A DNA stretch of 64,000 nucleotides from Candidatus Dojkabacteria bacterium HGW-Dojkabacteria-1. GTDB taxonomy: Bacteria; Patescibacteriota; Dojkabacteria; SC72. This document shows, piece by piece, positions 1 through 64,000 of this stretch. A model generated the notes under the pieces. The model worked only from the letters and a program-made list of their open reading frames with translations, searched no databases and was not told the DNA's origin. The stretch lies in contig PHAO01000001.1 of the NCBI GenBank assembly GCA_002840365.1, positions 85,101 through 149,100 on the forward strand. The letters run 5' to 3'. The position numbers and the translations under genes were made by a program. Numbering within the stretch: position 1 is the stretch's first letter; each line of letters starts with the position of its first letter.

Positions 1-504
1 GAAGGGGAGATTGCTAGACTGGAAAATGATATTAAAGAATTAGCGCTAACAATAGACAAGGTGGAAGATGAAAAATTGGAAGTTCTTAACCAATTAAAAA
101 GAGCTTTAGCTGATTATCAAAATTTAGAAACTAATACTCAAAAGCGCCTTAACTTACTTTACCTTCAATCTAGAAAATCACTTGCTGAAAAACTAATACC
201 AATCGTTGATGATATGAGTATGGCAATAAAGGCAAAAGAAGAAGTAGAATTTAACCAACAATCGATATCTTGGGCAGATGGAGTTGTAGAACTTCTTAAC
301 AAACTAGAAAGAAGTTTAGAGGAAATAGGGTTGAAAAAATTTGTACCAGAAAAGGGAACAAATTTTGATCCTTCTGTACACGAAGCATTAACAGTAGTTG
401 AAAGTGATAAGGGGGGATTAATCTATGACGTAATCCAACCTGGATATATTTTAGACGATATCGTTATTCGGCCATCAAGAGTGGTCGTAACAAAGATTAA
501 ATAA
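1..504 (+). CDS. grpE: GrpE nucleotide exchange factor, 5' end truncated by the window edge
   Basis: Open frame runs from position 1 with no stop. It lies directly upstream of dnaK. GrpE-like C-terminus (…DVIQPGYILDDIVIRPSRVVV) preceded by a coiled-coil region. Confidence 0.75.
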   Translation, partial: EGEIARLENDIKELALTIDKVEDEKLEVLNQLKRALADYQNLETNTQKRLNLLYLQSRKSLAEKLIPIVDDMSMAIKAKEEVEFNQQSISWADGVVELLNKLERSLEEIGLKKFVPEKGTNFDPSVHEALTVVESDKGGLIYDVIQPGYILDDIVIRPSRVVVTKIK

Positions 505-523
505 ATTTTAATAAATAATTAAT

Positions 524-2416
524 ATGGGAAAAATAATAGGTATAGACTTGGGTACAACCAACAGTGCAATGGCGTATATGTCTGGTGGTAAACCTAATAT
601 AATTGCAAATTCACAAGGGGGAAGATTAACTCCATCCGTAGTTGCTGTTGATGATAAAGGGGAAACATTAGTAGGTTCTCCTGCAAAGAATCAGGCAGTA
701 ACAAATCCAGAGGGAACTGTTTACTCTGTAAAGAGATTAATAGGTAGATCTTGGAGTGACCCTGAAGTAAAAAAAGACAAAGAACTTTTACCATTTGAAA
801 TGAGAAAATCTAGTTCTGATGGTATCGAAGTGAAGATGGGAGATAAATGGTATACACCTCAGGAGATATCTGCAAAGATATTGGCCAAAATGAAAAAAGA
901 TGCGGAAGAATTCTTGGGTGAGAAAGTAACCGAAGCAGTTATTACAGTGCCGGCATACTTTGATGATTCTCAAAGACAAGCAACAAAAGATGCAGGAAAA
1001 ATTGCTGGTCTTGAAGTAAAGAGAATTGTAAACGAACCAACTGCTGCAGCTTTAGCATATGGATTAGATAGTAAAAAGGATGAAAAAATTGCAATCTTTG
1101 ACTTAGGTGGTGGAACATTTGATATCTCAATTTTAGAAATTGGAGATGGGGTATTTGAAGTACTCTCTACAAATGGAGATACACACTTGGGAGGAGATGA
1201 TTTTGATCAAAAGATAATTGATAAGCTTGCAAAAGATTTTGAAGATAAGGAGGGAGTTGATTTGAAAGAGGATAGAACTGCACTCCAAAGACTTAAGGAA
1301 GCAGCTGAAAAAGCAAAGATTGAACTCTCTACTTCCGAAGAGACAGAAATAAATATTCCATATATAACAGCTACATCAAGTGGACCAAAGCATCTTAAAG
1401 TATCAATGACTAGAGCAGATTTGGAGAAGTTAACAGTGGATTTAATAGAAAAGACTGTACAACCATGTAAAAAAGCTCTAAAGGATGCAAATTTAGAAAT
1501 AGGAGATATAGATGAGGTTTTACTAGTTGGAGGAATGACAAGAATGCCTGCTGTAGTTAAGAAAGTAAAAGAAATCTTTGGAAAAGAACCAAACAAGAGC
1601 GTTAACCCAGATGAAGTTGTCGCAATTGGAGCTGCAGTTCAAGGTGGTGTTCTTGGAGGAGATGTAAAAGATATTACGCTTTTAGATGTAACACCTCTTT
1701 CACTTGGATTGGAAACTTTAGGTGGTGTAATGACAAAATTGATAGAAAGAAACACTACAATCCCTGTTGAAAAGAAACAAATATTTAGTACCGCTGTAGA
1801 TAATCAACCAGGTGTTGAGATTCATGTTCTACAAGGAGAAAGAGAAATGGCATCAGACAACAAAACCTTGGGTAGATTTATACTAGATGGGATTCCACCT
1901 GCACCAAGAGGAGTTCCTCAAATTGAAGTAATCTTTGCAATTGATGCTAATGGTATCTTGAATGTAAATGCAAAAGATCTCGCAACAAACAAAGAGCAAA
2001 AGATAACGATTACTGCATCTACAGGACTTAAAGATGATGAAATAGAGAAGATGGTTGAAGAAGCAGCAAAACACGCTGAAGAAGATAAAAAGAAAAGACA
2101 AAGAGCTGAAAAGAGAAACAATGCAGACTCACTATGCTTCAATATAGAAAAACTTCTTGAAGAAAATGGAGATAAAATAGAAGAAGAGGAGAAGAAAGAG
2201 CTAAAGGAGGGAGTAGAAAGTGTAAAGAAGATTATTGAGAAAGATGACTTCGACGAAGAGAAGCTAGAAGAGGAAGTAGAAAAACTTACTAAGAAGATGC
2301 AAGAAGTAAGTAAAAAGATGTATGAGAAAGCAGCTTCTGAAAATAAACAGGAACCTGAAAAAGAAGAGGAAAAGAAGAAAGATGAAGAAGTAAAGGAGGG
2401 AGAAGTTGTAGAGTAA
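524..2416 (+). CDS. dnaK: Hsp70 chaperone DnaK
   Basis: [18 protein letters not shown] and [11 protein letters not shown] motifs; 630 aa; acidic C-terminal tail. Confidence 0.97.
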
Positions 2417-2423
2417 TACTAGT

Positions 2424-2452
2424 GGGGGGCTTTGCCCCCCTCTTTTATTTTT
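2424..2452 (+). terminator. Rho-independent terminator after dnaK
   Basis: Stem GGGGGGC / GCCCCCC with a short loop, followed by a TCTTTTATTTTT run. Confidence 0.8.
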
Positions 2453-2496
2453 GCTAAGATTGTTACAAGTAAATAATTATTTATCTGCCCTAAAAT

Positions 2497-4791
2497 ATGT
2501 TGACTAATAATTCTAAGACTAATGTTACTTCCAGTGGCATGGACCTTTCTTTTTTTCAAAGACAGTTCTTTTACATTTTACTATTCTTTCTTCCTTGGTT
2601 TGTTCTACCTTTGCCTTGGGATCCTACTGAAAGTATTCGAGTAACATTCTTTCTTATAATTTCAGCAATTGTAATTCTTCTTGAGGTTGTTAAATGGATT
2701 TGGGATGGCAAGATTGCTATTTATAAATCCGTATTAGATAAAGCTTTTCTCCTTTTATTCCTATCTTTTATAATTTCTACAATATTTGCCATTGATAGAT
2801 GGGGTGCTGTATGGGGTTTTGATGGAAGACTTGGTATGGGTATTATTTCAATGTCAGTATTCCTAACCTTTATTTTCCTCTCAAGGAGTTTTTTAAATGG
2901 TAAGAAATATATTGTTAAATCCGTTGAGATACTGATGTTTGGTCTTTCAATCCTTATTATTCTCAGCCTAATATCTTTCTTTAAAGTAAATATCTTTGGT
3001 TGGATTCCAATATTTAAAAACTTTTTTGTAGTAGGTTTACCATTAACCTTCTATTCTAAAGAATTAGTCCTTATTGCCTCTGGGTTAATACTGTTATCTG
3101 TATATTTAGTAATAAACTATCTTAGAGAAAAGAAATACCAAAAAGTTCTTTTACCTTTTCTTGCTATGGTAGGTGGTTTCTTAACAATACCGATGTTCTC
3201 AATTAATCAGGGAATTGCACTTCCAATTTTAATCTTTGTAGCTCTTGCATTTACTGCACTGCTTCTCTTTATGAAATTAGAAAAGAGCTTAAGATTCTTA
3301 CCTGCATTGATAGGAATTCTAGCGATTCTTTCTACAGTCTTTGCAATAGGGTTGCAGTATGATTCCTTTAAAGACTCTTTGTTAGGAAAATCTTTTGAGG
3401 CTGTAACTCCAATACAATTAGCTTCTGATATCTCATGGTCAGTATCTAGTAGAGTAATTGTTGAAGATTTTTTTAGAGGATTAGTTGGTTTTGGAAATGA
3501 ATCTTTCCCAATTGCATATAGCTTGTTTAAACCTGCAGCACAATCAACACTCTCTCTCTCAAATGTCAGCTTTATTACTTCTTCAAGTGAAATATTTACA
3601 ACACTTGCAACAAGAGGAATCATAGGTGTTGCAATATGGATTCTATTAGGTGTTGTATTGATAAAGACATTAATAAGTGATTTAACTACCCAAAATAGTG
3701 AAGACTCGTTAGTACTATCTATTTTGCAAATCTCTACATTAGTTCTGTATCTCGGTTCCTTCTTCGTATCATACTCATTCCTTTTGTATTTTGTCTTTGG
3801 AATCTTTGCACTTCTCTCTTTGATGAATAGGAACATCCAAAGTAAAAATGAGGAACAGTTTTTACTAAAATTCTGGGCTGTTAATGTAGGTGGAGTATCA
3901 CAAAATATCGCAAAAACAATAAATAGTGTTAATTGGTTCTTAACTTCATTGATAATAGTATTGGTATTTGCTGGATTACTCGGACTCGGTTCAAAATTTG
4001 TATCTTTGATGTATGTTGCAAGAGCAGAAGCATTTGCAGCTGAAGAAACAAAGAAGTACACAAGTGAAGAGGAAATCACACTTGAAGTAAGAGAAGAATT
4101 TTTTAACAACCTAATATCTTACTACTTTAGAGCTCTTAAATATGATAATTCAAATCCTGTCGCAAACAGAAAAGCAAGTACAACAGCCATAGAAATTATG
4201 AATGTATTAAGTGAAATCTATCAGAAATCATCTGAAGAAGAAAAGAGTTCAATTCTTTCAGAGATTTCAAGTTGGAAAAATACAGCAATTGATTTATCTA
4301 GAGAGGCGATTACAACTTCTCCTTACAACTATTCAAACTGGTATGTTAGATCAAGTGTATATATAGGTTTCCTTTCGATAGGGCTTTCTGATTATAGCGA
4401 AGATGCACTCTTTGCTCTTCAAAGATGTGTAAATCTTAATCCTTTAGATTTTGAATCGTACTATCGTGCTGGGCAGATTTACATGATTAAAGAAGACTAT
4501 GAGAAAGCACTTGCAGCATTTGATGGTGGTCTTAGAATAAATGGCCAGCATGTACCATCTCTCGTTCTCTCTGCAAGAATACTAAGCGAGAATGGTGATG
4601 TAAAAACAGCAGTCGGTTATCTTGAAGCCGCGAAGAGAATAATGGAAGTAAACAAGCTTCAAACTGATCCTATGTATGAAAGTATAGTAGAAGCCTTAAA
4701 AGAATTTAATGCAAATTCTAATCAAGGTAGCGAAACTTTGAAAGAAATAGGGGAGGATGATTTAACCGAGGATCTCACACCAAGAGATTAA
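2497..4791 (+). CDS. Polytopic membrane protein (Wzy/O-antigen-ligase-like N-terminal part) with C-terminal TPR repeats
   Basis: More than 10 predicted TM helices in the first ~480 aa. The C-terminal ~250 aa have TPR-like periodicity (…YYRAGQIYMIKEDYEKALAAFDGGL…). No enzymatic motif was identified with certainty. Confidence 0.35.
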   Translation: MLTNNSKTNVTSSGMDLSFFQRQFFYILLFFLPWFVLPLPWDPTESIRVTFFLIISAIVILLEVVKWIWDGKIAIYKSVLDKAFLLLFLSFIISTIFAIDRWGAVWGFDGRLGMGIISMSVFLTFIFLSRSFLNGKKYIVKSVEILMFGLSILIILSLISFFKVNIFGWIPIFKNFFVVGLPLTFYSKELVLIASGLILLSVYLVINYLREKKYQKVLLPFLAMVGGFLTIPMFSINQGIALPILIFVALAFTALLLFMKLEKSLRFLPALIGILAILSTVFAIGLQYDSFKDSLLGKSFEAVTPIQLASDISWSVSSRVIVEDFFRGLVGFGNESFPIAYSLFKPAAQSTLSLSNVSFITSSSEIFTTLATRGIIGVAIWILLGVVLIKTLISDLTTQNSEDSLVLSILQISTLVLYLGSFFVSYSFLLYFVFGIFALLSLMNRNIQSKNEEQFLLKFWAVNVGGVSQNIAKTINSVNWFLTSLIIVLVFAGLLGLGSKFVSLMYVARAEAFAAEETKKYTSEEEITLEVREEFFNNLISYYFRALKYDNSNPVANRKASTTAIEIMNVLSEIYQKSSEEEKSSILSEISSWKNTAIDLSREAITTSPYNYSNWYVRSSVYIGFLSIGLSDYSEDALFALQRCVNLNPLDFESYYRAGQIYMIKEDYEKALAAFDGGLRINGQHVPSLVLSARILSENGDVKTAVGYLEAAKRIMEVNKLQTDPMYESIVEALKEFNANSNQGSETLKEIGEDDLTEDLTPRD

Positions 4792-5282
4792 AAGATTGTT
4801 ATCAAGAAAATCTTCTTAAAAGAGGCTCTATTTATTCTAGTAATTAACTCTTCTTTATCTTGAATCCTTTCTCCTACAAAGGATAGCGTTTCAGAATGGT
4901 TATCATTTAATAGCATACTAGATAAATATCTATCCAAGGAACAATTAGAAATTGGTTCTATTCGAAACTTTGTATCTAATTTTGAGAACCTACTAAACAA
5001 TTCCTCCAATAATAATATGTAAATTGAAAAAAGATTACTCTTCTTTTTTGAGTCGAAGATGCTCTTATATTTTTTTGAAAGATTCCATCCATGAATCCAA
5101 TAAATATCTTTATTAATATCTAAGCAATTCTTATGAATATATCCATTATTACTCAACTTGTTGCAGAGAAGACAAGTAGGTAAAGCTTTGGGAATTTTAG
5201 TTAGGCATTGATTACAAATATCAAACCCAACTCGAGAACATATAATGCATTGTTTAGGAAAAAACAGATCAATCAAATTCAT
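4788..5282 (-). CDS. ComFC-like double zinc-ribbon protein lacking the phosphoribosyltransferase domain
   Basis: N-terminus LFFPKQCIICS…CNQCL…CLLCNK…HKNCL matches the ComFC LLFPPRCxxCG double-CxxC zinc ribbon. The protein ends at 164 aa, without a PRTase fold. Confidence 0.45.
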   Translation of the reverse strand: MNLIDLFFPKQCIICSRVGFDICNQCLTKIPKALPTCLLCNKLSNNGYIHKNCLDINKDIYWIHGWNLSKKYKSIFDSKKKSNLFSIYILLLEELFSRFSKLDTKFRIEPISNCSLDRYLSSMLLNDNHSETLSFVGERIQDKEELITRINRASFKKIFLITIF

Positions 5283-5316
5283 ACTAAAATGTTACCCTAT
5301 CTTTATTAAAAAGATT

Positions 5317-5345
5317 TGATAATTATTCTCTTTTACATTATGATA
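5317..5345 (+). promoter_or_regulatory. Sigma70-like promoter upstream of murJ
   Basis: TTGATA, 17-nt spacer, TATGAT, about 35 nt upstream of the murJ start. Confidence 0.5.
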
Positions 5346-5380
5346 TTATTCGCTAATTAGATATAGTTTGTTATTTTATA

Positions 5381-7153
5381 GTGATAAAGAAAAACAGTGT
5401 CTTTACAGTAATGTTCATCCTCCTTTTGACCAAGATTTTAGGATTTTGGAAATTAAGAATCTTTGCACAATTGTTCGGTGCATCGCATGAGCTCGATATA
5501 TTTTGGGCCGCATTTACAATCCCCGACATTATCTTCATGGTACTTGTTGCTGGATCAATTAATGCTGCAATAATTCCAATACTTTCAGATGTTCTCTATG
5601 ACAAAGGGAAGGAAAGCTTTAATAAGCTCTTTCAACAGTTAACAGTCATATTCTTTGGTCTGTCATTCTTTGTACTGTTAACAGTACTACTTTTTGCACC
5701 ACAGATTACTACTTGGATAGTATCAAATGAGTATGCACAAAGTCTCTTTAATATGTCTTACAGAATATCGACAGATGATTATGACCTCTTTATCAAACTC
5801 TTCAGAATTGGCTTACTCTCTCCTCTCTTTCTTAGTGTTAGTGGATTTGTCACAGCATATTTACAGGTAAGAAAGCAGTTCTTTGTAACTTCTCTAGCAC
5901 CTCTTTTCTACAATGTATCAATGGTTATTGGTACATATTTATTAGTAAATTACACATCATGGGGAGTAGAGGGTATTGCTATCTCTGCAGTTATTGGTTC
6001 AGTTATTCACTTAATAGTTCAATTACCATTACTTCTTAAATACTACAAAGAAGATAATTCTAAAGTTATCGATCTCAAGGGTATATTCAAAGAACCAAAT
6101 GTCCTTAGAGCATTTAAACTTGCATTACCAAGAATGTTAGGAGTCTTAGGGGAGCAATTCAATACTATTGTAAACACCTTTATCAGTTTTACTCTTGCTG
6201 CGGGTACACTTAGTGCATATAGATTTGCATACAGTCTTCATCTCTTTCCAATCAACATTATCGGTAGTGCTGTTGCCCAAGTTGCATTACCAGACTTAGC
6301 CAAATACTGCTGTAAAAACGAAGATGACAATTTTAAAAAGGTATTTAACGATTCAATACAGCTTTCGCTGTATTTAGTTTTTCCAATAGTGGCAATCATG
6401 TTCGTACTTAGACTCCCCATCGTTCGTTTGATTTACGGTACAGGTGCTTTTGACTGGAATGATACCATCATTACGGCATGGACATTAGCATTACTTTCAA
6501 TATCAGTAATAGGGCAAACGGTAGTACAAATTATCCTTAGAGCCTTCTATGCTCTTAAAGATACATGGATGCCTTTAATTGCAATTACAGTAGGAATTGT
6601 AATAAATCTTTTTGGAGCATATCTTTTTACCAACTTCTTTAGTCATTACTACGACTGGAGACCAATATTAGAACAAGTTTGGATTCAGGTAGCCCAAGCA
6701 AATGGTGATGGGGTTGTATCTGTACTTAAATCATTCTTAGGGGACCTTCTTAAATGGATGACAACAAGAGGAGACTCTAGACTCGCAGTAGGTGGTCTAG
6801 CATTAAGTCTAAGTCTCTCTTACCTGGTACAGATGGTTTTAGCATCTCTTCTACTTAATAGAAAGAAAAAAGTAATATCATGGAATGAAACTTTGTATCC
6901 TACTCTTCTTAAAATTCTTAATACCCTAGTTATGATGCTTGGAATGTATTTTGTGTTTAGACTGTTTGATTTCCAACTTGATACTAGTAGAACTGTATAT
7001 GTAATTGTATTGACTGTCCTAACTGCCGCATATGGAGGTATTTCATACCTAGTAGGATCAAAAATCTTTTCTCCAGAAGAATTTGTAAAGGTCGAGAATA
7101 TGCTTAGAAATTTTACGAAAAGATTTACCAATGGTAATAACTTAAATCCATAA
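5381..7153 (+). CDS. murJ: Lipid II flippase MurJ/MviN
   Basis: N-terminal LTKILGFWKLRIFAQLFGAS…DIFWAAFTIPD motif region characteristic of MurJ; about 14 TM helices; 590 aa. Confidence 0.8.
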   Translation: MIKKNSVFTVMFILLLTKILGFWKLRIFAQLFGASHELDIFWAAFTIPDIIFMVLVAGSINAAIIPILSDVLYDKGKESFNKLFQQLTVIFFGLSFFVLLTVLLFAPQITTWIVSNEYAQSLFNMSYRISTDDYDLFIKLFRIGLLSPLFLSVSGFVTAYLQVRKQFFVTSLAPLFYNVSMVIGTYLLVNYTSWGVEGIAISAVIGSVIHLIVQLPLLLKYYKEDNSKVIDLKGIFKEPNVLRAFKLALPRMLGVLGEQFNTIVNTFISFTLAAGTLSAYRFAYSLHLFPINIIGSAVAQVALPDLAKYCCKNEDDNFKKVFNDSIQLSLYLVFPIVAIMFVLRLPIVRLIYGTGAFDWNDTIITAWTLALLSISVIGQTVVQIILRAFYALKDTWMPLIAITVGIVINLFGAYLFTNFFSHYYDWRPILEQVWIQVAQANGDGVVSVLKSFLGDLLKWMTTRGDSRLAVGGLALSLSLSYLVQMVLASLLLNRKKKVISWNETLYPTLLKILNTLVMMLGMYFVFRLFDFQLDTSRTVYVIVLTVLTAAYGGISYLVGSKIFSPEEFVKVENMLRNFTKRFTNGNNLNP

Positions 7154-7156
7154 AAG

Positions 7157-7759
7157 GTGAAAAAATTTCTTAAAATATCAATTTCAATACTCCTCTTTTT
7201 TGTACTTTTAACAGGGCTTGTATCCTTTCTTTTAATTCATAATTACAATACTTGGGAAAAAAGATTTGAGAGAAATATCTATGAAAACAATCTTGCCATC
7301 CTCCCATATGAATCTGATGGTTCTGTTGAAATGAAAATTGCGAAGTTCACCCTATCTAATGAAAATACTGAAAGTTTAATACTTTCTCCATATGAACTCT
7401 CAAATCTAATACTCCTTACTTCAAAAGGATATTTAGACAAAGAGATTACTGTAAGAAGGGTATATATTGAACCTGGGAATTTTAGATGGAATATATATAT
7501 GGAATTTGTTTACAAGAGATACTCTGTATGGTTTTCGGTGGATATAAACAAGGATGATATGCAAACAGTACAGCTTTACATTACCGATATTAAATTAGGA
7601 AATTACTCACTAGGAAGATATTTTGATTTGGTGTATCAAATTAATACAGGTATAGCTAACTCAATACTAACAGTAAATGAAAATGGATTCTCAGGAAGAT
7701 ATCTTGAAAATATTGAATTAATGGAAGACAAGATTGTTGTAAAAGGTTCTAGATATTGA
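7157..7759 (+). CDS. Hypothetical membrane-anchored protein
   Basis: Single N-terminal TM; no recognisable domain; 4 nt downstream of murJ. Confidence 0.4.
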   Translation: MKKFLKISISILLFFVLLTGLVSFLLIHNYNTWEKRFERNIYENNLAILPYESDGSVEMKIAKFTLSNENTESLILSPYELSNLILLTSKGYLDKEITVRRVYIEPGNFRWNIYMEFVYKRYSVWFSVDINKDDMQTVQLYITDIKLGNYSLGRYFDLVYQINTGIANSILTVNENGFSGRYLENIELMEDKIVVKGSRY

Positions 7760-7784
7760 CAATCTTTTACTCTATCTTTAAAAT
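7756..7784 (+). promoter_or_regulatory. Sigma70-like promoter of groES-groEL
   Basis: TTGACA, 17-nt spacer, TAAAAT, placed immediately upstream of the CIRCE element. Confidence 0.55.
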
Positions 7785-7786
7785 CA

Positions 7787-7813
7787 TTAGCAGTCGCTTT
7801 TAATATTTGCTAA
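7787..7813 (+). promoter_or_regulatory. CIRCE (HrcA operator) inverted repeat
   Basis: TTAGCAGTC-N9-ATTTGCTAA compared with consensus TTAGCACTC-N9-GAGTGCTAA. It sits between the promoter and groES. Confidence 0.75.
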
Positions 7814-7835
7814 ATAATTTGTTAGATATATTAAT

Positions 7836-8138
7836 ATGTCTAGTGAGATAAAAATTGTTCCATTAGGTAATAGAGTTGTTGTAAAGCCTCAGGATGTACA
7901 AGAAAAAACTCCTGGAGGTCTTGTAATTCCACCAAGTGCTAATGATGAAAAAAGACCTGCATTTGGTAAGGTTGTTAAGTTAGGAACTGGTAAAGATAAA
8001 GAAGGAAAAGCATTGAAATTTGACGTCAAAGTTGGTGATTTAGTGTATTTTAAAAAATATTCTCCAGAAGAAATAGAAGTTGAGAATCAAGAATATTACA
8101 TTCTTGATGCAGAGGATATTCTCGCTATCGTTAAATAG
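7836..8138 (+). CDS. groES: Co-chaperonin GroES
   Basis: 100 aa; IVPLGNRVVVKP…KTPGGLVIP mobile-loop pattern; directly upstream of groEL. Confidence 0.95.
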   Translation: MSSEIKIVPLGNRVVVKPQDVQEKTPGGLVIPPSANDEKRPAFGKVVKLGTGKDKEGKALKFDVKVGDLVYFKKYSPEEIEVENQEYYILDAEDILAIVK

Positions 8139-8148
8139 ACTAGTTTAA

Positions 8149-9786
<1,638 letters not shown>

Positions 9787-9804
9787 TCATTCAGTTAGTA
9801 AATG

Positions 9805-9833
9805 AACCCCGGTTTAGTCCGGGGTTTTTCTTT
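9805..9833 (+). terminator. Rho-independent terminator after groEL
   Basis: AACCCCGG-tttagt-CCGGGGTT hairpin followed by TTTTTCTTT. Confidence 0.8.
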
Positions 9834-10467
9834 ATAATTTGATTACATCTACGACTTTTCCTGCAGCAAAGAAATTATCTTCTTCGTGCAAAATAATTGG
9901 TAAATATTCATCCGTAGATTCTGAGATTAAAGCCGCCTGAGAGGAGTCTTCTAATAAAGTGAATTTTTTGATGTTGGCAAAATCTTCTATTACTGAAAGA
10001 ACATAATCGCCATTCTGTACATCTTTATCTCTTGGGTCGATGACGACTAGGTCGCCGTCTTCAATGTTTCTATTGTTTGCTCCAACTTTCGCCATATTCA
10101 TAGAATTTCCAGTTGCTTTTACAAGATACAATCCTTCAATATTCATCTTAGGTAAGAAGTTTCTAGAAATTTTTATATACCCTTGAATCTTATCTTCTGC
10201 GAAGATGGATGCAGGTCCACAGGTAGCTAATCCATAGTAGGGAAGTGTTGCAAAGTGAATGTTTTCTGTGCTTTTTTTGTTAAGAATAAGATTGTCATTT
10301 TGTATTATCACAAGGTTGTTATCAAGAAGCTTATTTATGTGGTGTTTTACTGTCTGTGGGTACCTTTCTCCTATGCGTCTTCCAATCTCCCTGTAGCGAA
10401 GGGGTACTGATCCCTGATCCTTAAGGAGGTTTATTATTTTCTTTTGAATTGGATGGAATTGGGTCAT
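9832..10467 (-). CDS. lexA: LexA-type repressor (HTH plus S24 peptidase)
   Basis: N-terminal winged-helix region. C-terminal S24 segment …VKATGNSMNMAKV…IEDGDLVVIDP… carries the Ser of the Ser/Lys dyad in GNSM. 211 aa. Confidence 0.85.
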   Translation of the reverse strand: MTQFHPIQKKIINLLKDQGSVPLRYREIGRRIGERYPQTVKHHINKLLDNNLVIIQNDNLILNKKSTENIHFATLPYYGLATCGPASIFAEDKIQGYIKISRNFLPKMNIEGLYLVKATGNSMNMAKVGANNRNIEDGDLVVIDPRDKDVQNGDYVLSVIEDFANIKKFTLLEDSSQAALISESTDEYLPIILHEEDNFFAAGKVVDVIKL

Positions 10468-10541
10468 TTTTATTTAAAGGTATTATACCAGCCACTTACT
10501 AAGCGTGCAAGTAGTAGCAGGTGTTGAAGTTGTATAAATCG

Positions 10542-10570
10542 TTGACAACCGTCTTTAAATCAATTAGAAT
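10542..10570 (+). promoter_or_regulatory. Near-consensus sigma70 promoter in the lexA divergent intergenic region
   Basis: TTGACA, 17-nt spacer, TAGAAT, located 35 nt upstream of a small unannotated ORF. Confidence 0.6.
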
Positions 10571-10605
10571 GTATTTATCAATATTTAATTTGAGTTTTTA
10601 GTTAG

Positions 10606-10749
10606 ATGGCAAAAAAAGTAACGAGTAAAAGAGTTGCAAAGATATCATCAAAAATACTTAGAGATGGTAGAACTTCTAAAAAAAGTAAAGCCGCAGCCGG
10701 TTCAGCTCTTAGTCAAAGAGAAAAAACTAGATCAAGAAAAAGGAAATAA
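10606..10749 (+). CDS. Unannotated small (47 aa) highly basic protein
   Basis: ATG…TAA frame read by hand: MAKKVTSKRVAKISSKILRDGRTSKKSKAAAGSALSQREKTRSRKRK. About 40% Lys/Arg. Preceded by a consensus promoter. Below the 60-aa cutoff of the supplied ORF track. Confidence 0.45.
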   Translation: MAKKVTSKRVAKISSKILRDGRTSKKSKAAAGSALSQREKTRSRKRK

Positions 10750-10773
10750 CTTAATTTAAAAGCTTTTAATATT

Positions 10774-11082
10774 ATGAGTATCCAGATAGGAAATTATAGG
10801 TTCGAAGGACCATATTTACAAATCAGTAATTTAGAAGGTAAATCAGGTGTTTATGTTATATTGACAGGAATTGCAGACAAGAGATATCGAGTCATAGATA
10901 TTGGAGAATCTGCAGATATTTGGACCAGGATTACATGCCATGACAGAAAAAGCTGCTGGGAAAGGAATGTTTTTCCAGGTAGTTTTATTACATTTGCTGT
11001 TTTATATTGCAATGAAAATGATAGGGTTCAAATTGAAAAAGCGCTCAGAAATGCATATGAACCTACTTGTGGAGAAATTTAG
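10774..11082 (+). CDS. Small protein with a degenerate GIY-YIG-like fold
   Basis: KSGVYVILTG…KRYRVIDIGES…WTRITCH… resembles the GIY…YIG…R…H spacing of GIY-YIG nucleases. The second motif is degenerate (IDIG instead of YIG). Confidence 0.3.
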   Translation: MSIQIGNYRFEGPYLQISNLEGKSGVYVILTGIADKRYRVIDIGESADIWTRITCHDRKSCWERNVFPGSFITFAVLYCNENDRVQIEKALRNAYEPTCGEI

Positions 11083-11092
11083 GAATTTGTAT

Positions 11093-11554
11093 TTAGATTG
11101 TTGAAACAATTTTAACCCAATTCTCCTTTAGCCATTTCTTAGAATCTTTGTATACGGGTAGTAGTTCTCTTTTCTCAAACTCTTTCTTTATGACATTACC
11201 TCTATGAGGATGTTTGTATATTTTATCAAGTGGAGAGTTAAAACCATGTGTATAGTGGCAGAGCTCATGAACAATTGTAGATTTTATAACATATTCGGGA
11301 ATAAAATCCTGTGAGAAATACTTTGTTAAAGTTATCAATGAAACAGTGTAATCTTCTAATTCCTGTTTCTGTATCTCCAACCTCTTTAGGTATCTGTTAA
11401 ATGTTCTTTCATCCTTTATCATCTTTATACTCCCTAACTGTCTCTTAGAGTATTTACCGTATTTAATAGCTACTATGTTAAGTCTAGGTACATCGCAAAA
11501 GTAATTTTCCCAAATGTCGTATAGTAAATTTTCTAAATATTTGTTGTCTCTCAT
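11093..11554 (-). CDS. SprT-like / DUF45 zinc metalloprotease
   Basis: …STIVHELCHYTHGFNS…HPHRGNVIKKEF matches the SprT signature HELxH…HG..(W/F)K. Confidence 0.55.
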   Translation of the reverse strand: MRDNKYLENLLYDIWENYFCDVPRLNIVAIKYGKYSKRQLGSIKMIKDERTFNRYLKRLEIQKQELEDYTVSLITLTKYFSQDFIPEYVIKSTIVHELCHYTHGFNSPLDKIYKHPHRGNVIKKEFEKRELLPVYKDSKKWLKENWVKIVSTI

Positions 11555-11570
11555 GTTATTATATTCCTAG

Positions 11571-13379
11571 ATGAAATCCATTATACAAGAAAAGATAAAA
11601 ACACTCTGGCATGTTGTAATATTTTTCTATGGAAGATACACAAAAGAGGTAGTATTAAGAGATTTGATTTTTGTTGGTGTAATTGTTGCAGAAATGATAG
11701 GAATTACAATCGCTGGTAAATTCTTAGATGCAACACTAGAAGTAATAAGGGCTTCTACAGGAGAATTTGATATTCAAGAGTATCTAGCAACAGACTCTTT
11801 CTACTTCCTTGCTATATCACTTTTACTTCTAATTGTTGTCATAGTAGGGAGAAATATTAGAGCTAATATTGCAGCCAATGTTGCTGACAAGGTTTGGAAA
11901 GATACGAGTCTTGAGGTTATGGGTAAGATTTCAAATACGAACTTACAAGATGTAGAGAAACCTAAGTTACAAAATCTAATAGACTTTATTCCTAACTACT
12001 CAATTACCAATATGCTTCTTTCATATGAGGCATTTTCTGCAATTGTATATCAAGTAGCAAGAGGAACTACCGCCTTTATTATCCTTTCTTCCCACTTAGG
12101 TTGGACCTCATTAATATTAATTCTCTTTGTTCTACCAGAGGTATTAATGTCTCATTTTAATAGGAAGAGAATACAGCTTTACGATGATAATCAAATGAGT
12201 AGATTGAAATTAACAAGCTATATCTATTTCACATTAGGAATGGATATTAGAAACTTCATGGAACTTAGAGTTGATAACACATATGATTTCCTTAAGAAAA
12301 GGTATCAAAAGGAAAGAGAGGAATATCTTGGAGGTCTTTTTGAAAGAAGAAAACACTTCACTATCGATAATACTTTCGGTTCTGTTTCAGGCCAGCTTTT
12401 TAAATATGTCTATGTAATATATTTAGTTGCTCATGTAATAATAAACAAGATAACCATTGGTACATTTAGTGCTCTTTTTAACTATGTTGAAGTAGTATAT
12501 TCAAGTGCACTTACAGCGCTTAACACATTTTCACTGCTTGATACTCATTTAGCATATGCATCTAAGTATTTTGAGTTTGTACATTACCAAGGTTTTGGAG
12601 ATGAAAAACAGGGTTTCGCAAAGTTAGGCAAAAAGGTACCTTCTTTAGCATTTAATAATTTAGATTTTGCATATCCTGATCAACCAGAAAGAAAAGTATT
12701 GGAGAATATTAATTTAGTTATTAAACCAGGTGAAAAGGTAGCATTCTTTGGAGGAGATGGTTCAGGAAAAAGTAGTTTGATAAAGATATTAACAGGGTTG
12801 TATGAAGTAACATCAGGAGACTATCAAATAGGAGAGTATTCAATTAGGGAATTAGCAAGAGGAGAGTTAAAGAGAAAAATGTCTGTTACTTTCCAAAACT
12901 ATGTTAACTACAACTTCAGTATTAGGGAAAATATAACTCTAACAAGTGAGAAGAAAAATATTGATATGGACCTATACAAGAAAGTAATCAAAATATGTGA
13001 GATTGATAGATTCATGAAGAAAGAGAATATTACAGACAAGCTAATACTTGGAAAATATCTAGACGGCAAAGAACTCTCTCCTGGATATTGGCAAAGATTA
13101 GCAATTGCAAGAATGCTTTACAGAAATAGGGACATATTTATAATGGATGAACCTTTCGCTTTTATAGATGCACCTTCTAGAGACTTTATCTTAAGAAATA
13201 TAATTGATTTTGTTGGGCCAAAAAGAACTTTAATACTCATAACAAGGGATACTGATATGCTAGATGAATTTGACAGAATATACATGTTTGATGATGGACA
13301 TATTGTAGAAGCAGGTAATTGGAGAGAGTTGATAAAGAGGAAGGGTAAGTTTTACAAAGAGGTAAAATTTAATCAGTAG
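11571..13379 (+). CDS. Fused ABC exporter (TM domain plus ATPase) with divergent signature and H-loop
   Basis: Six-TM N-terminal half. Walker A GGDGSGKSS and Walker B IFIMDEP are present. The ABC signature is LSPGYWQ instead of LSGGQ. An H-loop-like segment reads ILITRDT, with no histidine. Confidence 0.75.
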   Translation: MKSIIQEKIKTLWHVVIFFYGRYTKEVVLRDLIFVGVIVAEMIGITIAGKFLDATLEVIRASTGEFDIQEYLATDSFYFLAISLLLLIVVIVGRNIRANIAANVADKVWKDTSLEVMGKISNTNLQDVEKPKLQNLIDFIPNYSITNMLLSYEAFSAIVYQVARGTTAFIILSSHLGWTSLILILFVLPEVLMSHFNRKRIQLYDDNQMSRLKLTSYIYFTLGMDIRNFMELRVDNTYDFLKKRYQKEREEYLGGLFERRKHFTIDNTFGSVSGQLFKYVYVIYLVAHVIINKITIGTFSALFNYVEVVYSSALTALNTFSLLDTHLAYASKYFEFVHYQGFGDEKQGFAKLGKKVPSLAFNNLDFAYPDQPERKVLENINLVIKPGEKVAFFGGDGSGKSSLIKILTGLYEVTSGDYQIGEYSIRELARGELKRKMSVTFQNYVNYNFSIRENITLTSEKKNIDMDLYKKVIKICEIDRFMKKENITDKLILGKYLDGKELSPGYWQRLAIARMLYRNRDIFIMDEPFAFIDAPSRDFILRNIIDFVGPKRTLILITRDTDMLDEFDRIYMFDDGHIVEAGNWRELIKRKGKFYKEVKFNQ

Positions 13380-13445
13380 TATTTAGCAAATATCTATAAT
13401 ATCCTGTAAAATATCCATCAAGAAATAATTGTTAATGTAAAGAGC

Positions 13446-14303
13446 ATGATTCTACTCGATGGTAAAGCTGTATCCCAAAAGATATTAAAAAGTCTTAAGT
13501 CCCAAATAGATGGATATATAGATATTGGCTCTAGGGTTCCTAGGTTGGATATAATAATCGTAGGAGATGACTATGCTAGTAAGAAATATGTAAGTATGAA
13601 AGAGAAGAGAGCTTTAGAGTTAGGAATTAAAGCAGTAATACATGAGTTTGATTCTAAGGTTGATGAAGAAGAGATTGTTGAATTAATAGAGAAATTAAAT
13701 AGTGATAGTAGGGTTGATGGTTTAATGGTTCAATTACCACTTCCAAAAGGTTTCAATACTCAAAGGATATTAGAAAAAATATCTCCTCAAAAAGATGTAG
13801 ATGGTCTTACTTCTTCTAACTTGGGTAAACTTTTTAAAAATGAAGAAGGTGCAATTGCTCCTGCAACTGCTAAGGGAGTATTAAAACTTTTAGAAGAATA
13901 TGAGATAGAAATTGATGGTGTAAATGCTGTTGTTGTTGGTAGGAGTGAAATCGTAGGACTACCTACTGCCGCAATGCTACAAAACAGTAATGCTACAGTA
14001 ACAATATGTCACTCACACACTAAGAATCTAAAAGATATTACTAAAAATGCAGATATACTTGTTGTAGGAATAGGCAGGGCTGAATATATAGATAAATCAT
14101 ATATAAAAGAAGATGCAGTAGTAGTTGATATTGGTACAAATCTCAATCAAGAGGGGAAATTAGTAGGTGATGTGAAGTTTGGTAGTGTAAAGAAAGTCGC
14201 TGGATATATTACTCCAGTACCTGGTGGTATTGGCCCTATGACAATTGCATCCCTTCTTCTTAATTTGTTTGAGATATATGAAAAGAATGTCAAAAAATAC
14301 TAA
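13446..14303 (+). CDS. folD: Methylene-THF dehydrogenase/cyclohydrolase FolD
   Basis: …VVVGRSEIVGLPTAAML…PVPGGIGPMT… motifs; 285 aa. Confidence 0.9.
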   Translation: MILLDGKAVSQKILKSLKSQIDGYIDIGSRVPRLDIIIVGDDYASKKYVSMKEKRALELGIKAVIHEFDSKVDEEEIVELIEKLNSDSRVDGLMVQLPLPKGFNTQRILEKISPQKDVDGLTSSNLGKLFKNEEGAIAPATAKGVLKLLEEYEIEIDGVNAVVVGRSEIVGLPTAAMLQNSNATVTICHSHTKNLKDITKNADILVVGIGRAEYIDKSYIKEDAVVVDIGTNLNQEGKLVGDVKFGSVKKVAGYITPVPGGIGPMTIASLLLNLFEIYEKNVKKY

Positions 14304-15516
14304 GGACAAAATATTCGAATATATTAATGAAGAATCGAAAAGGCAGATTGAGGGGATAGAATTAATAGCTTCTGAAAACTATGTTAGTGAAGATGTCCTT
14401 AAAGCAATGGGAAGCATTCTTACCAACAAGTATTCTGAAGGATACCCTGATAAAAGATATTACGGTGGTAATGAATACATTGATATGGTTGAAAAGGAGT
14501 GTATTAAAAGGGCAAAAGATCTCTTTAAAGCAGAGCATGTAAATGTTCAACCATATTCTGGTTCTCCTGCGAATCTTGCTGTTCACTTAGCTTTTCTACA
14601 ACCAGGAGATAGGACAATGGGAATGGATTTAGCTGCTGGTGGCCATCTAACACATGGGTTTAAGGTCTCTATCAGTGGAAAGTATTACAACTCAGTAAGC
14701 TATGGAGTAAATGATCAAGGATATATTGATTATGATGAAGTAAGAAAGTTGGCTAATGAACATAAGCCAAAATTAATTTGGAGTGGTTTCTCTGCATATT
14801 CTAGAATAGTTGACTGGAATGAGTTTAGAAAGATATCTGATGAAGTAGGAGCCATATTTGTTGCAGACATTGCACATGTTGCAGGTTTAATAGCTGCTAA
14901 TGAATACCCGTCTCCTATTGGTATTGCAGATGTAGTTACAACTACAACGCACAAAACGCTAAGAGGGCCTCGAGGAGCTATGATTCTTTGCAAAGAAGAA
15001 TATGGTGAGGTAATAGACAAAGCAGTATTCCCTGGCCTTCAGGGAGGTCCACATAACCACACTACAGCTGGTATTGCTATTGCACTCAAAGAGGCAATGA
15101 GCCCAAAGTTTAAAGAATATTCTAAGCAAGTAATACTGAACTCTCAAACCTTGGCTAATGAACTTATGAAGAAAGGTTTTAAGATAGTATCTGGTGGTAC
15201 AGACAATCATCTTTTCCTTATGGACACAGTCAGTAGTGTTAATCTCAGTGGTAAAGAGGCATCAGATATCTTAGAAGATGTGAATATTACTGTAAACAAA
15301 AACGCTATACCAAATGATCCTCGAAAACCATGGGATCCTTCAGGTATTAGAATTGGTACTCCTGCAATAACAACAAGAGGATTTAAAGAAAAAGACATGT
15401 TGTTTGTCGCAGAGATAATATCTATGGCACTTAAGAAAGAGAGTGATTTAAAAACTTTAAAATCTAAGGTAAAAGATTACACGAAAGATTTCCCTATCCC
15501 AGGGATAACAACATAA
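14278..15516 (+). CDS. glyA: Serine hydroxymethyltransferase GlyA
   Basis: ELIASENYVS and SEGYPDKRYYGG motifs; PLP-lysine context TTTTHKTLRGPRG. The ORF-track start at 14245 overlaps folD. An ATG at 14278 or 14287 (MKRMSKN / MSKN) is the more plausible start. Confidence 0.9.
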   Translation: MKRMSKNTKDKIFEYINEESKRQIEGIELIASENYVSEDVLKAMGSILTNKYSEGYPDKRYYGGNEYIDMVEKECIKRAKDLFKAEHVNVQPYSGSPANLAVHLAFLQPGDRTMGMDLAAGGHLTHGFKVSISGKYYNSVSYGVNDQGYIDYDEVRKLANEHKPKLIWSGFSAYSRIVDWNEFRKISDEVGAIFVADIAHVAGLIAANEYPSPIGIADVVTTTTHKTLRGPRGAMILCKEEYGEVIDKAVFPGLQGGPHNHTTAGIAIALKEAMSPKFKEYSKQVILNSQTLANELMKKGFKIVSGGTDNHLFLMDTVSSVNLSGKEASDILEDVNITVNKNAIPNDPRKPWDPSGIRIGTPAITTRGFKEKDMLFVAEIISMALKKESDLKTLKSKVKDYTKDFPIPGITT

Positions 15517-15533
15517 ATTAATGTCTTAACTAC

Positions 15534-17129
15534 ATGAAGGGAACCTTTAGAAAAGATTTACAGATAGCATCTGTAAGATCAGAATCAGTATGGAACAAAT
15601 TCAAAGTTCATACACTTTTACAAAACCCCTCACAAAAACAACCCTCTATTAATGCATACTTAGGAGCTAGGTATAGTAGATCTTCAGACTCAATTGTAGA
15701 CATTGCAAAAGAAATTATTGAAAACAACACAGATGCAGCGGATAGATTAGAAAAAATATTTCATGGATATGGTCATAAGTCTGTAGGGGATATGGCAGAT
15801 CTTTTTGTCTGTATTGAGAATATCCCTATGTTTACTGCAATGAAAATCTTCTATCTCAACTCTGTAATCTCTGGTCAAGAGAGATCTACAAGGTATCAGA
15901 ATTTCGAAAGTCCAGAGTTTGTAAAAATTCCTAAAGACCTATGTAAAGACACTGAGATAAGAAAGGAATATGACAGGATAATGCTTAAACAGATGGCAGA
16001 TTATAGAAATCTTTTAAAAAAGACGAAATTAGTTTTAAAAGAAAATTTTAAAATAAATGAAGAGAATCAATCAGAAGTATCTGCATGGAAATCAAGAAGC
16101 TTTGATGTAGCAAGGTACTTACTACCGTATGGATTACAAACTAGTCTTGCAGCTGTAATGTCTGCAAGAAATTGGTCAGAATTAATAGCCTACTTTAATG
16201 CAAATGATAGTGTTGTAGATAATGAAGTTGCTAATCTCCTTATGAATCTTCTGGGAGAATCTAATGTAGAGATTAGAGGATATGTAAGAGAAGCAGATGG
16301 GTTGATAAGGCACACAGATGCAAATTGTTGTAGAAGAAATTCAACTAAATCAATATTACAATATCTTGAAAGTAAAATTTCACAACAGAAAAGATACGAA
16401 AGTAATGGGTGTGAGATTGATTCATGTAAGATTACTTACAATACGAACCCCATAGAAGCAATGGTAACTCACTACGAGCTTTTACTTAATCCTTTGGGCA
16501 GTAAGGATGAATTAGAGTTTGATGAACAGGATGAGATAGCATTAGGAGAAAAGATATTTGAAAATCATGACCATCATAACTTACTAGGTAATATTGGTCA
16601 AAGCGGAGCTATAAAGATAGAGGGTATGGCTACTTTGGGAACATTAAAAGATTTAAACAGGCACAGAAGTTTAGAAAGATACATGCCAATATTTCATGAT
16701 AATATGAATATTGACAATGAGCTAGAAAGAGACGATAAAGAGTGTTTCTTCCTTTGTAACTATTTAGAACTAAAAGGTTTTGAGAAACTTAGAAAAGAAT
16801 ATGAAGAAGCCTTAAGTGAAACATACAAGATGATAAAGAACTGGAGAAGAGTCTCTAAGCAATTTATGTCCGAAGAAGTATCCTCTGAATACACAAAATA
16901 TCTACTACCACATGCTCATAGTACAAAATACTGTTTCTATGGCTCCTTCGATGATTTACAATATACAATCAATTTAAGAGTAAGAAGAGGTGGGCATATT
17001 GCATATAGAGTTTTAGTCTATAAATGGTTAGAATTACTTAGAGAGCTAGATCCAATCTGGAAACCATTACTAAATAATTCTGAGAAACCAGATGCTAAAT
17101 CAAAATCACAGTTTGTTGATAGAAGTTAA
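15534..17129 (+). CDS. thyX: Long (tandem-type) ThyX-like flavin-dependent thymidylate synthase
   Basis: Second half carries RHRSLERY (ThyX RHR motif). First half carries SGQERSTRY, which resembles S-QxSQRY. At 531 aa it is about twice a canonical ThyX. It lies between glyA and dcd. Confidence 0.45.
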   Translation: MKGTFRKDLQIASVRSESVWNKFKVHTLLQNPSQKQPSINAYLGARYSRSSDSIVDIAKEIIENNTDAADRLEKIFHGYGHKSVGDMADLFVCIENIPMFTAMKIFYLNSVISGQERSTRYQNFESPEFVKIPKDLCKDTEIRKEYDRIMLKQMADYRNLLKKTKLVLKENFKINEENQSEVSAWKSRSFDVARYLLPYGLQTSLAAVMSARNWSELIAYFNANDSVVDNEVANLLMNLLGESNVEIRGYVREADGLIRHTDANCCRRNSTKSILQYLESKISQQKRYESNGCEIDSCKITYNTNPIEAMVTHYELLLNPLGSKDELEFDEQDEIALGEKIFENHDHHNLLGNIGQSGAIKIEGMATLGTLKDLNRHRSLERYMPIFHDNMNIDNELERDDKECFFLCNYLELKGFEKLRKEYEEALSETYKMIKNWRRVSKQFMSEEVSSEYTKYLLPHAHSTKYCFYGSFDDLQYTINLRVRRGGHIAYRVLVYKWLELLRELDPIWKPLLNNSEKPDAKSKSQFVDRS

Positions 17130-17146
17130 TATATAAGAATAAAGAA

Positions 17147-17707
17147 ATGATACTCTCAGATAGAACTTTAAAAGCAAAAATACAAAGTGGGGAGATTAGT
17201 ATAGAACCCTTCTCTGACGAATTTGTACAACCAGCATCATATGATCTGCACTTGGATAAAAACATACTGGTGTTTGATACCGAAAAACATAAATTAATTG
17301 ATGTTAAGAAACCAGTAGAAGACCTTATGAAAAAAATAGAGATAAATGATATATCTGGATATACACTTGAACCAGGGGAATTTGTATTAGCAAATGTCAA
17401 AGAAGTTACAGGAGTTGATAACAAGCATGTAGGTAGATTAGAGGGAAAGAGTTCTTTAGCTAGAATGGGATTAATAATACATGCTACTGCAGGATTTCTT
17501 GACCCAGGTAATAAATTAAGATTAACATTAGAAATAGCGAATCTCTCTCCACTGCCTATCCGTATATATGAAAATATGAAGATAGCACAAATAGCATTTG
17601 AACAATTGGATAGAGATTGTGAAAGACCATATGGTAGTTCGGGCTTAAATAGTAAGTACAAGGGTGACATGACTGTTCAAGCAAGTAAGATGTGGAAGAA
17701 TTTCTAA
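17147..17707 (+). CDS. dcd: dCTP deaminase (dUTPase-fold)
   Basis: MILSDRTLK… start; …GFLDPGNKLRLTLEIANLSP…; 186 aa. Confidence 0.85.
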   Translation: MILSDRTLKAKIQSGEISIEPFSDEFVQPASYDLHLDKNILVFDTEKHKLIDVKKPVEDLMKKIEINDISGYTLEPGEFVLANVKEVTGVDNKHVGRLEGKSSLARMGLIIHATAGFLDPGNKLRLTLEIANLSPLPIRIYENMKIAQIAFEQLDRDCERPYGSSGLNSKYKGDMTVQASKMWKNF

Positions 17708-17718
17708 ATTAAGTATAT

Positions 17719-19014
17719 TTGAAGATGTTTGAAGAAATAAGGAAAGAGTTTCCAATAATTAGAGGTTCAAGATTTGGTAAAAAACTTGTATATCTTGATA
17801 GTGCTGCTACTACGCAAAAACCTGAGTTTGTAATAGATAGATTGAAGAAATATTACGAAACAGAGAATGCCAATATTCATAGAGGCCCATATGACCTTTC
17901 TTTGGAGGGTACAAAGCTTTGGGAATGGGCTCATGAAAAAGTAGCATCCTTTATCAATGCAGACTCATACAAAGAGATAATCTTTGTAAGAAATACCACA
18001 GAAGGTCTTAATCTTTTAGTAAATACAGTAGGAAGAAAGCTTCTTACAAAGGATGATATTGTAGTGGTTAGTGAAATGGAACATCACAGTAATATTGTTT
18101 CTTGGATGATATTACAGAAGGAAATACCATTTAAAATTGAATATATACCTATAAAAGAAGAGTATTCTTTGGATATAGATTGGTTCAAGAAATTAATAGA
18201 GAAAGAGGGAGAAAATATTAAGATTGTATCTTTGGTACATATATCAAATGTATTAGGGGTTAAAAATGATGTAGAGGAGATATTTAAAATAGCAAAGAAG
18301 AATAACTCCTTTACTATGCTTGATGCAGCTCAAAGTATTGTTCATTGTAAAGTAGATGTAAAAGAGATTGGGTGTGATGCACTTACATTCTCTGGTCATA
18401 AAGCATATGCACCTACAGGTACTGGAGCGGTATATTGTAAACAAAAATATTTAGAAGAACTAACTCCTTGGATGGGTGGAGGTGAGATGATTTCTTCTGT
18501 GTCTTTCAAAGATTTCGAATACAATGAACTACCTTGGAAATTCGAAGCAGGTACTCCTGATATTGGTGGTGGTATTGTTTTGGGATACGCGATAGAGTGG
18601 TTTGAAAAAGCATTGGAAAGTGTTGGAGGATGGGAGAGTTTAATAAAGCATGAGCAAGATTTAACGGAATTTTTCTTCAAACAGTTTGATGGAATAGGGT
18701 GGTTTAAACCTTTTGGTCCAAGAGATTCCTCTAGAAAATATGGTGCTATAGCTTTCCACATAGAAGGTTTTACATTTAGAGGATGTAAGAATATCTTCAA
18801 TATAGAAACCAATAGAGATGGATCAGGTATTAGTAATTTCCTAAATGAAAAGGGTATTGCCTTTAGAGAGGGCTATCACTGTGCAGAGCCTTTACATGAC
18901 AAATTGTGTGTAGGACCAAGTTTAAGATTTAGTCTTGCAATATATACCAACGAAGAGGATTTGAAGTATGCTGCTAATATGCTAAAGCAAGCAGTATTAC
19001 AAGGATTAAACTAG
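17719..19014 (+). CDS. Class V aminotransferase / cysteine desulfurase (SufS/CsdA-like)
   Basis: VYLDSAATTQKP…NIHRGPY…; PLP-lysine context FSGHKAY; C-terminal active-site HCAEP. Confidence 0.75.
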   Translation: MKMFEEIRKEFPIIRGSRFGKKLVYLDSAATTQKPEFVIDRLKKYYETENANIHRGPYDLSLEGTKLWEWAHEKVASFINADSYKEIIFVRNTTEGLNLLVNTVGRKLLTKDDIVVVSEMEHHSNIVSWMILQKEIPFKIEYIPIKEEYSLDIDWFKKLIEKEGENIKIVSLVHISNVLGVKNDVEEIFKIAKKNNSFTMLDAAQSIVHCKVDVKEIGCDALTFSGHKAYAPTGTGAVYCKQKYLEELTPWMGGGEMISSVSFKDFEYNELPWKFEAGTPDIGGGIVLGYAIEWFEKALESVGGWESLIKHEQDLTEFFFKQFDGIGWFKPFGPRDSSRKYGAIAFHIEGFTFRGCKNIFNIETNRDGSGISNFLNEKGIAFREGYHCAEPLHDKLCVGPSLRFSLAIYTNEEDLKYAANMLKQAVLQGLN

Positions 19015-19039
19015 CTTCTTTTATGTGATATATTGAGAT

Positions 19040-20194
19040 ATGGATTTAACAAATGCCCCAAAAAATATTCCTTCTGATGATGTTGCTCAAAAAAGTATTC
19101 TAGCTGAAGTAGTAGAACTTCAAAACAAGCTAAGCAATTCAAATGCTCCTATTGAGTTAAAGGAAGATGCAATGAGAACTATAGAGAGGTTGGAAAGGAT
19201 GGCTAAGTGGGGTAACTACAGTTCTGAGTTTGAAAGTGTAGATAAGTATGTAGATTGGATTACAAGAATTCCTTGGGGTGCTCTCTCTGAGGACAATTTG
19301 GATATTAACAATGCAAAACAGTTAATGGATTCTACCCACTATGGTATGGATACCATTAAGAACCTTATCCTAGACTACCTTGCTGTAATGCAGTTGCAGA
19401 AAATGACAGGAAGAAACTCTTCAAATATAGAAAGTAACATGGCTAATCTTAGAGGTTCTTCTGCTAATGCTCCTGTGCTTCTTTTTCTTGGATTACAAGG
19501 TGTAGGTAAAACCTCTATTGCAAAATCCATTGCACAATCAATGGGTAGAAAGTTTGCAAGAGTATCTTTAGGTGCGATAGGGGATGTAAGAACCTTAAGA
19601 GGCACTCCGAGACATGAGATAGATGCAGAGCCAGGGCAAATAGTTAAGGCATTAATTAGGACTCAAAGTATGAATCCTGTTATCCTTATCGATGAAATCG
19701 AAAAAGCTAGTGGTAATGCAGGTTTACTTAATGACGTTATGGCAGCACTACTTGAAATTTTGGATCCAGAACAGAATGCTACTTTTGTTGATCACTATGT
19801 TGATCATCCTGTAGATCTTTCTCAGGTATTCTTCATTTGTACAGCTAATAATCTGGGAGGGTTATCTGCTGCTTTACTCGATAGGGTTGAGATAATTAGG
19901 TTTACAAGCTATTCAGATGAAGAAAAAGAGGTAATAGCTAAGCAGTATATTCTTCCGAAGGTGTTAAAGAATATGGGTTTAACTCAAGAGCATATACAGA
20001 TACAAGATAGTGTATGGCCATTACTTATTCGTCCAGTAGGTTTTGATGCCGGTATTAGGCAGCTAGAGAGAAATATTGCAACTTTAACTAGGAGCGCAGC
20101 AAGGCAAATAGTTGGAGGTCACCCTACACCAATATCGATTACACCCGAGAATGTAAAAGAATATGTACTTCCTGACCAAGGACCATTGAGTTAA
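19040..20194 (+). CDS. Lon-like AAA+ ATPase module without the S16 protease domain
   Basis: YVDWITRIPWG, GLQGVGKTSIAKSIA, NPVILIDEIEK, LLEILDPEQNATFVDHY and CTANN…LLDRVEIIRF align to the Lon ATPase core. The protein is 384 aa and ends about 50 residues after sensor 2. No protease frame follows. Confidence 0.7.
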   Translation: MDLTNAPKNIPSDDVAQKSILAEVVELQNKLSNSNAPIELKEDAMRTIERLERMAKWGNYSSEFESVDKYVDWITRIPWGALSEDNLDINNAKQLMDSTHYGMDTIKNLILDYLAVMQLQKMTGRNSSNIESNMANLRGSSANAPVLLFLGLQGVGKTSIAKSIAQSMGRKFARVSLGAIGDVRTLRGTPRHEIDAEPGQIVKALIRTQSMNPVILIDEIEKASGNAGLLNDVMAALLEILDPEQNATFVDHYVDHPVDLSQVFFICTANNLGGLSAALLDRVEIIRFTSYSDEEKEVIAKQYILPKVLKNMGLTQEHIQIQDSVWPLLIRPVGFDAGIRQLERNIATLTRSAARQIVGGHPTPISITPENVKEYVLPDQGPLS

Positions 20195-20415
20195 TATCCC
20201 TTAAATGGGTTTGTTAATTGAAGAGCTTTCATTACTCTTGAGAGATTAGGATTTCGTACTCCTCTAGATAGGTCTGTTCTAAGCTTGGTCTTGGTTTCTT
20301 GTTTTTCAAGAAGTTTCAAATCATTACCAAGCTTCTCTTGAGGAATCTGTTTAATATCAACAGCCTCAGTTACAAGATATTTTCTTATTTCATTGTTGTT
20401 ATTGGTTGTCGTCAT
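20191..20415 (-). CDS. Small hypothetical protein translationally coupled to the virB4-like gene
   Basis: 74-aa ORF whose ATG overlaps the virB4-like stop (20399..20415). No recognised domain. Confidence 0.3.
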   Translation of the reverse strand: MTTTNNNNEIRKYLVTEAVDIKQIPQEKLGNDLKLLEKQETKTKLRTDLSRGVRNPNLSRVMKALQLTNPFKGY

Positions 20416-22777
20416 TGTCTATGATTCCTTGTGGAGTTATATGACTCCTCCCTTTATTTAATTCTTCCCTTTGTTTTCTCACCTGTCCTGGGACAGTATT
20501 CTCTTCTATCATTTCTACGAAAGATTTTTGACTTTCATATTTCTTCGGATTCAACATCTCTTCCTGTTCCTTTAACCTTTTTTCTAACTCTTCCTGATAT
20601 TTTTCTCTTTCTGTCTTTATCTTTTCTATGTCTCCCTGTCTTCTTTCTACTGCTCTCTCAATCAATTCATTCTGTTTGTTAACATCTCCCGAGCTAGTCT
20701 TCATTGGCTGTTGTACTGTAGGAGGGTCATATATTTGTGCGAGCTCTGATATAGATCTTGTATCTGTCATTCCTTGTTGATTCTTCCTTGCTTCTAGTTC
20801 TCTTGGATCGGAAGTAATTAATTCATGTTCAGCTTGGCTTGAGAGTATTTGTATTCCTACATGGTTTGCACCTGCAAAGAATAGGCCTTGTCCTCTATCA
20901 CAGTTAAGGAGATAGTTTCTTTCTCCATCTGAGAGATTAAATACTTGTTGTAATTTCTCTACAGCTGAAGGACTCTGTTTCATAAGGACTTGAATTGAAG
21001 AGTTCGAGATTATTGCTCTACCCATATCATTGTTCATAAAGTCGGCAACATCCTGTGTAATTGTAGAAAGCCCAAGATAGTATTTCCTTGCTCTTTTTGC
21101 AAGAGAGTACATAAATTTAGCGGAATCTTCTCTCTGCATCATATACCAAGCTTCATCAACGATTAACAATCTTCTTCTTTGGTCTTTTCGTATCTTAGTC
21201 CATATGAAATCTAACATAAGGTACATTGCTAAAGGTTTGAGTTCTTCTTGTAAATCTCTAACACTGAATACAGTAAATGGATTATTTATTTCAAAGTTAC
21301 TTGCTTCATTGAATACTCCAGCACCACTTCCCATTATGTATTTTTCCATTCTTCTAGCTAAATCATGTGCTTCTGTTTCAGCCATACCTTTTAATACCTT
21401 ATACAAATCTTCAAGCAATGGAGCTTGTCTTTTTTGAGTTGCTGGATCGAATGTAATACCTTTCTCCCTATATGTTAATATTAATGCTCTATCAAGTATT
21501 GAGGTTTCTACATTGGTAAGCCCATCGAACATTACCTTAAAGAAACCTTGTAGTGCTAGAAGTTTCATTCTTAACTCATCATCTCCCTCTTCTGATACAC
21601 CTGAAAGATCAAATGGATTCATCTTGTGCCCTTTATCTTGAGAGAAGGATATGTATGAGCCGTTAACTGCCTTAGAAAGGTCTTCATATTCTCTTTCTGG
21701 ATCTATTATGATGATATGAGTACCAAGCATTAAGCTTCGAACGGCTTCTAATTTTACAAAATAGCTTTTACCAGCACCAGATTTTGCGAATATTACTGCA
21801 TTTGCATTCTCTAATTCAAACCTATCGAATATTACTAAGCTCTTGTTATGCATATTAATCCCGTACATGATTCCATGATCCATTGTTAATTCAGATGTAA
21901 CAAAGGGGAATGTAGTAGCAAGAGATGTTGTATCCATATTTCTAGTTATATACAACTTGTCTAGACCTAATGGTTGTGTACTAATAAAGGCTGGTTCCTG
22001 TTGTAGTGTTGCTGGCTTTGCGGTTACATTCATTGCTGCAAGAGTAGAGGTAACATTTCTAGAGTATTTTTCTAACAGCTCTTTGTTTGGTGCATATATT
22101 GTTACATACATTGCAAAGTGGAAGAATTTTTCTGTACCTTCTGCAATTGAGTCTTGAAGCTGTTGTGCATCTGAGAGTGCTACCTTTAATGAAGGGTCTA
22201 CGACTTTTCTGTCCTCCATTTGTGAATACAATGTAGCTTCCATTTCTCCGATTTTTTTCTTAAGTTTCTCTAATATAATCTTAGAATCTACAGGATAGTA
22301 GAAAGTACTAATTCTTAAAGAATGTTCGAAGTTGATAATGGGGGATAGCCAGTTTGGTCCTACGAATCTAGGATATCCACTGATAAAGAAAGTTCTTGAG
22401 TAGTAATTTCCCATTTGTAGAGTATTAAAATCAACCTCTACATCTATTGGTGCAATAATATCCTGTGTTGTTAAACCTGAGAATTTTCCAACCTGTGGTT
22501 CAAGGTTAACAGCTGCTGTTTGTGTACTTTTTCCTCCAACAGTAGATTTAAAATTGTCTAGCAGTTTAAAAAATGGATTCTTTTTGTTCTCTTTCTGTGT
22601 ATCATTGAACCTATCCTTTTGATCTATTTGTGTTTTCTGTTCTTTAACAGTATTTAGCTCCTTTCTTAAATCATTCTGGAAGGTAGCATATTTGTTCTGG
22701 TTAAATTGCTCCTGACGCTCGTTGAGCATCTTCATAGTCTTTGATTCTATATTGTTGTTTTGGCTATTGTTGTACAT
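20399..22777 (-). CDS. VirB4/TraC/CagE-family T4SS ATPase
   Basis: Walker A AKSGAGKSYFVK; Walker B LLIVDEAWYMM; VirB4-type N-terminal domain (…YYSRTFFISGYPRFV…). About 130-aa charged coiled-coil C-terminal extension. 792 aa. Confidence 0.85.
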   Translation of the reverse strand: MYNNSQNNNIESKTMKMLNERQEQFNQNKYATFQNDLRKELNTVKEQKTQIDQKDRFNDTQKENKKNPFFKLLDNFKSTVGGKSTQTAAVNLEPQVGKFSGLTTQDIIAPIDVEVDFNTLQMGNYYSRTFFISGYPRFVGPNWLSPIINFEHSLRISTFYYPVDSKIILEKLKKKIGEMEATLYSQMEDRKVVDPSLKVALSDAQQLQDSIAEGTEKFFHFAMYVTIYAPNKELLEKYSRNVTSTLAAMNVTAKPATLQQEPAFISTQPLGLDKLYITRNMDTTSLATTFPFVTSELTMDHGIMYGINMHNKSLVIFDRFELENANAVIFAKSGAGKSYFVKLEAVRSLMLGTHIIIIDPEREYEDLSKAVNGSYISFSQDKGHKMNPFDLSGVSEEGDDELRMKLLALQGFFKVMFDGLTNVETSILDRALILTYREKGITFDPATQKRQAPLLEDLYKVLKGMAETEAHDLARRMEKYIMGSGAGVFNEASNFEINNPFTVFSVRDLQEELKPLAMYLMLDFIWTKIRKDQRRRLLIVDEAWYMMQREDSAKFMYSLAKRARKYYLGLSTITQDVADFMNNDMGRAIISNSSIQVLMKQSPSAVEKLQQVFNLSDGERNYLLNCDRGQGLFFAGANHVGIQILSSQAEHELITSDPRELEARKNQQGMTDTRSISELAQIYDPPTVQQPMKTSSGDVNKQNELIERAVERRQGDIEKIKTEREKYQEELEKRLKEQEEMLNPKKYESQKSFVEMIEENTVPGQVRKQREELNKGRSHITPQGIIDNDDNQ

Positions 22778-23426
22778 TGTCTTCTCCTACTAATTCTTCA
22801 TCAGGGTTATATATTGTGTAGAATTCGGTAATTAACTCTTTGTTTGTCAGTTGATGTCCGAAGAGTCCCATTCGTCCTAACTGTTTTAAGATATGGTCTC
22901 TTTTTGGATACAAAAATATCTTTGCTTTCTCTAGTAATTGTTCCTGTCTCATTTGTAAAGCTTTCTCTATCTCTTCTCTTGTTTGTTTTGATTTAAATAT
23001 TCCCGAACCAGGTATATCTCCTGCAGGGTTAAAAGGTATTACTATTAAGAAAGTTTTGTCTAATACATCATTTTGTACAATTAAATTCTGTATGAATTCC
23101 GTATATATATTAAGCTGTCTTCTTAGTCCTTCTGACATACTTTCATTCTCTTGGTTTTTAAGGTAATCAACATAGTTTGATATATCAATTCTTTTTGTTC
23201 TGATTAATATCTGTATATGGAAATTCAAAGAATTAAGTAGACCTGCAAATGCATATATCTTACTATCCTGCTCATACTCTGCTAAGAGGTCAAAGTTAAT
23301 AGCAGATGTCTGAACTACCATTGCTACACTTCCACTTTTTGTTATTACCAAATCATCGACTATTTCCCTCACTTCGAGATGATCCTGTGTAGATGCTATT
23401 GTTCTTGCTCTTGCATTTGCTTCCAT
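22764..23426 (-). CDS. Soluble protein of the virB4 operon, function unknown
   Basis: 220 aa. Stop overlaps the virB4-like start by 14 nt. …DHLEVREIVDDLVITKSGSVAMVVQTSAINFDLLAEYEQ… loosely recalls the N-terminal segments of Gram-positive VirB4-like (TcpF/ConE) proteins. Confidence 0.4.
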   Translation of the reverse strand: MEANARARTIASTQDHLEVREIVDDLVITKSGSVAMVVQTSAINFDLLAEYEQDSKIYAFAGLLNSLNFHIQILIRTKRIDISNYVDYLKNQENESMSEGLRRQLNIYTEFIQNLIVQNDVLDKTFLIVIPFNPAGDIPGSGIFKSKQTREEIEKALQMRQEQLLEKAKIFLYPKRDHILKQLGRMGLFGHQLTNKELITEFYTIYNPDEELVGEDNVQQ

Positions 23427-24262
23427 TATTTCAATGCTATTTTCAAAGGTAATTTATTTTGATTTTTTGTAACTAATATTCGTAATTTTGGGGCACTAGA
23501 TGCTAGACCTTCAAACTCAATGATATATATCCCTTCAGGATATATCCTATTACTTAAGAAGTAACCATTTGGACCTGTCTTGTTAGCATAGAGGATTTTA
23601 CCATTAGAGTCCTTTAAGTAGGTATTAACATTTGAAAGAGGTTGATTATCTTTTGTACATAACCATATATTTATATTCCCAGGTAATTTATCAATACTTT
23701 TTATAGGGAATTGATATTTAGAAATATTCTCCTCGGAAATGGTTATATATTCATCATCTGGAAGAAGAATTTTCTCTTCTTGTTGAACAACATCTTTGGT
23801 TACTTCTTTTGTTTCTTCTCCCTCTATGGCTAATATGTCATCTCCAGGGTTTTCTTCGAATATTTGAGACTTCTGTTCCTCTCTTAGCTCTGTAGTACCA
23901 ATTACCTTCCTTTTTGTATCATCAATAGCTGTAACAGTAGGCTTTATTCTCTGTTCTTTGAGCGTTTGGTTAAGCCATACTCTTTGAGTAGGCCTATTAA
24001 TTGCTGTAAAGTAATTAATTATCGCCTTGTCTGCAGGTTGATCATTTATTGGAACGAGAGCTAGAAAAGCTCCTATTCCAGAAAGTATTGCAAAAAGAGG
24101 TATCCCAATTATTCCTGGTATGTCTCCTCCAATTGAGAGGTAAAGGAAAATACCTCCTGTACCTACACCTAGTGCAAGGTATGCAAACTCCTTTAGAGTA
24201 AATCTTGTAAAGAGTTTAAACTCAACATCTAATACATTTTGTGGAATAGGGTGTTGTCTCAT
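23426..24262 (-). CDS. Bitopic/di-topic membrane protein, possible VirB3-like component fused to an extracytoplasmic beta-rich domain
   Basis: Two adjacent N-terminal TM helices (…LALGVGTGGIFLYLSIGGDIPGIIGIPLFAILSGIGAFLALVP…) followed by about 200 aa of hydrophilic sequence. First gene of the virB4-containing operon. Confidence 0.35.
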   Translation of the reverse strand: MRQHPIPQNVLDVEFKLFTRFTLKEFAYLALGVGTGGIFLYLSIGGDIPGIIGIPLFAILSGIGAFLALVPINDQPADKAIINYFTAINRPTQRVWLNQTLKEQRIKPTVTAIDDTKRKVIGTTELREEQKSQIFEENPGDDILAIEGEETKEVTKDVVQQEEKILLPDDEYITISEENISKYQFPIKSIDKLPGNINIWLCTKDNQPLSNVNTYLKDSNGKILYANKTGPNGYFLSNRIYPEGIYIIEFEGLASSAPKLRILVTKNQNKLPLKIALK

Positions 24263-24329
24263 TATTCACAAATAGTTTACCAGAATTATTTATAATAGTG
24301 GAGAGAATATTTCTTAAAAAATGTTGTAA

Positions 24330-25148
24330 ATGCTATCATATCCTGTAATGTACAAAAAAGAGATAGAGGAAATTGTCAATGAGTTTGTGTCTTTTAAATC
24401 CAATATGGGATTGAAACTTTCTATTAAAAAAGCTCAGTATATATGGGGAAAAAGTATTACAAAGAGGATATCAGATACTACATTAATGGAATTAGAAAAG
24501 GGTACAAAGGTAGGGAACTCAAAAATTATTAAAGAAAAGATAGATATTGTAAAAAAGAATTTAAATATCCTACTTGTATTTAATTGGGTTCGCTTTGTTG
24601 GTATTTCAGGATCTGTGGCTGCGGGATTTGCTAAAGAAGACGATGATATTGATATCTTTATTGTTGTTAAAGATGGATGTGCATGGATATACAGGGGCAT
24701 ATTAACTATACGGAATATTTTTAATCATGTAATTAGAACTAAAAGGGACAAAGAGGATGTAAGGGATTTGTTATGTATAAATTTTATTATTGAAGAGAGT
24801 GGTTTGGAGCTTGAAAGTGACATTTTCAACTTTCATGAATTAATGTATTTAATTCCTATCTACAATGAGAGGTATATAAATCATATATATGAAAAAAATC
24901 TTTGGTTGTTAACAAAATATCAAATAAACAAAGAATTGCTTCAAAGTAGAGAGAGGAAGAAGGAGGGTGTTAATTTTGTAATAAAGGTTATTAATTTTCT
25001 TGCATATATATCTCAAATTGCCTTCATGTTAATTTCAGGTCACACACCAGAGATAAAGAGGCTATTTAGGAATTACAAAAGAGGAAGAATAGAGTTTTTC
25101 CCAAGCGATTATAAAGAGAAAGTATTAAGGAAATTAATCTCCGTTTAA
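24330..25148 (+). CDS. Pol-beta-superfamily nucleotidyltransferase (KNTase/ANT-like)
   Basis: GISGSVAAGFAKEDDDIDIFIVV matches the GS-x9-13-DxD minimal nucleotidyltransferase motif. Helical C-terminal half. 272 aa. Confidence 0.5.
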   Translation: MLSYPVMYKKEIEEIVNEFVSFKSNMGLKLSIKKAQYIWGKSITKRISDTTLMELEKGTKVGNSKIIKEKIDIVKKNLNILLVFNWVRFVGISGSVAAGFAKEDDDIDIFIVVKDGCAWIYRGILTIRNIFNHVIRTKRDKEDVRDLLCINFIIEESGLELESDIFNFHELMYLIPIYNERYINHIYEKNLWLLTKYQINKELLQSRERKKEGVNFVIKVINFLAYISQIAFMLISGHTPEIKRLFRNYKRGRIEFFPSDYKEKVLRKLISV

Positions 25149-26207
25149 ATGTACTAGCATTGAGTTTGTAAGTATTTCTTTTGGTAATGTTTTATAGTCT
25201 ATTACAGTAATAAAGGTTTGTTGTTTATCTAGTAATCTCTTTTCAAATATTTTCTTTGTATTTGAGATATCTAATTCGGAAGCGATATCGTCTAAAAGAA
25301 GTATTGGATAGAAACCATTTTTACTATTTACAATATCTTGTGTCTGAAATATTAATTTCCCTATTGCTAATCTTTTTTCTCCTCTAGAACCAAACTTTCT
25401 AATATCCCTTCCTAATGATATTTCCCAATCATCTCTGTGTGGTCCAATATTTGTGTATCCTGTTGCAATATCCCTTCTTTTGCTATTTTCTAAATCTTCA
25501 TTAATCTTTTCTTCTAAATACTTTGTATTATTAATCTTTCTTCTATCTATACTAAAATCAGTTTTGTATTTAATCTCATACCCATCTTTTGAGAGTTCTT
25601 TTGTTAATAGTATTCGCTCTTGTAGTATTGGAATAGAGTAGATTGCTAATTTGTTAGTCCAGAAGTTTAATTGTGGATCATTTATGGCAATTACACCTTT
25701 TTCATAGAAGAGTTTTGCTAATCTCTTCAGATATGCATTTCTTTGTCTAAGGATCTTTTTAAATTCTTTAAGATAGGTTTCATATTCATAGTTGTATTTA
25801 ACAATCGTCTCATCAAGAAAGTTTCTTCTTTGGGAGGAAGAAATCATTAATAATTCTATTTTTTCTGGATTAAATATTGTTGCAGAGGTATTTTCAAAAA
25901 ATGTTTTACTACGGACATTCTTACCCTCTACTTTAAATATTCTTTTATCCTTATCTTTGAAATATACATAGCTTTTGGAATCTTTCTCTATTTCTATTCT
26001 GGTATGTATCTGCTTTTCTTGGTCAGTGTTGATAAATTCATCAGTAGAAGCCCATGGGGATTTACCATTACTTATTAAAAAGAGTGCTTCTAGTACAGAG
26101 CTTTTACCTTGAGCATTGCTTCCGTAGAAGATAGTGATATTTTTATCAAATTCAAAAGTTTTGTCTTTGAATTTCCTAAAGTTTTTTAATACCAATCTAT
26201 TTATCAT
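25134..26207 (-). CDS. recF: DNA replication/repair protein RecF
   Basis: N-terminal INRLVLKNFRKF…IFYGSNAQGKSSVLEAL (Walker A); C-terminal LLLDDIASELD; 357 aa. Confidence 0.8.
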   Translation of the reverse strand: MINRLVLKNFRKFKDKTFEFDKNITIFYGSNAQGKSSVLEALFLISNGKSPWASTDEFINTDQEKQIHTRIEIEKDSKSYVYFKDKDKRIFKVEGKNVRSKTFFENTSATIFNPEKIELLMISSSQRRNFLDETIVKYNYEYETYLKEFKKILRQRNAYLKRLAKLFYEKGVIAINDPQLNFWTNKLAIYSIPILQERILLTKELSKDGYEIKYKTDFSIDRRKINNTKYLEEKINEDLENSKRRDIATGYTNIGPHRDDWEISLGRDIRKFGSRGEKRLAIGKLIFQTQDIVNSKNGFYPILLLDDIASELDISNTKKIFEKRLLDKQQTFITVIDYKTLPKEILTNSMLVHLNGD

Positions 26208-28030
26208 TATGTCTTTAGTATACTTAGAAATGCTTCTTGTGGGATATTTACTTGCCCTATCATTTTTAATCTCTTCTTTCCTTTCTTTTGTTTTTCTAGT
26301 AGTTTTAATCTTCTTGTATAGTCTCCACCATACAGTTTAGCAGTAACATCTTTTCTAAATGCTTTTACATCTTCTCTTGCTATTATCTTTGCTCCGATGG
26401 ATGCCTGAAGTGGAATAGGGAATTGCTGTCTAGGTATTTCATCTTTCATTACCTCAAGTAGTTTTGCAGCTTTTGCTCTTGCATGTTCTCTTGTTTCGAG
26501 AAAACTTAATGCAGGGATTTCTTCATGATTAACAAGTATTGCTACCTTAACTAAGTCTACAGGAAAGAAATCTATTAATTCATACTCCATTGAGGCATAA
26601 CCACTAGATTTATTCTTGAGTTGATCGAAAAAGTTAGAAACTAATGATGCGAGTGGCATATCATATTCTAATTCAATATATTGATCCTTAAGCTGTATTT
26701 CTCCACTATGTGTACTTAGGTAGTGTGTATTAACATACTGTCCTCTTTTATATTGGCATAGCTCCATTAGAGGACCTATGTATCTATCAGGAGTCATTAT
26801 CTTAAGTCTTACCCATGGTTCTAAGATCTCTTTTATTTCCGATGGGTCTGGTAATTCTTGTGGAGTTTGTATCTTTATTTGCTCACCTGTTATTTTTGTA
26901 ATCTCATACTCAACTGTTGGTGCAGTTATTATTAAATCTACGTCATATTCTCTTTCCAATCTTTCTTGAATTATTTCCATATGAAGTAAACCAAGAAAAC
27001 CGCATCTAAAACCGGAACCTAACATATTAGATCTTTGATCTGTGAATGTTAGTGCGGCATCATTCATGCTTAATTTGTTTAAACCAATTTTTAAAGGTTC
27101 GTAATCATCTGGTGTTACAGGAAAAAATGTTGCAAATACATTAGGTTTTGGTGTTCTATATCCCTCAAGAGGGGAAGTATTCTTACTATCAGAAATAGTG
27201 TCTCCTACAGTGAAGAAACTAATATCCTTAAATCCTGTAGCTATATATCCCACCTCTCCTGTTCCAAGATATTCTGTTTCTTGTAAGTCGGGAGTAAATA
27301 TCCCTACCTCTGTTGGTTTGAAAGTTTCCTCTTTTCTTAGGATATACAAATCAGACGCCTTTCCTGGAATATACTTTATTTTCCCATCAAAAACTCTCAC
27401 CGCTACAACGACTCCTCTGTGTTCATCGTAAAAGGAATCGAAGATTAGACTCTTAAGAGAATCATTTGTGTTTCCCTGTGGAGGTGGACATATTTCAACA
27501 ATTTTGTCCAAAAGTTCACTTACTCCTTCTCCAGTCTTTCCAGAAACTTTCACAATATCTTCTTTTCTGAATCCAAGAAGTTGTTCTAATTCTTGTTCTC
27601 TGGCTTTTACATCAATATTAGGTAAATCTATTTTGTTTATTACAGGTATTAGCTTTAACCCAAGATCAAGAGCTTTTTGGGTATTTGAAATGGTTTGGGC
27701 TTGCACCCCCTGAGATGCATCAACAAGTAGTATTGCTGCTTCGCATGCTGCAAGAGATCTGGATACTTCATATGAGAAATCAACATGTCCTGGTGTATCA
27801 ATTAGATTCAATTGGTATTCTTTCCATATCATTCTACACGCTTGTAATTTTATAGTAATACCTTTCTCTTGTTCTAAATCTAACCTGTCTAATACTCTTG
27901 ATTCTCTTTTATCTCTTGATATATCTATATGTGCTGCTTCAAGCATTCTATCTGCTAATGTAGATTTTCCATGGTCAATATGGGCAATTATTGAAAAATT
28001 TCTTATTTTTGTTAAGTCAGTAGTAGTCAT
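26207..28030 (-). CDS. lepA: Elongation factor 4 (LepA)
   Basis: IRNFSIIAHIDHGKSTLADR G-domain; LepA-specific C-terminal domain; 607 aa. Confidence 0.95.
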   Translation of the reverse strand: MTTTDLTKIRNFSIIAHIDHGKSTLADRMLEAAHIDISRDKRESRVLDRLDLEQEKGITIKLQACRMIWKEYQLNLIDTPGHVDFSYEVSRSLAACEAAILLVDASQGVQAQTISNTQKALDLGLKLIPVINKIDLPNIDVKAREQELEQLLGFRKEDIVKVSGKTGEGVSELLDKIVEICPPPQGNTNDSLKSLIFDSFYDEHRGVVVAVRVFDGKIKYIPGKASDLYILRKEETFKPTEVGIFTPDLQETEYLGTGEVGYIATGFKDISFFTVGDTISDSKNTSPLEGYRTPKPNVFATFFPVTPDDYEPLKIGLNKLSMNDAALTFTDQRSNMLGSGFRCGFLGLLHMEIIQERLEREYDVDLIITAPTVEYEITKITGEQIKIQTPQELPDPSEIKEILEPWVRLKIMTPDRYIGPLMELCQYKRGQYVNTHYLSTHSGEIQLKDQYIELEYDMPLASLVSNFFDQLKNKSSGYASMEYELIDFFPVDLVKVAILVNHEEIPALSFLETREHARAKAAKLLEVMKDEIPRQQFPIPLQASIGAKIIAREDVKAFRKDVTAKLYGGDYTRRLKLLEKQKKGKKRLKMIGQVNIPQEAFLSILKT

Positions 28031-28093
28031 ATAACGGGATTATTATAGTATATTTTTACAAAGAAAGGGGAAAAATCTTTAATATACAACGCT

Positions 28094-28645
28094 TTATTGT
28101 ATTTCCTTTATTGTAAGTTCGAAATCTTCTTCAAACATTACATCAGAGAAGCTCTCTACATAGAGATACACAACATATCTTTCCTTTGCAGGAACGATTA
28201 TCTTTTGAACAGAATTGTCACCATTTGGTTCTTGTAATCTATATCTTTGATCTCTAATGATTAACCCTATATCAGACTTCGTTGGTAGTGTTGTGCCTCC
28301 ATATATATCTAGATTAACACTCTCTTCCTTGTTATTTATTATCTCAATTATTGGTTTAGAGTAGCTGTCAGCGTCTCTTTTAGTGAGTTTTGTTCTATAC
28401 ACATATTTACCTTCCGCTAAATCTATTTTTTCATTTAGAAAGATTTGATGAGAACCACCTACGATATTTATCTGTAATTCTGATCTATTTGTTACTCCTA
28501 AGACATTGATATCTTTTAATTTCTTTGTAATTGGTTGTAGGTTTATTACTGTGATGGCAGGTATTATGAAAAGTAATGCTACCAATCCTAAAGCTATTGG
28601 TTCTACTACTAGAGCTAATGTTTTCTTTATCTTGTTTTCTTTCAT
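28094..28645 (-). CDS. Hypothetical secreted/membrane-anchored protein
   Basis: Single N-terminal TM. The likely start is the internal Met (MKENKIKK…) at 28645, which avoids overlap with the upstream gene. Confidence 0.4.
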   Translation of the reverse strand: MKENKIKKTLALVVEPIALGLVALLFIIPAITVINLQPITKKLKDINVLGVTNRSELQINIVGGSHQIFLNEKIDLAEGKYVYRTKLTKRDADSYSKPIIEIINNKEESVNLDIYGGTTLPTKSDIGLIIRDQRYRLQEPNGDNSVQKIIVPAKERYVVYLYVESFSDVMFEEDFELTIKEIQ

Positions 28646-28646
28646 A

Positions 28647-29195
28647 TTAGTAATATTTCTTGTTATCAGGATATACTTTATTTGATTCAACTTCAAATGT
28701 TTTTACTGCTCCAAATCCACAAAGGAATGCAAATGATCCTGCGAATATCCCAACCCATGTATATGTATTATCCTGTATTGTATTTGCAACTATTATGGCA
28801 GATGCTATCCAAAGAAAAGCTGTCCAGATGAATATTTTAAGAAATGTTGTATCATCCTTTGTAATCCATTGAAGGATATTAAATCTTGTGACCTTAACTA
28901 TTGTTTTAGGGTCATCTGTAGCTGATTGGAAGATTGCAGTTTTAGCTATGAAGTAAGCAGTAGGTATTGCTAAAAATGCAAACATGAAAAGATCGGAATA
29001 TGAATTAACAAAGAGTGTAGTAGAGGAATCATTAAAGTATATCTGTGTAGAAAATATACCATTTAAATCATTCCCTATCTCAAATGTAAGGCCGTAAACA
29101 GCACTAGTAAAAAATATCCCAAAAACTTTTCCAGCAATCATTAATATTGCAGGAAAGATTGAGTTTTTAAGCGCTCTTTTGATTAGTTTTGACAT
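28647..29195 (-). CDS. Hypothetical four-TM membrane protein
   Basis: Four hydrophobic helices; no motif. Confidence 0.4.
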   Translation of the reverse strand: MSKLIKRALKNSIFPAILMIAGKVFGIFFTSAVYGLTFEIGNDLNGIFSTQIYFNDSSTTLFVNSYSDLFMFAFLAIPTAYFIAKTAIFQSATDDPKTIVKVTRFNILQWITKDDTTFLKIFIWTAFLWIASAIIVANTIQDNTYTWVGIFAGSFAFLCGFGAVKTFEVESNKVYPDNKKYY

Positions 29196-29463
29196 TATCT
29201 ATGGACAGTTTGTTAAGTTGAATTGCAAGTCTAGATTTTTTACGACTTGCTGTACCCTTCTTTATAACATTTTTTTTGGCAGCCTTGTCAAGAACTTTGT
29301 ATGTTTGTTTTAAAGATTTCTCTGCAGCTTCCTTTTCATCTTTCTTTACAAGATCTTGGAACCTTTTTACAGATTTCTTAACTCTCTTTCTTAACCTGTC
29401 GTTATGAACTGTTCTTCTCTTTGTTTGTCTTAAATCTTTTATAGATGTCTTTAAGTTTGGCAT
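29167..29463 (-). CDS. rpsT: 30S ribosomal protein S20
   Basis: MPNLKTSIKDLRQTKRR…RKRVKK…; basic helical 98-aa protein. Confidence 0.85.
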   Translation of the reverse strand: MPNLKTSIKDLRQTKRRTVHNDRLRKRVKKSVKRFQDLVKKDEKEAAEKSLKQTYKVLDKAAKKNVIKKGTASRKKSRLAIQLNKLSIDNVKTNQKSA

Positions 29464-29560
29464 TCTTCAAAAGTATATTTAAAATGAATCAATATTGCGT
29501 TGTATTATATCGGTTAAGAGTTTGTTTGTAAACAGAAATGTAAATTGATACACTATTTTT

Positions 29561-29974
29561 ATGGATGTCATGGGGGAAAGAAAGATAATTGGATATGTTG
29601 TGTTTTTTGTTATTGCCCTTGTAACAGTTATTTCTCCAATTTATATACTTTTAAACAGGGAAGATGTAAAAGGTGTTGATATACAAAGAGATATTACTAC
29701 TCCACATCCATATATTACGAACCTTATGCCAAAGAGTGCCTATGTGGGAGAAGAGTATATTTTTGTTCCTAGAGTAGTGGCAAATGATTTCGGAAATGTA
29801 GTATTAACTATAGAGGAGGGACCAAGTTGGTTGTATATTGATGAGGGATATATAATTAGGGGCTACCCTTCATCGAGTGATATTGGTACTGTAAAGGTCA
29901 CACTTAAGGTTGATGATGGAATGGGTAGTTCTACAATATCTGAATATATTATAGTTACAGAAGATGAAGAATAG
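29561..29974 (+). CDS. Small membrane-anchored protein with a He_PIG (putative Ig) domain
   Basis: N-terminal TM. …YVGEEYIFVPRVVANDFGNVVLTIEEGPSWLYIDEGYIIRGYPSSSDIGTVKVTLKVDDGMG fits the He_PIG pattern. Confidence 0.45.
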   Translation: MDVMGERKIIGYVVFFVIALVTVISPIYILLNREDVKGVDIQRDITTPHPYITNLMPKSAYVGEEYIFVPRVVANDFGNVVLTIEEGPSWLYIDEGYIIRGYPSSSDIGTVKVTLKVDDGMGSSTISEYIIVTEDEE

Positions 29975-30362
29975 GGGGATTTTCACAATTGGGGTTGTAC
30001 TTACTGTCCTTATGATTTTTGTAGGAGTTTTTGTATTTAAGGCATCAGGATCTAATGATTCTGTTTCCGTGGAGGGATGTAATCCTTACAATGTAGAGAT
30101 TAAGAAAGGAGAGAAAGAAAATTCTGTAGAGATAACATGGAAGAGTAAGACAAGATGTTCTGCATATATTCTTTATGGTACAGAAATGAAGAATTTAAAT
30201 CTTGTTGCAATAGATTTGGAGGGGGATTTTAGAGGAAAGAATCACAAGGTTGTTATTAACTCCTTATTGTCTTCTAAAACATATTTCTTCTCTATTGTTT
30301 CTGGTGGTACTACGTATGGTAAGGATGGTTTACCAATATCATTCTCTATTTCTTCCCTCTGA
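29964..30362 (+). CDS. Small exported protein with an FN3 / purple-acid-phosphatase-N-like module
   Basis: VEITWKSKTRCSAYILYGTE…KTYFFSIVSGGTTYG. This module is paralogous to two modules in the 50608..52224 protein. Confidence 0.45.
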   Translation: MKNRGIFTIGVVLTVLMIFVGVFVFKASGSNDSVSVEGCNPYNVEIKKGEKENSVEITWKSKTRCSAYILYGTEMKNLNLVAIDLEGDFRGKNHKVVINSLLSSKTYFFSIVSGGTTYGKDGLPISFSISSL

Positions 30363-32079
30363 TAACTTTTTGTTCGAAATATTTCTTTGGATTTGTTATC
30401 TTGTATTTTGTTAATTCTGCATCTTTGTATACATCGGAATCTAGAATCATTTTTGAAAGTTTTGTTCCTTCTGGTCTTGTATATACCGCCCATGCTGTTG
30501 CGAAGAGCAGTATTCCTATTGCTATCCTTACGAAGACATTATCCAAAATACCTGTACTTGGAGTAGTTGTTGGAGTTGTAGGAATATTGTTACAGTCCTG
30601 TGCAACGATGATTGTTGTTTCTGCTCTTAGACTTGCAGGATCTTCAGGTATTTGGACAGGGTTAACTATTACTTCGTTAAGATTTTCTCCAGTTAGAGCT
30701 GTACTATTTGCTTTAGCTTTGAATACTACAACTAATTGTCCACCTGTTGGAACATTCCATGGATTATTCGATTGTTGCCATACGATTTCTTGGGTAGACC
30801 CTACGGTAGTAACTGTAACAACAGAGCTGTCATTTACAGCAGAACCATTTATTGTAGAACTACCAGCGATATATTCAAATCCTAATGGCAATTTATCTTT
30901 AATAGAGGTAATACCTTCTTCTTGTTGAGCATTGTTTCTTACTGATATGGTAAAGGTAGCTTCATTCTTGCTATCAACTCTTTCAACACATGATGGAGCT
31001 CCAGTCTTGGAAGCGGAGAAATTAGATTTTTCCTCTTGCTGTGCAGGAGGTTGTTCAACTATTGGTGCTTGTATTTCAGGGAAGTTTACTTCTGTTTTTA
31101 CGACTCCAATACTTACATCATCAACAAATACTTCTGCAGTAATTTCCAAATCACCTGTATGATTATCAAGTATGCTAAATGATTGACCACCAGCAAAGTT
31201 ACTATTGTCATACAAATTAGCTTTTGTTAAAGTAATCGTTCCTTTTGCAGATTCAACATTAAAACCATCTTGTGCAATTATTGTTGCAAACCTTGTACCG
31301 AAAGAGAAACTTACCTTAACATTCTCACTAGCTATTTGTCCTACTGTGATAATGACTTGAGATATTTTTGTTCTTCCATCGCTTTGTCTTTCAGTGGAGG
31401 CTACCAAAGAGTTGGCACCAACTCCTCCCTCTCTTTCTATTTCAACGACTCTTCTACAGATAATGGAGTTTATAGAGTCTCCTCTACTGTCTGTTGCGGT
31501 AGCAAGTATTTCTAATGAGTCACCACTGCCAAAGTCTGTTATCTTTTTAAATATCTTTGTTCCCTCTGTTCTATCTGGTTGTTCTGATTGGGTATTTACT
31601 CTAAATGTATAGTCTTTGTAACTGTCTCTATCAAATTCTGCTTCAACATTTACTTCGTCATCAGGATTAATTTTCCCGGTTATTAACTTTCCATCTTGGT
31701 CAGTAAGAATCATACTTTGGCATCTTGCATCAGAGATACTTCTTACATTACAGCTCTTGTATCTTTCAACTGCTGTAGAGCTTTTTAATACATATTCAGA
31801 AAGTAAATCAGTATTACATGTAACATTACATGCTTGATCGGAAGAAACAGTTTTCGTATCGAAAAGGATAGCTTTTTTCGGATCTCCACAATCATTAACA
31901 ACAGCAGGGTCGATTATATAGCATCCACAGGTAATTTGATCACTTCTTTCATCTTGGCGAATTGTATCCCCGAGCATATAAAAATATATGACTGCCCCTA
32001 TTAAAGCTACTATTAATATTGCACCAACGAAAACTAAGGCTTTAAGGGCTCTTTTTGTATTTCTCCTTTGTGTGCTCAT
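30346..32079 (-). CDS. Large cell-surface protein with N- and C-terminal hydrophobic anchors
   Basis: N-terminal TM, about 480 aa of beta-rich/Cys-containing ectodomain, Thr/Pro-rich stalk (TTPTTTPSTG), then a C-terminal hydrophobic segment. Confidence 0.45.
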   Translation of the reverse strand: MSTQRRNTKRALKALVFVGAILIVALIGAVIYFYMLGDTIRQDERSDQITCGCYIIDPAVVNDCGDPKKAILFDTKTVSSDQACNVTCNTDLLSEYVLKSSTAVERYKSCNVRSISDARCQSMILTDQDGKLITGKINPDDEVNVEAEFDRDSYKDYTFRVNTQSEQPDRTEGTKIFKKITDFGSGDSLEILATATDSRGDSINSIICRRVVEIEREGGVGANSLVASTERQSDGRTKISQVIITVGQIASENVKVSFSFGTRFATIIAQDGFNVESAKGTITLTKANLYDNSNFAGGQSFSILDNHTGDLEITAEVFVDDVSIGVVKTEVNFPEIQAPIVEQPPAQQEEKSNFSASKTGAPSCVERVDSKNEATFTISVRNNAQQEEGITSIKDKLPLGFEYIAGSSTINGSAVNDSSVVTVTTVGSTQEIVWQQSNNPWNVPTGGQLVVVFKAKANSTALTGENLNEVIVNPVQIPEDPASLRAETTIIVAQDCNNIPTTPTTTPSTGILDNVFVRIAIGILLFATAWAVYTRPEGTKLSKMILDSDVYKDAELTKYKITNPKKYFEQKVIRGKK

Positions 32080-32161
32080 GTAAAGGCAGTCTTAGGTATA
32101 TTAATAGGTATCCTTACAATAGAGTTTATGAGAATAGGGATATAGATGTCAATTAATATAT

Positions 32162-33088
32162 CTATAATATAGTACAAAGTAGTGTAAGTCCTAATTTGGG
32201 TTCTATTCTTCCAACCTTTATTTCATAATCAAGACTTGATAATTTCTCATATACTGTCTTAATTTTCTCACTAGTATATCTATTTGCAGAGCTTACTATT
32301 GGTCCTACTGTAAAGGGAGGAATTTTAAGTACTGAAGCAATCTCAGAATATGAGGAGCCTTTTTCAATCATATATTTTGCCATAGTTCTCAACCTAATAT
32401 TCCTTACAATCATTGAAATGATGTAATTTGGATCAACTTCTTGTTTAAAAAGATTTTCTAGTATTAAGAGAGGTTGTCCATTTTCTGAATTTATTTCATC
32501 TAACAATTTCCATATATCTTCTTCAAGGGTATTAGGGTAGAGCTCTCGTATATCTTCTTCAGAGATAGAGTCGTTGTCTAGAAGTTTAAGTTTCTTAATA
32601 CTGTTCTCAAATCTTTCTGTGTCGTAATTTGAGTACTGTATTAGTAAATCAAGTGCATTATTATTTATATTAATATTTTCACTATTTAGAATACCTTTTG
32701 CCCATGATGCAAAGGTTCTTTTGTTTAATTTTGTGTACTCCTCCAGTAGGTTCTTCTGTTTAAAGAATTTAACATATTTTGTTACAGAGCTTACTTTCTG
32801 ATCTTCCCAAAGTACAATGTAATCAGTTGAGTTAGAATCTAAATATTCTAGAAGAAAAGTAATTATTGATTCACGTTCCTTGTTCCTATACACCCTCTTA
32901 AGAAATATTACTCTTTGGGTATTAAAAAGAGAGTTTGAAGAGAGTATGTCTATTAAATCTCCCGCTTTGATTTTTTCAGCATCCATGGAGATGTATTCAA
33001 ACTGACTTTCATCACGAAGAGTTTTTACGAATTTTTTAGCTTCGGTGAAAGAGAGATATGTTTCGTTGCCTATGTATAGTTTGTACAT
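32162..33088 (-). CDS. holA: DNA polymerase III delta subunit-like (HolA)
   Basis: N-terminal YIGNETYL…LFNTQRVIFLKRV pattern typical of delta subunits; 308 aa. Weak call. Confidence 0.5.
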   Translation of the reverse strand: MYKLYIGNETYLSFTEAKKFVKTLRDESQFEYISMDAEKIKAGDLIDILSSNSLFNTQRVIFLKRVYRNKERESIITFLLEYLDSNSTDYIVLWEDQKVSSVTKYVKFFKQKNLLEEYTKLNKRTFASWAKGILNSENININNNALDLLIQYSNYDTERFENSIKKLKLLDNDSISEEDIRELYPNTLEEDIWKLLDEINSENGQPLLILENLFKQEVDPNYIISMIVRNIRLRTMAKYMIEKGSSYSEIASVLKIPPFTVGPIVSSANRYTSEKIKTVYEKLSSLDYEIKVGRIEPKLGLTLLCTIL

Positions 33089-34500
33089 TACTGTTGAGAT
33101 ATTTGTATTTCTTTACCAAAGAGTATAGATATATTTTCCCCTCTTAGATTTGTTGTTACAAATTCTGGTTTTGTAGTAGATGCAGTCTTAAGGTATTTTG
33201 AAAGTGCATCTACAGAGTATCCATACTCTTCTTCCTTATTTGAAAATACATACACACCTTCCTTATCATTATACAGATTCCCAATGAATCTAATATTCAT
33301 ATATTTAAACTCTTCTCTTAATTCCTGTGCTATTTTATATGTTTCCTGGTATCCTAACCCTGCATTGTAAATGTATATGGAAGGATTTTCAGAATACAGT
33401 TGTGGATTTTTAAGGAGTAATTTTACATATTCATTTATCTTTGTGTATTTACCTAATCCTTCTATTGGTCCTATTGCATAGGCACCTGTATTTACTACAT
33501 TCTGGCTGGTAATTAATGAAGAATTACCAGAGGAAGGGTCAAGTACGAAAGAGTAGGTATTCCCATTCTCTTCTTTGAAGGTCTTGAGTATATTTATACC
33601 TGCTTGTATATCATCTATGGTGAATTCAGATATCTTAATATTGTTCTGTATTGCACTCATTAAATCCATTACCTTCTTTGGATTGAGTAGAGTCTCTGAG
33701 CTTAAAACTGTATCTCTAAATGATGCTATTACGTTTTGTTGTCTTCTTGCTCTTGCGAAATCAGAACCCTCATTGTTATGCATAGAGTGTCTTGATCTTG
33801 AGTATTTCAATGCGGTATCACCGTCCATTAATTGGGGACCTGCTTTAAATGTTACTGTTTGATATCCTACACCTTTTGGATACATATAGTCTGTAAAGCT
33901 ATTTTCTACATTTACATATACACCCCCTACAGCATCGATAAGTTCTGTAAAGCCCTTGTAATCAATCATTGCATGGTATTGTATCTCCAAAGTTGTTATT
34001 TCCTCTGCAACATCTTTTAGTGCTTCAAGACCTGATCCTTTGCTTCTTTGTTCATTTACTGCATATACAGAATTTATTCTATTAAACCAATATTTCTTTG
34101 GATCGGTTTGTACATGGAAATCTCTTGGTATGGAAATCATTATTACATCCCTAGTCTCATAGTTATATGAGGCAACGATAATTGTATCAGTGTTCATTAG
34201 GTTCCCTGCTTCTCTTGTATCTATTCCTACAAGTAATACATTGGTGTATTTTCCTGTACTATCTCTTTTTAGCTCAGGTTCTTTTTTAGGTTGTAAAATA
34301 TTTCCTGGAGAGAATTGAAAACCAATATCGCTTGATACTTTGTATCCTTTGTAAAGTAAGTATCCACCTGTTGTTACTACTGCTACTAGTACTATAGCTA
34401 GTAAAAGACTTAGAAGTGAGGGCTTCTTTTTCTTCCCCATGGTAGTTGGAATCCTTCTTCTGTTTAATTCTTTGTCACTCATGTTTATAGATACTTCCAT
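33088..34500 (-). CDS. LytR-CpsA-Psr (LCP) family protein
   Basis: N-terminal TM; NVLLVGIDTRE…NTDTIIVASYN…VIMISIPRD core LCP motifs. Confidence 0.8.
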   Translation of the reverse strand: MEVSINMSDKELNRRRIPTTMGKKKKPSLLSLLLAIVLVAVVTTGGYLLYKGYKVSSDIGFQFSPGNILQPKKEPELKRDSTGKYTNVLLVGIDTREAGNLMNTDTIIVASYNYETRDVIMISIPRDFHVQTDPKKYWFNRINSVYAVNEQRSKGSGLEALKDVAEEITTLEIQYHAMIDYKGFTELIDAVGGVYVNVENSFTDYMYPKGVGYQTVTFKAGPQLMDGDTALKYSRSRHSMHNNEGSDFARARRQQNVIASFRDTVLSSETLLNPKKVMDLMSAIQNNIKISEFTIDDIQAGINILKTFKEENGNTYSFVLDPSSGNSSLITSQNVVNTGAYAIGPIEGLGKYTKINEYVKLLLKNPQLYSENPSIYIYNAGLGYQETYKIAQELREEFKYMNIRFIGNLYNDKEGVYVFSNKEEEYGYSVDALSKYLKTASTTKPEFVTTNLRGENISILFGKEIQISQQ

Positions 34501-34517
34501 GGGCAGAGTTATGTAAA

Positions 34518-35516
34518 TTATCTAAGATATTTTTGAATGTTTTGGTTATGTTCTGCGAGTGTTCGGGCAAAATGTACTTGTCCAGTATTGTCATGTATAT
34601 AGAAGTAGTAATTATTCGCTTTTGGATTTCTTACTGCTCTAATTGCTGCTAAACCAGGATTGCATATTGGTGTAGGAGGATAACCTTGTCTCTTATATGT
34701 ATTATATGGATTATCATCCTGTTTGTCTCTTTCTGTTATTGGTGCTTTCCAATCTTTCTTTGGATACAGTAATGTTGCATCTATTTGTAAAAGCCATCCC
34801 TCTGCATATCTTCTCTTTATCAAGTCAGCAATCATAGGTCTATCTTCTGATGTGTATCCTTCTCTTTCAACCATGCTTGCAATTATGATATCTTCGTAAG
34901 TGTCTGTTAAGCCAACCTTGTTTTTAAAGTTTGTAAGCATTATTCCAATTACACTCTCTGTATCTGCTGTAACAGTAAAGGAATATTTGTCTGGAAAAAG
35001 ATAACCCTCTAAATCAGTTAATTGATATGGGAATCCCAGTCCACCAATGAAGGTTGTGTCTGTTGTTAATCTCAAGAATTCGGTGGAGGAGAAATTCGGG
35101 TTATTAACTTTCTCAAACTCGTTAGCTAAGATATTTGCAATTTCATCCTTTCTTAATCCCTCGGGTATTGTAACCCATACGGCTTGCTCTTTTGATGATT
35201 GAATCATTGAAACTAATTCCTTTATATTCAAATTTTTAGGGATATCATATACACCTGCTTGTATTTTAGGTGCTAATTCATTAATTCTAATATATACCTT
35301 GAAGTATGTAGTCCAATTCTCTTTAAGTACTCCTGCTTCTACAAGTTTTTTAATTATTGTCTCTACTGATGCTCCCTGCTCAATCTCTACGGTTATCTTT
35401 TCTGAGCTATCACTATTTGGTCTTTCTATTGCAGAGTCATAGTTAAGTTTTATAACTACTGTTGCTATCAACACCGTTATTAATGCAAGAAAGAATATTT
35501 TAACTATGGACTTCAT
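34518..35516 (-). CDS. mltG: Endolytic murein transglycosylase MltG (YceG-like)
   Basis: N-terminal TM; YceG-like domain with C-terminal …GYPPTPICNPGL…YYFY…HFARTLAEH. Confidence 0.8.
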   Translation of the reverse strand: MKSIVKIFFLALITVLIATVVIKLNYDSAIERPNSDSSEKITVEIEQGASVETIIKKLVEAGVLKENWTTYFKVYIRINELAPKIQAGVYDIPKNLNIKELVSMIQSSKEQAVWVTIPEGLRKDEIANILANEFEKVNNPNFSSTEFLRLTTDTTFIGGLGFPYQLTDLEGYLFPDKYSFTVTADTESVIGIMLTNFKNKVGLTDTYEDIIIASMVEREGYTSEDRPMIADLIKRRYAEGWLLQIDATLLYPKKDWKAPITERDKQDDNPYNTYKRQGYPPTPICNPGLAAIRAVRNPKANNYYFYIHDNTGQVHFARTLAEHNQNIQKYLR

Positions 35517-35952
35517 TCTTTTGAGAATCTGAATTTAAAAATTCTTGTAAGAATACTGTTGCAGCAATTTTATCTATTTTCCCTTTTGAAGATTTAGTAT
35601 TCTGTCCTAGGGATAGTAACATATTTTGAGCTTGAGTTGTAGAATAGCTTTCATCGTAAGTAATGATAGGTAAATCTGTAAGTAGAGAAATTTTTTCAAC
35701 AAATTTTTGTATATTCTTAGTTGTTTTTGAATATTCAGATTCAAAGATTTGTGGAGAGCCTACAAGTAGGGTCTTTACTTTGTACTCTGTTGCTATATTT
35801 AGTATTTCATTGAGAAGTGAATCAATATTTCTGTTTTGTGTTATATGTAATACCTCAAGAGGGGACGCTATTATTCCTTTTGAATCTGATATTGCTAAGC
35901 CTATTCTCTTTTTACCATAGTCTATGGCAAGGATTGGTTTTTCTGTTTGCAT
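35500..35952 (-). CDS. ruvX: Holliday-junction resolvase-like RuvX/YqgF
   Basis: ILAIDYGKKRIGLAISD start; 150 aa. Confidence 0.85.
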   Translation of the reverse strand: MQTEKPILAIDYGKKRIGLAISDSKGIIASPLEVLHITQNRNIDSLLNEILNIATEYKVKTLLVGSPQIFESEYSKTTKNIQKFVEKISLLTDLPIITYDESYSTTQAQNMLLSLGQNTKSSKGKIDKIAATVFLQEFLNSDSQKNEVHS

Positions 35953-35954
35953 AT

Positions 35955-37703
35955 TTATTCTAATATTGCTTTTATTCTTTTTACACCAGCACCGACATTT
36001 TCCTGTTTAGTTATCCTAAATCTTCCAAGCTCTTTAGTATTTTTTACATGTGGACCATTACATATTTCCATAGAGTAGGGAGTTTCTTTGTTTCCTACGA
36101 AATATATCTTAACAGTTTCTCCATACTTCTCTTCAAAGGCTGCAAAAGGAACCATCTCTAGTGCTTTTTCTCTAGGATACTCCTCAAAAGTAATATCTAG
36201 AGAATCCTGAATTGCATTGTTAACAATATTTTCAACCTCTGAAATTTGTTCTTCTGTAAGTTTTTCGTTATTAGGAAAATCCAACCTTAATCTTTCAGAT
36301 GTAATATTACTACCTTTTTGGTAAACATGTTCACCTAATACTTTTCTTAAGGCAGCCAAGAGTAGATGCGTAGCAGTATGATACTTAGTAGTCATCTCAG
36401 AGGTGTCTGCAAGGCCTCCTTTAAACATTCCTGCAGATGCAGTTCTAGATTTTTCTTGATGTTCTTTCTGTGCATTTGTAAAATCCTCTTTTCCTGATAT
36501 TTCCTTTCCTTGTTCTTGAAGGATTTCTTCTGTTACCTCTAATGGTAAGCCATATGTTTCATAGAGTTGAAAAGCCTTCTTTCCATCAATCTTTCCTTCT
36601 TTTGTTAATGTTTTTTCTAATTCTTTGAGCCCATTCTCAACTGTTTTGTTAAATTTTTTTTCTTCGTCTTCAATTGTCTGAAGAATATATTCTCTTTTTT
36701 CCTCTAATTTTGGCCAAATATCTGCGAATTGTGTTATTGATATCTCTGCTATTTCTCTTGTGAAGTTTCTTCCTATTTCAAGCTTTCTTCCATGTCTTAC
36801 AGATCTTCTAATTAATCTTCTTAAAATATATCCCTGTTGAGTGTTAGATGGTACAACTCCATCCATCACAATCCACGTAGCTGCTTTTATATGATCAGTA
36901 ATTATTCTTTGTGATTTAATATCTTCTTTTTGAGAAAGTTCTCTTACTTTTGCAAATATTGGTTTGTAAATATCTATTTCATATACAGAGTTTACCCCTT
37001 GGCAAATGGATGTAATTCTTTCTAATCCCCCCCCAAAATCTACATTGTTTCTTCCTAGTGGTTTGTATTCTCCATTTTCTAAGAGGTATTCCATGAATAC
37101 ATTGTTTCCAATCTCTACAAGTTCACCATTGTCTGTTTTGTAGAATATTTCACTATCTGGCCCGCATGGTCCTCCAGATGGTAATCCCCACCAGTTGTCT
37201 TCTCTTCCTAGTGGCATGATTCTCTCTTTTTCTCCAACCTTTGCTTCGATATTGTATTTAGAAAAGATTTCTTTCCATACCTCTATTGAGGTTGTATCCA
37301 TTGGAATATTTTCTTCTCCTTTGAATACAGACCCATATATTCTGTTTATATCAAACCCTAAATCTTCAACAAAAAAATCAATTGTCATCTCAATAGCTTC
37401 TTTTTTGAAGTAATCATTTAAAGACCAGTTTCCTAACATCTCAAAAGCAGTACAGTGGAATTCATCTCCAACTTCATCAATATCTCCTGTCCTAATACAT
37501 CTTTGTGAATTTACTAATCTTTTACCTTGTGGGTGAGTTTCTCCTTTTAGAAAAGGTACAAGTGGAAACATTCCTGCATTAACAAAAAGTACAGAGGGAT
37601 CATCCTCTGGAATTAATGGTGCACTAGGTATTTCTGCATGTCCCCTATCTTTGAAAAATTGTAAATATTTTTCTCTAATTTCTTTATATGTGAAATTTTT
37701 CAT
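35955..37703 (-). CDS. alaS: Alanyl-tRNA synthetase, short form lacking the C-Ala domain
   Basis: N-terminal …FFKDRGHAEIPSAPL…FVNAGM; editing-domain HTATHLL and CNGPHV motifs; only 582 aa. Confidence 0.9.
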   Translation of the reverse strand: MKNFTYKEIREKYLQFFKDRGHAEIPSAPLIPEDDPSVLFVNAGMFPLVPFLKGETHPQGKRLVNSQRCIRTGDIDEVGDEFHCTAFEMLGNWSLNDYFKKEAIEMTIDFFVEDLGFDINRIYGSVFKGEENIPMDTTSIEVWKEIFSKYNIEAKVGEKERIMPLGREDNWWGLPSGGPCGPDSEIFYKTDNGELVEIGNNVFMEYLLENGEYKPLGRNNVDFGGGLERITSICQGVNSVYEIDIYKPIFAKVRELSQKEDIKSQRIITDHIKAATWIVMDGVVPSNTQQGYILRRLIRRSVRHGRKLEIGRNFTREIAEISITQFADIWPKLEEKREYILQTIEDEEKKFNKTVENGLKELEKTLTKEGKIDGKKAFQLYETYGLPLEVTEEILQEQGKEISGKEDFTNAQKEHQEKSRTASAGMFKGGLADTSEMTTKYHTATHLLLAALRKVLGEHVYQKGSNITSERLRLDFPNNEKLTEEQISEVENIVNNAIQDSLDITFEEYPREKALEMVPFAAFEEKYGETVKIYFVGNKETPYSMEICNGPHVKNTKELGRFRITKQENVGAGVKRIKAILE

Positions 37704-37742
37704 AGGTGATTATACCAGAAGAGATATATCTATTCGAGGTTT

Positions 37743-39599
37743 TTACAATATTGGCTCAGGAGGGGTATTGTTCTTCTCGGGTTCGTTCTGAGCATCATCT
37801 ATTTGCTCTAAAACCATTGAGAGATCACTCTCTGGTTCTGGAATAGGGGGAGTATCTAAAATCGGTTCTGGGGCAACAAAATTTTCTGTTACTAATTCTT
37901 CTACTTGCTTTTGCTGAGTATATATTGGAGCTTCTACCTTATTATCATCTCTTGGTATTGTTGGTGGGAGTGTAGGATTAATATCTTTTTTATCTTCTGA
38001 ATCATCCTTCCATACCGCAAAGATTATCATCGGGGTAAATATTGCAAGTATTATCAATGCAATTCCACCACCTATTATCATTGCAACTCTTTTGTTTATG
38101 TAATATCCAAAGATATTAAAACTATCAGGATCTCCATCTTCACCAGAAATGGTAAATGTCCAATCTTTTAATACTTCTTTTTCGGAGCTATCTTTAAAGG
38201 TTATTTCTACCTTGTGTACACCCTTACTTAAACCTTCTTCTGGAAGGAAAAGTACAGTATATTCCGAATCAGAAATCTTGTTTATTTTTATATCCTTTGT
38301 AATATCTTTGTTATCAAGTTTTACTAAAATGCTCTCTTGGATTATGGTTTCACCTATTGATGCTATGAGTGATGCTTTGATTGTAGGTCTATTATTAGAT
38401 ACATTATCTGTACTTGTAGGTGAGAAGTTTATTACCTGTGGGTCTTCCAATGCTACTAAGTCATCTGGTTCTTTACCTTCTGTTTGTCCTTTGGAAATTA
38501 CAATCTCTTCCGAGACATCCATACCTATTGCTGGAGGATTCTGATTGTCTATTGCCCTAAGTATTATTCTGTATGTTCCATCTTTGAGTTCTGTTGTATT
38601 AATATCTTGGGTTGTTGCATTGTATGGAATATTTCTGTTTATTGTTATCCAACTCTTTTCATTTGTTGGATTAGAAGAAACATACATTTCATATCTAGTG
38701 ATATGGTTTAAATCTTTAGAATCCCATGTTACTTTAAGGCTGTCTTGTTCTTTAATTACAATTGGTTCTGATGGATCTATGATTTTAATATTTGGAATAT
38801 CATTTTCTTTAGGGCTTACACTAATGACCCATGATTGTGATGCAAGGTGTCTACTATATCCATCATGAATGAAGATATTTGCTAAGTAGCTTGCTGGTTG
38901 GTCAGTGCTTCCTCTAAACTTTATTGTTAATCTTCCATTACCACCATCTTCAATTATCGTAGGTTTTAACCAAAGATTGCCAGGAGTAAACGAAAAGGAG
39001 TAGTTGATTGTATCTTTATCAATATCTTCTGCTGTCAATGTATATTCATATACATCACCCGTCTTTATACTTTGAGATGGTTTTGAGTTTTTTGGAGTTG
39101 AGAGAAATACAGGTTTTGAGTTGTTAGTTACTGCTCTTACTCCTTCAACATCAAATGTACTACTAATTACACATTCGTATGATTTTTGGTTTAAGTCCAA
39201 CATTATCCCCTTTATCTCGTAAGCTTTTGCTACAGTTGGGGTAAAAGAGAAAGATTCTGATATTCTTTGAGGGTTTCCTTCGTATGTTTTTGAAAAGAGG
39301 TCGTTGTTATTTTCATCCTTTATTGAAACTGCCTTTACTCCAAGTGAGGTTGTCATAGCATCTACTTGTACTCTGAATGTACTATTTATTTCCAAAGAAT
39401 ATGGATTAACATTAGGGAATGTAATTACACATGGGTTCTTTTCGCTTACCTCGATATCATCAAATGCTCTATTTCTGATATCAAAGCTTTCATCTTGCAA
39501 AAGCCCTATTACAAAGACAGGGATGGAGAGAAGAAGAAGAAAGGTGAGGAACAGACTCCTTCCTTTTCTACTTTTTCTTGGGGCAATTCTACTTCTCAT
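37743..39599 (-). CDS. Large cell-surface protein with He_PIG/Ig-like and FN3-like repeats
   Basis: N-terminal signal/TM. …VYEYTLTAEDIDKDTINYSFSFTPGNLWLKP… fits He_PIG. C-terminal TM followed by a Pro-rich cytoplasmic tail. Confidence 0.5.
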   Translation of the reverse strand: MRSRIAPRKSRKGRSLFLTFLLLLSIPVFVIGLLQDESFDIRNRAFDDIEVSEKNPCVITFPNVNPYSLEINSTFRVQVDAMTTSLGVKAVSIKDENNNDLFSKTYEGNPQRISESFSFTPTVAKAYEIKGIMLDLNQKSYECVISSTFDVEGVRAVTNNSKPVFLSTPKNSKPSQSIKTGDVYEYTLTAEDIDKDTINYSFSFTPGNLWLKPTIIEDGGNGRLTIKFRGSTDQPASYLANIFIHDGYSRHLASQSWVISVSPKENDIPNIKIIDPSEPIVIKEQDSLKVTWDSKDLNHITRYEMYVSSNPTNEKSWITINRNIPYNATTQDINTTELKDGTYRIILRAIDNQNPPAIGMDVSEEIVISKGQTEGKEPDDLVALEDPQVINFSPTSTDNVSNNRPTIKASLIASIGETIIQESILVKLDNKDITKDIKINKISDSEYTVLFLPEEGLSKGVHKVEITFKDSSEKEVLKDWTFTISGEDGDPDSFNIFGYYINKRVAMIIGGGIALIILAIFTPMIIFAVWKDDSEDKKDINPTLPPTIPRDDNKVEAPIYTQQKQVEELVTENFVAPEPILDTPPIPEPESDLSMVLEQIDDAQNEPEKNNTPPEPIL

Positions 39600-39616
39600 T
39601 AGATATATAATAAGGG

Positions 39617-40960
39617 TTATCTATTAGTAACTGCAAGTTGATTGTTAATATCTTTTTCAATATCTGAAAGTATTCCACTTGGTTCTTTACTGTTTTCAAC
39701 AACTTCCGTAATTGCAGTCCTCATTTTTTCTTCTACAAAGCCTTGATCACCCATCTGCCATGATTTCATGAATGGAGCCATAACCCCAATGGCTCTTGTA
39801 TATGGATTCGATAGTAAGGTTGAATTTAGGCTTACAAGAGAATATGGTTCTCCAAATGCTCTAACTTTTGATGCATTAGAAAAAAGTTCTTTCTGTTGTT
39901 GCTCCTCACTAAGGTATTTAACAAATTTCCAAGCTTCAATTGCATTCGTGGAAGTCTTACTTACTGTATCTCCCCAATACATAGAGTAGTAGACTGGTTC
40001 GTTGTTTGGTAATTGTGGTAGTGGTGCAAGGCCAAATTCAATTTGTGGTGCTGCTTCTAATATATCAAAAGCTCTCCAGCTAGGTGCAAACATCATTGCT
40101 AATTCACCTTTAAAAAAGGTTGTTAAATCATTAGCAAGGTATGATGCCCATGTTGGATTTGTTCCTGTTGCAAAACTTGTATATGTTCTTAGTGCAGAGA
40201 TTGCTCTTTCCGATGTAAGGTTAACCTCTGTTTTACTGCTGTTTATCAATGCAGCATTGTTCTGAAGCATCATGAAGGAAAGAATATCTGCTGAGTGTGT
40301 GATATTTCTTGATGTACCAATTGCCAAACCCGATATTGTAATTCTTCCAGAGCTATCCTTTTTAGTCATCTTTGCAGCTGCCTCCATAAAGGAATCCCAG
40401 TCCACAGGTGGTTCATTGTATCCGGCCTGAGAAAGTAATTGTTTGTTGTAAATAACTAGGAGACCATCTATCTCCCATGGAATTGCATATATTCTACCAT
40501 CTGTTCCAGTGAAATCCTCTGTTGCAGTGGGATAGAAGGAGTCAGAATAGTCTTGGGAGGTCATAACGCTTTGGGGTAGAGGTTCAAGATATTTTTGGAA
40601 CTTTGGTAGCCATGTATTGTTTATCCTTAAAATATCTGGTGCTGGTTCAGTAGAACTTGTAGATTGTTGTAATCTTGTATATAAGCGGCTTTCATAGTTT
40701 CGAAATGTTTGCTGAGAGTAAAGTATCTTTACACCTGGATTCTCTGATTCATATCTATCAATTATTGGTTGCATAACCTCTTCTGGTTCCCAAAGACCCC
40801 AGTATACTAGTTCTACATTTCCCCTGTTATTGTTCGGATCATCTGTGTTGTTACCGGATCTTTTGTTTCTTAGTACAATAGCTGCAATTATAGTTAAGAC
40901 TAAGAGTACAACAACAATAGTTGTTAGTAGTATTACTAATTTTTTTTGATCGTTTTGCAT
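39617..40960 (-). CDS. Orphan ABC-transporter solute-binding protein (family 1-like)
   Basis: N-terminal TM/lipid anchor; …VELVYWGLWEPEEV…IIDRYESENPGVKI… pattern; no permease or ATPase genes adjacent. Confidence 0.6.
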   Translation of the reverse strand: MQNDQKKLVILLTTIVVVLLVLTIIAAIVLRNKRSGNNTDDPNNNRGNVELVYWGLWEPEEVMQPIIDRYESENPGVKILYSQQTFRNYESRLYTRLQQSTSSTEPAPDILRINNTWLPKFQKYLEPLPQSVMTSQDYSDSFYPTATEDFTGTDGRIYAIPWEIDGLLVIYNKQLLSQAGYNEPPVDWDSFMEAAAKMTKKDSSGRITISGLAIGTSRNITHSADILSFMMLQNNAALINSSKTEVNLTSERAISALRTYTSFATGTNPTWASYLANDLTTFFKGELAMMFAPSWRAFDILEAAPQIEFGLAPLPQLPNNEPVYYSMYWGDTVSKTSTNAIEAWKFVKYLSEEQQQKELFSNASKVRAFGEPYSLVSLNSTLLSNPYTRAIGVMAPFMKSWQMGDQGFVEEKMRTAITEVVENSKEPSGILSDIEKDINNQLAVTNR

Positions 40961-40979
40961 CTAGAACATTGTACAAAAA

Positions 40980-41774
40980 TTAATACCTTTCTGCTACTAC
41001 AACTAATCTTTTTGTTCCTACTCCCAGTGGCCAGCAGGTCATCATTGTTAAGGTTTCTTTGTCCCCTTGGGTTTTTAAGATAGAGAAATCATCAGCAGAG
41101 ACTATTTTTTTGTTTCTAACAACATACTGAATTTCCTCTGTACCTTTCTTTACTCTTACGTTGTCTCCAATATCAACACTTTCTAATCTTGTGAAGATAG
41201 TTTCTGGAAGGTTTGAATGCCTATTAAAGAAACTCAAAACTGCACTATGTCCATATACAAAGGAATTTCCGCCATCTCCAGGAAGAGGGGTTCCTTTGAA
41301 ATGTGCTAAGCCATATTTCAGATATTGGTTATATATCTTCTCATCAGAGCTTTCTACATTAGGAGTTATCCTTATCCCTTGTATATCTACAGAATCAATA
41401 TCCATGTACATATTCTCACGATATTCTTTGTTGACAATAATGGGTTTGTTAGATTTGGTTCTAGGATCATATGTAAATACTCCTTGATATTGTAAATTTT
41501 CTGCAGAACTAAACAGATTCTCAAAATAGCTTTTACCTGGATCATAGTATGCAAATTCATCTGCAATATACTGCTTGTACGATTCGGGAAAGGGATCTTT
41601 CATAAGTCTTTGTTTTAATTCTTCAAATTCACCTTGGATATATGATTTACTAAGAGGGAAGACTTGGCTAGTAATTACAATGATTCCAAAAATTGCTAAT
41701 ACCCATGCTAATGTTTGTTTTATTCTCTTTATCTTTCTCTCATCTTGAACGGAGATTTTCATATTGTTATCCAT
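40980..41774 (-). CDS. Sortase-family transpeptidase
   Basis: N-terminal TM; FVYGHSA (His); LTMMTCWP (TLxTC Cys motif); KRLVVV (Arg). Confidence 0.65.
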
Positions 41775-41812
41775 ATCAATATACTATCAATTAAATATTT
41801 TCATGTCATTTC

Positions 41813-41839
41813 TTGGCACTCCGGCGGAATGTTTGCTAG
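41813..41839 (+). promoter_or_regulatory. Degenerate CIRCE-like inverted repeat upstream of dnaJ
   Basis: TTGGCACTC-N9-GTTTGCTAG ends 10 nt before the dnaJ ATG. It shares the TTTGCTA right half with the groES CIRCE. Confidence 0.5.
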
Positions 41840-41849
41840 AATTGTACCT

Positions 41850-42938
41850 ATGAGTAAAAGAGATTACTATGAAATTCTTGGAATTTCAAAAGATGCAAAA
41901 AAGGAAGAGATAAAGAAGGCATATCGTAAGCTTGTTAAAAAACATCACCCTGATGTAAACAAAGAACAAGGAGCTGATGAAAAATTTAAAGAAATACAAG
42001 AAGCATACGAAGTTCTTTCTGATGAATCAAAAAGAAAGGCATATGACCAGTATGGACATGCTGGTACTGAAGGATTTAATCCTGGAAGTGGTTTTAATGG
42101 ATACAGTACATATGGTGGTGCTCCATTTGATATGGGAGATATTTTTAACTCTTTCTTCGGTGGAGACATGGGTGGATTTGGATTTGATTTTGGACAGAGG
42201 CAATCTTCAAGAGCTAACTTAGGGGAGGATTTAAGATATAGGATAAAGATGTCTTTCATGGAAGCTATGAAGGGTGGAGAATATGAGGTAAAGATTAAGA
42301 GAAATGTTAGATGTGAGAAGTGTAAGGGCTCGGGGAGTGAAACAGGTGAGAGGAAGACATGCTCTGTATGTAATGGTTCTGGTAGAGAAAGAAGGGTACA
42401 AAACAGTTTCCTAGGTCAAATTGCAGTTATGACGAACTGTTCTAAATGTGGTGGTAGTGGAACAATCCCAGAAAAATTATGTTCAAAATGTGATGGTATT
42501 GGAGTAGAATCTTCTACAGAGAATGTAAAGATCAGGGTTCCTAAAGGGGCATATGATGGAATGATATTAAGGTTTAGAGAGGGAGGTAATGCTGGTGTAA
42601 GTGGTGGAACCTTTGGAGATTTGTATATTGAAATAGAGGTAGAACCATCTAATAGGTTTGATAGGAGAGGAAATGATTTGTATTCAATTGAGAGTATCCC
42701 AGTGCATACAGCAGTTTTAGGTGGTAATATTCAAGTTCAAACAATTGAGGGAGATGTTAAATTAAAGATTCCAAAAGGAACTCAGTCGGGTACGGTGTTT
42801 AGAATAAAGGGAGAGGGTGCTCCTGTACTTGGAAAGGAGAATTCTAAGGGTGATTTATACATTCGTATAGATGTTAAGATACCAGATAAGCTGAGTAGGA
42901 AAGAAAAGGAGCTTTGGGAGGAATTAAGTAATATGTAA
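41850..42938 (+). CDS. dnaJ: Chaperone DnaJ
   Basis: J-domain [16 protein letters not shown]…HPD; Gly/Phe-rich region; four CxxCxGxG zinc-finger repeats. The ORF-track start at 41715 lies upstream of the CIRCE-like site and is unlikely. Confidence 0.92.
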
Positions 42939-42992
42939 GGTTTACAAACTTCAATTATTCTGATATTATCAACATAGAAGTTATACAGAGAG

Positions 42993-43022
42993 GGTGGGGC
43001 GAAGGTCTCACCTTTTTTTTAG
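42993..43022 (+). terminator. Rho-independent terminator after dnaJ
   Basis: GGTGGGG-cgaagg-TCTCACC hairpin (with G·U pairs) followed by a T8 run. Confidence 0.65.
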
Positions 43023-43034
43023 TAAATATTTTAT

Positions 43035-44198
43035 TTGTTTTTCATTTTTAAAATGGCAATGACTTCAGAATTAGTAGCAGCTATTAATCAAATTGCTGCA
43101 GAAAGAGGAATAGATAAAGAAGAGGTTTTTAAGGCCTTGGAATCTGCAATTTTAAGTGCAGTAAAGAAAGAAAAATATGGAAGGATAGATAAGGAGTATG
43201 TAGAAGAAGAAATAGATGAGAAATTAGGTGCAAACCTTTTCGCAGAAGTAGACAGGGAAACAGGAGAGTTTAAACTCTTTGCTTCAAAGACTGTTGTAAA
43301 GAAAGTAAAAGACGTTGAAACTGAAATTGCTTTAAGTGAAGCAGAATTAATTTCTCCAAATGTTGAGATTGGAGACTCTGTACAAATAGAGATGCCTTCT
43401 GATGATTTAGGTAGAATTGCAACTCAAACTGCAAAACAAGTATTACTACAAAAGATTAGAGAATCCGAAAAAGATGCTGTGATAAGTGAATTCAGTGATA
43501 AGGTTGGTGAGGTATATACTGCATTAATGCAGAGAATGCAAAAGGGTGTTGCTGTTATGGAAATAGGTAAAGCAACAGCATTTATGCCACAAGAGGAGCA
43601 AATATCAAATGAGTTTTACAGAGTAGGAGAAAGATACAAAGTTTTACTTAAAAGTATAGAAGATTCTCAAATTCTTGTATCCAGAGCTGATCCTAAATTT
43701 TTGATAGAACTTTTTAAATTAGAAGTACCAGAGATAGAATCTGGGGTTGTTGAAATAAAGGCAGTAGCAAGAGAAGCAGGCTCAAGAAGTAAGATAGCAG
43801 TTGTATCTCATCAAGAGGGAATAGACCCTATTGGTTCATGTGTTGGACAAAGAGGTATCCGTATTGCTAATGTTATGAATGAGTTAGGTGAGGAAAAGAT
43901 TGACATTATAGAATGGGATGAGGATTTAGAAAGATTTGTAGCAAATGCACTCAGTCCTGCAAAAGTAGATTCAGTAAAAATTTCCGGGGATACTGCAACT
44001 GTAGAATGTCCTTCCGACCAGCTCTCATTAGCTATTGGTAGAGATGGACAAAATGTAAGATTAGCTTGGAAATTAACAGAGATAAAGATTGATATTGTAG
44101 GTGTTGGAGGTGAAGAGGTTGAAAAAAAAGAGGATGCAGTAGAAGAATATGCAGAAAAAACAGAGGAAGAAGTTATTGAGCAAACTTCTAAAGAGTAA
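43035..44198 (+). CDS. nusA: Transcription termination/antitermination factor NusA
   Basis: N-terminal domain, S1 and two KH regions (…IDPIGSCVGQRGIRI…); acidic tail. Confidence 0.9.
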   Translation: MFFIFKMAMTSELVAAINQIAAERGIDKEEVFKALESAILSAVKKEKYGRIDKEYVEEEIDEKLGANLFAEVDRETGEFKLFASKTVVKKVKDVETEIALSEAELISPNVEIGDSVQIEMPSDDLGRIATQTAKQVLLQKIRESEKDAVISEFSDKVGEVYTALMQRMQKGVAVMEIGKATAFMPQEEQISNEFYRVGERYKVLLKSIEDSQILVSRADPKFLIELFKLEVPEIESGVVEIKAVAREAGSRSKIAVVSHQEGIDPIGSCVGQRGIRIANVMNELGEEKIDIIEWDEDLERFVANALSPAKVDSVKISGDTATVECPSDQLSLAIGRDGQNVRLAWKLTEIKIDIVGVGGEEVEKKEDAVEEYAEKTEEEVIEQTSKE

Positions 44199-44218
44199 TT
44201 AAATATTTATAAAAAAGC

Positions 44219-45775
44219 ATGACAAAAAAGATTGTAAACCAAAATACAAATGTAGGTAGAGTTCCAATTGTTACAATATTGGGTCATGTTGATCATGGAA
44301 AAACAACAATATTAGACTTTATTCGAAAGAGTAATGTACAAAGCTGTGAGGCAGGTGGTATCACTCAAAAAATTTCTGTTTTTACAATATCTTTAAGTAG
44401 TGATGAAACAAAGAAACTTACCTTTATTGATACTCCTGGTCATGAAGCTTTTGATTTAATGAGACTTCGAGGGGGAAGTATTGCTGATATAGTTATCTTA
44501 GTTGTTGCAGGAAATGATGGAGTAAAGCCACAAACTATTGAATCTATAGAGATAATTAAGAACTCAACTGCTAAACCTATTGTTGCTATCAACAAAACAG
44601 ATTTACCTGATGTAGATCTTGCAAAGATAAAAAGAGATTTAGTTAACAATGGTCTTCTTATTGAAGGTATGGGTGGAAATATTCCCGTAATCGAAGTCTC
44701 AGGTAAAACAGGAAAAGGTATACCTGAGCTTTTAGATATGATTTCTTTGGTTGTAGATGTAGAAGGGCTACAAGATAGAGGAGATTTACCAAAAGGAATT
44801 GCTGCTAAAGCCTTCGTTTTGGAATCAATAAAGGATAAATCAAGGGGAAATGTCTCTACATTAGTACTTACCTCTGGTGATTTATGTAAAGGTTCATGGC
44901 TTGGGTTTAAAACAGATGGAAAAGTAAGAATAGAAAAGGTTAAGGGAATAATCTCAGAAGAAGGAGAGAATGTATGTGACCTTTTCTGTGGTTGTGGTGG
45001 AAGGGTTATTGGTGTTTCTGAATTAATTCCAATAGGTAGTGAAGTATATATTTTAGAGAAGAGTGATGAAAAATTACTTTCTTCAATGTTTAAAGAAGAA
45101 ATTTCTGAGCAAGATACATCTCTTGCCGAGGATGACTTCTTTAGTGATCTATTTACTGAAGAGAAGAAAGATGGTGGAAAACATCTTAATGTAATACTTA
45201 AGAGTTCATCTAAGGGATCCTTAGAAGCTATAGAGAAATCACTCTCCAAATTAGTAAGAGAAGAGTATACTGTGAAGATAATTTCTTCGGGTGTAGGTGA
45301 TATCTCTTTGCAAGATGTGGAGATGGCTAAACTCTCTAAAGCTATACTTTTAGGTTTCGAGGTAGGTGTAGAGAGAGGAGTTGATGATATTGCAAGAAAG
45401 AATGGAGTATTAGTACGTAATTATTCAATTATTTACAAACTAATTGAAGAGGTAGATGAAGCATTGGATATGATTTCATCTCCTGATCAAGCTGAAGAAG
45501 AGATAGGGAATGCTTCGGTAAGAATGATAATTACACTAACAGATGGTTCTAAAGTATTAGGTTCTAGAGTAAAGGATGGAATTTTAAAGAGAGATTGTAA
45601 GTGTTACATTGTTAGAAATGATGAAATACTTGGTGAAAGTAGGATAAAATCCCTTAGAAAGAACAAAAACATTGTGTCCGAGGTAAAGCAGGGAGAAGAG
45701 TGTGGAGTGATGCTCAGTTCAGAAGTAGAAGTCACAGAAGGGGATGAATTGTATTGTTACAAGATTATTCGATAG
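44219..45775 (+). CDS. infB: Translation initiation factor IF-2, short form
   Basis: G-domain VTILGHVDHGKTTILD…DTPGHEAF… begins near the N-terminus; 518 aa. Confidence 0.92.
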   Translation: MTKKIVNQNTNVGRVPIVTILGHVDHGKTTILDFIRKSNVQSCEAGGITQKISVFTISLSSDETKKLTFIDTPGHEAFDLMRLRGGSIADIVILVVAGNDGVKPQTIESIEIIKNSTAKPIVAINKTDLPDVDLAKIKRDLVNNGLLIEGMGGNIPVIEVSGKTGKGIPELLDMISLVVDVEGLQDRGDLPKGIAAKAFVLESIKDKSRGNVSTLVLTSGDLCKGSWLGFKTDGKVRIEKVKGIISEEGENVCDLFCGCGGRVIGVSELIPIGSEVYILEKSDEKLLSSMFKEEISEQDTSLAEDDFFSDLFTEEKKDGGKHLNVILKSSSKGSLEAIEKSLSKLVREEYTVKIISSGVGDISLQDVEMAKLSKAILLGFEVGVERGVDDIARKNGVLVRNYSIIYKLIEEVDEALDMISSPDQAEEEIGNASVRMIITLTDGSKVLGSRVKDGILKRDCKCYIVRNDEILGESRIKSLRKNKNIVSEVKQGEECGVMLSSEVEVTEGDELYCYKIIR

Positions 45776-45783
45776 TCAAAAGT

Positions 45784-45812
45784 TTGACAATTAGCCTATA
45801 AGGATATAGAAT
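45784..45812 (+). promoter_or_regulatory. Consensus sigma70 promoter of rpsO
   Basis: TTGACA, 17-nt spacer, TAGAAT. Confidence 0.6.
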
Positions 45813-45874
45813 AGGCTTTGTATTGTCTCTTTTTAGTATTGTAAAAATATTTATATGGTGTTAATCTAAAATAT

Positions 45875-46138
45875 ATGTCACTAAATAAAGAAGAAAAACA
45901 GAATATAATGAAGGAATTTGCCCTCCACGAGGGTGACACAGGTTCTCCTGAAGTTCAGGTTGCAATACTAACAGAAGAAATTTCTAGATTAAGTGAACAC
46001 TTAAAGGATCATAGAAAAGATAATCACTCCAGAAGAGGATTGCTTCAAAAGGTTGGTAAGCGTAGAAGATTAATTCAATATCTTCAAACTAACGAACCAG
46101 AAAGGTACGAGATATTTTCAAAGAAAATAAAGATTTAA
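45875..46138 (+). CDS. rpsO: 30S ribosomal protein S15
   Basis: …[17 protein letters not shown]…[16 protein letters not shown]…; 87 aa. Confidence 0.95.
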
Positions 46139-46143
46139 TTGAT

Positions 46144-46170
46144 AGGCTTTTGTATAGAGCCTTTCTTTTT
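46144..46170 (+). terminator. rpsO–pnp intergenic hairpin (attenuator/terminator)
   Basis: AGGCT-N9-AGCCT stem followed by TTCTTTTT. Confidence 0.45.
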
Positions 46171-46247
46171 CCTCTCTCTCTTGATATAACTTCTAAGAAT
46201 TAAAAGGTGAAAAACCTTGTATTTTGATAATTTTAAAATTTTTATTT

Positions 46248-48371
46248 ATGCTTTTTAATCATAAAAAACACGAGTTTGAGATAGGAGGAAGAAAGTGTTC
46301 CTTTGAAACAGGAAAATTAGCACTTAGATCCGAATCTGCAATATTAGCAAGAATGGGTGATACTGTTGTAGAAGTTAATGTTAACACAGCACCCGCGAAG
46401 GGAGAATTAGATTACTTTCCTCTTTCAGTTGAATATATTGAGAGATTCTATGCATCAGGAAAGATTAGTGGTTCAAGATTTGTAAAAATAGAAAGATTTC
46501 CAAGTGATGATGCTGTTCTTAAGGCAAGGATGATAGATAGGGCTATACGTTCTAGATTTCCTGAAGATTACAGAAATGAAGTAAGTCTTGTTGTAACAGT
46601 AATGTCATACGATGAAGAAAACGATCCTGTACTTTTAGCGATAAATGCTGCTTCTGTAGCATTACTTAACTCAAGTGCACCATTTGATGGACCTGTTGCT
46701 GGAGTAAGGATGGGAATAGTTGATGGGAAAATACAACCTCTTTACAAGAGTTTAGAAGATGTAGATGAAGAGAATCAAATGAACTATGTATTAGGTGGGG
46801 ATGGAAAGGTATTTACCATGATTGATGCAGGCTGTTATGAAATCCCTGAAGAAAAGGTTTTAGAAGCTATGGAATCAAGTCTTTCTGAAATGAAAGTATG
46901 GGTGGAGAATCAAAGTAAGTTTGTAGATATGCTTGAGAAGAAAGAGAAAGAGTATACTCCTTTTGTAATAGATGAGACTCTCTTAAATGATCTTTCGGAT
47001 TTTCTTGGTGAGAAGGTATTAGAAAATCTCTTAGCAGCAGATAAAGCAAAGCATGAAAGCACAAAAGAAGAGGCTAACAAACACTTTGAAGGAAAACACT
47101 CAAAGGCGAACATAGCAGAAGCATATGACAAACTACAAAAGAAAGCTTTGAGAAAATATGTAAAAGAAAACAAAAAGAGAGTAGATGGAAGAGATTTGGA
47201 TGAAATAAGGGAGATGGCAGCAGAAGTAGATTTACTTCCTAGGGTACATGGATCTGGACTTTTCACAAGAGGAGTAACACAGGTTCTTTCAATTGCAACA
47301 CTGGGTAGTCTTAAGGATGCAAAGTTGGTAGATGATATGCTTGGAGAGAAAGAAAAGAGATATATGCACTACTACAATGATTTACCATTTGCATACGGTG
47401 AAGCAGAAAGAGTAAGACTTAATCCAAGTAGAAGAGCAGTAGGTCATGGAATGTTAGCAGAAAAAGCGTTGATACCTGTAATTCCTTCTGAATCAGAATT
47501 CCCTTATACAATTTTAGTAATGTCTGAGATTCAAGGAGAAAACGGTTCTAGCTCTATGGCATCGGCATGTGGATCGTCTCTTGCACTAATGGCAGCGGGT
47601 GTTCCAATCAAAAAGATTGTTGGTGGAATAGCATGTGGCTTAGTAACAGATGAAGATGGCTCTTTCCATGTATTAACTGATATGCAAGGAGTAGAAGATT
47701 TCTATGGAGATATGGACTTCAAGGTAACTGGTACAAGAGATGGAATTACTGCAGTACAAATGGATAACAAAATGTCAGGAATAACAATGGAAATTGTTAA
47801 AGAAACATTCGCAAAATCTAAGGTAGCAAGAGAGAAAGTTATCTCTGTAATAGAGGAAGCTATACCATCAGCAAGAGGTGAAATCTCTGAATATGCTCCT
47901 AAGGTTGCAGTGGAAAAGATTCCTGTAGACAAAATTGGTGAATTAATAGGACCAGGAGGAAAAAATATTAGAGAACTTACAGAAAGAACTGGAGCAGAGA
48001 TATCCGTAGAAGAGGATGGAACTGTAAATATATATTCTTCAGATAAAGAATCTATTGAGAGTGCAGTTAAATATATTAAGGGATTGAGCTTTGTTCCTGT
48101 TGTAGGTGAATCATATGAAGGTAAAGTAGTATCCATTATGGAATATGGTGCATTCGTAGATATTGCTCCTGGAGTATCTGGATTGGTACATGTATCTGAA
48201 ATAACAGATGAGTTTGTAAAAGATGTAAACCAGTTCCTTAAGGTAGGTGATGTTGTAAAGATAAAGATTTTGGAGAAAGATAAAATGGGGAGATTGAAAT
48301 TCAGTATTAAACAAGCAAAAGGTGATACTGAAGCAATCGCAACTGGACAAAGATTAGTAGATCCTGATTAA
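46248..48371 (+). CDS. pnp: Polynucleotide phosphorylase
   Basis: Two RNase PH domains, KH (…IGELIGPGGKNI…) and S1; likely ATG at 46248 (MLFNHKKHEFEIGGR…). Confidence 0.93.
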   Translation: MLFNHKKHEFEIGGRKCSFETGKLALRSESAILARMGDTVVEVNVNTAPAKGELDYFPLSVEYIERFYASGKISGSRFVKIERFPSDDAVLKARMIDRAIRSRFPEDYRNEVSLVVTVMSYDEENDPVLLAINAASVALLNSSAPFDGPVAGVRMGIVDGKIQPLYKSLEDVDEENQMNYVLGGDGKVFTMIDAGCYEIPEEKVLEAMESSLSEMKVWVENQSKFVDMLEKKEKEYTPFVIDETLLNDLSDFLGEKVLENLLAADKAKHESTKEEANKHFEGKHSKANIAEAYDKLQKKALRKYVKENKKRVDGRDLDEIREMAAEVDLLPRVHGSGLFTRGVTQVLSIATLGSLKDAKLVDDMLGEKEKRYMHYYNDLPFAYGEAERVRLNPSRRAVGHGMLAEKALIPVIPSESEFPYTILVMSEIQGENGSSSMASACGSSLALMAAGVPIKKIVGGIACGLVTDEDGSFHVLTDMQGVEDFYGDMDFKVTGTRDGITAVQMDNKMSGITMEIVKETFAKSKVAREKVISVIEEAIPSARGEISEYAPKVAVEKIPVDKIGELIGPGGKNIRELTERTGAEISVEEDGTVNIYSSDKESIESAVKYIKGLSFVPVVGESYEGKVVSIMEYGAFVDIAPGVSGLVHVSEITDEFVKDVNQFLKVGDVVKIKILEKDKMGRLKFSIKQAKGDTEAIATGQRLVDPD

Positions 48372-48374
48372 GGA

Positions 48375-49403
48375 TTACTCCTTAACAATCTTAGCAATAT
48401 AAAAGCCCATCATCTCTGGAGATGGAAGTATACGTATACTCTTTCTAACTGAAGGGTCATATGTATTTCCACTCCAGTGTGTTATGCCAGGTAATACTAG
48501 ATGTTTAAACTTTTTGAATCCTTCACTATTTACTAATTCGATATCAGCAACTCTTGCATTCTTGTGTTTATCAAGTAGATGAGTAACAACTCCCTCATTC
48601 TCTTCTGGTTCTAATGTACAAGTTGAGTAAACTAGAGTACCTCCAGTTTTCAATGTTTTAAATGCTGAATCGATTAATTCTTTCTGCAAAGTACTTGAAC
48701 CTTTTACCTTCTTTATACTCCAGAATCTCAAGGGTTTCATTCCTCTCATGTAAATCATCCCTTCACCACTACATGGAGCATCCAATAGCACCCTATCAAA
48801 GTAATCTGGATATTTCTTACCAAATTCTCTGCCATCACTAAGGGTTACTTTTACACTACTTGCACCGAATTGCTCTATTACATTTCTTAAAGAATTTGTT
48901 CTATTAATCTCTAATTCATTTGCAAGAATGTTGCCTCTATTCTTTACAATGTCTGCAATATGAGTAGTCTTACTACCAGGGGCAGCACACATATCCAATA
49001 TACTTTCATTAGGTTTTGGGTCTAAGACCAGAGTATCCAAAATACTAGAGAGGTTTTGGATATAAAAGAAACCCTCCCTATATTCATCTGTTTGAGAAAC
49101 TTCTGCCTTATCTTTATTGTTTACAAAATATGTATTAGGAGCCCAAGCTATTTCTTCTAATTCATAACCTTTTTTCTTAAGACTTTGATATGTCTTATCT
49201 ACACTTCCCTTTAAAGAATTCAATCTTATTGTAGTCCTTGTTCTTTGGCTGAATAGTGGTGTAACCTCTTTTTTAGGAATTCGCAAAATACTTGCAATCC
49301 TAGAAATAAAAATATCATCTTTAGTATAGAACTTTTCGGCATTATTCTCCTTAAAAGGAGCTCTCTTTCTCTTAAAGTTACTTCTTAATTTCTTACCTCT
49401 CAT
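48375..49403 (-). CDS. NOL1/NOP2/Sun-family rRNA m5C methyltransferase (RsmB/RsmF-like)
   Basis: ILDMCAAPGSKTTHIA SAM motif; DAPCSGEG; catalytic TCT…EENE region. Confidence 0.8.
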   Translation of the reverse strand: MRGKKLRSNFKRKRAPFKENNAEKFYTKDDIFISRIASILRIPKKEVTPLFSQRTRTTIRLNSLKGSVDKTYQSLKKKGYELEEIAWAPNTYFVNNKDKAEVSQTDEYREGFFYIQNLSSILDTLVLDPKPNESILDMCAAPGSKTTHIADIVKNRGNILANELEINRTNSLRNVIEQFGASSVKVTLSDGREFGKKYPDYFDRVLLDAPCSGEGMIYMRGMKPLRFWSIKKVKGSSTLQKELIDSAFKTLKTGGTLVYSTCTLEPEENEGVVTHLLDKHKNARVADIELVNSEGFKKFKHLVLPGITHWSGNTYDPSVRKSIRILPSPEMMGFYIAKIVKE

Positions 49404-50140
49404 TATATTTCTCCCCTTAAATATTTAAGTATAGTTCCAATAACTAAACCAGAAGTTTCTGTCCTTAATATATTCCCTTCTAGCTTAACAAATCTAAATC
49501 CTAAATTCTTTAAAATTTGAATATCTTTTTCTCCCCAACCTTTCTCTGGACCAATTGCAATTACAAAGGGCTTTTTAATATCTATATTCCCTAGATATTC
49601 CTTAAGATTGATTGTATCTACATTTTCCGTAGCTAAACATACCTTGTTTGTGTTCTTCTCTAATTGAAGATCTAATAACCTGATTGGTTTTTCAATAATG
49701 GTTTCTCTTTGTGTTCTAGATTGTTCCTTCGCATCCTTTACTATCTTCCTCCAAAGTCCATAATCTTTAAGAGCCTTATTCTTTGTTCTTAAAGAGTATT
49801 TACTCTCAACAGGTATTATCCTATCTATCCCTATCTCAACACTTTTTTCTACAAAGTAGTTAAATTTTGATTCGTTACTTAAAGATTGAACAATCGTTAT
49901 ACCAATATTCTCTATCCTCTCCTTTTCTCTTACTTTTTCCTTAATTTCAATCTCTACAGAGTTTTTCTGTATGTCTGTAACAATAGCATGGAAAATAGAT
50001 TCATAGTTTTCAATCTCCAATATATCTTCAATTTTAATCTTTAGGGAATTTATTGCAAAAACACTATCTTTATCTGATAGGTGAGTGATGTCTCCCTCTG
50101 TTAATTTGTGACTTACGAAAAATTTGTACATAATTCGCAA
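49403..50140 (-). CDS. rsmE: 16S rRNA m3U1498 methyltransferase RsmE
   Basis: …IAIGPEKGWGEKDIQ…LEGNILRTETSGLV… C-terminal SPOUT motifs. Confidence 0.8.
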   Translation of the reverse strand: MRIMYKFFVSHKLTEGDITHLSDKDSVFAINSLKIKIEDILEIENYESIFHAIVTDIQKNSVEIEIKEKVREKERIENIGITIVQSLSNESKFNYFVEKSVEIGIDRIIPVESKYSLRTKNKALKDYGLWRKIVKDAKEQSRTQRETIIEKPIRLLDLQLEKNTNKVCLATENVDTINLKEYLGNIDIKKPFVIAIGPEKGWGEKDIQILKNLGFRFVKLEGNILRTETSGLVIGTILKYLRGEI

Positions 50141-50245
50141 TTATACCACTTAAAATATTAAAAAGTTCCCTTTTACTATATAAACTTGACATATTATCTA
50201 AAAAATAATTAGATGTAAGTATATAAAGTTTGAAGATATGTATAT

Positions 50246-50566
50246 ATGGAAACGATTCCACCAATATATTGGATGGTGATAATAGGGGTATTAGTTGGAT
50301 TCATATGTTTTGTTTTGTACCAAGTAGCAATGCTTCTTAAAGAATCTAAGCATGCGGTTACAGATTCAAGAAAAATACTTCAAGAAGCTGTTAAGACTGT
50401 TGATATGGCAAATGCCCTATTAGCTGATGCAACAGAGATTGTAAGTACAGCCAAAAGTACTGTGAATGAAGTAAATAACGCGATAATAGGCCCTATTAGA
50501 AGAATATCTTCTCTTCTTTCTGTAGTATCTGGTTTTGCTGAGGGGTTAACCTCTAAAAGAAAGTAA
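50246..50566 (+). CDS. DUF948-like small membrane protein
   Basis: N-terminal TM plus a coiled-coil with alanine/threonine periodicity; 106 aa. Confidence 0.45.
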   Translation: METIPPIYWMVIIGVLVGFICFVLYQVAMLLKESKHAVTDSRKILQEAVKTVDMANALLADATEIVSTAKSTVNEVNNAIIGPIRRISSLLSVVSGFAEGLTSKRK

Positions 50567-50607
50567 AAATCGTTGCCATGGAGTCTTTCTCTTTGTATTA
50601 TGAATAG

Positions 50608-52224
50608 ATGTATTTAACCCCGTATCAAAAAAGACAAATAAAAATTGTAGCTGCTTTAGTAATTGGTATTCCATTAACGATTTTTGCTGTGTACCAAGGG
50701 GTTCGATACCTTTCACGTGCTGGTGCAGAGGCAGTACCTAAAGATGTTGTAGTTACAAATCTAACAACAAATTCTCTAACAGTAACATGGTTTACAGATA
50801 CACCTGCTGATGGATATGTTGTACCTGTATTAAATGGAGTAGAACAAAGTCCTGTTAGAGATAAAAGGGGAGGGGGTAACAGAACATCTCACTATGTTGA
50901 ACTGCGTAGTTTAGAACCTAATACAAAATATTCCTTTGTAATTGTTTCTGGAGGTACAAAGTATACAAACAGTGGTGGTAATAACTATGAATTTACAACG
51001 GCTCCAGTTGGGGCAGATACCCCTATTCCCAATCCAATTCATGGCTCTGTAACAGGAATATCTAATGATGATGTGATAATATATGTTTTCCCTAAAAACA
51101 ATAGTGCATATCCAGTATCAACCACTATTCCAAGTGGTGGAAACTGGATCGTAGATCTTTCTTCCTTTAGAAAAATAAGTGACAAGAGTATGTTAAGAAT
51201 TACTGATGATACAGAACTTGTTCTTCTTGCAAAAAATACCACTGGTAAAGGAGCGCTTTTAGAAGGGGCATATTCATCACTTTTTGATAGTAATGGGAAA
51301 TTAAATCAAACACTATCCTTAAGAATAGAGGATATTTCTGATTTAATATCTTTCTTTCCAAATGAATCTAAAATGGGAGCAACGCAAGCAAGTACTCCTA
51401 CGCCTTCTCCTTCTCCAACGCCTACACCCACTCCTACTCCAACACCTGAACCAGATGATGAGGATATAGATATTGATACCAATTATCAAATTGTGCATGA
51501 TTTGAGATGGATAGATATGGTTACTGGTGATGCACAAGCTTCTTTAGATTCAGGAGAGTCTACTATCTTGATTACAAATCTTACAGATGTAGGTTTTACA
51601 GTAATTTGGAGATCTCCACAAAAAGTAGAGGGATATATTAAATATGGTACTAGTAAAACTGCTCTTACAGAGGAATCATGGGATGTAAGAGATGGTCTCT
51701 CATCTAGAAACACTTACTATGCTCATGCGGTTGATACAGCAAGACTAGATCCAAATACAACATACTACTTTGAAGTCTATTCAGGAGAAACTAAATACAA
51801 CAATTCAGGAAATATGTACTCTGTTACAACATTCTCTACCCTTGGTTCTCCACCACCATTTGAAACTAAATCTGGATCTATATCTAATGCAACGAATCCA
51901 GGAGATTGGATATTGGTAGGTAAGATTGTTGATGACGATGATGCAGGAACATCTGGTTCATCAAGATATCTTTCAACAGTTCCTGATGACAATGGGAATT
52001 GGATATTAACTTTGGGAGACGCAAGAAGTGAAGATGGTTCTTCATATTTCTCCTTCTCTAACTCAGATATTTTAAGCATATATTTGCTTGGAGATAGTAA
52101 GAAACTTTTTGACAACAAAATTTCTCTTTCAGAGATACCAATAGACGCATCTTTGGTTGGAGGTGGGGTCTCTGTAAGTAAGGTTAAATTGCTTTCTGAC
52201 TATGGAATCGTTAATATAAAGTAG
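50608..52224 (+). CDS. Secreted protein with two FN3/PAP-N-like modules and a (TP)n linker
   Basis: N-terminal TM. Modules …LTVTWFTDT…TKYSFVIVSGGTKY… and …FTVIWRSPQ…TTYYFEVYSGETKY… TPTPSPSPTPTPTPTPTPEP linker. Confidence 0.5.
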   Translation: MYLTPYQKRQIKIVAALVIGIPLTIFAVYQGVRYLSRAGAEAVPKDVVVTNLTTNSLTVTWFTDTPADGYVVPVLNGVEQSPVRDKRGGGNRTSHYVELRSLEPNTKYSFVIVSGGTKYTNSGGNNYEFTTAPVGADTPIPNPIHGSVTGISNDDVIIYVFPKNNSAYPVSTTIPSGGNWIVDLSSFRKISDKSMLRITDDTELVLLAKNTTGKGALLEGAYSSLFDSNGKLNQTLSLRIEDISDLISFFPNESKMGATQASTPTPSPSPTPTPTPTPTPEPDDEDIDIDTNYQIVHDLRWIDMVTGDAQASLDSGESTILITNLTDVGFTVIWRSPQKVEGYIKYGTSKTALTEESWDVRDGLSSRNTYYAHAVDTARLDPNTTYYFEVYSGETKYNNSGNMYSVTTFSTLGSPPPFETKSGSISNATNPGDWILVGKIVDDDDAGTSGSSRYLSTVPDDNGNWILTLGDARSEDGSSYFSFSNSDILSIYLLGDSKKLFDNKISLSEIPIDASLVGGGVSVSKVKLLSDYGIVNIK

Positions 52225-52273
52225 GGTTTGTGTATTGTATTAAAATGCATTAGAATCAGGTGCTTAATCAAGA

Positions 52274-53605
52274 ATGAGAATGTATCTAGACAAATTAAAA
52301 CCAATATTTTTACTCTTTGTAATGACAGTTTCGTCATTAGGTATAGTTTTTGTCGTAAATCAATTTAAGGATACTTCTAAGTATGTAAAACCTGTTGAGG
52401 GGGCTTTGGAAGTTAAGATTGTCGAGAACAGTACAGCATTAGTAAATAACAGTGATACCACTATTCCACAGAAAGTATCAGAGGATAATCAGGGAATAGT
52501 TTTGAGTACAGAGGCAACAAATTCATGTGCACAAGCGATTATTAAAATACAGTCATATTCTGTATGTTCTAGATCTGGTACAGCAGAAGAGGATTACAAA
52601 ACAGGAAATAGGTCGGGTAATACTGTGAGTAAAAATTCCACAGTAAAGCTTATTGAAGTTACTATACCTTTAGAACTTTTTGCAGGTTCTGATGTAAAAG
52701 ATTCTAATCGTAAACTAACTGATACTACGCCTATTAATCTCTCTGCAGGTAATATGTTTGATGATAAAATTGCAAACGGTCAATTACCTCCTGGGGTTCA
52801 AATCTCTGAATATAAGCCTTCTGTAAAAAATAGGCCTTTTTCTATGCCATATTCTACTGCTTTTGAACAAAAAGCAAACATTAATAGTGAAGAGGGAGAG
52901 GTTGTTCAGGATAAAAAATTGGGAGGATATAAATGTGAACATTGTAAAAATGAATCAAATGTTACTCCTCATAGAACGAATCAGTTGAGTACTTTCATGG
53001 TAGATATCTTGTATAGGACGCCTGGTGAAAAGAATCAGGTAAAAGCTGAAGATGCAATTGAATCATGTTCTGATAAAGATGATTTTATTGAATGGAATAA
53101 CAATAATAGGAAATCATGTGCATTAAGCACAGTTACTGTAGCAGTAGAATTAATAAAATCCATACCAGAATCTATTTGGAGTGAATGTAAAGGAGGGGTT
53201 AAATATGATCAAAATGGAAACCCTATCCCTCCTAGTGAAGATTGTATTTTTCCTGAAGACATAATAATAAAAATGACCTCTGGGTTTGGTTCTGATAGGG
53301 AGTGTCCTGATGGAGTTTGTACTAATAAGTATATGAATACAAGAAATAATGTTGCACTAGCTCCTATAGATGCTAATAAGACAAATAAGCAATATTTTAC
53401 GACTGCATGTAAGGTAATCATTGAAGGTAAGGTATATACTGTAAAGTGTGCTTGGGATATGTCTCATCTTTATAAAGAAAGGAAATTTTCTGAGTACGAT
53501 GATTTGCCAGGTGTAGAGAGTACACCTACAAAAGACCAATATACTAGATATCTGTTAGAAGAAGGAGATCGTAGAAAAGATGCTCCTGAGATAAAAATCT
53601 TTTAG
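52274..53605 (+). CDS. Cys-rich secreted hypothetical protein
   Basis: N-terminal TM/signal; at least 14 Cys in the ectodomain; no known domain. Confidence 0.45.
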   Translation: MRMYLDKLKPIFLLFVMTVSSLGIVFVVNQFKDTSKYVKPVEGALEVKIVENSTALVNNSDTTIPQKVSEDNQGIVLSTEATNSCAQAIIKIQSYSVCSRSGTAEEDYKTGNRSGNTVSKNSTVKLIEVTIPLELFAGSDVKDSNRKLTDTTPINLSAGNMFDDKIANGQLPPGVQISEYKPSVKNRPFSMPYSTAFEQKANINSEEGEVVQDKKLGGYKCEHCKNESNVTPHRTNQLSTFMVDILYRTPGEKNQVKAEDAIESCSDKDDFIEWNNNNRKSCALSTVTVAVELIKSIPESIWSECKGGVKYDQNGNPIPPSEDCIFPEDIIIKMTSGFGSDRECPDGVCTNKYMNTRNNVALAPIDANKTNKQYFTTACKVIIEGKVYTVKCAWDMSHLYKERKFSEYDDLPGVESTPTKDQYTRYLLEEGDRRKDAPEIKIF

Positions 53606-53627
53606 ATTAATTTTTTAATAAACAAAA

Positions 53628-55109
53628 ATGAGTATTACGCTCCAAGTATATGAAAAGATTTTGATATTGAAGGAATTTGTTACTAGAAAAACATTCCAAA
53701 ATGCATTTCTAGGATTTCTTTCTTTGCTTCTTTTCTTCGGTGTAATGAATGTATATGCACAAGAAGATGCAAAAATATCTCCCGATTGGGGTGGTACAAA
53801 AGAGTTTCATAATGAGATAAGTGGAACGAATAGAGACGAGGATAATATGAATAGTAGGCAAGGTTTAGAAGTACTCAATACGAGCTGGACAGTATTATCC
53901 TTAATGGCTCCAGAGGTAACTGAAAATGGTGAACAAGCTATGAGTAATCCTAATGTTCCATATGATTTAAGAAGGGGAGCTTTAGGTATGTTAGAAGATG
54001 CAGGGAATCTTGTAGTGGCCTCATATCCCGTTGTAGATATCCCACAACATTTAGCACAAGAATGGGTTCCTGGATACAGAGAGAATGTTACAGGTTTGTA
54101 TGCCCAGAACTCTTCTGCAGGACATAATTCTGGATATCAAGAATTAATGAGTAGTGGAATAGTTAGCCTTTGGAATAGAACTCTAAATCTTTCATATGTA
54201 GCTTTTGTTTTAATAATGATTGTTGCAGGATTTATGATTATGTTCAGACATAAGCTAGGAGGTCAAACTATGGTTACCATAGGTAATGTTCTTCCTGGTG
54301 TAATTACGGCATTAATATTAGCAACCTTTAGTTTTGCAATTGCAGGTTTAATCATTGATTTAGGTGGAGTTGCTACAGGTCTTGTAGCCTTCATTCTAGG
54401 AGATGGAGCTGAAATAAAATCAATCTCTTCCCTCGGAGGATTAATGGCTACAGTTCTTAGTGGTGGAGTCGGTATGGCAACAGTTATTAGTGCAGTTGGA
54501 GGAGGTTTGTTGCTAGGAGGTGCCGCTATCGGTGCTGGTGGACTTGCTGCTATTGCATCTGGTCCTGTTGGATGGTTGATTCTTGGTGCCGTTGGAGCAA
54601 TTGGAATTATATTTGCAATTATAATCATTGGAATAATCTTTGTAGGAGCTCTTAAAGTCATTATCGCTTTGTACAAAGCATATTTCTCTTTACTTTTAGC
54701 AGTGATACTTGGACCAATACAAATAACCTTGGGTGCAATGCCAGGTAATAGTCATATGATTAATAACTGGTTCTTAACGGTATTAAGGAATGTATTGGTA
54801 TTTCCTGTAGTACTATTCATTGTTAATATCCCAAATGCCCTTATGAACTCTGGAAGTGATGTCTTCCTTAGATTCCCAGGGAAATTAGTTTATGAAGACC
54901 CTGCAACATATGATGCATGGGATTTAAATGCTGCAAGTGGAATTTTCATATTCATCCTTAAAATCTTTGTACTCTACTTCGCAGCTCAAGCACCTAAGTT
55001 CCTTGAATCTTGGTTCCCACCAAATACACCTAAGGCAATAGGAGAGGGTATTGGGGCGGCTCAAGCAAGTCTTTCAAAGATTCCTTTGGTAGGTGGATTC
55101 TTTAAGTAA
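53628..55109 (+). CDS. VirB6/TrbL-like polytopic T4SS membrane protein
   Basis: Signal sequence and an approximately 140-aa exported segment, then a Gly-rich multi-TM core (…VGGGLLLGGAAIGAGGLAAIASGPVGWLILGAVGAIGIIFAIIIIG…) typical of the TrbL/VirB6 family. Confidence 0.5.
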   Translation: MSITLQVYEKILILKEFVTRKTFQNAFLGFLSLLLFFGVMNVYAQEDAKISPDWGGTKEFHNEISGTNRDEDNMNSRQGLEVLNTSWTVLSLMAPEVTENGEQAMSNPNVPYDLRRGALGMLEDAGNLVVASYPVVDIPQHLAQEWVPGYRENVTGLYAQNSSAGHNSGYQELMSSGIVSLWNRTLNLSYVAFVLIMIVAGFMIMFRHKLGGQTMVTIGNVLPGVITALILATFSFAIAGLIIDLGGVATGLVAFILGDGAEIKSISSLGGLMATVLSGGVGMATVISAVGGGLLLGGAAIGAGGLAAIASGPVGWLILGAVGAIGIIFAIIIIGIIFVGALKVIIALYKAYFSLLLAVILGPIQITLGAMPGNSHMINNWFLTVLRNVLVFPVVLFIVNIPNALMNSGSDVFLRFPGKLVYEDPATYDAWDLNAASGIFIFILKIFVLYFAAQAPKFLESWFPPNTPKAIGEGIGAAQASLSKIPLVGGFFK

Positions 55110-55127
55110 TAGTTAAGTACTTGATAT

Positions 55128-57776
55128 ATGGCAAAGAAACCTAAATCAGACAATTTTGATGCTTTAGGTAGTGTCTATGATTTCCTTTTCACTGAAGCAA
55201 AGAAGAAACCAGAGAAAAGAAGACCTATAAAGCCAACTGAGGTTTCAGGTACCAGTATGATGACCGATGCTGTTTTTGCGGCATTGGAAAAACCTGGTGC
55301 CTTTATTTCAAACACCATTGTAGATGAATTTAACGGGGCTCTAGATTTGGAGCTTGGTGTTGTTCAATTTGATACCACTGGAAAGTTTAAAATTACATCG
55401 AATTCTTTAGTAGAAATTTTAAAAGATCCTCAAAAGGCGGTCGAGAAGTCAATTGCAAAAAACCAAGCAATTAGGAAATCCATGCGAGCTACATATCTCC
55501 GAGAATTTATGAAGGACTTTGTTGCCACAGGATGGGCTAGAAAATATGGAGATATTGAAGCACAAAAAGCAGTGTATGGTTCCAGTATTGCATCAAGACA
55601 AAGACTTCTCTCTGAAGAAAGCTATGCAGTCGCAAAGGCAATTGGTCAATACTCAGGAGGTAATATAGACATGGGTTCATATGGGAAGATGAGCTCTGCA
55701 GAAAATGAATTCCTTCACAAAAGATCTCTAGAACTTGTTCGTAGAAAGATGATTCCTCAAGATAAGTGGGATTCTCTCTCTGAGCAAGAAAAAGCATCCT
55801 TTAGAGAAGCATTCCTTAGAGAAAATTCTTGGAAGAAATTTAAGGATACTGATGTTCCAGATACTTCATTACAACAATTTCTAAATGCAAGATTTGGTAC
55901 CGAAGGAGCTGGTATGTACCAGAGATATATAGATACTACAGACAAAGACGTAGCAAAAAGAAACATCGCTGATCCTAAGAAATATCTACAGCTTGAAACC
56001 GCATATCTTGATGAAAATATCAAAAGCTTAGAAAACATTACAAACCGTAATGAACAACAACAAAGAAATTTAGATGTATATAGAAAGACAAAATATCTTT
56101 TAGACAAAGGAAAGGGAGAGGCAAAATTACGTACGGAGTTAGAAAGAATTAGAACTGACCTTCGAAGTGTAACGGATCCTACTCAGAAAAGATTGCTAGA
56201 AAGAGAGTTAAAGGACACGAGAACAGCACTCAGATATATTTCCGGAGATAACTTGATGGGTAGGATAGGCAAATGGGAGGGGTATGTTAATAGCTGGAAT
56301 ATGATTTATGGTCCAAAGGGTTCTCAGCTATTTCAAAGTGTATTAACAGGGGATTTTTTTGATGCAAAGAAAAATACTATATTTTGTCCGACGAAAGTTA
56401 GTGAAATTGATAACAGGGGTGGAAAAATCGAAATAATGGTTGGAGCAACATCTCCTAGGGGTCTTATTAATGCATATAATCAGATGGGAACTCAACTCTA
56501 CTATATGACCCCAAGATCTGTATTCAGAACTCTTTTCTATAATGGTGAGGGTTTTACATACCTACTCTTTAAGAAGTTAGAAAAAGAGCAAGATCTTCTT
56601 AAAACTCTTGCGACAGGCTTAGGAGAGAAAGATTTCAAAACAGAAAACCTACTAGGGTTACTTATTAATAAAGACATGAATACTTTCCTTACAGATAATG
56701 CTTCAAAGTTTAGCCCTGAAGACTTGGAAAAGATAAAGAAATTTTTTGAATCAAACAAAAACTTTTCATCTGTAATAAAAGTATTTAGTACAGGAAGTAG
56801 AATACAGCAAATAATACAATCAAGAGTTAATGCTATTACTGCACCAATAAGAAGAAAGATTGCAGAAAAATTCCTAATGAAATTTGTATCAAAATATGGA
56901 GGAGCTGAGCTATTGAACCAGTGGATTATGAAAGGTGGTATTAATGTAATGGTTAGATCTTTAGCAACAGGAATCGCGGGAGCTCTTGGATTAGTTGCTA
57001 CTCCACTTGGGAGTGCAATAATAACGGCAATCACATGGGTTTTAACAGATTTAGCAATGAAGGCATTTGCTCAAATGCTAATAGTTGGAAAATATATACT
57101 GTTTGGTTTAATTGGAATTGTTTTCCTAGTAATATTCTGGGCAAGTGGTTCAGTAAAAAGTTTCAATAAAAACAATTTCTCCTACTACAATGAAACCCCT
57201 GGCTCAATAATCCAGTGTTCATTGTACGAAGAAAGAGACCTTGGTACAGGTGATGAAGCTCCTTGGGGAGATACAATAATACCTCCTCCATCTGGAGAAA
57301 GCTGTGTATTTGGAGCAGGATCATTCTGGTGTTCACAGGGGTATAAAGATACAAAAGGTTGGAGTCACCAAAATATTAACCATTTAATGCCAGTAGACTT
57401 AACAAGTGTAGGATATATATATGCTCCACAATTTTGTAGTACTGGAAATTGTAGTATAACGAGAATAGCAGTAATTAACTGTAGAGATGGATCTAATGCA
57501 GGAGGAATAGTTGAATTAACTGCAAGTAATGGTTCTACTACATACCTATTCAAACTTCTACATGTCAAACCACTTGCAGGATTAGGAGAGAAACTTAGTG
57601 GTGGTCAACCAGTTGCTGTTGTACAAGATAGGCCAGAGGTCGAAAGAGGATGGTGTTGGACAGGTAAACACTTACACTTAGAGACAAGACAAAATGGTGC
57701 AACTGTAGATCCACTAAAACTCCTTCAAAGTTTTAGCTGTAATGTACCAGATGAGTCTAGCTGTGCAAGACCATAA
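55128..57776 (+). CDS. Large bipartite protein with a cytoplasmic coiled-coil N-terminal region, a TM hairpin, and a C-terminal Cys-rich M23 metallopeptidase domain
   Basis: M23/LytM motifs NHLMPVD…VGYIYAP…LLHVKP…SGGQPVAVV…TGKHLHLET…TVDP. Hydrophobic segment at about aa 600-670. 882 aa. Confidence 0.6.
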   Translation: MAKKPKSDNFDALGSVYDFLFTEAKKKPEKRRPIKPTEVSGTSMMTDAVFAALEKPGAFISNTIVDEFNGALDLELGVVQFDTTGKFKITSNSLVEILKDPQKAVEKSIAKNQAIRKSMRATYLREFMKDFVATGWARKYGDIEAQKAVYGSSIASRQRLLSEESYAVAKAIGQYSGGNIDMGSYGKMSSAENEFLHKRSLELVRRKMIPQDKWDSLSEQEKASFREAFLRENSWKKFKDTDVPDTSLQQFLNARFGTEGAGMYQRYIDTTDKDVAKRNIADPKKYLQLETAYLDENIKSLENITNRNEQQQRNLDVYRKTKYLLDKGKGEAKLRTELERIRTDLRSVTDPTQKRLLERELKDTRTALRYISGDNLMGRIGKWEGYVNSWNMIYGPKGSQLFQSVLTGDFFDAKKNTIFCPTKVSEIDNRGGKIEIMVGATSPRGLINAYNQMGTQLYYMTPRSVFRTLFYNGEGFTYLLFKKLEKEQDLLKTLATGLGEKDFKTENLLGLLINKDMNTFLTDNASKFSPEDLEKIKKFFESNKNFSSVIKVFSTGSRIQQIIQSRVNAITAPIRRKIAEKFLMKFVSKYGGAELLNQWIMKGGINVMVRSLATGIAGALGLVATPLGSAIITAITWVLTDLAMKAFAQMLIVGKYILFGLIGIVFLVIFWASGSVKSFNKNNFSYYNETPGSIIQCSLYEERDLGTGDEAPWGDTIIPPPSGESCVFGAGSFWCSQGYKDTKGWSHQNINHLMPVDLTSVGYIYAPQFCSTGNCSITRIAVINCRDGSNAGGIVELTASNGSTTYLFKLLHVKPLAGLGEKLSGGQPVAVVQDRPEVERGWCWTGKHLHLETRQNGATVDPLKLLQSFSCNVPDESSCARP

Positions 57777-57799
57777 AGATAAGTTATTAAAATGCCCAA

Positions 57800-58771
57800 A
57801 TGAAAATACAAGGAAGTAAAAAAACAGCACTAATAGTATTAGGCATTTTTGTTGCAATACTCGTAGTTGTACTAGCTTTTGTTCTCTTCTCAGGAATGAG
57901 GAAAAAATATCCGGAAGATCCTGTAAAAATGAAAAACCTTGGAAGTAGTAATCAACAGGTTGAAATTACATCGCTTGATTTTCAGATAGAGGAGAAGGAT
58001 TTACCACTTTACTCTGTACAACCCAAAATACACATAAACCAGGTAGAACAGATGATAGATAGGATGGGACTATCTTTGCAAAGGAAGGATATCGTAAAAG
58101 ATAGCTATATTGAATGGAGTGATGGTGAAAATACATTTGTGTATGACTCTGTTCTTGATTCTGTCTCTTTTCAACTAAGTAGAAGAATATCTCTTGAAAG
58201 AGGTGGGTCATCCTTTAGTACTGCTTTCAAAAGATATTTTGATTTAGAATATGAGTTTAAACTTGTAAGAGAAAGAAAGAATCTAGATGGGGGTATTACA
58301 TATTACGGCTCGAGACTGCTTGATAATATGCCTATGCAGTATGGTGCAAACTATGAATACACAGATATTCTTAGTTTTAATACAGAGGGAAATTTAGAAT
58401 CAGGCAAATTACTACTAGCAGAGATAGAAAAACATGACTACTATCTACCACTAATAAACAAGAGAGAATTAAATGAATATATAAATACAAGAGGCTATCC
58501 TAAGGAACACTACATAGATACTTCAGTATTAGCGGATATACTTGAATTAGACTATCTTGATGATGAATGGTCTAAAATAGAAAATACATTGGAAGATTGT
58601 AGAGCAAGAACTCTTGAAACTGTATTTCTTTACAAAACATCTAACCAAGGATACCTTTTACCTGTATTCAAAATACTTTCGAATTGTAAGGTTGTTGCTT
58701 CTGGAAGTGAGTATACAGTACCTACAACATTCTATGTTAATGCTGTAGACCCTAGATATGTCTCATTGTAA
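57800..58771 (+). CDS. Bitopic membrane protein, possible VirB8-like scaffold
   Basis: N-terminal TM followed by about 290 aa of extracytoplasmic sequence. The assignment rests on position and topology only. Confidence 0.3.
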   Translation: MKIQGSKKTALIVLGIFVAILVVVLAFVLFSGMRKKYPEDPVKMKNLGSSNQQVEITSLDFQIEEKDLPLYSVQPKIHINQVEQMIDRMGLSLQRKDIVKDSYIEWSDGENTFVYDSVLDSVSFQLSRRISLERGGSSFSTAFKRYFDLEYEFKLVRERKNLDGGITYYGSRLLDNMPMQYGANYEYTDILSFNTEGNLESGKLLLAEIEKHDYYLPLINKRELNEYINTRGYPKEHYIDTSVLADILELDYLDDEWSKIENTLEDCRARTLETVFLYKTSNQGYLLPVFKILSNCKVVASGSEYTVPTTFYVNAVDPRYVSL

Positions 58772-58795
58772 TAACCATTGTGATACAATATTGAA

Positions 58796-59983
58796 ATGAA
58801 AATTTTAAAACTTCTACAGATTACAATTCTTTCAACAGTTGTTCTTTTCCTTTTTTCTTCAACTTCCTATGCAATGGAAATAGTTGGAAGAGACAGTATT
58901 AAACTTGATGATGCCTTGGCAGAAAAAGAAATACTTTTCTCCCAACCTAGAAAAATTTACATAACTCAGGTTCACAGTAACAATAGAAATATTAAGAATG
59001 ATACAAAGGCATGGATTAGATCTATATACTACTACAGTATAACTAGGCTCAAATTGAATGATATCCCATACAACTATCTAATAGACAAAAGTGGAAATGT
59101 ATATGAAGTATCTAAAGGTGGTGTTGGAGCAAACCCTGGATTAGAAGCAGGAGATAACATTGTATTGATTGGTATTCTTGATAACAATACAGCTCTTACT
59201 CCCAGAACAGAATCCTCATTGGTAGAGCTTGTTGAAACTCTTTCATATAGATATGGAATTAAGCAAGATGGTTGGGATTTTGTTAATCTAAAAATAGTTT
59301 CTAATGAAAATGAGAGATCTTACTTAAGAGCAGAGAGTTCAAAAACTTCTACACTTCAATCTGTATCTCAAGCTCTCGCCAAAGTACGTTGGTCAGATAA
59401 AGAGCATTTAGATTACAAGGCAAGTATAGAGAAAGTAGAATACTCTCAGGAAGTAGAAGTAGGGCAAAAGCTTGAAGTAAAGGTAACAATAAAGAATGAA
59501 AATGATTTCCCATGGTTTGGAGATGTAACATATATATATGTTTCAACAAAAGATGCTAAAGAGAGTGCATATGCAATTAATTCTGTTTGGGAAAGTTTTA
59601 GTAGACCAACATATATCAAAGATAGGGTGGTAAAACCTGGTGATACAACAGAAGTAATATTCTCCCTTATGGGAAAGAGTCGCCCAGGTGAATACAAAGA
59701 GGTATTCGTCTTTACAAAAGATGAAACTGGTGTATTTGAAGGTTCCGAATTTGAAGTGGTATTTAAAATAATTGCAGGAGAAAAGAAGCTCGTAGAGGTA
59801 GTTTCTCCTCAGTATGGATTTGTAAACATTAGAGAGTGTAGATGGTTTAGCTGTAAAAAAGTAGAGGTTGCAAATCATGGAGATGTCTTCATCATGAATA
59901 AAAAAGAGGAAGGATGGTATGAAATCATATTTAATGAGAGTGATTTAGGTTGGGTTACCCAGCAGTATATTAGGGAGCTTTAA
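58796..59983 (+). CDS. Secreted Amidase_2/PGRP-like domain protein with a C-terminal SH3b domain
   Basis: Signal peptide; …IYITQVHS…DIPYNYLIDKSGNVYEV…NIVLIGIL… (amidase_2-like); C-terminal …GFVNIRE…VANHGDVFIMNKKEEGWYEI…GWV (SH3b). Confidence 0.4.
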   Translation: MKILKLLQITILSTVVLFLFSSTSYAMEIVGRDSIKLDDALAEKEILFSQPRKIYITQVHSNNRNIKNDTKAWIRSIYYYSITRLKLNDIPYNYLIDKSGNVYEVSKGGVGANPGLEAGDNIVLIGILDNNTALTPRTESSLVELVETLSYRYGIKQDGWDFVNLKIVSNENERSYLRAESSKTSTLQSVSQALAKVRWSDKEHLDYKASIEKVEYSQEVEVGQKLEVKVTIKNENDFPWFGDVTYIYVSTKDAKESAYAINSVWESFSRPTYIKDRVVKPGDTTEVIFSLMGKSRPGEYKEVFVFTKDETGVFEGSEFEVVFKIIAGEKKLVEVVSPQYGFVNIRECRWFSCKKVEVANHGDVFIMNKKEEGWYEIIFNESDLGWVTQQYIREL

Positions 59984-60043
59984 CCTATAGCTAAATAGTT
60001 CCATATTCTTTGTCTTATAACCCTAAATTTCTGTATATCATAT

Positions 60044-62077
60044 TTGAATTTGAATATAATCAAACACGTGGCACCCCAAGACTTGATTCTCGGAAAACTT
60101 AATCCACAGCAAAGAATTGCAGTGGAAACAACAGAGGGACCTTTGCTAGTATTTGCAGGGGCAGGTTCTGGTAAGACAAGAGTTATAACTAACAGAATTG
60201 CTTACCTGATTACAGAAAAGAAGGTCCCTTCCGAGAATATCTTAGCAGTAACTTTTACTAAGAAAGCTGCTGGTGAGATGCAAGAAAGAATTGTTTCCCT
60301 CCTTAAAGAGTTAGGCGTAGATACTAAGAATATTCCATTAGTTGGAACTTTTCATTCAATAGGGGCTCTCTTCTTAAGACAAAATGCTAAAGAAGTTGGA
60401 TTGATGCCTAATTTCTCTATCTTTGATACTGATGATTCAGAGAATTTAATAAAAGACATTATGATTGAACAGGGTTTGGATATTAAACAGATACGACCAA
60501 AAGCCATATCCTTCTTTATATCCTCTGCAAAAAATGAAATGATATCACCCGAAAAATTCCACAATCACTACGGTGGATTTTTAGAAGATATAACTGCGGA
60601 GATATATCCTGTATACCAGAAGCAATTAATAGCTCAAAATTCAGTAGATTTTGGAGACCTTTTGTATCTATCAGTAAAGATGCTTTCTGAAAACAAAAAA
60701 GTATTAGAAAAATATCAAGATATGTACAAATATATTTTGATAGATGAGTATCAAGATACAAACAATGCCCAGTATCTTTTTGCAAAACTACTCTCTGAAA
60801 AGCACAAAAATCTATGTGTAGTAGGTGATGATGACCAGGGTATATATGCATGGAGAGGTGCTGATATAAAAAATATACAATCATTTGAGAAAGATTTTGA
60901 GAATGTAAAGATAGTTAAATTAGAACAAAACTACCGCTCAACAAAAAATGTTATAACTGCCGCTACTGCAGTTATTAGTCAAAACTATTCAAGAGTTGAA
61001 AAAGCCCTATGGACTGATCAAGAGCAGGGAGAGAATATAACTGTATATCAAGCTATGGATCAAGATGATGAGGCACAATATGTGATGGATCAAATAGAGG
61101 TATTAAAAAGATACAAAGTAAGCCTTACAGATGTTGCTGTTCTGTATCGTACAAATTATCAATCAAGAGCAATAGAGGAGGCTCTCTTGAAAAGAGGTTT
61201 GCCTTACAAGCTGGTTGGAGGTTTCCGATTCTATGAAAGGAAAGAGATAAAGGATATCCTTAGTTACCTTCGATTTATTTACAACCTAAAAGATGAATTA
61301 AGTCTAGGAAGAATACTTAATGTTCCAACTAGAAAAGTAGGTCCCAAATCAGTTGCAACACTACATGAGATAGCAAGAAGTTCAAATTGTACGGTTGGAG
61401 AATTGCTAGTAGCATCGTATGAGATAAGTATGGGATTAAACCATATACTAAATATCTCCCCCAAGGCATATTCCTTCATCGAAACAAATATCTCCCTTAT
61501 GTCGAAATACACGAGTTTAGTAAATATTTTTGGTAGCTTGTATGTGGAATCTCAGGGTTTGGATGTACTAAGTATAATTGATTTAGTATTAAGAAAAATT
61601 CACTACGTAGAATGGATGGATGATGGCTCTGAAGCTGCAGAGTACAAGAAAGAGAATATCGAGGAATTGAAAAGTGTCGCAGGAAGTTATGCAAGACAGC
61701 ATGGTAAGAAATCAATAGATGTTTTTCTACAAGAGATAAATTTAATTGAGCAAGAACAAGACAAAAACCAAGATGGTAGTGGTGATTACGTTAACCTAAT
61801 GACACTTCACTCATCCAAGGGTTTAGAATTTAACAATGTATTCATTGTGGGAATGGAGGAAGGAATATTGCCACACTCAAGGTCTTTTACTGATGAGGAT
61901 GGATTAGAAGAAGAAAGAAGACTTTGTTATGTAGGCATTACTAGAGCTAGGGAAAAATTGTTTTTAACATTTGCTGATAAAAGACAAGGAAGAGAAGGGT
62001 ATAATACGCAAATACCATCTAGATTTCTTGGTGAAATACCTCAAGACATTTGTGAATATTACAGTTGGCAGAATTAG
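60044..62077 (+). CDS. uvrD: UvrD/PcrA-family DNA helicase
   Basis: LNPQQRIAVE…LLVFAGAGSGKTRVIT (motif I), VDEYQDTN, YRS…; 677 aa. Confidence 0.9.
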   Translation: MNLNIIKHVAPQDLILGKLNPQQRIAVETTEGPLLVFAGAGSGKTRVITNRIAYLITEKKVPSENILAVTFTKKAAGEMQERIVSLLKELGVDTKNIPLVGTFHSIGALFLRQNAKEVGLMPNFSIFDTDDSENLIKDIMIEQGLDIKQIRPKAISFFISSAKNEMISPEKFHNHYGGFLEDITAEIYPVYQKQLIAQNSVDFGDLLYLSVKMLSENKKVLEKYQDMYKYILIDEYQDTNNAQYLFAKLLSEKHKNLCVVGDDDQGIYAWRGADIKNIQSFEKDFENVKIVKLEQNYRSTKNVITAATAVISQNYSRVEKALWTDQEQGENITVYQAMDQDDEAQYVMDQIEVLKRYKVSLTDVAVLYRTNYQSRAIEEALLKRGLPYKLVGGFRFYERKEIKDILSYLRFIYNLKDELSLGRILNVPTRKVGPKSVATLHEIARSSNCTVGELLVASYEISMGLNHILNISPKAYSFIETNISLMSKYTSLVNIFGSLYVESQGLDVLSIIDLVLRKIHYVEWMDDGSEAAEYKKENIEELKSVAGSYARQHGKKSIDVFLQEINLIEQEQDKNQDGSGDYVNLMTLHSSKGLEFNNVFIVGMEEGILPHSRSFTDEDGLEEERRLCYVGITRAREKLFLTFADKRQGREGYNTQIPSRFLGEIPQDICEYYSWQN

Positions 62078-62997
62078 TTTACCCCGTAAGTTCTATTATA
62101 TTTAGCATGACATGCAGGCCACTGACTTGATCTTGTTGATTCTCCTGCTCTGTATTTTGTAATTGTGTGCCTTATCTGTGCATGACCATCGAAAATATTC
62201 TCCTTAAATTGTCTACTCCACCAATATGGACTCCATTGGAACAAACCTTTGTATGAGCTCTTGTTTGATTCTGCATTACAACCAGATTCACAGTACATTA
62301 TAAATTTGAGCCACCTTTTCTCCTCCTCTGTATATGGCCCTGTATCAACTACCTGGTACCAGTATTCACAGTTGTATCCTTTTGGATCTATACCAGCAAG
62401 GGAGTACATTGATGTTCCAACTTCTAGAATTTTTACAGATGGCTCTCTTACAACTCTTTCAGAAAGAATTTTACTTTCAATTAATACACCATCTTCGTAA
62501 TAGCTGATTACTTTTTGTTTCTTAATTCCTAATACCCCCTCTTGAGATACATACTCCTCACCCTTAAGATATTTATCTGTCTTTATTACCTTCGTAGTAA
62601 ATGGAATATCCTCGTCTATCTCCTCGATAATAGTCTCAGTCTTGATAACCCTTACTAAGCTACCATTGGTGATATATTGAGTACTAATAATAACTCTCTC
62701 TTGATCAGAAAGATTAATTTGGAATTCGTCTAGAATCTTGTAAATATCTGTCTCTACTGTAAATATACTGTAAACATAGTCACCTTTTTTGATATGTACT
62801 AACTTCGGTCTTCTTGAGCTTCTCTCTAGCTGAGTATCAGTTCTAAAGACCATATCCTTTATATTGTACTGTGTATTTACTTCATTTCCCTCTGCTAAAA
62901 CGATATTGTTAGCAGCAAAGATCAATCCGATTGTAATAAGAAGCACTGTTGTAAACAGGGCAGCAAGGTATTTTCTACCTTTGTTTTCGTGTTCCAT
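62074..62997 (-). CDS. Membrane-anchored Rpf-like (resuscitation-promoting-factor-type) transglycosylase
   Basis: N-terminal TM. C-terminal …FIMYCESGCNAESN…YKGLFQWSPYWW… matches the Rpf CESGGNW…GlfQ…W core. Confidence 0.5.
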   Translation of the reverse strand: MEHENKGRKYLAALFTTVLLITIGLIFAANNIVLAEGNEVNTQYNIKDMVFRTDTQLERSSRRPKLVHIKKGDYVYSIFTVETDIYKILDEFQINLSDQERVIISTQYITNGSLVRVIKTETIIEEIDEDIPFTTKVIKTDKYLKGEEYVSQEGVLGIKKQKVISYYEDGVLIESKILSERVVREPSVKILEVGTSMYSLAGIDPKGYNCEYWYQVVDTGPYTEEEKRWLKFIMYCESGCNAESNKSSYKGLFQWSPYWWSRQFKENIFDGHAQIRHTITKYRAGESTRSSQWPACHAKYNRTYGVN

Positions 62998-63105
62998 ATA
63001 CTTGTTTAAATATATAACCCCATAATCTATAAAAGGTTTCAGGAAAGTATAGCATGATTAATAAAACATGTGTAAAATGGGAATGTATACTTAAATATAA
63101 TATAC

Positions 63106-64000
63106 ATGAAAAACACCTTTAAATACGCTTTTTACGCATTAATCATTATCCTTAGTGGGGTACTACTTTCTGGTTGCACTATTTCTGAAGAGAAAATAGC
63201 TCAATACAATCAATTAGTATCTGATGCAGACCTACTCATAGAAGGAAAGGAGTATTCCTCTGCCATGGAGAAGCTAAGTGATGCAGCAGAATTAATACCT
63301 TCAAAATACGATGCATATGAGAGAATTGTAGAAATACTAATTACTAAAAATAGACTAGGAGATGCAAAAAGATTGATAGATGAATCTGCAAGTAAATTAG
63401 ACGACAGAGATAGAGGTACATTGTATGTAATGCTTGGTAAAAAATATTATCAACAAAGAGATTACAAAAATGCCCTAATTTGCTACGAACTCTCAAAAGG
63501 TATCTCTGATGGAGTAGAGAATGTTGATTTAGAAATGGCAAAGGTATATCTACAGCAGGGAAATATTGAAAAAGCAAAATCACTCCTTAAAGGTAATTAC
63601 GGGGAGGATTTTAGAACCGAAGCCAAATTAATATACTCATATGTACTTTCTACAACAGATAAAGAGAAAGCCTTGAATGAAATTAAAGATATTCAACCAG
63701 AAGATGAGTGGAAAGAAGCATACTCTCAATGGAATGATGTACTCAAAAGTTTGGATAATGATGAATTGTATAACAGCGCGAAATTAGCAAAAGTATACCT
63801 TGATTCAGGCTATCCATCACTTGCAATATATATTCTGGAACCAAAGAAAGCTGATATGGAGGAATATATAGATGGATTATACTTACTTGGGAAAGCATAT
63901 TATGAAAATGGTAAATATCAAGAAAGCTTAGATACTCTCTTGGGGGTTACTACTCTAAGTAAACTTAATCAGTATCTTTATTGGATAGTTGCAAGAAACT
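63106..64000 (+). CDS. TPR-repeat lipoprotein, 3' end truncated by the window edge
   Basis: Hand-translated open frame with no stop to the window end. Lipobox …LLSGC. TPR-like helices follow. Absent from the ORF track because no stop lies within the window. Confidence 0.5.
   Translation, partial: MKNTFKYAFYALIIILSGVLLSGCTISEEKIAQYNQLVSDADLLIEGKEYSSAMEKLSDAAELIPSKYDAYERIVEILITKNRLGDAKRLIDESASKLDDRDRGTLYVMLGKKYYQQRDYKNALICYELSKGISDGVENVDLEMAKVYLQQGNIEKAKSLLKGNYGEDFRTEAKLIYSYVLSTTDKEKALNEIKDIQPEDEWKEAYSQWNDVLKSLDNDELYNSAKLAKVYLDSGYPSLAIYILEPKKADMEEYIDGLYLLGKAYYENGKYQESLDTLLGVTTLSKLNQYLYWIVARN

Follow-up and report, generated by a model that had tools for sequence, protein, structure and literature searches.

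Results

Two probably unrelated units beside groEL

In a 64-kb stretch of the genome of Candidatus Dojkabacteria bacterium HGW-Dojkabacteria-1 (called the window below), the evidence leans towards the region beside groEL being two unrelated things: an acquired module encoding a LexA-like repressor, a 47-aa and a 102-aa protein, and a core gene for a 153-aa protease. A sequence-only reading had taken all of these for one compact SOS-type cassette that included a SprT-like gene. That cassette divides into two parts, the 153-aa gene being separate; no shared operator was found. The gene content and its synteny, the folds with their catalytic residues, and the purifying selection that we observed are set out below; on these grounds the lexA module would be repressed and would respond to DNA damage, as considered in the Discussion.

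The 47-, 102- and 153-aa ORFs reported near lexA are all present. The gene of the 211-aa repressor occupies positions 9832-10467 on the minus strand, the genes of the 47-aa basic protein and the 102-aa GIY-YIG-fold protein lie at 10606-10749 and 10774-11082 on the plus strand, and that of the 153-aa HExxH zincin lies at 11093-11554 on the minus strand. The 47-aa and 102-aa genes are probably co-transcribed, because the second starts 24 nt past the stop of the first. The stop of the 102-aa gene is 10 nt from the convergent 153-aa gene, and a gap of 16 nt separates the latter from a divergent ABC exporter gene. Between the stops of groEL (9786) and the LexA-like gene (9832) there is a G+C-rich hairpin followed by a T run (9804..9827), which is probably a bidirectional terminator shared by both genes and probably also the left edge of the insert.

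In the closest relatives of the 153-aa gene (89% identity) the slot next to it is empty and the groEL terminator abuts the homolog, the equivalent hairpin lying directly against a 151-aa gene. In other Dojkabacteria the slot is filled by an XRE regulator gene, and the trio of lexA, 47-aa and 102-aa genes was found only in the window and in one other locus, L015. Since the content of the slot differs in this way among relatives, the trio (~1.3 kb) is a variable insert, and we infer that positions 9832-11082 form an accessory module that was acquired horizontally. Neither an integrase nor att repeats nor a methyltransferase adjoins the window copy, whose mobility is therefore deduced from comparison only; likewise, no direct repeats or att-like sequences were seen at the insert junctions. 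A 49-aa ORF at the position of the 47-aa gene in locus L001 was considered and found to be unrelated to the 47-aa protein.

The LexA-family repressor

The 211-aa repressor consists of an N-terminal winged HTH and an S24 autopeptidase domain. It matches Pfam Peptidase_S24 (PF00717, E=8e-14) and the phage repressor family phrog_4 (2.5e-16), and falls below the thresholds of LexA_DNA_bind (PF01726; E=0.055, 13.7 vs 23.7 bits) and of the TIGR00498 equivalog (61 bits, cut-off 111). More distant members of the family do carry PF01726. Residues C83, G84, S122 and K167 do not vary among 30 homologs. Ser122 (in GNSM) as nucleophile and Lys167 (in NIKKF) as base are predicted to form the catalytic dyad, and Cys83-Gly84 is a plausible predicted self-cleavage site, the canonical Ala-Gly being absent. 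A Cys-Gly pair is also the cleavage site of UmuD.

Apart from the L015 copy, the nearest relatives (55-61% identity) belong to Peregrinibacteria and other Patescibacteria, none of them to Dojkabacteria. The dN/dS of the gene between the window and L015 is 0.06. Some members of the family adjoin recA or mutagenesis cassettes, and some are divergent from recA; neither recA nor uvrA lies within the 64-kb window. Taken together, the gene looks like an acquired regulator tied to restriction/defence islands, not a demonstrated master SOS regulator, although it could be a true SOS regulator if it were the sole LexA of the cell.

Promoters and search for an operator

The near-consensus promoter described as divergent from lexA is there: a sigma-70 promoter for the 47-aa and 102-aa genes, TTGACA-17-TAGAAT, at 10542-10570 on the plus strand, agrees with the consensus at 11 of 12 positions. 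The window contains 4 sites as good as this one against 1.38 expected, and since the remaining three immediately precede groES, rpsT and rpsO, it ranks among the strongest consensus promoters of the window. Loci L015 and L017 have the same architecture, and a TTGACA is likewise in place in L016. Back-to-back with it, we read from the sequence a putative lexA promoter, TTGCAC, 17 nt, TATAAT (10482..10510, minus strand), whose hexamers are kept in L015 as TTACAC-17-TATAAT.

Between both -35 hexamers lies a candidate operator, GGTGTTGAAGTTGTATAA (10520..10537), with two TGT cores 9 bp apart. A TGT-N6-TGT repeat occurs in the same register relative to TTGACA in L015, L016, L017/L020/L021 and L022. 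When a 5-site matrix made from the other loci was applied, the candidate ranked only 610th in the window. Just one A+T-rich pair of inverted repeats was found in the lexA/47-aa intergenic region. The regions upstream of the wider LexA family are enriched in GTCAA-N4-GTCAA and GTCAA-N4-TTGAC; in the window such dyads show no enrichment, and a search upstream of uvrD gave no convincing operator-like site. The search found no LexA operator common to other damage genes, and the candidate repeat is non-discriminating. A later paper names Sanchez-Osuna et al. (2017, PMID 28618189), on the LexA motif of Patescibacteria, as one of the examples of LexA motifs that are direct repeats.

The 47-aa basic protein

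The small protein is as basic as had been claimed (roughly 40% Lys/Arg; 18/47 residues or 38% by our count), and it is indeed missing from the GenBank annotation, as the tags CVU76_00470, 00475 and 00480 run consecutively around its gene. An ortholog in L015 and a dN/dS of 0.15 between the two copies indicate that the ORF is a real gene. Its product carries a single copy of a ~40-aa module, ..ASK(V/I)LRDGRTSK.SK.AAGSALSQ, which is widespread in phages and bacteria. Residues 1-42 match positions 6-47 of the 49 in the profile of phrog_5079, a phage small protein family, over nearly its full length (E=6e-17). We found 255 related representative proteins at E<=1e-3 and, in a search with a broader alignment, 302 relatives on viral contigs, often adjoining genes for Cro/CI-type HTH proteins or antirepressors. 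A tblastn search of GenBank phages and a narrow viral scan with the 47-aa protein gave no match.

The 102-aa GIY-YIG protein and its neighbours

The 102-aa protein has the GIY-YIG-domain fold, with a three-stranded sheet and helices, which supports its description as GIY-YIG-like. Mapping its residues to the canonical ones by motif, we found Y27, R52, H56 and E88 invariant in the family and the YIG tyrosine replaced by an invariant Asp42. We regard it as a putative stand-alone mini-nuclease, whose catalytic activity is uncertain because the second GIY-YIG tyrosine is Asp. The window protein gave no match to Pfam PF01541; two homologs reached 22.3 and 21.9 bits (cut-off 22.6). A sequence search of the PDB returned nothing meaningful. 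The dN/dS of the gene between the window and L015 is 0.34, with dS of 0.6-1.9 across the three genes.

A GIY-YIG mini-protein is encoded divergently from the LexA-like gene in the window and in L015, L017-19, L020, L023, L082 (weak), L097 and L114; the L022 mini-protein is GIY-YIG-like in its motif alone and matches neither Pfam nor the family HMM. The pairing is conserved in several lineages of the candidate phyla radiation (CPR). In the paired CPR loci the repressor usually heads a restriction-modification operon. An N6 methyltransferase follows the LexA-like gene in L016, L017 and L020 and, by sequence similarity, in L021; in L097 it is followed by Dcm, R.HinP1I and Vsr, and in L023 a type III Mod gene lies farther downstream, beyond an opposite-strand ORF. 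Among the 55 loci whose genes downstream of the LexA-like gene were compared, these neighbours include ~14 restriction-modification methylase or specificity genes, 5 MazF and 2 SMODS, as well as Shedu and patatin. At the window locus no methyltransferase or restriction gene is present.

Members of the 102-aa family with no LexA-like gene nearby are flanked by an HsdS-like and an HsdM gene at 5 or more loci. Other neighbours are EcoRII and MmeI-type genes, an OLD-TOPRIM ATPase, and XRE with M78. PADLOC gave weak matches to PDC-S14 and UzuA (E 6e-5 to 4e-3) over 45 residues.

The 153-aa zincin

The protein with the motifs HELCH (96-100), HPHRG (115-119) and KKEF (123-126) had been assigned to the SprT type. 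The motifs stand, and 28 homologs share H96, E97, H100, H103, H117, G119 and E125 without exception; the HExxH zincin core and a fold similar to that of Spartan were also found. The assignment itself does not carry over to sequence families, since the protein misses the thresholds of SprT-like (PF10263; 13.7 vs 25.6 bits) and WLM (PF08325; 17.1 vs 26 bits), and hhalign of its family with E. coli SprT (YggI) gave a probability of 3.4% over 9 columns that cover HExxH only. The fold matches selecase slightly better than Spartan and is far nearer to both than to M78-type proteases. PDB sequence searches gave no meaningful match and Foldseek of the model against the PDB no significant one. The catalytic helix is followed by just a loop and two more helices, with no Zn ribbon, Cys cluster or DNA-binding Zn subdomain. 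In UniRef the protein is named 'SprT-like domain-containing'.

The gene is a core gene of Dojkabacteria, always located between the ABC exporter and groEL, and is found also in genomes that have no LexA-like gene. Its placement in one unit with lexA is contradicted by this fixed position, kept where lexA is absent. It is a lineage-conserved gene for a minimal Zn-metalloprotease, and it adjoins lexA only by coincidence. Three other lineages of Dojkabacteria have an XRE HTH gene after the zincin gene and in the same direction; by sequence, this HTH matches PDB entry 7t5u best, which we take to be CapH. We also considered the XRE protein as a degenerate S24 protein and dropped the idea, as hhalign with the LexA family gave a probability of 0.2%.

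Discussion

If the module works as its parts suggest, the repressor would bind in the 31 bp between both -35 boxes, or overlapping them, and would shut down its own gene and the divergent 47-aa/102-aa operon. DNA damage or the processing of foreign DNA would give rise to RecA-ssDNA filaments, which would stimulate cleavage of the repressor by itself at Cys83-Gly84 through the Ser122/Lys167 dyad, and the 47-aa basic protein and the 102-aa nuclease would then be expressed. As the repressor heads restriction-modification operons in related elements, the reading that suits the module best is that of a control region belonging to a mobile defence/restriction island.

Other explanations place the genes differently. 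A chromosomal cassette in which the host LexA co-regulates the basic protein, a repair nuclease and a SprT-type DNA-protein-crosslink protease would agree with a LexA-family repressor with intact catalytic residues, with a GIY-YIG fold as in UvrC and Cho, with the UniRef name of the 153-aa protein and with those relatives of the repressor that are divergent from recA. It is quite unlikely, however, given that the 153-aa gene stays in place where the LexA-like gene is missing and has only 16 nt of intergenic DNA upstream, that its product misses the SprT-like/WLM thresholds, aligns with E. coli SprT over 9 residues and has no Zn ribbon or DNA-binding subdomain, and that the search for a shared operator was negative. 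The zincin might instead be an anti-repressor protease for the adjoining repressor, as in ImmA/ImmR, IrrE/DdrO and CapP/CapH; the co-directional XRE HTH gene after it in three other lineages, with its match to 7t5u, points that way. We consider this very unlikely, because the closest relatives have the zincin gene without any regulator, the fold is far nearer to selecase/Spartan than to the M78 type, the C-terminal domain of the XRE protein shows no significant relation to S24, and the window repressor, being predicted to cleave itself, would need no protease.

The three genes of the module could also be what is left of the immunity region of a decaying prophage or ICE, a CI-like repressor and early genes with no current function in the cell. 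The phrog_5079 and phrog_4 matches, the 302 viral-contig relatives often found near Cro/CI-type HTH or antirepressor genes, the variability of the slot between relatives and the lack of any remaining cargo genes in the window are all consistent with such an origin. Yet three intact genes are under purifying selection in two diverged genomes (dN/dS 0.06-0.34), both promoters are conserved and the pair of repressor and GIY-YIG protein is maintained over phylum-level distances, so decay seems unlikely. It is possible, if doubtful, that the GIY-YIG protein is a restriction-linked effector and the LexA-like protein the controller of a lost restriction system, which would make them an orphan pair for phage defence and not for repair. 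The flanking of the 102-aa family by HsdS-like and HsdM genes at five or more loci and its position beside EcoRII and MmeI-type genes elsewhere, the LexA-like gene directly before methyltransferases of three different classes, and the PADLOC matches speak for this; the weakness of those matches (45 residues) and the lack of a methyltransferase or restriction gene at the window locus speak against it.

Returning to an acquired module beside an unrelated core protease gene, we tentatively suggest a wider reading, in which a branch of the LexA family was recruited in CPR and some other lineages to sense damage and so switch mobile defence islands, the window copy being the minimal form of this unit. 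This branch may head restriction-modification, MazF, CBASS-type and Shedu-type operons, and it is perhaps recurrently paired with a divergent stand-alone mini-nuclease of the GIY-YIG or HNH kind. If this were true, the RecA signal would be wired straight to immunity and damage would induce a new effector, the ~100-aa GIY-YIG protein. Very little is known of DNA-damage sensing in the ultra-small CPR bacteria, or of the control of their abundant restriction systems, and the recurring unit of a LexA-type repressor and a mini GIY-YIG nuclease, often joined to restriction operons, would connect defence in these organisms with the RecA signal. The locus offers three small, uncharacterised and easily expressed proteins. 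It also calls for caution with SOS regulons read from adjacency, as "SprT next to lexA" vanishes when related genomes are compared.

Comparison with known systems

Compared with the N-terminal domain of Cho/UvrC, T4 EndoII and R.Eco29kI, the 102-aa protein is only ~100 aa long, and the second tyrosine of GIY-YIG nucleases is an invariant Asp in its family. It lacks the UvrB-binding and DNA-binding domains of Cho/UvrC, and the neighbours of its family are restriction/defence loci, not repair genes. The 153-aa protein differs from Spartan, Wss1 and bacterial SprT by the absence of a Zn-binding or ssDNA-binding subdomain and of a Zn ribbon. With selecase, projannalysin and proabylysin, the archaeal 'minigluzincins', it shares no significant sequence match, and it has an additional helix at the N-terminus and a long one at the C-terminus.

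The genes of PrrC and rlo, called 'restriction-linked', lie within type I restriction loci. The 102-aa family resembles them as a putative small nuclease encoded between hsdS-like and hsdM genes; unlike PrrC, it is a GIY-YIG protein and not an anticodon nuclease. As with the CI/SetR/ImmR-type immunity repressors of mobile elements and with CapH/CapP and BrxR/CapW, which regulate defence islands, a repressor that would sense damage heads cargo or defence operons on variable islands. The window regulator is a winged-helix LexA-type S24 protein, unlike an XRE + M78 pair or a WYL protein, and the literature that we searched held no description of a LexA-type S24 regulator tied to defence islands in CPR bacteria.

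Divergent SOS operons linked to lexA are found in Gram-positives (lexA / yneA-yneB-ynzC in B. subtilis, lexA / Rv2719c in M. tuberculosis), where the products are cell-division inhibitors. The window locus has the same layout, with small genes back-to-back with lexA and a common control region, so that one repressor site can control both sides. It differs from these operons in that its products are a phage-type basic protein and a putative GIY-YIG mini-nuclease, and in that it is an accessory insert instead of a conserved chromosomal feature.

Gene order around the insert

The window, from Candidatus Dojkabacteria (candidate division WS6) bacterium HGW-Dojkabacteria-1, has a G+C content of about 33%. 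Downstream of groES (7836-8138, +) and groEL (8167-9786, +) lie a terminator hairpin (9804-9827), a LexA-like gene of 211 aa (9832-10467, -), ORFs of 47 aa (10606-10749, +) and 102 aa (10774-11082, +), a 153-aa ORF (11093-11554, -) and an ABC exporter gene (11571-13379, +) followed by folD. The 211-, 102- and 153-aa proteins are identical to CVU76_00470, CVU76_00475 and CVU76_00480, respectively.

In all Dojkabacteria loci examined, the gene for the 153-aa protein, a zincin, is situated between the divergent ABC exporter gene and groEL. The gap is otherwise empty in its nearest relatives (L006-L008, 89% identity), where the gene terminates at the groEL terminator. In three other lineages the gap holds a gene for a 180-aa XRE-HTH protein, co-directional with the zincin gene (L001, 6705-7250; L004 and L009, 6512-7054 in each), and no family was detectable for the C-terminal domain of this protein. 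This zincin-XRE pairing is reminiscent of ImmA/ImmR, IrrE/DdrO and CapP/CapH. The trio of LexA-like, 47-aa and 102-aa genes was found only in the window and in one comparison locus, L015. Because the gap can be empty, XRE-filled or trio-filled, 9832-11082 is a variable insert and the zincin gene belongs to the resident core genome. The sequence-only reading had proposed an SOS-type cassette of lexA, basic ORF, GIY-YIG protein and SprT-like protease; all the elements it described are present, but synteny separates the protease gene from the rest, and the cassette interpretation has only partial support.

The zincin family comprises 435 homologs, all of about 151 aa, and those with a named source come nearly all from WS6/Dojkabacteria. 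Residues H96, E97, H100, H103, H117, G119 and E125 are invariant. Matches to the Pfam families WLM, SprT-like and YgjP were sub-threshold and covered the HExxH helix only, alignment of profiles against E. coli SprT (YggI) paired nine residues, and no Zn-ribbon or Zn-binding subdomain was found in the protein, which is a minimal zincin. "SprT-like" is a fair label at the level of the fold, whereas membership of the SprT family and a role in crosslink repair are not established. Only 16 nt (11555-11570) separate the start codons of the zincin and exporter genes. An intergenic operator could not fit into this space, and each promoter must be located within the other gene. By called gene coordinates the gap is similarly short among relatives (16-49 nt).

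Proteins encoded by the insert

The 211-aa protein contains a Peptidase_S24 domain (E=8e-14), and its match to the LexA winged helix is sub-threshold. It scores 61 bits against the LexA equivalog model, below the cut-off of 111, and we term it "LexA-family" instead of "LexA". The autoproteolytic machinery is predicted to be intact, because Cys83-Gly84, Ser122 (GNSM) and Lys167 (NIKKF) are invariant in 30 homologs; the Cys-Gly site resembles that of UmuD. The L015 protein is 79% identical; the next relatives, from Peregrinibacteria and unclassified Patescibacteria, show 55-61% identity, and one Dojkabacteria homolog only 36%.

The 47-aa ORF, described earlier as unannotated and roughly 40% Lys/Arg, does encode 18 such residues (38%) and is missing from the GenBank annotation, as the consecutive locus tags of its neighbours indicate. 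It is a real gene: its L015 ortholog has 83% amino-acid identity, and the two differ by 13 synonymous and 9 non-synonymous substitutions (dN/dS 0.15). The protein matches phrog_5079, of unknown function (E=6e-17); no family in Pfam, NCBIfam or PADLOC covers it, and Pfam gave only a faint resemblance of the module to Con-6 (E 0.28). A full HMMER scan yielded 255 representatives, many of about 82 aa and consisting of two tandem copies of the basic module of about 40 aa (P0228-P0377, for example P0249 and P0254). In some relatives the module is fused to an XRE HTH, in others to an Xre/MbcA/ParS toxin-binding domain, where the repeat is N-terminal. Antitoxins of the Xre/MbcA/ParS type carry an N-terminal DNA-binding HTH; the repeat occupies this position, which hints that the module may bind nucleic acid. 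On IMG/VR viral contigs, 302 relatives have heterogeneous neighbours, including Cro/CI-type HTH proteins, antirepressors and ABC-3C modules.

"Degenerate GIY-YIG" proved a correct description of the 102-aa protein. The invariant residues Y27, R52, H56 and E88 of its family match the catalytic set, the YIG tyrosine is replaced by an invariant Asp42, and homologs score 22.3 and 21.9 bits against PF01541, just under the cut-off of 22.6. A word-based search gave only seven clusters, and scanning of other collections added about 25 loci.

Control region

The near-consensus promoter noted divergent from lexA was confirmed (TTGACA-17-TAGAAT, 10542-10570, +, 11/12 matches). Only four sites of this grade occur in the 64 kb, where 1.38 would be expected; apart from this one, they lie ahead of groES, rpsT and rpsO. 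The lexA promoter (TTGCAC-17-TATAAT, 10482-10510, -) stands back-to-back with it, the -35 hexamers being 31 bp apart, and both promoters are kept in L015.

Two TGT cores, 9 bp apart and in the same register beside TTGACA, recur in the window, L015, L016, L017/L020/L021 and L022. The pair is compatible with a candidate direct-repeat operator, and a later paper lists a Patescibacteria LexA study among cases of direct-repeat motifs. The window site came 610th when scored with a matrix derived from the other four, and the direct-repeat reading of the pattern is a weak one. In the wider LexA family GTCAA-N4-GTCAA and GTCAA-N4-TTGAC are enriched (8 and 6 loci; shuffles ≤4). No operator common to other damage genes was found in the 64-kb window, where these dyads are not enriched, the uvrD-like and recF genes gave no convincing candidate, and recA and uvrA are absent. 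A perfect palindrome, GTCAAAAGTTTGAC, at 45775-45812 overlaps the -35 box of an 11/12 promoter just ahead of rpsO (45875-46138). Its form, GTCAA-N4-TTGAC, is the one enriched upstream of LexA-family genes elsewhere, probably by coincidence.

Upstream of their LexA-family genes, CPR and other MAGs show strong enrichment of the DnaA-box consensus TTATCCACA. Within 170 nt upstream, exact copies were present at 9/83 loci (shuffles, mean 0.2; control regions, 0/76), and copies with at most one mismatch at 22/83 (shuffles, mean 4.3; control regions, 3/76); loci with the box include L027, L028, L029, L033, L040, L075, L080, L081 and L082. In the LexA-family loci read, it lies between two divergent TTGAC(A) boxes. 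Reading by eye, we did not see it upstream of the window's own lexA.

Relatives in other genomes

Divergent pairs of a 102-aa family gene and a LexA-family gene occur in the window, L015, L017-L019 (Peregrinibacteria), L020, L023, L082 (weak), L097 (Moraniibacteria) and L114. L022 has a 116-aa GIY-YIG-like protein at the equivalent position, recognised by motif alone, with no Pfam or family-HMM match. The repressor gene is followed by an N6 methyltransferase gene in L016, L017 and L020 (Pfam-confirmed) and in L021 (by sequence similarity); in L017 a 73-aa ORF intervenes before HsdS, and a similar 334-aa ORF is present in L020. Dcm, R.HinP1I and Vsr follow the repressor in L097, and in L023 type III Mod and a likely Res lie further downstream, beyond an opposite-strand ORF. 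The Peregrinibacteria copy (GIY-YIG, LexA-like, N6 methyltransferase and HsdS; L017-L019, about 4300-9000) is inserted between dnaK and grpE-hrcA; both this insertion and that beside groESL in the window adjoin chaperone operons.

Away from LexA, 102-aa family members are found between HsdS-like and HsdM genes in L014, L103, L106, L108, L110 and likewise the viral contig L118. In other loci without LexA their neighbours are EcoRII with a zeta toxin, or an OLD-TOPRIM ATPase with an MmeI-type enzyme, or they come after an XRE and M78 pair in an integrase/Prim-Pol element.

Among 55 LexA-family loci, the co-directional gene downstream of the repressor encodes N6_Mtase (6), N6_N4_Mtase (4), C5 methylase (2), HsdS (2), MazF/PemK (5), SMODS (2), patatin or Shedu SduA, among other products. 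On the divergent, upstream side the neighbours include HNH (5), GIY-YIG (3), Thoeris TIR (3), RecA (4) and DUF6504 (4). As RecA and DUF6504 occur as well as defence-type neighbours, the family combines likely true SOS repressors with defence-island regulators. Across the GTDB-genome loci (L020-L099), restriction methyltransferases, MazF, SMODS, patatin and Shedu dominate the immediate downstream genes, with HNH/GIY-YIG mini-nucleases and Thoeris TIR as divergent partners beside the expected recA and DUF6504.

Proposed mechanism and comparison with known systems

We infer that the repressor, bound to the common control region, would repress both its own gene and the 47-aa/102-aa operon. When damage or the processing of foreign DNA gives rise to RecA filaments, these would trigger self-cleavage at Cys-Gly, after which the strong promoter would direct synthesis of a putative nucleic-acid-binding peptide and a predicted GIY-YIG nuclease. 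Where the element is more complete, transcription of the repressor gene would run on into a restriction-modification operon. The analysis shows the parts with their folds and residues, their conservation and their context, whereas binding, induction and enzymatic activities are inferred.

Literature searches found neither a recurring unit of a LexA-type repressor and a GIY-YIG mini-nuclease nor its link to CPR restriction operons. The parts themselves are of known kinds. Behind the LexA-like/GIY-YIG pair of L114 (2452-4486) come an 88-aa ORF, Prok-E2_E and a ThiF/E1 plus JAB fusion, a module of the ubiquitin-like conjugation kind that is linked to phage defence.

Follow-up and report, generated by a model that had tools for sequence, protein, structure and literature searches.

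Two conserved chromosomal loci in Candidatus Dojkabacteria probably encode the halves of one domesticated type IV secretion system

The DNA analyzed here (the window, a stretch of 64,000 nucleotides) is part of a 547,547-bp contig from Candidatus Dojkabacteria (Patescibacteria/CPR), an organism with an ultra-small genome. The initial annotation had proposed a VirB4 locus and a VirB6/M23 block separated by core genes, and both are real (Table 1). Locus A (20191-24262, minus strand) encodes a PrgI/VirB3-like protein, a TrsD-like protein, a CD1110-type VirB4 and a 74-aa open reading frame. The PrgI-like gene opens the operon, and its product combines an N-terminal PrgI domain with a C-terminal extension; PF12666 is also present in the orthologues of relatives. 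The TrsD-like protein is kin to the N-terminal part of VirB4, matching the N-terminus of VirB4_plasma, and shows a weak PF26593 TraC-like match. Both the PF12666 and the NF041427 matches of the locus A proteins lie below the curated cut-offs. The genes for these two proteins stand directly upstream of virB4, a position they keep in relatives and in other classes: synteny places the TrsD-like gene between PrgI and VirB4 in every relative, and tblastn located PrgI homologues immediately 5' of TrsD-VirB4 in 20 other-class loci.

For the VirB4 ATPase, the NF045971 score exceeds the cut-off. It also matched P-loop_TraG (4.5e-29), AAA_10 and CagE_TrbE_VirB, and has an intact Walker A motif (GAGKS) as well as an intact Walker B motif (LLIVDEAW). 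Homologues with 73-97% identity occur across many Dojkabacteria contigs, the close ones all belonging to Dojkabacteria/WS6, and the best plasmid relatives are CD1110-family VirB4 proteins with 30-37% identity. The 74-aa frame that closes the operon is gene-called and conserved in relatives (70-78 aa), and matched no family.

Table 1. Coordinates of the two loci and of the block between them within the window.
Feature	Coordinates	Strand	Basis or remark
74-aa open reading frame	20191..20415	-	overlaps virB4 3' end; closes operon A
VirB4-type ATPase, 792 aa, MPF_FATA/CD1110 family	20399..22777	-	NF045971, 401 bits vs cut-off 325
TrsD-like protein, 220 aa	22764..23426	-	NF041427 TrsD, E 2.3e-8, under curated cut-off
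PrgI/VirB3-like membrane protein, 278 aa	23426..24262	-	PF12666, E 5.4e-5, residues 5-93
Intervening block, outside the system, 24 genes	24330..50140	.	Pfam; flanks same in relatives
106-aa protein	50246..50566	+	N-terminal membrane helix; opens operon B; only faint DUF948 match
538-aa N-terminally anchored surface protein	50608..52224	+	fn3 1.3e-8, Pur_ac_phosph_N 1.9e-11
443-aa Cys-rich exported/anchored protein	52274..53605	+	no known family
VirB6-like polytopic glycine-rich membrane protein, 493 aa	53628..55109	+	fold similarity and gene context
882-aa protein, C-terminal M23-like metallopeptidase domain	55128..57776	+	Peptidase_M23, E 3e-4, 21.3 bits
323-aa N-terminally anchored extracytoplasmic protein	57800..58771	+	YycI/YycH-like (PepSY-type) two-domain fold
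395-aa secreted peptidoglycan amidase-like protein	58796..59983	+	Amidase_2 E 1e-4, SH3_3 E 6e-4

Locus B (50246-59983, plus strand) is an operon of seven tightly spaced genes. The 106-aa protein is conserved at the same position in 38 lineage loci, and the 538-aa protein, which carries two fibronectin-III-type domains and a Pro/Thr linker, in 41; no counterpart of the latter was detected in other-class clusters. The 443-aa protein had no match in Pfam, NCBIfam or PHROG and is conserved in 54 lineage loci. Closing the operon, the 395-aa protein is composed of an Amidase_2/PGRP-type domain and a C-terminal SH3 domain, both matches being under the Pfam cut-offs, and its gene is conserved ahead of uvrD in 34-40 lineage loci. 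Sequence and HMM searches of other-class loci detected no counterpart outside the lineage for four of the seven genes; only the VirB6-like, M23 and 323-aa families have one.

The 493-aa protein had been labeled VirB6 in the initial annotation. The protein itself matched no Pfam or NCBIfam profile (PF04610 and the MPF VirB6/PrgH profile included), a marginal TrbL/VirB6 Pfam match appeared in only two of 55 relatives (E 0.002-0.005), and its profile did not find VirB6 among PDB sequences. However, a Foldseek search of its AF2 model (pLDDT 62) against 350,542 PDB chains returned TrwI/VirB6 of R388 as all of the top eight hits, with E values of 3e-3 to 0.6 and TM scores of 0.27/0.43 for a medium-to-low-confidence model. 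The family is large (3379 cluster representatives), and in other classes the gene lies within the T4SS cluster, whereas virB4 is about 30 kb away in the present genome. The label thus lacks a domain match of its own and is retained on fold similarity and gene context, which suggest a VirB6-like protein.

The "M23" label of the next gene product fared similarly, as the PF01551 match falls below the Pfam cut-off of 28.7 bits, and support came instead from a profile-profile comparison. In the 882-aa protein, the N-terminal region is long and charged, a transmembrane block lies at about residues 610-700, and the M23-like domain at the C-terminus contains an HLH motif. Large proteins with Pfam M23 domains at their C-termini are found in the T4SS clusters of other classes, and hhalign matched them to the 882-aa family (48 members) with 88% probability (E 3e-6), in an alignment restricted to 98 columns at the C-terminus of the family. 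Between the two sets, BLASTP covered the HxH motif only, a small HMM gave an E value of 4e-4 and hhalign with four sequences gave 34%. Full-length homology to these proteins was rejected, since only the C-terminal domain aligned with the 48 sequences. The 882-aa protein is a candidate for the subunit that opens the cell wall (the VirB1 role).

In other Patescibacteria T4SS clusters, the gene located just 5' of prgI encodes a homologue of the 323-aa family (hhalign 96.6%). Assignment as a TcpC/VirB8-like subunit was ruled out: the high-confidence model matches YycI, YycH and 5coz, and its extracytoplasmic part does not have a VirB8/NTF2-like fold. A TcpC identity would have fitted the Tn916 order of VirB6, hydrolase and TcpC. 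Searches of PDB sequences with the 493-aa, 882-aa and 323-aa proteins and their profiles returned nothing useful.

In order to place these genes in context, 80 loci from other Patescibacteria classes were compared. There, the same-strand order is a VirB2-like pilin array, the VirB6-like gene, a large M23 protein, a 323-aa-like protein, PrgI, TrsD and VirB4. Of the 61 loci in which 5 kb or more of upstream sequence was available, 56 had T4SS_pilin arrays upstream of the VirB6-like gene and on its strand, and T4SS_pilin was confirmed by Pfam in one of the other-class loci (L072). Downstream of the VirB6-like gene, a large C-terminal-M23 protein was found in 20 of 50 loci and PrgI in 19 of 50, followed by TrsD and VirB4; the median PrgI offset of 9.7 kb coincides with the edge of the fetched flank. 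Three locus B genes are thus linked to the T4SS clusters of other classes by fold and context, a connection that the initial annotation had assumed.

The arrangement in Dojkabacteria is different. Loci A and B lie about 26-30 kb apart on opposite strands, with 24 genes between them. These include recF, lepA, rpsT, holA, an LCP-family gene, mltG/yceG, ruvX and alaS, followed by genes for a solute-binding protein and a sortase, dnaJ, nusA, infB, rpsO, pnp, rsmB and rsmE. Apart from a variable nucleotidyltransferase gene at 24330-25148, the block from recF to rsmE consists of conserved housekeeping and envelope genes. The flanks match in relatives, where prgI neighbors recF-lepA and operon B is bracketed by rsmE and uvrD. 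Of 80 lineage loci, with VirB6-like identities as low as about 31%, 79 keep the seven-gene order of locus B and its rsmE/uvrD flanks and have no PrgI, TrsD or VirB4 within 10 kb of it. Two other genomes (GCA_964543485.1 and GCA_040767225.1) likewise have virB4 and the VirB6-like gene about 30 kb apart on opposite strands, and seven contigs are apparently common to the VirB4 and VirB6-like match lists. The related genomes therefore carry both loci at the same chromosomal positions, and the split is fixed across the Dojkabacteria lineage. An inversion of the minus-strand block 20191-41774 was considered as its cause and set aside as speculation; reversing it leaves 8.5 kb of housekeeping genes between the loci.

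Several expected parts were searched for in vain. An HMM built from 120 array members detected no VirB2-like pilin (PF18895/PF04956) in the window at E<=10, nor anything in Dojkabacteria loci L001-L007 or in 79 of 80 lineage loci. The window also contained no VirB8-like (NTF2) protein. Together with the absence from the window of a coupling protein and a relaxase, this indicates that the lineage may have an incomplete machine or one of different construction. Promoter and terminator scans gave site counts fewer than or similar to those in shuffled sequence.

A conjugation-type T4SS that is domesticated, chromosomal and without a relaxase has been published for Patescibacteria (Wang 2023, PMC10633639; Quinonero-Coronel 2025, PMC12102498). 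The two loci are probably the halves of this non-mobile system of the phylum, which would be encoded by two separate operons in Dojkabacteria. Operon A would provide the cytoplasmic-membrane ATPase module and operon B the envelope module, with the channel protein, surface or exported proteins and wall hydrolases. We infer that an old rearrangement parted the PrgI-TrsD-VirB4 cassette from the VirB6/hydrolase genes, with a breakpoint just 5' of prgI, and that the products of both operons may still form one machine. In such a machine, PrgI would mediate the docking of VirB4 to the VirB6-like protein, peptidoglycan would be opened by the M23-like and amidase enzymes, and the YycI/PepSY-like protein may restrain or position the wall hydrolases. 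By analogy with Southlakia epibionticum, the machine could serve not conjugation but a host-dependent lifestyle, by moving proteins or macromolecules of another kind into or out of a host cell.

The closest known counterpart is the Patescibacteria-clade T4SS, for example the S. epibionticum ML1 cluster SEML1_0004-0019 (Wang et al. 2023, PMC10633639; Quinonero-Coronel et al. 2025, PMC12102498), on which epibiotic growth of that organism depends absolutely. This cluster lacks a recognizable relaxase and coupling protein and adjoins recF. In it, VirB4 is followed by a large protein with a C-terminal peptidase and by a lysozyme, and its further products include a BT0923-like protein and an exported protein of the Ig/fn3 type. 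The Dojkabacteria system shares with it the chromosomal location without a relaxase, the MPF_FATA-type PrgI/TrsD/VirB4 core, a VirB6-like polytopic protein, a large membrane protein with a terminal domain that is peptidase-like here, a second wall hydrolase, an Ig/fn3-type exported protein and the adjacency to recF. However, its genes are divided between two opposite-strand operons, its hydrolases come after VirB6 rather than VirB4, a YycI-like protein is found instead of an NTF2/VirB8-like one, and neither locus has a VirB2-like array nearby, whereas the pilin array is essential in S. epibionticum.

These differences can be taken further, although only tentatively. It is conceivable that Dojkabacteria possess a pilus-less variant of the essential patescibacterial T4SS, with the envelope module transcriptionally uncoupled from the ATPase module and the YycI/PepSY-like protein as an unrecognized phylum-wide subunit. 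The fibronectin-III surface protein and the Cys-rich exported protein would then replace the VirB2 array, and the YycI/PepSY-like protein would either replace the largely missing VirB8 or control the wall hydrolases of the system.

Less likely is that locus B represents an independent envelope operon, for peptidoglycan remodeling, surface display or division, which has a VirB6-derived protein, while the VirB4 module works alone or is a relic. Most of the recognizable domains of locus B are indeed generic to wall and surface proteins (fn3, M23-like, Amidase_2, SH3 and YycI-like), YycI/YycH and YpeB being cell-wall-homeostasis proteins of Firmicutes, and envelope genes for LCP, mltG, a sortase and a G5-domain protein lie nearby. 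The four genes with no counterpart in T4SS clusters elsewhere also fit such an operon. However, the VirB6-like, M23 and 323-aa genes occur in the same order inside the contiguous T4SS clusters of other classes, and monoderm T4SSs typically carry their own large wall hydrolase beside VirB4 (NlpC/P60; SEML1_0006/0007). A relic is difficult to reconcile with a highly conserved VirB4 with intact Walker motifs, and no function is known for VirB4 without a channel partner.

We consider it equally unlikely that the system is a machine for DNA uptake or exchange, comparable to Helicobacter ComB or archaeal Ced, instead of one for protein secretion and host manipulation. The weak similarity of VirB4 to the DNA-import ATPases CedB and CedD points in that direction, but the CedB match reaches 66 bits against a cut-off of 700. 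Gene neighborhoods are also suggestive, with prgI adjoining recF here and in S. epibionticum and the T4SS loci of class ABY1 adjoining comF, recG and radA, and nucleotide synthesis is absent in these organisms according to published background; yet neither operon contains a DNA-processing or coupling protein. In S. epibionticum, as reviewed, deletion of comEC abolished competence and left the cells viable while the T4SS is still essential, which argues against an essential role of the T4SS through ComEC-dependent DNA uptake.

The initial annotation had also described uniform GC content and codon style and an absence of mobile-element hallmarks, and both descriptions held. Locus A has a GC content of 0.345, a GC3 of 0.265 and a codon-usage distance to other genes of 0.44 (random core-gene sets of the same size: median 0.45, 95th percentile 0.675), and the values for locus B are 0.355, 0.228 and 0.38 (median 0.33, 95th percentile 0.455). 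GC and codon usage of both loci are native. No tRNA or tmRNA gene is present in the 64-kb window, and its scanned ORFs contain no integrase, transposase, relaxase or VirD4 coupling protein domain. Repeat searches around either locus yielded only imperfect direct or inverted matches of 70-86%, at chance level, and nothing att-like. Among IMG/VR viral contigs no relative was found, and PHROGs gave no phage link, the sole match being that of the VirB4 P-loop to a family labeled terminase.

The genes do share features with the conjugative MPF_FATA T4SSs of Firmicutes and Actinobacteria, examples of which are pCF10 Prg, pCW3 Tcp and Tn916. VirB4 scores above the CD1110 cut-off, PrgI precedes VirB4, a large wall hydrolase is dedicated to the system and the architecture is monoderm, without VirB7/9/10. 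Those systems, however, are single compact mobile loci with a relaxase and VirD4/TcpA, as in the Brevibacillus plasmid NZ_CP144923.1, where relaxase and coupling protein lie within 8 kb of virB4. The Dojkabacteria window has neither, its genes are core, syntenic and compositionally native, and its hydrolases are M23-like/Amidase_2 rather than NlpC/P60 or lytic transglycosylase. Although the VirB4 family is typical of plasmids and integrative conjugative elements of these phyla and prgI is flanked by a small variable slot where the GC content dips (24330-25148), it is highly improbable that one or two conjugative elements or plasmids integrated fairly recently, were fragmented by rearrangement and left the loci as decayed remnants. 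Against this stand the missing mobility genes and repeats, the native composition, the identical flanks and order in distant relatives, the low identity of the nearest plasmid VirB4 and a published phylogeny in which almost all VirB4 proteins of Patescibacteria fall into a single monophyletic clade structured by class. With positions conserved and no compositional shift, repeats or integrase, the earlier view of an anciently domesticated, chromosomally dispersed T4SS-like system is supported.

Dispersal of this kind has parallels in other lineages. The Helicobacter pylori ComB system is derived from a T4SS, is encoded in separate chromosomal operons and has a non-conjugative use. The Dojkabacteria genes resemble it in this separation; ComB, however, is of the diderm MPF_T type and serves DNA uptake, and homology is known only at the level of the VirB4 superfamily. 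The Rickettsiales vir homolog (rvh) T4SS is a known exception with dispersed genes (PMC2653234). It is likewise domesticated and chromosomally dispersed in a reduced, host-dependent genome without a mobile-element context, but rvh is a diderm MPF_T system with VirB8-11, a duplicated VirB6 and an unrelated VirB4 class. No domains of VirB8-VirB11, duplicated VirB6 or the rvh outer-membrane parts were found in the Dojkabacteria window. An rvh assignment, suggested by low GC and the dispersed VirB4/VirB6, was rejected, the domains being of the monoderm PrgI/CD1110 type and the homologues from Dojkabacteria.

The patescibacterial T4SS is the only one known to be required for the growth of its owner, an epibiont on a host bacterium. 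New here are the class-wide split, two conserved components that had no annotation, and the finding that neither locus has a pilin array nearby; our literature search found no paper on a split T4SS in Patescibacteria and none tying YycI to a T4SS. The gain is incremental and leaves the picture of the patescibacterial T4SS unchanged. It does refine the parts list, as pilin arrays near T4SS genes are not universal and two unannotated families, the VirB6-like protein and the YycI-like anchored protein, travel with the T4SS across classes. Both are candidates for structural and genetic work in cultivable relatives. In a published survey of the phylum, which used a window of +/-20 CDS around virB4, several classes were described as having few VirB6 and VirB8 genes. 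Counted from virB4, the VirB6-like gene of the present genome comes as the 30th CDS, placing half of the machine out of that range in at least one class.

The ATPase module of a type IV secretion system (T4SS), composed of PrgI, TrsD and VirB4, is firmly identified in locus A, a four-gene operon. VirB4 scored 401 bits on the NF045971 model against a curated cut-off of 325, with intact Walker A and B motifs. Locus B (50246-59983, +) is composed of seven genes separated by gaps of just 18-49 bases, and the C-terminal M23 match of its 882-aa protein is weak (21.3 bits against a cut-off of 28.7). N-terminally anchored proteins of the fn3/Pur_ac_phosph_N type recur near locus A (132 aa) and in locus B (538 aa); the 132-aa protein as tblastn query also matched the 538-aa orthologues of relatives.

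Coordinates and features of the T4SS-like loci and of other genes discussed (window positions)
Product	Place	Position	Strand	Features
ThyX, 531 aa		15534-17129	+	double length, two Thy1 stretches
AAA+ ATPase, 384 aa	beside locus A	19040-20194	+	Lon-type lid domain; convergent with operon A end
74-aa ORF	locus A	20191-20415	-	overlaps end of virB4
VirB4, 792 aa	locus A	20399-22777	-	NF045971 (CD1110 family)
TrsD/TraD family protein, 220 aa	locus A	22764-23426	-	NF041427, E 2e-8; also matches N-terminal part of VirB4 model
PrgI family protein, 278 aa	locus A	23426-24262	-	PF12666, E 5e-5
Nucleotidyltransferase-like, 272 aa	between prgI and recF	24330-25148	+	Polbeta/NTP_transf_2, weak
132-aa fn3/Pur_ac_phosph_N-type protein and adjoining 137-aa He_PIG Ig protein	near locus A	29561-30362	+	
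Predicted surface protein, 577 aa		30346-32079	-	Thr/Pro-rich stretch, then hydrophobic helix at end
Alanyl-tRNA synthetase, 582 aa		35955-37703	-	catalytic and tRNA_SAD domains
Predicted surface protein, 618 aa		37743-39599	-	
Sortase		40980-41774		
106-aa membrane protein	locus B gene 1		+	
538-aa protein	locus B gene 2	50608-52224	+	two fibronectin-III-type domains
443-aa protein	locus B gene 3		+	Cys-rich
493-aa protein (VirB6-like)	locus B gene 4		+	polytopic Gly-rich membrane protein
882-aa protein	locus B gene 5		+	transmembrane block, weak C-terminal M23 match
323-aa protein	locus B gene 6	57800-58771	+	anchored
395-aa protein	locus B gene 7		+	weak Amidase_2 and SH3 matches

The T4SS identity of locus B was the weak point, because the protein labelled VirB6 in the initial annotation has no family match of its own. 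Its structure, predicted from a 24-sequence alignment, was all-helical and of moderate confidence (pLDDT 62). When this model was compared with 350,542 PDB chains using Foldseek, the top eight matches were without exception TrwI/VirB6 from the R388 T4SS; the first of them had E 3e-3 and probability 1.0 but TM-scores of only 0.27/0.43. The Pfam TrbL/VirB6 family was marginal in 2 of 55 family members, and a profile search of PDB sequences with the family did not find VirB6. Given the low TM-scores, the marginal Pfam matches and the negative PDB search, the fold evidence is suggestive of VirB6, not decisive, and gene context is the stronger evidence that locus B belongs to a T4SS.

The VirB6-like family is large: a profile search at E<=1e-3 recovered 3379 cluster representatives. 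We examined 80 loci around its distant members in species-representative genomes of other classes, for which the informative record titles were Pace-, Woese-, Beckwith- and Cerribacteria, Microgenomates and Paceibacterota; many MAG titles are evidently placeholders, apparently including the many loci titled 'uncultured Pseudomonadales' or 'Gammaproteobacteria'. Of the 61 loci whose upstream sequence was long enough, 56 had VirB2-type pilin arrays on that side, in the same orientation. In 20 of 50 loci, a large protein (817-1575 aa) with a Pfam-confirmed C-terminal M23 domain was encoded 4-8 kb downstream. PrgI, TrsD and VirB4 came next on the same strand; PrgI was detected in 19 of 50 loci, and its median offset of 9.7 kb coincides with the limit of the fetched flank. 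In these other classes the contiguous order is VirB6-like, M23 protein, 323-aa-like protein, PrgI, TrsD and VirB4.

Profile comparisons connect the locus B genes to these clusters. With a 48-member alignment of the 882-aa family, hhalign (88%, E 3e-6) paired its C-terminal domain with the equivalently placed other-class M23 domain; the N-terminal two thirds gave no alignment to the large M23 proteins. The 323-aa family matched the ~330-aa proteins encoded directly upstream of prgI in a comparison that took in 13 other-class clusters (hhalign, 226 columns, 96.6%, E 7e-10), against <2% for four unrelated control families. In an earlier search of 4907 ORFs with the 323-aa profile, the three best matches were likewise all genes directly upstream of prgI. 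The evolutionary link of three envelope-module genes to T4SS clusters is established. The break in this genome's order falls immediately before prgI and separates the 323-aa/amidase genes from the PrgI-TrsD-VirB4 cassette.

The prgI-preceding genes, homologous to the Dojkabacteria 323-aa gene, encode a YycI/YycH-like anchored family of ~320-390 aa found in the T4SS clusters of several Patescibacteria classes (loci L013, L015, L018, L022, L023, L027, L028, L032, L035, L048, L050, L070 and L078), with no match in Pfam, NCBIfam or PHROGs. L028 (CP011212.1, 36540-57655), from a complete genome titled candidate division TM6, carries VirB6-like, large M23, PrgI and TrsD genes in patescibacterial order. 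The most compact cluster seen, L072 (CAZPFP010000001.1, 1-17727), is composed of about six tandem T4SS_pilin genes (PF18895 confirmed), a 1047-aa protein, VirB6-like, an oppositely oriented 744-aa gene, PrgI, TrsD, a short VirB4 (641 aa) and, last, an 885-aa protein with M23 at its end, which shares length and domain position with the window's 882-aa protein. In one distant lineage (L073, CAYUUK010000003.1, 4082-10861), the VirB6-like gene is directly preceded by recF and lepA in divergent orientation, reminiscent of the T4SS of Dojkabacteria and Southlakia epibionticum, which also adjoins recF.

The initial annotation had described T4SS-like genes in two loci with core genes between them, and this arrangement was borne out by 24 intervening genes, including recF, lepA, rpsT, holA, mltG, ruvX, alaS, dnaJ, nusA, infB, rpsO, pnp, rsmB and rsmE. 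Its proposal that both loci be sought together in relatives gave the same split in two genomes. In GCA_964543485.1 (VirB4 76% and VirB6-like 48% identical to the window's), one contig carries the VirB6-like gene at ~98.8-100.3 kb and, on the other strand, virB4 at 130.2-132.6 kb; in GCA_040767225.1 (73% and 53%), they lie at ~50.5-52.0 kb and 81.9-84.3 kb, also on opposite strands. The flanks match the window, with recF-lepA next to prgI, and operon B bracketed by rsmE and uvrD. Among 80 lineage loci from a metagenome scan queried with intermediate relatives, 79 keep the order of the operon-B genes present and have no PrgI, TrsD or VirB4 within 10 kb, down to ~31% VirB6-like identity; all module genes are visible in 18 loci, contig ends cutting most others. 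The sole exception, L165, is the most distant match and has a contiguous, pilin-bearing layout. On the basis of the two genomes and the 79 loci, the split is old and fixed in this lineage. No VirB2-like pilin gene was found in split-type loci or in the window.

The stretch from virB4 to the sortase gene (20191-41774) is a 21.6-kb run of almost all minus-strand genes with plus-strand genes on both sides, and GC skew follows the coding strand across it. It could be an old inversion tied to the split; undoing it would not bring the two loci together. The Lon-type AAA+ ATPase gene keeps its position in all Dojkabacteria relatives examined, and no counterpart was found near other-class T4SS genes. 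The nucleotidyltransferase-like gene occupies the part of the window where GC is lowest (0.294); it is missing in two relatives, where recF abuts prgI, and replaced by four small ORFs in another, and is a small variable slot adjoining the otherwise fixed locus A.

Both loci are native in composition. GC is 0.29-0.38 across the whole window, and codon-usage distances were 0.44 for locus A (size-matched random core-gene sets: median 0.45, 95th percentile 0.675) and 0.38 for locus B (median 0.33, 95th percentile 0.455), in agreement with the uniform style noted by eye. The reported absence of mobile-element hallmarks also held: no integrase, transposase, relaxase or VirD4 domain was present in any scanned ORF, no tRNA or tmRNA gene was detected in the window, and repeats around either locus were imperfect chance matches only. 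Native composition, the lack of mobile genes and the lineage-fixed split support an anciently domesticated, dispersed T4SS, whose chromosomal fixation is established.

The core idea of such a T4SS in this phylum is already published. A survey of 3035 genomes, Dojkabacteria among them, found Patescibacteria VirB4 to form a monophyletic, class-structured clade nested in MPF_FATA, the monoderm T4SS type, with PrgI, TrsD, VirB6 and VirB2 homologues widespread and relaxases almost absent, and concluded that this system had been co-opted for functions other than conjugation (Quinonero-Coronel et al. 2025, PMC12102498). VirB6 and VirB8 were scarce in some classes within its neighbourhoods of +/-20 CDS around virB4 (PMC12102498), whereas the window's VirB6-like gene is the 30th CDS from virB4. 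In S. epibionticum, epibiotic growth requires the T4SS cluster SEML1_0006-0019, which is similar to Gram-positive conjugation systems, includes a pilin array that is itself essential, has no recognisable relaxase or coupling protein and adjoins recF (Wang et al. 2023, PMC10633639). Its order is VirB6, NTF2-like protein, 998-aa protein, PrgI, TrsD-position protein and VirB4, followed by a 1113-aa protein with a C-terminal peptidase fold, lysozyme/CHAP, Ig-type exported and BT0923-like proteins (PMC10633639). The nearest conjugative relatives are plasmid-borne CD1110-family VirB4 proteins of Firmicutes and Actinobacteria, 30-37% identical; one Brevibacillus plasmid, in contrast to the window, carries relaxase, VirD4, PrgI, VirB4 and an 817-aa NlpC/P60 hydrolase in a single compact locus. 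No relatives were found in IMG/VR viral contigs. We found no published description of a split arrangement in the phylum, and the new elements are the lineage-wide split, with pilin arrays lacking next to both loci, and two conserved components overlooked by current annotation.

Operons A and B probably still build one trans-envelope machine, in which VirB4 would be anchored via PrgI to the VirB6-like channel and the cell wall would be opened by the M23-like and amidase enzymes. Exposure at the cell surface is predicted for the fn3 and Cys-rich proteins, which would perhaps replace a pilus, and the machine would serve a host-dependent lifestyle.

Dojkabacteria are a class of Patescibacteria (the candidate phyla radiation). 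VirB4 homologues 73-97% identical are those labelled Candidatus Dojkabacteria or candidate division WS6, and an identical protein is encoded by a metagenomic contig (ENA ERZ27239245, k141_134702, 547,547 bp). The sortase, LCP-family, G5-domain, short alaS and double-length thyX genes fit a reduced monoderm genome. ThyX appears to be a tandem-fused flavin-dependent thymidylate synthase, and the alanyl-tRNA synthetase, at just 582 aa, is without the usual C-terminal part. The two large predicted surface proteins have essentially no family match, and the sortase gene lies nearby.

Follow-up and report, generated by a model that had tools for sequence, protein, structure and literature searches.

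The gene at 19040..20194 (+) of the window, by which we mean the whole 64-kb stretch of DNA analysed, encodes a complete AAA+ ATPase of 384 amino acids derived from LonA, and this protein belongs to a large and uncharacterised family of protease-less Lon-AAA proteins of CPR bacteria. In our judgement the chances are about even that it is a functional stand-alone hexameric ATPase, descended from LonA, which would remodel proteins without degrading them.

The gene starts with ATG and was defined from the ORF list, Pfam and TIGR00763; its product is identical to CVU76_00515 of Ca. Dojkabacteria HGW-Dojkabacteria-1. Pfam analysis identified an AAA domain (PF00004) at residues 147–289 (E 6.5e-20) and a Lon_lid domain (PF22667) at residues 310–361, and neither the LAN domain (LON_substr_bdg, PF02190; E≤1) nor the S16 peptidase domain carrying the Ser-Lys dyad (Lon_C, PF05362) was matched in the protein. 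The NCBIfam model TIGR00763 'lon' was only covered from position 256 to 567 of 795 (E 1.2e-100), leaving unmatched positions 1–255 on the LAN side and 568–795 on the S16 side, and the score of 338.3 bits was below the curated equivalog cutoff of 608.05. The PRK10787 score (231.7) was also below its cutoff (891). The closest solved structures were LonA proteases, namely that of B. subtilis (3m6a, E 1.7e-74) followed by human LONP1. By these comparisons, the protein matches just the central third of LonA, consisting of the three-helix bundle, the AAA+ domain and the lid. The initial annotation had proposed a Lon-type AAA+ module devoid of LAN and S16 domains, and the Pfam, TIGR00763 and structure matches bore this out, the module being of LonA type. 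The Lon motifs on which it relied are present in the translation (YVDWITRIPW, GLQGVGKTS, NPVILIDEIEK, LEILDPEQNATFVDHY, CTANN and LLDRVEII), as is RGTPRHE in place of the RGHRRTY segment of Lon.

The AF2 model of the protein (pLDDT 85.9, pTM 0.80) gave TM values of 0.74–0.80 against LonA ATPase modules and a target-normalised TM of 0.88 against the E. coli Lon 235–584 fragment 6n2i. From the 3m6a alignment, which begins at chain residue 8 of the 240–774 construct, and from the AF2 model, the N-terminal helical region (aa 13–122; 19076..19405, +) corresponds to the LonA three-helix bundle and linker helices, with helices at residues 13–32, 38–57, 61–76, 89–99 and 104–122 predicted at a pLDDT around 90. 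This region is the equivalent of NTD3H, or the C-terminal part of HI(CC), plus the linker helices. It is followed, ahead of the AAA core, by a low-confidence loop (aa 123–146; 19406..19477, +; pLDDT 51–65) that is gapped in the alignment of 19 Dojkabacteria sequences and differs in length among homologues. The lid (alpha) domain spans aa 293–375 (19916..20164, +) according to the Lon_lid match and the AF2 helices, and the protein finishes in the tail VLPDQGPLS (aa 376–384; 20165..20191, +). In the alignment of Dojkabacteria sequences this tail is invariant in the core members, and it is unconserved in the wider family.

The stop codon is found 44 residues past the sensor-2 Arg340, confirming the early stop of the initial annotation. 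That the gene is a frameshifted or truncated lon, or a decaying pseudogene, is an explanation favoured by nothing but the absence of the expected domains, and its probability is practically nil. Identical 384-aa proteins are present on several independent assemblies, so that a sequencing frameshift does not account for the truncation. Translation of the three forward frames of 20150–20600 yielded only short stretches ridden with stops and no Lon_C remnant, in agreement with the downstream protease frame having been reported as missing, and the region is occupied by a convergent ORF (20191..20415, −). In addition, there are hundreds of homologues of the same length with invariant catalytic residues, and conservation is at the level of housekeeping genes. 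Both a frameshift and the mis-calling of a full-length Lon were consequently rejected, on the basis of the downstream translation, the identical ORF in independent assemblies, Pfam and TIGR00763.

The initial annotation had considered the protein an orphan, a description that did not hold. More than 350 non-redundant homologues of about 340–480 aa were found in Dojkabacteria, Microgenomates, WWE3 and Saccharibacteria, sharing the architecture of NTD3H, AAA and lid only; they include more than 120 clusters at 69–100% identity, each of 332–444 aa. In the 120 scanned loci, every complete ORF ends within 46 aa of sensor 2. No extra domains, LAN included, were found in the longer members, and a tblastn search of the 120 related loci with one LAN-containing N-terminus was also negative. 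The family signature was defined as a Walker A of the type G[LIV]xGxGKT together with the pore loop [LI]RGxx[RK]xxx[DE]xEPG. The 384-aa protein carries both motifs, as GLQGVGKTS and LRGTPRHEIDAEPG, and the pattern gave one match in the window with 0 expected by chance; in genomes, 120/120 matches were true members. In a neighbour-joining tree built from 192 AAA modules of Lon type, the family formed one clade and appears, by this comparison, to be monophyletic. The gene is under strong purifying selection: the identity of the Lon-AAA protein between Dojkabacteria genomes (71–73%) equals that of SHMT and LepA. JGI-type automatic pipelines name the members "ATP-dependent Lon protease", a label that is misleading for this family. 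We found no account of a protease-less family in the literature on Lon in Dojkabacteria, Patescibacteria, CPR or Saccharibacteria, nor any description of a conserved natural motor-only Lon in the literature searched.

The residue equivalences with Lon follow the catalytic and allosteric roles, including those of Y294/W297 and the pore-loop residues, defined in PMC7239648, and the catalytic and allosteric residues are invariant in both the 19-sequence Dojkabacteria alignment and a family-wide alignment of 53 sequences. Walker A (GLQGVGKTS, aa 151–159; 19490..19516, +) and the Walker B residues Asp218-Glu219, lying within VILIDEIEK (19691..19696, +) and equivalent to Lon D423/E424, were invariant in the two alignments. 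The family form of Walker A, G[LIV]xGxGKT, differs from the GPPGVGKTS of canonical Lon in a comparison of 150 representatives. The pre-sensor-1 beta-hairpin region LDPEQNATFVDHYVD (aa 241–255; 19760..19804, +) contains invariant columns of the 53-sequence alignment, in which Glu244 corresponds to the E447 bridge of Lon, Tyr253 to Y456 and Asp255 to E458. The alignments also located the sensor-1 segment TANN (19841..19852, +), with Asn270 equivalent to Lon N473, and LLDR (19874..19885, +) with the arginine finger Arg282, equivalent to R484. Arg340 (20057–20059, +), in GIRQLER, is the counterpart of the sensor-2 R542 of Lon. In the three-helix bundle, whose confidently predicted AF2 helices superpose on those of LonA, Y70 and W73 correspond to Lon Y294/W297 and are conserved, as is Y253 of the pre-sensor-1 hairpin, with which this bundle is coupled in LonA.

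The segment RGHRRTY of Lon, altered here, is pore loop 1. This loop (LRGTPRHEIDAEPG, aa 186–199; 19595..19636, +) was delimited by pairwise alignment with LonA and the Lon residue assignments (PMC7239648), and its composition was followed in a census of 355 family sequences. It keeps Ile194 (Lon Ile399) and Arg191 (Arg396), and it has Glu193 for Tyr398, Asp195 for Gly400 and Glu197 for Met402, so that the aromatic-hydrophobic pair Tyr398-Ile399 of Lon is replaced by Glu193-Ile194. The Met402 position is Glu in 355/355 sequences and the Gly400 position is Asp or Glu across the family. At the Tyr398 position the census found E, S, H, R, F or Y; among 129 Dojkabacteria sequences there was E in 94 and S in 22, and many Microgenomates members have Arg or His there, beside the conserved Arg/Lys396. 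An aromatic pore-loop residue drives translocation in Lon and in nearly all AAA+ unfoldases, and in the 384-aa protein that residue is Glu. The variability of this position is unexpected for a threading motor and counts against a stand-alone remodeller. The reading of the initial annotation was upheld in part: the protease-less Lon module stands, and a simple classical unfoldase is weakened because the substrate-gripping Tyr398 of pore loop 1 is now Glu.

We propose that a LonA ancestor lost both the LAN substrate-recognition domain and the S16 peptidase and that the ATPase-ring part alone was kept. The subunits would assemble into a Lon-like hexameric ring, spiral or closed, which would bind and hydrolyse ATP through the Walker A/B, sensor-1, arginine-finger and sensor-2 residues, and the nucleotide state may be relayed via the conserved pre-sensor-1 hairpin. 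This ATP cycle would remodel, unfold or pull apart client proteins in a chaperone- or segregase-like activity. Proteolytically inactive Lon/Pim1 keeps a chaperone-like activity. The predicted pore would present the conserved acidic Asp195 and Glu197 and the basic Arg191, with Glu193 replacing the aromatic paddle. Since the paddle is missing and the pore residues are acidic, clients are probably gripped more weakly or electrostatically, perhaps with a preference for basic ones, and not by the processive Tyr-mediated threading of Lon.

Alternatively, the protein could supply the ATPase of an ATP-dependent protease split into two components, whose peptidase, a stand-alone S16/Lon_C, ClpP, HslV-like or other protein, is encoded elsewhere in the genome, with the C-terminal tail as a possible dock. 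AAA+ unfoldases such as HslU and the proteasomal ATPases dock through their C-terminal tails, which gives a precedent for this arrangement; the VLPDQGPLS tail invariant in Dojkabacteria and the ...LP[TS]W end conserved in most Microgenomates members are in line with it, and the window, representing about 9% of the genome, leaves room for a peptidase elsewhere. However, the C-termini differ among lineages (DQGPLS, ...FLPTW, ...FTSEV, ...YYLPK) so that a docking motif common to the whole family is lacking. The window and 120 related loci of 8 kb yielded neither Lon_C nor LAN nor another peptidase, and in none of these loci is a peptidase gene adjacent to the family member. A complete Saccharibacteria genome also lacks an S16 protease, PF05362 being present in YifB/ComM only, though the family is missing from that genome as well. 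In addition, the loss of the aromatic paddle argues against the feeding of a degradation chamber. On balance a split protease is decidedly unlikely. Tandem-AAA Lons were evaluated as fusion ("Rosetta stone") evidence and rejected. Many database proteins have two or three Lon AAA modules followed by a single Lon_C, all with the canonical GPPGVGKT-type Walker A, the sole example with an organism name coming from Dependentiae; as none bears the CPR signature, they provide no protease link for the Lon-AAA family.

The genomic neighbourhood of the gene in the window is not the usual one of the family. Upstream, a class-V aminotransferase/cysteine-desulfurase-like gene in the ORF list (17719..19014, +) ends 25 nt short of the start codon. 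It is not a conserved neighbour, an unannotated minus-strand gene lying between the two in the loci L003 and L004. The Lon-AAA gene probably shares a transcript with folD-glyA-thyX-dcd in the window. On the other side, the convergent ORF mentioned above codes for 74 aa with no Pfam match and is the last gene of a VirB4/TraC-like/PrgI-like cluster. At its 3' end this ORF runs over the Lon-AAA stop codon, with an overlap of 4 nt, and the VirB4-like gene lies beyond it; the ORF belongs to the context and not to the ATPase. A scan for promoters and terminators around the gene revealed nothing above the shuffled expectation.

The initial annotation had suggested a possible partnership with the adjacent secretion ATPase operon. 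On such a reading the protein would assist the type IV secretion-like cluster, perhaps by unfolding the substrates to be secreted. The gene does abut the VirB4 cluster in 9 of the 10 core-Dojkabacteria loci with enough flank, its stop codon overlapping the last gene of the cluster. However, the two are convergent and consequently do not share a transcript. Only in core Dojkabacteria are they adjacent; in the deep Dojkabacteria-like member L033, as in other lineages, the gene is found in the pnp-rnj context. VirB4 systems elsewhere in CPR have other neighbours, and a T4SS survey of 3,035 CPR genomes mentioned no Lon or AAA component among the genes recurrent near virB4; the Lon-AAA gene does not recur beside virB4 in the same orientation across CPR phyla. 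The VirB4-side position is a Dojkabacteria-specific, convergent relocation common to the core members, for which reason the secretion partnership is not supported and must be considered highly improbable.

Outside core Dojkabacteria, the gene forms part of a closely packed, same-strand array pnp-[gene]-(udg)-rnj-ftsK, within a nusA-infB-rpsO-pnp array, with median gaps of 34 and 24 nt in pnp-[gene]-rnj. Considering loci with enough flank, RNase J was downstream in 43/51 and PNPase upstream in 33/52 of the Microgenomates type, and both were present in 6/6 of the WWE3 type. This array is a context feature of most members and not a sequence criterion, and it is not the location seen in the window, where pnp (46224..48371) is followed by a convergent rsmB-like gene and the Lon-AAA gene is about 26 kb away. 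These conserved operon partners point to RNA metabolism and count against a general proteostasis role. Two further context observations concern the stand-alone remodeller: the gene is head-to-head with groES in Roizmanbacteria-type loci, which counts in its favour, and the search for the CIRCE heat-shock operator (≤3 mismatches; window and 127 loci) gave one irrelevant site and none near the gene, which counts against it.

The ATPase could accordingly be an RNA-metabolism factor that works with the surrounding RNA-turnover and translation machinery, its clients being PNPase/RNase J assemblies, ribosomal or RNA-binding proteins, RNPs or nucleic acid directly, the last in the manner of RuvB, a related ATPase of the HCLR clade. 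Besides the position between pnp and rnj, this agrees with the Arg or His of many Microgenomates members in the pore loop, and with the fact that Lon ATPase modules have been reported as nucleic-acid binders, 6n2i itself being deposited as 'DNA-binding ATP-dependent protease La'. However, the order pnp ... rnj ... ftsK goes back a long way in genomes of Gram-positive type, and for this reason position alone may reflect inheritance and not function. The invariant acidic pore residues and the Glu replacing the paddle in Dojkabacteria are unfavourable for gripping RNA or DNA, and the gene left the operon in Dojkabacteria and Roizmanbacteria with undiminished conservation. Moreover, Southlakia epibionticum keeps pnp and rnj with no evident family member, the slot being taken by an unrelated hypothetical gene; its Tn-seq tables are, as a result, uninformative on essentiality. 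A role as RNA-metabolism factor is hence unlikely. A more specific proposal, to which we likewise assign a low probability, is that in a major branch of the CPR Lon was turned from a protease into a paddle-less stand-alone ATPase whose ancestral pnp-rnj place would reflect the remodelling of RNA-degradation or ribosome-associated proteins, basic and RNA-binding, through the acidic pore.

Comparison of the 384-aa protein with LonA (endopeptidase La, MEROPS S16; E. coli/Y. pestis Lon, B. subtilis LonA and human LONP1) revealed about 36–46% identity over its whole length to the LonA segment made up of three-helix bundle, AAA+ alpha/beta domain and lid. They have in common the fold, Walker A/B, the sensor-1 Asn, the Arg finger, the sensor-2 Arg and the Lon-type lid, as well as the E447 bridge, the pre-sensor-1 hairpin Tyr and the NTD3H Tyr/Trp pair. 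Unlike LonA, it has no LAN, no long coiled-coil part of HI(CC) and no S16 Ser-Lys peptidase; further differences are the Walker A GLQGVGKTS, the pore loop 1 with Glu for Tyr398 and Asp/Glu for Gly400/Met402, and a score under the TIGR00763 cutoff. Its domain content equals that of 6N2I, the limited-proteolysis product of E. coli Lon (235–584), which binds ADP and in the crystal packs as an open, helical hexameric ring with the protease domain absent (PMC6722904); this counts in favour of the proposed stand-alone ATPase. However, 6N2I was obtained artificially from a protease, whereas the 384-aa protein occurs natively as the full-length product of a gene under selection, and its pore loop is remodelled.

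Other Lon-related variants have one Lon activity modified in each: LonB has a membrane anchor, LonC (Lon-like-Ms) a degenerate ATPase, and BrxL is a component of BREX defence. All three keep Lon_C, whereas in the 384-aa protein the situation is the reverse, the ATPase being intact and the protease absent. Neither the LonB and LonC models of NCBIfam and Pfam nor BrxL gave a match to the protein, whose Walker motifs are intact. Membership of a defence system was also discarded, since PADLOC returned no BrxL match and only weak generic AAA matches. The way in which a protease-less Lon ring could work is illustrated by ClpX without ClpP, the D2 ring of ClpB/Hsp104 and RuvB, HCLR-clade AAA+ rings that remodel macromolecules without proteolysis. 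However, these are not orthologous to the Lon-AAA family and the Lon three-helix bundle and Lon lid are missing from all of them; aromatic pore loops are retained in ClpX and ClpB, and RuvB acts on DNA.

Lon is by definition a single-chain ATPase-plus-protease, and here there is a natural and strongly conserved motor-only version of it. As pipelines name its members "Lon protease", inventories would credit these organisms with a protease that they may not have, and the reconstruction of proteostasis in CPR bacteria would change. If the protein acts alone, it would be a natural experiment on how a Lon ATPase ring behaves when both proteolysis and the canonical pore-loop tyrosine are missing. 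The operon link with PNPase and RNase J suggests a concrete hypothesis, testable in cultivable Saccharibacteria or with recombinant proteins, and if the remodelling of RNA-degradation or ribosome-associated proteins proved to be true, the family would possibly be the sole Lon-type protein of the organisms bearing it and would represent a new functional class of Lon-derived machine.

The ORF at 19040..20194 (+) starts with ATG and encodes a 384-aa protein, hereafter Lon-AAA, identical to hypothetical protein CVU76_00515 of Candidatus Dojkabacteria bacterium HGW-Dojkabacteria-1 and present on several independent assemblies, including contigs of 547 and 734 kb. All the Lon ATPase motifs listed in the initial annotation were readable in it. 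Pfam analysis identified an AAA domain (residues 147-289) and the Lon-specific lid (310-361), and neither the N-terminal LAN domain nor the S16 peptidase domain Lon_C (PF05362) was matched in the 384-aa protein. The NCBIfam LonA model TIGR00763 (E 1.2e-100) was aligned at positions 256-567 of 795 only, and the score of 338 bits was below the cutoff of 608. The nearest solved structures were LonA proteases (B. subtilis 3m6a, E 1.7e-74, followed by human LONP1, M. taiwanensis and E. coli Lon), which aligned through their ATPase part only. The three forward frames 3' of the gene were stop-ridden throughout, and this DNA is occupied by a convergent 74-aa ORF (20191..20415, -) which overlaps the Lon-AAA stop codon by 4 nt and lies next to a VirB4-like gene. 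All these results confirmed a Lon ATPase module without LAN, protease domain or downstream protease frame, as initially annotated, and excluded a frameshifted or mis-called Lon.

The module had also been considered an orphan, yet it belongs to a large family of CPR bacteria. The 120 best database clusters showed 69-100% identity to Lon-AAA and lengths of 332-444 aa, and none contained Lon_C. The full HMMER scan, covering 1.84 billion representatives, gave short Lon-AAA-only relatives (roughly 350-670 aa, 40-54% identity), and a profile built from them recovered hundreds more proteins of 342-483 aa. Where a source organism was named, it belonged to Microgenomates (Shapiro-, Gottesman- and Roizmanbacteria) or Saccharimonadales; NCBI annotates the proteins as "AAA family ATPase", JGI as "ATP-dependent Lon protease". 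The family DNA pattern (GKT, 27 codons, then [LI]xGxx[RK]xxx[DE]xEPG) had one match in the window against zero expected by chance and, in a scan of one genome per GTDB species, which is a sample of the family distribution and not a census, at least 120 loci. These matches belonged to Levy-, Shapiro-, Roizman-, Ames-, Davies-, Gottesman-, Woese-, Curtiss- and Collierbacteria, WWE3, Dojkabacteria, Saccharibacteria and unclassified Patescibacteria; Parcubacteria-labelled genomes were absent among the matches listed, bar one "Nomurabacteria" record with a Dojkabacteria-type sequence. All 120 ORFs among the matches listed were true members by score and stopped at most 46 residues past the sensor-2 arginine, and signature-positive sequences formed one clade in a neighbour-joining tree of 192 Lon-type AAA modules. 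No tblastn match to four Lon_C domains and one LAN-containing N-terminus was found in the 120 listed loci, nor was a peptidase the immediate neighbour of Lon-AAA in any of them. Some true members carry the titles "uncultured Gammaproteobacteria / Pseudomonadales", "Candidatus Methanoperedens" or "Nanoarchaeia" (loci L009, L011, L013, L014, L016, L070 and many others, several on contigs of 570-835 kb); these MAGs seem to be Patescibacteria that were mislabelled or mis-binned.

Across 19 aligned Dojkabacteria homologues (68-87% identity), no variation was seen in Walker A, Walker B, sensor-1, the arginine finger or sensor-2, nor in the nine C-terminal residues, VLPDQGPLS. Between Dojkabacteria genomes Lon-AAA is 71-73% identical, equal to SHMT (73%) and LepA (74-75%), and among the neighbours compared GroEL alone (79%) is better conserved. 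This equality points to a housekeeping-type gene under strong purifying selection. With residue roles taken from Y. pestis Lon (PMC7239648), Walker A (Lon 356-364) corresponds to 151-GLQGVGKTS-159, Walker B (D423/E424) to D218/E219, sensor-1 (N473) to N270, the arginine finger (R484) to R282, sensor-2 (R542) to R340 and the inter-subunit bridge (E447) to E244. The hairpin-to-bundle contact (Y456 with Y294/W297) is found as Y253 with Y70/W73, and that between pore loop and hairpin (R396 with E458) as R191 with D255. The AlphaFold2 model (53-sequence alignment) was of high confidence (pLDDT 85.9, pTM 0.80) and poorly defined solely at the extreme termini and in loop 123-146. By Foldseek it matched LonA ATPase modules at TM 0.74-0.80, and one structure, 6n2i, the 235-584 fragment of E. 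coli Lon, covered it almost exactly (target-normalised TM 0.88). This fragment, which has no protease domain, packs as an ADP-bound, open hexameric ring (PMC6722904), which makes ring formation by this domain set plausible.

The altered Lon segment noted in the initial annotation is pore loop 1, in which Lon GHRRTYIGAMPG has become GTPRHEIDAEPG, with Glu193 for the substrate-gripping Tyr398, Asp195 for Gly400 and Glu197 for Met402. In 355 non-redundant family sequences the Met402 position is always Glu (355/355), the Gly400 position is Asp/Glu with a single exception, and the Arg396 position is Arg/Lys in 353. At the Tyr398 position, Dojkabacteria have E or S, Microgenomates have H, R, F or Y, and the Saccharibacteria and WWE3 types have F or Y. 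This lineage variation suggests that the ancestral residue was probably aromatic and that the paddle was lost repeatedly. Since the position tolerates E, R and F, it is unlikely to be the essential substrate contact; chiefly for this reason, the unfoldase function initially proposed is doubtful in its classical processive form. That the acidic loop selects basic clients is speculation. The loss of the paddle residue, together with the lack of a family-wide C-terminal docking motif, also weakens the first of two main alternatives, in which Lon-AAA would serve as the ATPase of a peptidase whose gene lies elsewhere. The evidence best supports a stand-alone, Lon-derived AAA+ ring ATPase which would remodel proteins without degrading them; the data establish the identity and intactness of Lon-AAA, its family and its context, and from them we infer its oligomeric state, clients and independence of a peptidase.

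In the window, Lon-AAA is preceded, with a 25-nt gap, by folD, glyA, thyX, dcd and a class-V aminotransferase gene, and the gene at its 5' side is not conserved across Dojkabacteria contigs. The ThyX (Thy1, PF02511) gene (15534..17129, +) encodes 531 aa, about twice the usual length, and this form, kept in two other Dojkabacteria loci (531 aa in L003, 520 aa in L004), may be a duplicated or fused ThyX. At its 3' side, Lon-AAA lies tail-to-tail with a compact type IV secretion-like cluster (20191..24262, -) formed by genes for a PrgI/VirB3-like protein (23426..24262, -), a TraC-like protein (22764..23426, -), a VirB4/TraC-type ATPase (20399..22777, -) and the conserved 74-aa ORF, ending in ...NPFKGY. 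This cluster matches the CPR-specific T4SS described in bioRxiv 10.1101/2025.01.22.634366. The same order 3' of Lon-AAA recurs in two further Dojkabacteria contigs, at 71-73% identity, and in 9 of the 10 core-Dojkabacteria loci whose flank is long enough. A survey of T4SS in 3,035 CPR genomes does not mention any Lon or AAA protein among genes recurrent near virB4, and outside core Dojkabacteria the context is different and consistent. The juxtaposition is therefore lineage-specific and convergent, and the suggested partnership with the secretion ATPase operon, set against the pnp-rnj context of other lineages, was not supported. The window also encodes DnaK, GroEL, DnaJ, nusA, infB and pnp, and no Lon_C, LAN or other ATP-dependent protease was encoded in its 64 kb. 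An fn3/purple-acid-phosphatase-N-domain protein gene (50608..52224) precedes five consecutive same-strand ORFs (52274..59983, +; 443, 493, 882, 323 and 395 aa) without Pfam match at E<=1e-4, and this may be a block of genes specific to the lineage or for the cell surface. At gathering thresholds, Rfam gave no match to any RNA family over the full 64 kb, be it tRNA, rRNA or riboswitch.

In Saccharimonadales and two Microgenomates contigs the order is nusA-infB-rpsO-pnp-[Lon-AAA]-(udg)-rnj-ftsK on a single strand. Counting loci whose flank is long enough, RNase J follows Lon-AAA in 43 of 51 Microgenomates-type loci and PNPase precedes it in 33 of 52, and both flank it in all six loci of the WWE3 type. 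The median gap is 34 nt on the pnp side and 24 nt on the rnj side. A deep Dojkabacteria-like member (L033) keeps pnp-[Lon-AAA]-rnj. In the window, pnp (46224..48371, +) is followed directly by a convergent RsmB/F-type methyltransferase gene (48375..49403, -), instead of the Lon-AAA and rnj found behind pnp in other CPR lineages; this neighbourhood documents the break-up of the ancestral array in Dojkabacteria. In ten Roizmanbacteria-type loci (L010, L027, L039, L043, L052, L066, L071, L081, L098 and L117) Lon-AAA is instead head-to-head with groES, at about 25-133 nt, and the pore loop is LRGQSKTSPE[AS]EPG. Here the gene moved to groES and a regulatory region may be shared. The ancestral operon suggests, as the second main alternative, a role tied to RNA turnover or translation; direct action on nucleic acids is disfavoured by the acidic loop, and this explanation overlaps with the protein-remodelling ATPase if the clients are RNA-binding proteins.

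Concerning known systems, Lon-AAA passed all tests for a LonA-type ATPase module and failed those defining Lon protease, since LAN, S16 and the pore-loop tyrosine are absent and the score is below the equivalog cutoff. LonC is the inverse, with protease kept and ATPase degenerate, and BrxL is unrelated. Among database proteins outside the window, many that are LonA-like (P0123-P0143, P0272, P0273) have two or three complete Lon AAA+ modules in tandem, every one including a three-helix bundle and a lid, and then a single Lon_C (P0123, Candidatus Dependentiae MFC1854773.1, 1113 aa, three AAA; P0125, 997 aa, two AAA). Their motifs are the canonical GPPGVGKT, and they have no relation to the CPR family. 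To our knowledge, multi-ring Lon proteases have not been described. No description of the protease-less CPR family was found in the literature; its abundant database sequences go by names that are generic or misleading. In one complete Saccharibacteria genome, S. epibionticum ML1, PF05362 is present in YifB/ComM only, which shows that at least some CPR have no S16 protease; there the Lon-AAA family is absent and an unrelated gene occupies the pnp-rnj slot. As JGI/IMG names protease-less members (P0020, P0028, P0277, P0283 and others) "ATP-dependent Lon protease", while NCBI PGAP gives "AAA family ATPase", orthology-based metabolic reconstructions likely overcall Lon protease in CPR genomes.

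Follow-up and report, generated by a model that had tools for sequence, protein, structure and literature searches.

Introduction

The closest described systems are the chromosomal, MPF-FATA-like type IV secretion systems (T4SS) of Patescibacteria, exemplified by SEML1_0006-0019 of the Saccharibacteria member 'Southlakia epibionticum' and surveyed in PMC12102498. A non-conjugative role is the published picture for these systems (PMC12102498, PMC10633639). In a cultivated CPR bacterium, the T4SS is one of a small number of machines with a demonstrated essential role in the epibiotic lifestyle, and its composition is known in outline only. According to surveys, VirB6 is rare in, or missing from, large CPR classes.

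Here, we analyze a seven-gene block in the chromosome of the CPR bacterium Ca. Dojkabacteria HGW-Dojkabacteria-1, together with the window around it, by which we mean the whole 64-kb stretch of DNA analyzed. Like the Patescibacteria T4SS, the present system has a CD1110-type VirB4 with TrsD and PrgI/VirB3, a VirB6-like polytopic protein, and an M23 wall hydrolase that is not necessarily beside virB4. Both are chromosomal, lie amid housekeeping genes and have no relaxase or coupling protein nearby. Unlike the described systems, the present one is divided into two loci 27 kb apart, shows no VirB2-like pilin array in the window, and has a VirB6-like protein that escapes the HMMs used so far. It also carries a lineage-specific accessory set of FN3, Cys-rich and PGRP-SH3b proteins, and a signal-less helical N-terminal region of ~610 aa on the hydrolase. 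The type of system is already described; this is not a new kind of system, and the novelty is smaller than a preliminary description of the locus implied. New here are the divergent VirB6-like family, its gene pair with the hydrolase g5, and the split layout.

Our data suggest, with a probability of roughly 0.6, that the block makes up one half, the envelope-spanning one, of a chromosomal, non-conjugative, MPF-FATA-like T4SS, and a PrgI(VirB3)-TrsD-VirB4 operon the other.

A seven-gene block fixed in the chromosome

Table 1. Genes of the block (g1-g7) and of the ATPase operon, in coordinates of the window
Gene	Position	Strand	Length (aa)	Description
PrgI/VirB3-like	23426..24262	-	278	First gene of ATPase operon; TM segments 26-74
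TrsD-like	22764..23426	-	220	Related to VirB4 N-terminal region
VirB4-type T4SS ATPase	20399..22777	-	792	CD1110 family; motor
g1	50246..50566	+	106	First gene of block; N-terminal TM anchor (1-34), then helical region
g2	50608..52224	+	538	Membrane-anchored surface protein; TM 9-32
g3	52274..53605	+	443	Membrane-anchored ectoprotein; 12 Cys
g4	53628..55109	+	493	Polytopic, Gly-rich (11.6% Gly); candidate VirB6-type channel subunit
g5	55128..57776	+	882	Candidate PrgK/VirB1-type wall hydrolase and scaffold
g6	57800..58771	+	323	Bitopic; N-terminal TM and ~290-aa ectodomain
g7	58796..59983	+	395	Secreted; PGRP/Amidase_2-like domain, beta-rich middle, C-terminal SH3b

The ORF check places the seven genes exactly where the preliminary description had put them, all on the plus strand between 50246 and 59983 (Table 1). 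The gaps from g1 to g7 are 41, 49, 22, 18, 23 and 24 nt (range 18-49 nt), and all products carry a hydrophobic anchor or signal at the N-terminus or have TM segments internally. The earlier picture of closely spaced, co-directional genes for exported or membrane proteins only is thus borne out. The block is flanked by rsmE/rsmB and uvrD in surroundings of translation and RNA-modification genes, and the flank scan found no integrase or att-like repeats around it. The synteny check that had been proposed shows the seven-gene order and the housekeeping flanks kept in ~50 Dojkabacteria genomes, with g3-g4-g5-g6 as the conserved core; across dozens of genomes, the recurring proteins are 25-90% identical. 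The seven genes recur in the same order and with identical housekeeping neighbours in dozens of genomes, so this run of ORFs is no coincidence.

Profile scans detected no pilin, relaxase, VirD4 or integrase in the block, as had been claimed, and the same holds for the 64-kb window, including any other coupling protein. For the VirB2-like T4SS_pilin family (PF18895), the scanned ORFs of the window, most of them at least 100 aa long, gave no match. The fixed order throughout the class, the absence of viral relatives and the lack of mobility signs agree with the earlier view of a chromosomally fixed, non-conjugative locus, and support a block that is neither phage nor mobile element.

A divergent VirB6-like protein

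The g4 protein begins with a signal or anchor at residues 25-45, followed by a hydrophilic helical region predicted to be extracytoplasmic (46-184, ~140 aa) and at least six hydrophobic/TM segments between 184 and 459. This is the topology of TrbL/VirB6, with at least five TM helices and an extracytoplasmic helical region. The best structural matches from two different methods are T4SS channel proteins, VirB6 and DotA, with modest scores. Sequence profiles give a different answer. At E ≤ 0.1, g4 matches 0 Pfam families, TrbL/VirB6 included, and NCBIfam gives nothing relevant; its relatives match PF04610 weakly in 3 of 37 cases (best 5.4e-4) and in 0 of 87 in another set, and the family profile finds no match among PDB sequences. 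There is no significant sequence similarity to TrwI of R388 (PDB 7o3v/8rtd; VirB6/TrbL, PF04610) or to the DotA protochannel (PDB 9ngy). In addition, g4 exceeds the length of VirB6/TrbL proteins (about 260-340 aa) and, unlike them, is rich in Gly and Ala in its central TM region. The VirB6/TrbL-like label of the preliminary description is favoured by the fold and by the family's neighbourhood, but sequence profiles do not bear out membership in the Pfam family.

In Microgenomates-group relatives, the g4 family adjoins T4SS_pilin arrays in 7/7 cases, with large M23 proteins nearby in four distinct loci and PrgI nearby in two. Two Microgenomatia loci (L085 and L086) hold the g4 family and PrgI in a single cluster. 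The predicted fold and this genomic company support a VirB6-like identity of g4. Clustering at 50% identity divides the family into at least 3,385 groups, none of them annotated; judged from these searches, the family is large and is not recognized as VirB6 by standard methods. If the assignment of g4 is true, it would give a role to a very large family of 'hypothetical proteins' in Dojkabacteria and Microgenomates, and the T4SS genes of these lineages would have to be sought outside the virB4 neighbourhood.

The ATPase operon

The preliminary description pictured a T4SS-derived surface apparatus. That such an apparatus lacks a motor here is contradicted by a PrgI(VirB3)-TrsD-VirB4 operon at 20399-24262, 27 kb upstream of the block, which that description did not mention. 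VirB4 scores 401 bits against NCBIfam conju_CD1110, above the cut-off of 325, and also matches the Pfam families TraG P-loop (4.5e-29) and CagE_TrbE_VirB (6.5e-5). The two smaller proteins are matched more weakly: the TrsD-like protein hits NCBIfam TrsD (2.3e-8) and VirB4_plasma (2.3e-7), both far under the curated cut-offs, and the PrgI-like protein hits Pfam PrgI at 5.4e-5, its 24.1 bits falling short of the gathering score of 27. Both genes adjoin virB4 in the expected order and position, and the PrgI-like sequence matches the PrgI-annotated terminal genes of L085 (3e-18) and L086 (2e-13). Since this operon lies in the same window, the preferable reading of the block is as half of a T4SS that is split but otherwise ordinary for Patescibacteria.

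An M23 hydrolase on a large helical region

The g5 protein, which is 100% identical to CVU76_00680 of HGW-Dojkabacteria-1, lies directly downstream of g4 in every locus that shows both. Residues 1-610 are helical and presumably cytoplasmic, as they have no signal peptide; residues 614-679 are hydrophobic, and a Cys-rich M23/LytM domain occupies ~700-882. This layout agrees with the earlier one except for its 'TM hairpin', since two TM segments would leave the Cys-rich M23 domain on the cytoplasmic side. The Pfam M23 match (residues 782-862, 3.2e-4) is under the gathering cut-off, at 21.3 against 28.7 bits, but the fold confirms it. In the predicted structure (AF2, pLDDT 72), Foldseek recovers LytM (2b13_A) and LysTt72 (8s3m_A) with a probability of 1.00 each, and five homologues have a precomputed PF01551 match. 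Of 38 homologues, 30 keep H747, D757 and H850, and the aligned motifs LLHV and HLH show H812 and H848. These residues form the H...D, H, HxH pattern of LytM/lysostaphin-type endopeptidases, from which g5 differs by 10 residues between the first His and Asp in place of the usual HxxxD, by extra disulfide-capable Cys residues, and by the fusion to a large membrane-anchored protein. The C-terminal M23 domain recognized previously is thus genuine and probably active, as judged from the modelled fold and the kept residues.

In Gram-positive T4SS, the wall hydrolases CwlT (ICEBs1) and TcpG (pCW3) are functional analogues of PrgK and serve the VirB1 function; PrgK also has a LytM-type domain. The pairing of VirB6 with such a hydrolase, which had been drawn for this locus, finds support in gene adjacency and in a PrgK-like layout. 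In both PrgK of pCF10 and g5, a signal-less N-terminal region is followed by a TM segment (245-278 in the PrgK-type protein compared) and a peptidoglycan hydrolase that in g5 is presumably external; Microgenomatia M23 proteins were compared likewise. Both are encoded beside core T4SS membrane proteins. The pairing is not backed by sequence homology, as hhalign of g5 with pCF10-type PrgK gave nothing, in a low-power comparison with a single-sequence template. Moreover, g5 has the M23 domain alone, with no SLT or CHAP match, its N-terminal region is far larger (~610 aa), and it adjoins the VirB6-like gene and not VirB4. Within the family, conservation is highest in this N-terminal region, and there are paralogues without the hydrolase altogether.

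A proposed split secretion system and its alternatives

In the proposed split T4SS, g4 would form the membrane channel or platform as a highly divergent VirB6-type protein. The large cytoplasmic helical domain of g5 would be anchored in the membrane and carry an active M23 endopeptidase outside, like PrgK, CwlT and TcpG, which may open the peptidoglycan of the own cell and/or the host cell. The bitopic g6, at a VirB8-like gene position, the probably wall-binding g7, and g2 and g3 would contribute to the wall-spanning, surface-exposed part as building blocks or decoration, and VirB4 would power assembly or transport. The data directly show the order of the genes and its conservation, the domain folds, the catalytic residues, the likeness of the g4 fold to VirB6 and DotA, and the T4SS surroundings of homologues. 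That the products of the two loci assemble physically is something we infer, as are any substrate, direction of transport and role in host interaction. The block provides defined candidate envelope components (VirB6-like protein, g5 scaffold-hydrolase, g6, PGRP-SH3b, FN3 and Cys-rich proteins) on which structural and genetic work can address how ultrasmall bacteria connect to their hosts.

A more far-reaching proposal, which we put forward only tentatively, is that the g4 family is the 'missing' VirB6 of Dojkabacteria and Microgenomatia T4SS. With g5 as its obligate partner, a membrane-anchored ~600-aa helical protein that is M23-tipped only sometimes, it would form a CPR-specific channel module replacing the canonical VirB6/VirB8/coupling-protein arrangement. 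If so, the large N-terminal domain of g5 would give an essential host-interaction machine a new component, one that docks or recruits substrates.

Alternatively, the block might encode a housekeeping envelope complex that is independent of any T4SS and serves, for example, in peptidoglycan remodelling, cell separation or surface-layer assembly. On that view, g4 would be some unrelated transporter or polytopic protein, and g5 and g7 would act on the wall or bind it. Its place among translation and RNA-modification genes, its universality in the class without mobility signs, and a distance to virB4 that is never below 10 kb would fit such a complex, as would the failure of g4 to match a TrbL profile and the common use of M23, PGRP and SH3b domains in ordinary wall metabolism. 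However, we consider it unlikely: the top structural matches of g4 by both methods are specifically T4SS channel proteins, its sister-lineage homologues adjoin T4SS pilin arrays, with M23 and PrgI genes close by in some loci, and the published Patescibacteria T4SS likewise sit amid housekeeping genes.

It is more doubtful still that the block is, as a literal reading of the preliminary description would have it, a T4SS-derived surface apparatus that functions autonomously and independently of VirB4 after the loss of motor and pilus, for example as a passive channel or a device for attachment and wall breaching. The block itself has no ATPase, pilin, relaxase or T4CP, its separation from virB4 is conserved, and some genomes have a second g4-g5 pair elsewhere, beside dnaA/dnaN. 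Nevertheless, the window holds a complete PrgI-TrsD-VirB4 operon that otherwise has no channel partner there, and L085 and L086 unite the g4 family with PrgI.

A prophage tail, tape-measure or lysis module is suggested by the NCBI name of homologue P0358 ('phage tail tape measure protein') and by the M23, amidase-like and SH3b domains of phage lysins, with LysTt72 among the fold matches of g5, but is effectively refuted: PHROG gives no significant match for the seven proteins (only g1 has a weak hit, E 0.0048, to a functionally uncharacterized family), the g4 and g5 families have no relatives in 2.9 million viral contigs, and the flanks and the class-wide order and position are those of a fixed chromosomal locus. 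The T4SS reading thus survives the check for nearby phage structural genes that had been set against it.

Accessory proteins of the block

Both domains of the amidase_2/SH3b protein g7 match as described (Pfam Amidase_2 1.1e-4, SH3_3 5.8e-4); its family profile matches PGRPs at 1.3e-4, a fold-level likeness, and the SH3b domain of 4krt at 6.2e-8. The enzymatic name 'amidase' probably does not hold. No His is conserved at ≥85% anywhere in 28 homologues, the catalytic zinc ligands (His, His, Cys/Asp) are not found, and 'YITQVxT' stands where the first ligand would be expected. Because the family has no conserved His, g7 is likely non-catalytic, and on its sequence it probably binds peptidoglycan without cleavage.

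No Pfam family or PDB sequence matches g6, which is kept after g5 in divergent loci too. Its position as the gene after the hydrolase makes it a candidate analogue of PrgL/VirB8. Genes of 321-350 aa after M23 in Microgenomatia give a weak HMM hint of relatedness to g6 (E 0.01 and 0.04 in a 12-sequence database).

The FN3-repeat protein is present as reported, with two FN3-like domains in g2 (Pur_ac_phosph_N 1.9e-11, fn3 1.3e-8) joined by a Thr/Pro/Ser linker, and g2 is syntenic in 59 of 79 related loci. At the start of the block, g1 has only a weak match to DUF948 (Pfam, 5e-3) and holds the same position in 56/79. The Cys-rich protein g3, confirmed by its Cys count, matches no known family in Pfam or NCBIfam and is syntenic in 57/79; in the divergent loci L073 and L076, its HMM also matches the gene preceding the g4-like one.

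A conserved chromosomal block of envelope genes

Our data suggest, with a probability of about 0.6, that the block at 50246-59983 encodes the envelope part of a chromosomal type IV secretion system (T4SS) of MPF-FATA-like type whose genes are split between two loci. The preliminary description of seven consecutive plus-strand genes, here g1 to g7, encoding only exported or membrane proteins was confirmed: ORF calls returned the same seven genes to the nucleotide, and all products are membrane-anchored, exported or polytopic in a hydropathy scan. Scans of all seven proteins against Pfam, NCBIfam and PHROG gave no family for g1, g3, g4 and g6. The successive gaps from g1 to g7 measure 41, 49, 22, 18, 23 and 24 nt, and a promoter and terminator scan found no terminator-like site in any of them, which is consistent with a single operon but does not prove it. 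Upstream lie the housekeeping genes rsmE, rsmB/F, pnp, rpsO, infB, nusA and dnaJ, and downstream are uvrD/pcrA and the gene encoding a G5-domain protein. The GC content of the block (0.33-0.38) does not differ from that of the remainder of the window. A mobile island with att repeats was rejected, as no att-like repeats were found at the borders of the block.

Features of the window, in coordinate order
Feature	Coordinates	Strand	Description
ThyX-like gene	15534-17129	+	531 aa
PrgI/VirB3-like, TrsD-like and VirB4 operon	24262-20399	-	Three genes, 27 kb upstream of block
Overlapping ORF	28094-28696	-	200 aa; no family match
Overlapping ORF	28647-29195	-	182 aa; no family match
Surface-protein and sortase genes	29561-32079, 37743-39599, 40980-41774		
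g1	50246-50566	+	ORF
g2	50608-52224	+	ORF; Pfam: two FN3-like domains
g3	52274-53605	+	ORF; no Pfam family
g4	53628-55109	+	ORF; no Pfam family
g5	55128-57776	+	ORF; Pfam: weak M23 match
g6	57800-58771	+	ORF; no Pfam family
g7	58796-59983	+	ORF; Pfam: weak Amidase_2 and SH3_3 matches

In a scan of species-representative genomes, relatives of g4 are encoded at 79 loci. When the window proteins were compared with these loci by tblastn, g4 was matched in 79, g5 in 70, g2 in 59, g3 in 57, g1 in 56, g7 in 52 and g6 in 38, counts in which many loci are truncated by contig ends and g6 is fast-evolving. Synteny is conserved in about 50 genomes, where rsmB and rsmE, both reversed, are followed by g1 to g7 and uvrD in the forward direction and then by the reversed G5 gene; protein identity across the syntenic loci goes down to 25-40%. 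Both g4 and g5 have their homologues in Dojkabacteria/WS6, and g5 is 100% identical to CVU76_00680 ("hypothetical protein") of HGW-Dojkabacteria-1, encoded on a 734-kb contig; this bears out the CPR-like genome of the preliminary description. For some block-bearing contigs (L004, L007, L024 and L072, as well as many "uncultured Candidatus Saccharibacteria" entries), the records give the source as Clostridia, Gammaproteobacteria, Prolixibacteraceae, Caldisericales or Saccharibacteria; on a Dojkabacteria-specific block, these labels probably reflect mis-binning or coarse labelling.

g4 as a divergent VirB6-type candidate

Sequence profiles do not place g4, first described as VirB6/TrbL-like, in the TrbL/VirB6 family, and g4 itself has no Pfam or NCBIfam match. 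Its family is very large: when 1.84 billion cluster representatives were searched with a profile, 3385 matched with E<=1e-3, and 2849 still did so with E<=1e-10. Distant members with a source name belong to Microgenomates-group CPR (Woesebacteria, Pacebacteria, Cerribacteria), almost all of them "hypothetical". The TrbL family PF04610 was weakly matched by 3 of 37 distant members (best 5.4e-4), and in a second Pfam scan by none of 87 further Microgenomates-group relatives, so the sequence link between g4 and TrbL stays weak. The g4 family profile A3 found nothing useful among PDB sequences, and profiles A1 and A3 reached a probability of <2% against a single pCF10-type PrgH in hhalign, a single-sequence template making this test weak and its outcome uninformative. 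The AlphaFold model of g4 is all-helical with a mean pLDDT of 64. In a Foldseek search of the PDB, each of its six best matches was a TrwI/VirB6 chain from the R388 T4SS, the best with E 0.037, probability 0.99 and TM 0.36 (target-normalised); two methods, of which Foldseek is one, pointed the same way, with modest scores.

Seven Microgenomates-group g4 homologues were examined on their contigs. In all seven, T4SS_pilin (PF18895, VirB2-like) genes arranged as an array, together with a gene for a protein of 1076-1640 aa, precede the g4-like gene, and in four distinct loci a Peptidase_M23 protein of 1190-1362 aa is encoded <=10 kb downstream. At two of these four loci, L085 and L086, a gene for a bitopic protein of ~330 aa and then PrgI come after the M23 gene, and the PrgI sequence of the window matches both of these PrgI genes (3e-18 and 2e-13, respectively). 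Members of the g4 family thus have T4SS genes as neighbours in a related CPR lineage. Local g5 and g6 HMMs were significant against the Microgenomatia neighbours for the M23 domain alone, the remaining matches being hints. The main rival to a T4SS assignment, an envelope complex independent of any T4SS, would sit easily with the weak sequence link to TrbL; set against the VirB6 matches of the g4 model and the company its family keeps, we consider it unlikely. In three Microgenomates-group loci (L084:2610-6290, L089:2416-6076 and L090:803-5100), the pilin array that precedes the g4-like gene has an ECF-type sigma-70 gene immediately upstream in divergent orientation, which hints at dedicated transcriptional control of the pilin/T4SS cluster.

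g5 and its pairing with g4

The AlphaFold model of g5 (mean pLDDT 72) divides into three parts. The first, residues 1-610, is helical, has no signal peptide and is unlike any PDB fold; a hydrophobic stretch follows at residues 614-679, and residues ~700-882 form a beta-rich domain matching LytM (2b13_A) and the M23 endopeptidase LysTt72 (8s3m_A) with probability 1.00 each. H747, D757 and H850 are retained in 30 of 38 homologues, and H812 (motif LLHV) and H848 (motif HLH) are seen in the aligned motifs; with its catalytic residues kept, the peptidase is probably active, judging from sequence. In eight distant homologues another Cys-rich domain takes the place of M23. Seven of the ten cysteines of g5 are conserved within the C-terminal domain, which argues that this domain is extracellular. 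An extracellular C-terminus implies an odd number of transmembrane (TM) passes, so the TM hairpin of the preliminary description is doubtful; its C-terminal M23 domain stands.

The same layout, with a signal-less N-terminal region, a TM region and an external hydrolase, is common to the M23 proteins of Microgenomatia, whose TM region lies at ~650-750, and to pCF10-type PrgK from an E. faecalis plasmid, whose TM region lies at 245-278. The g5 profile A2 gave a probability of <2% against PrgK and one Microgenomatia M23 protein in hhalign, again a weak and uninformative test with single-sequence templates, and neither A2 nor the g6 profile A4 found anything useful among PDB sequences. In pCF10, the VirB8-like gene prgL comes after prgK. 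The gene g6 comes after g5 in the same way and would be a candidate counterpart of prgL by position; no sequence match to g6 was found in family scans or among PDB sequences. With the g7 family profile, matches were obtained to PGRP domains (1.3e-4) and to the SH3b of autolysin 4krt (6.2e-8). No histidine is conserved at 85% or more anywhere among 28 g7 homologues, so the Amidase_2 zinc ligands are absent. Of the original amidase-SH3b label, the PGRP/Amidase_2-like and SH3b domains hold but amidase catalysis probably does not, and g7 is most likely a peptidoglycan-binding protein.

Local HMMs also detected g4-g5-like pairs in other contexts, at the divergent loci L071, L073, L074, L076 and L077, often with a g3-like gene ahead of the pair and a g6-like one behind it. 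At L088:9280-14100 such a pair adjoins dnaA/dnaN, its g5-like member being assigned by position and weak co-linear HMM segments only (whole-protein g5 HMM match non-significant, E 0.2). The g5-like proteins of L074, L077 and L088 stop soon past the TM region and have no M23 domain. These three paralogous pairs indicate that what is conserved at the core of the g5 family is the N-terminal domain plus TM region, paired with g4, the hydrolase being an addition to it. In some Dojkabacteria there is thus a second g4-g5(-g6) module, divergent from the first, as in D-36_MAG_6, the source of both L077 and L049.

A probable motor operon in the same window

The preliminary description did not mention the PrgI-TrsD-VirB4 operon of the same window. 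A Pfam match (5.4e-5) marks one of its products as PrgI/VirB3-like and an NCBIfam match (2.3e-8) another as TrsD-like; the third is a CD1110-family VirB4 (NCBIfam, 401 bits against a curated cut-off of 325; TraG P-loop in Pfam, 4.5e-29). This trio has been described for Patescibacteria (PMC12102498). No VirB6 candidate lies beside the operon, g4 being the sole one among the window ORFs scanned. As first noted for the block, relaxase, T4CP and T4SS pilin were not found, here among the scanned ORFs of the window, mostly of 100 aa or more. Among the matches listed from a plasmid collection, the best to the Dojkabacteria VirB4 is a region of Streptomyces sp. BHT-5-2 "plasmid p1" (L087, NZ_CP081497.1:2172441-2202201; 37% identity, 74% of query, E 3e-115), far above Firmicutes plasmids among those matches; the region is unannotated in PLSDB and dense in overlapping ORFs of at least 100 aa.

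In the split T4SS that we favour, g4 would form a VirB6-type channel or platform and g5 would act as a PrgK-like anchored hydrolase and scaffold. The products of g6, g7, g2, g3 and g1 would be wall-spanning or surface accessories, and PrgI-TrsD-VirB4 would be the motor. Gene content, conservation, folds and context are observed, whereas joint assembly of the two loci, a substrate and any part in host contact are inferred. Of the T4SS-derived chromosomal apparatus originally proposed, it holds that the block is chromosomal, conserved and non-phage and that the g4 family has T4SS neighbours in a related lineage; the VirB4 operon speaks against an apparatus left without a motor, and a literally motor-less T4SS derivative is more improbable than a T4SS-independent complex. 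A prophage or tape-measure module, suggested by the name "phage tail tape measure protein" that NCBI gives to one g4 homologue (P0358), is ruled out, since PHROG gave no significant match for any of the seven proteins (g1 is weak, E 0.0048, to a family of unknown function) and the g4 and g5 families have no relative among 2.9 million viral contigs. Nothing else points to phage, and a Gly-rich helical protein has probably been misnamed in annotation.

Relaxase-less chromosomal T4SSs resembling Gram-positive conjugation systems have already been described in Patescibacteria, where the T4SS is essential to the epibiotic growth of a Saccharibacterium (PMC10633639, PMC12102498, review PMC12857230). 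In one survey, VirB6 is described as "scarce" in Microgenomatia, "suggesting extreme sequence divergence", and VirB1-like hydrolases, often with M23, are mostly distant from virB4 (PMC12102498). The locus fits this picture and adds a divergent VirB6 candidate, a tight g4-g5 pairing, a split architecture and a lineage-specific accessory set.

Other features of the window

The ThyX-like protein has two separate Thy1 matches and about twice the usual ThyX length, and may represent a flavin-dependent thymidylate synthase that arose by tandem duplication or fusion; its gene lies within a folate/dTMP run with folD, glyA and dcd. No tRNA or tmRNA was found in the 64 kb by ARAGORN. The two overlapping minus-strand ORFs may belong to a single gene that a frameshift or a mis-called start has divided. 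Small He_PIG and FN3-like proteins, a 577-aa DUF11 protein, a 618-aa Big_7 protein and a sortase gene suggest a rich, sortase-dependent surface proteome. With a TTG at 41715 as its called start, the DnaJ ORF runs into the sortase gene and has its J domain at residue 50; the true start therefore probably lies further downstream.
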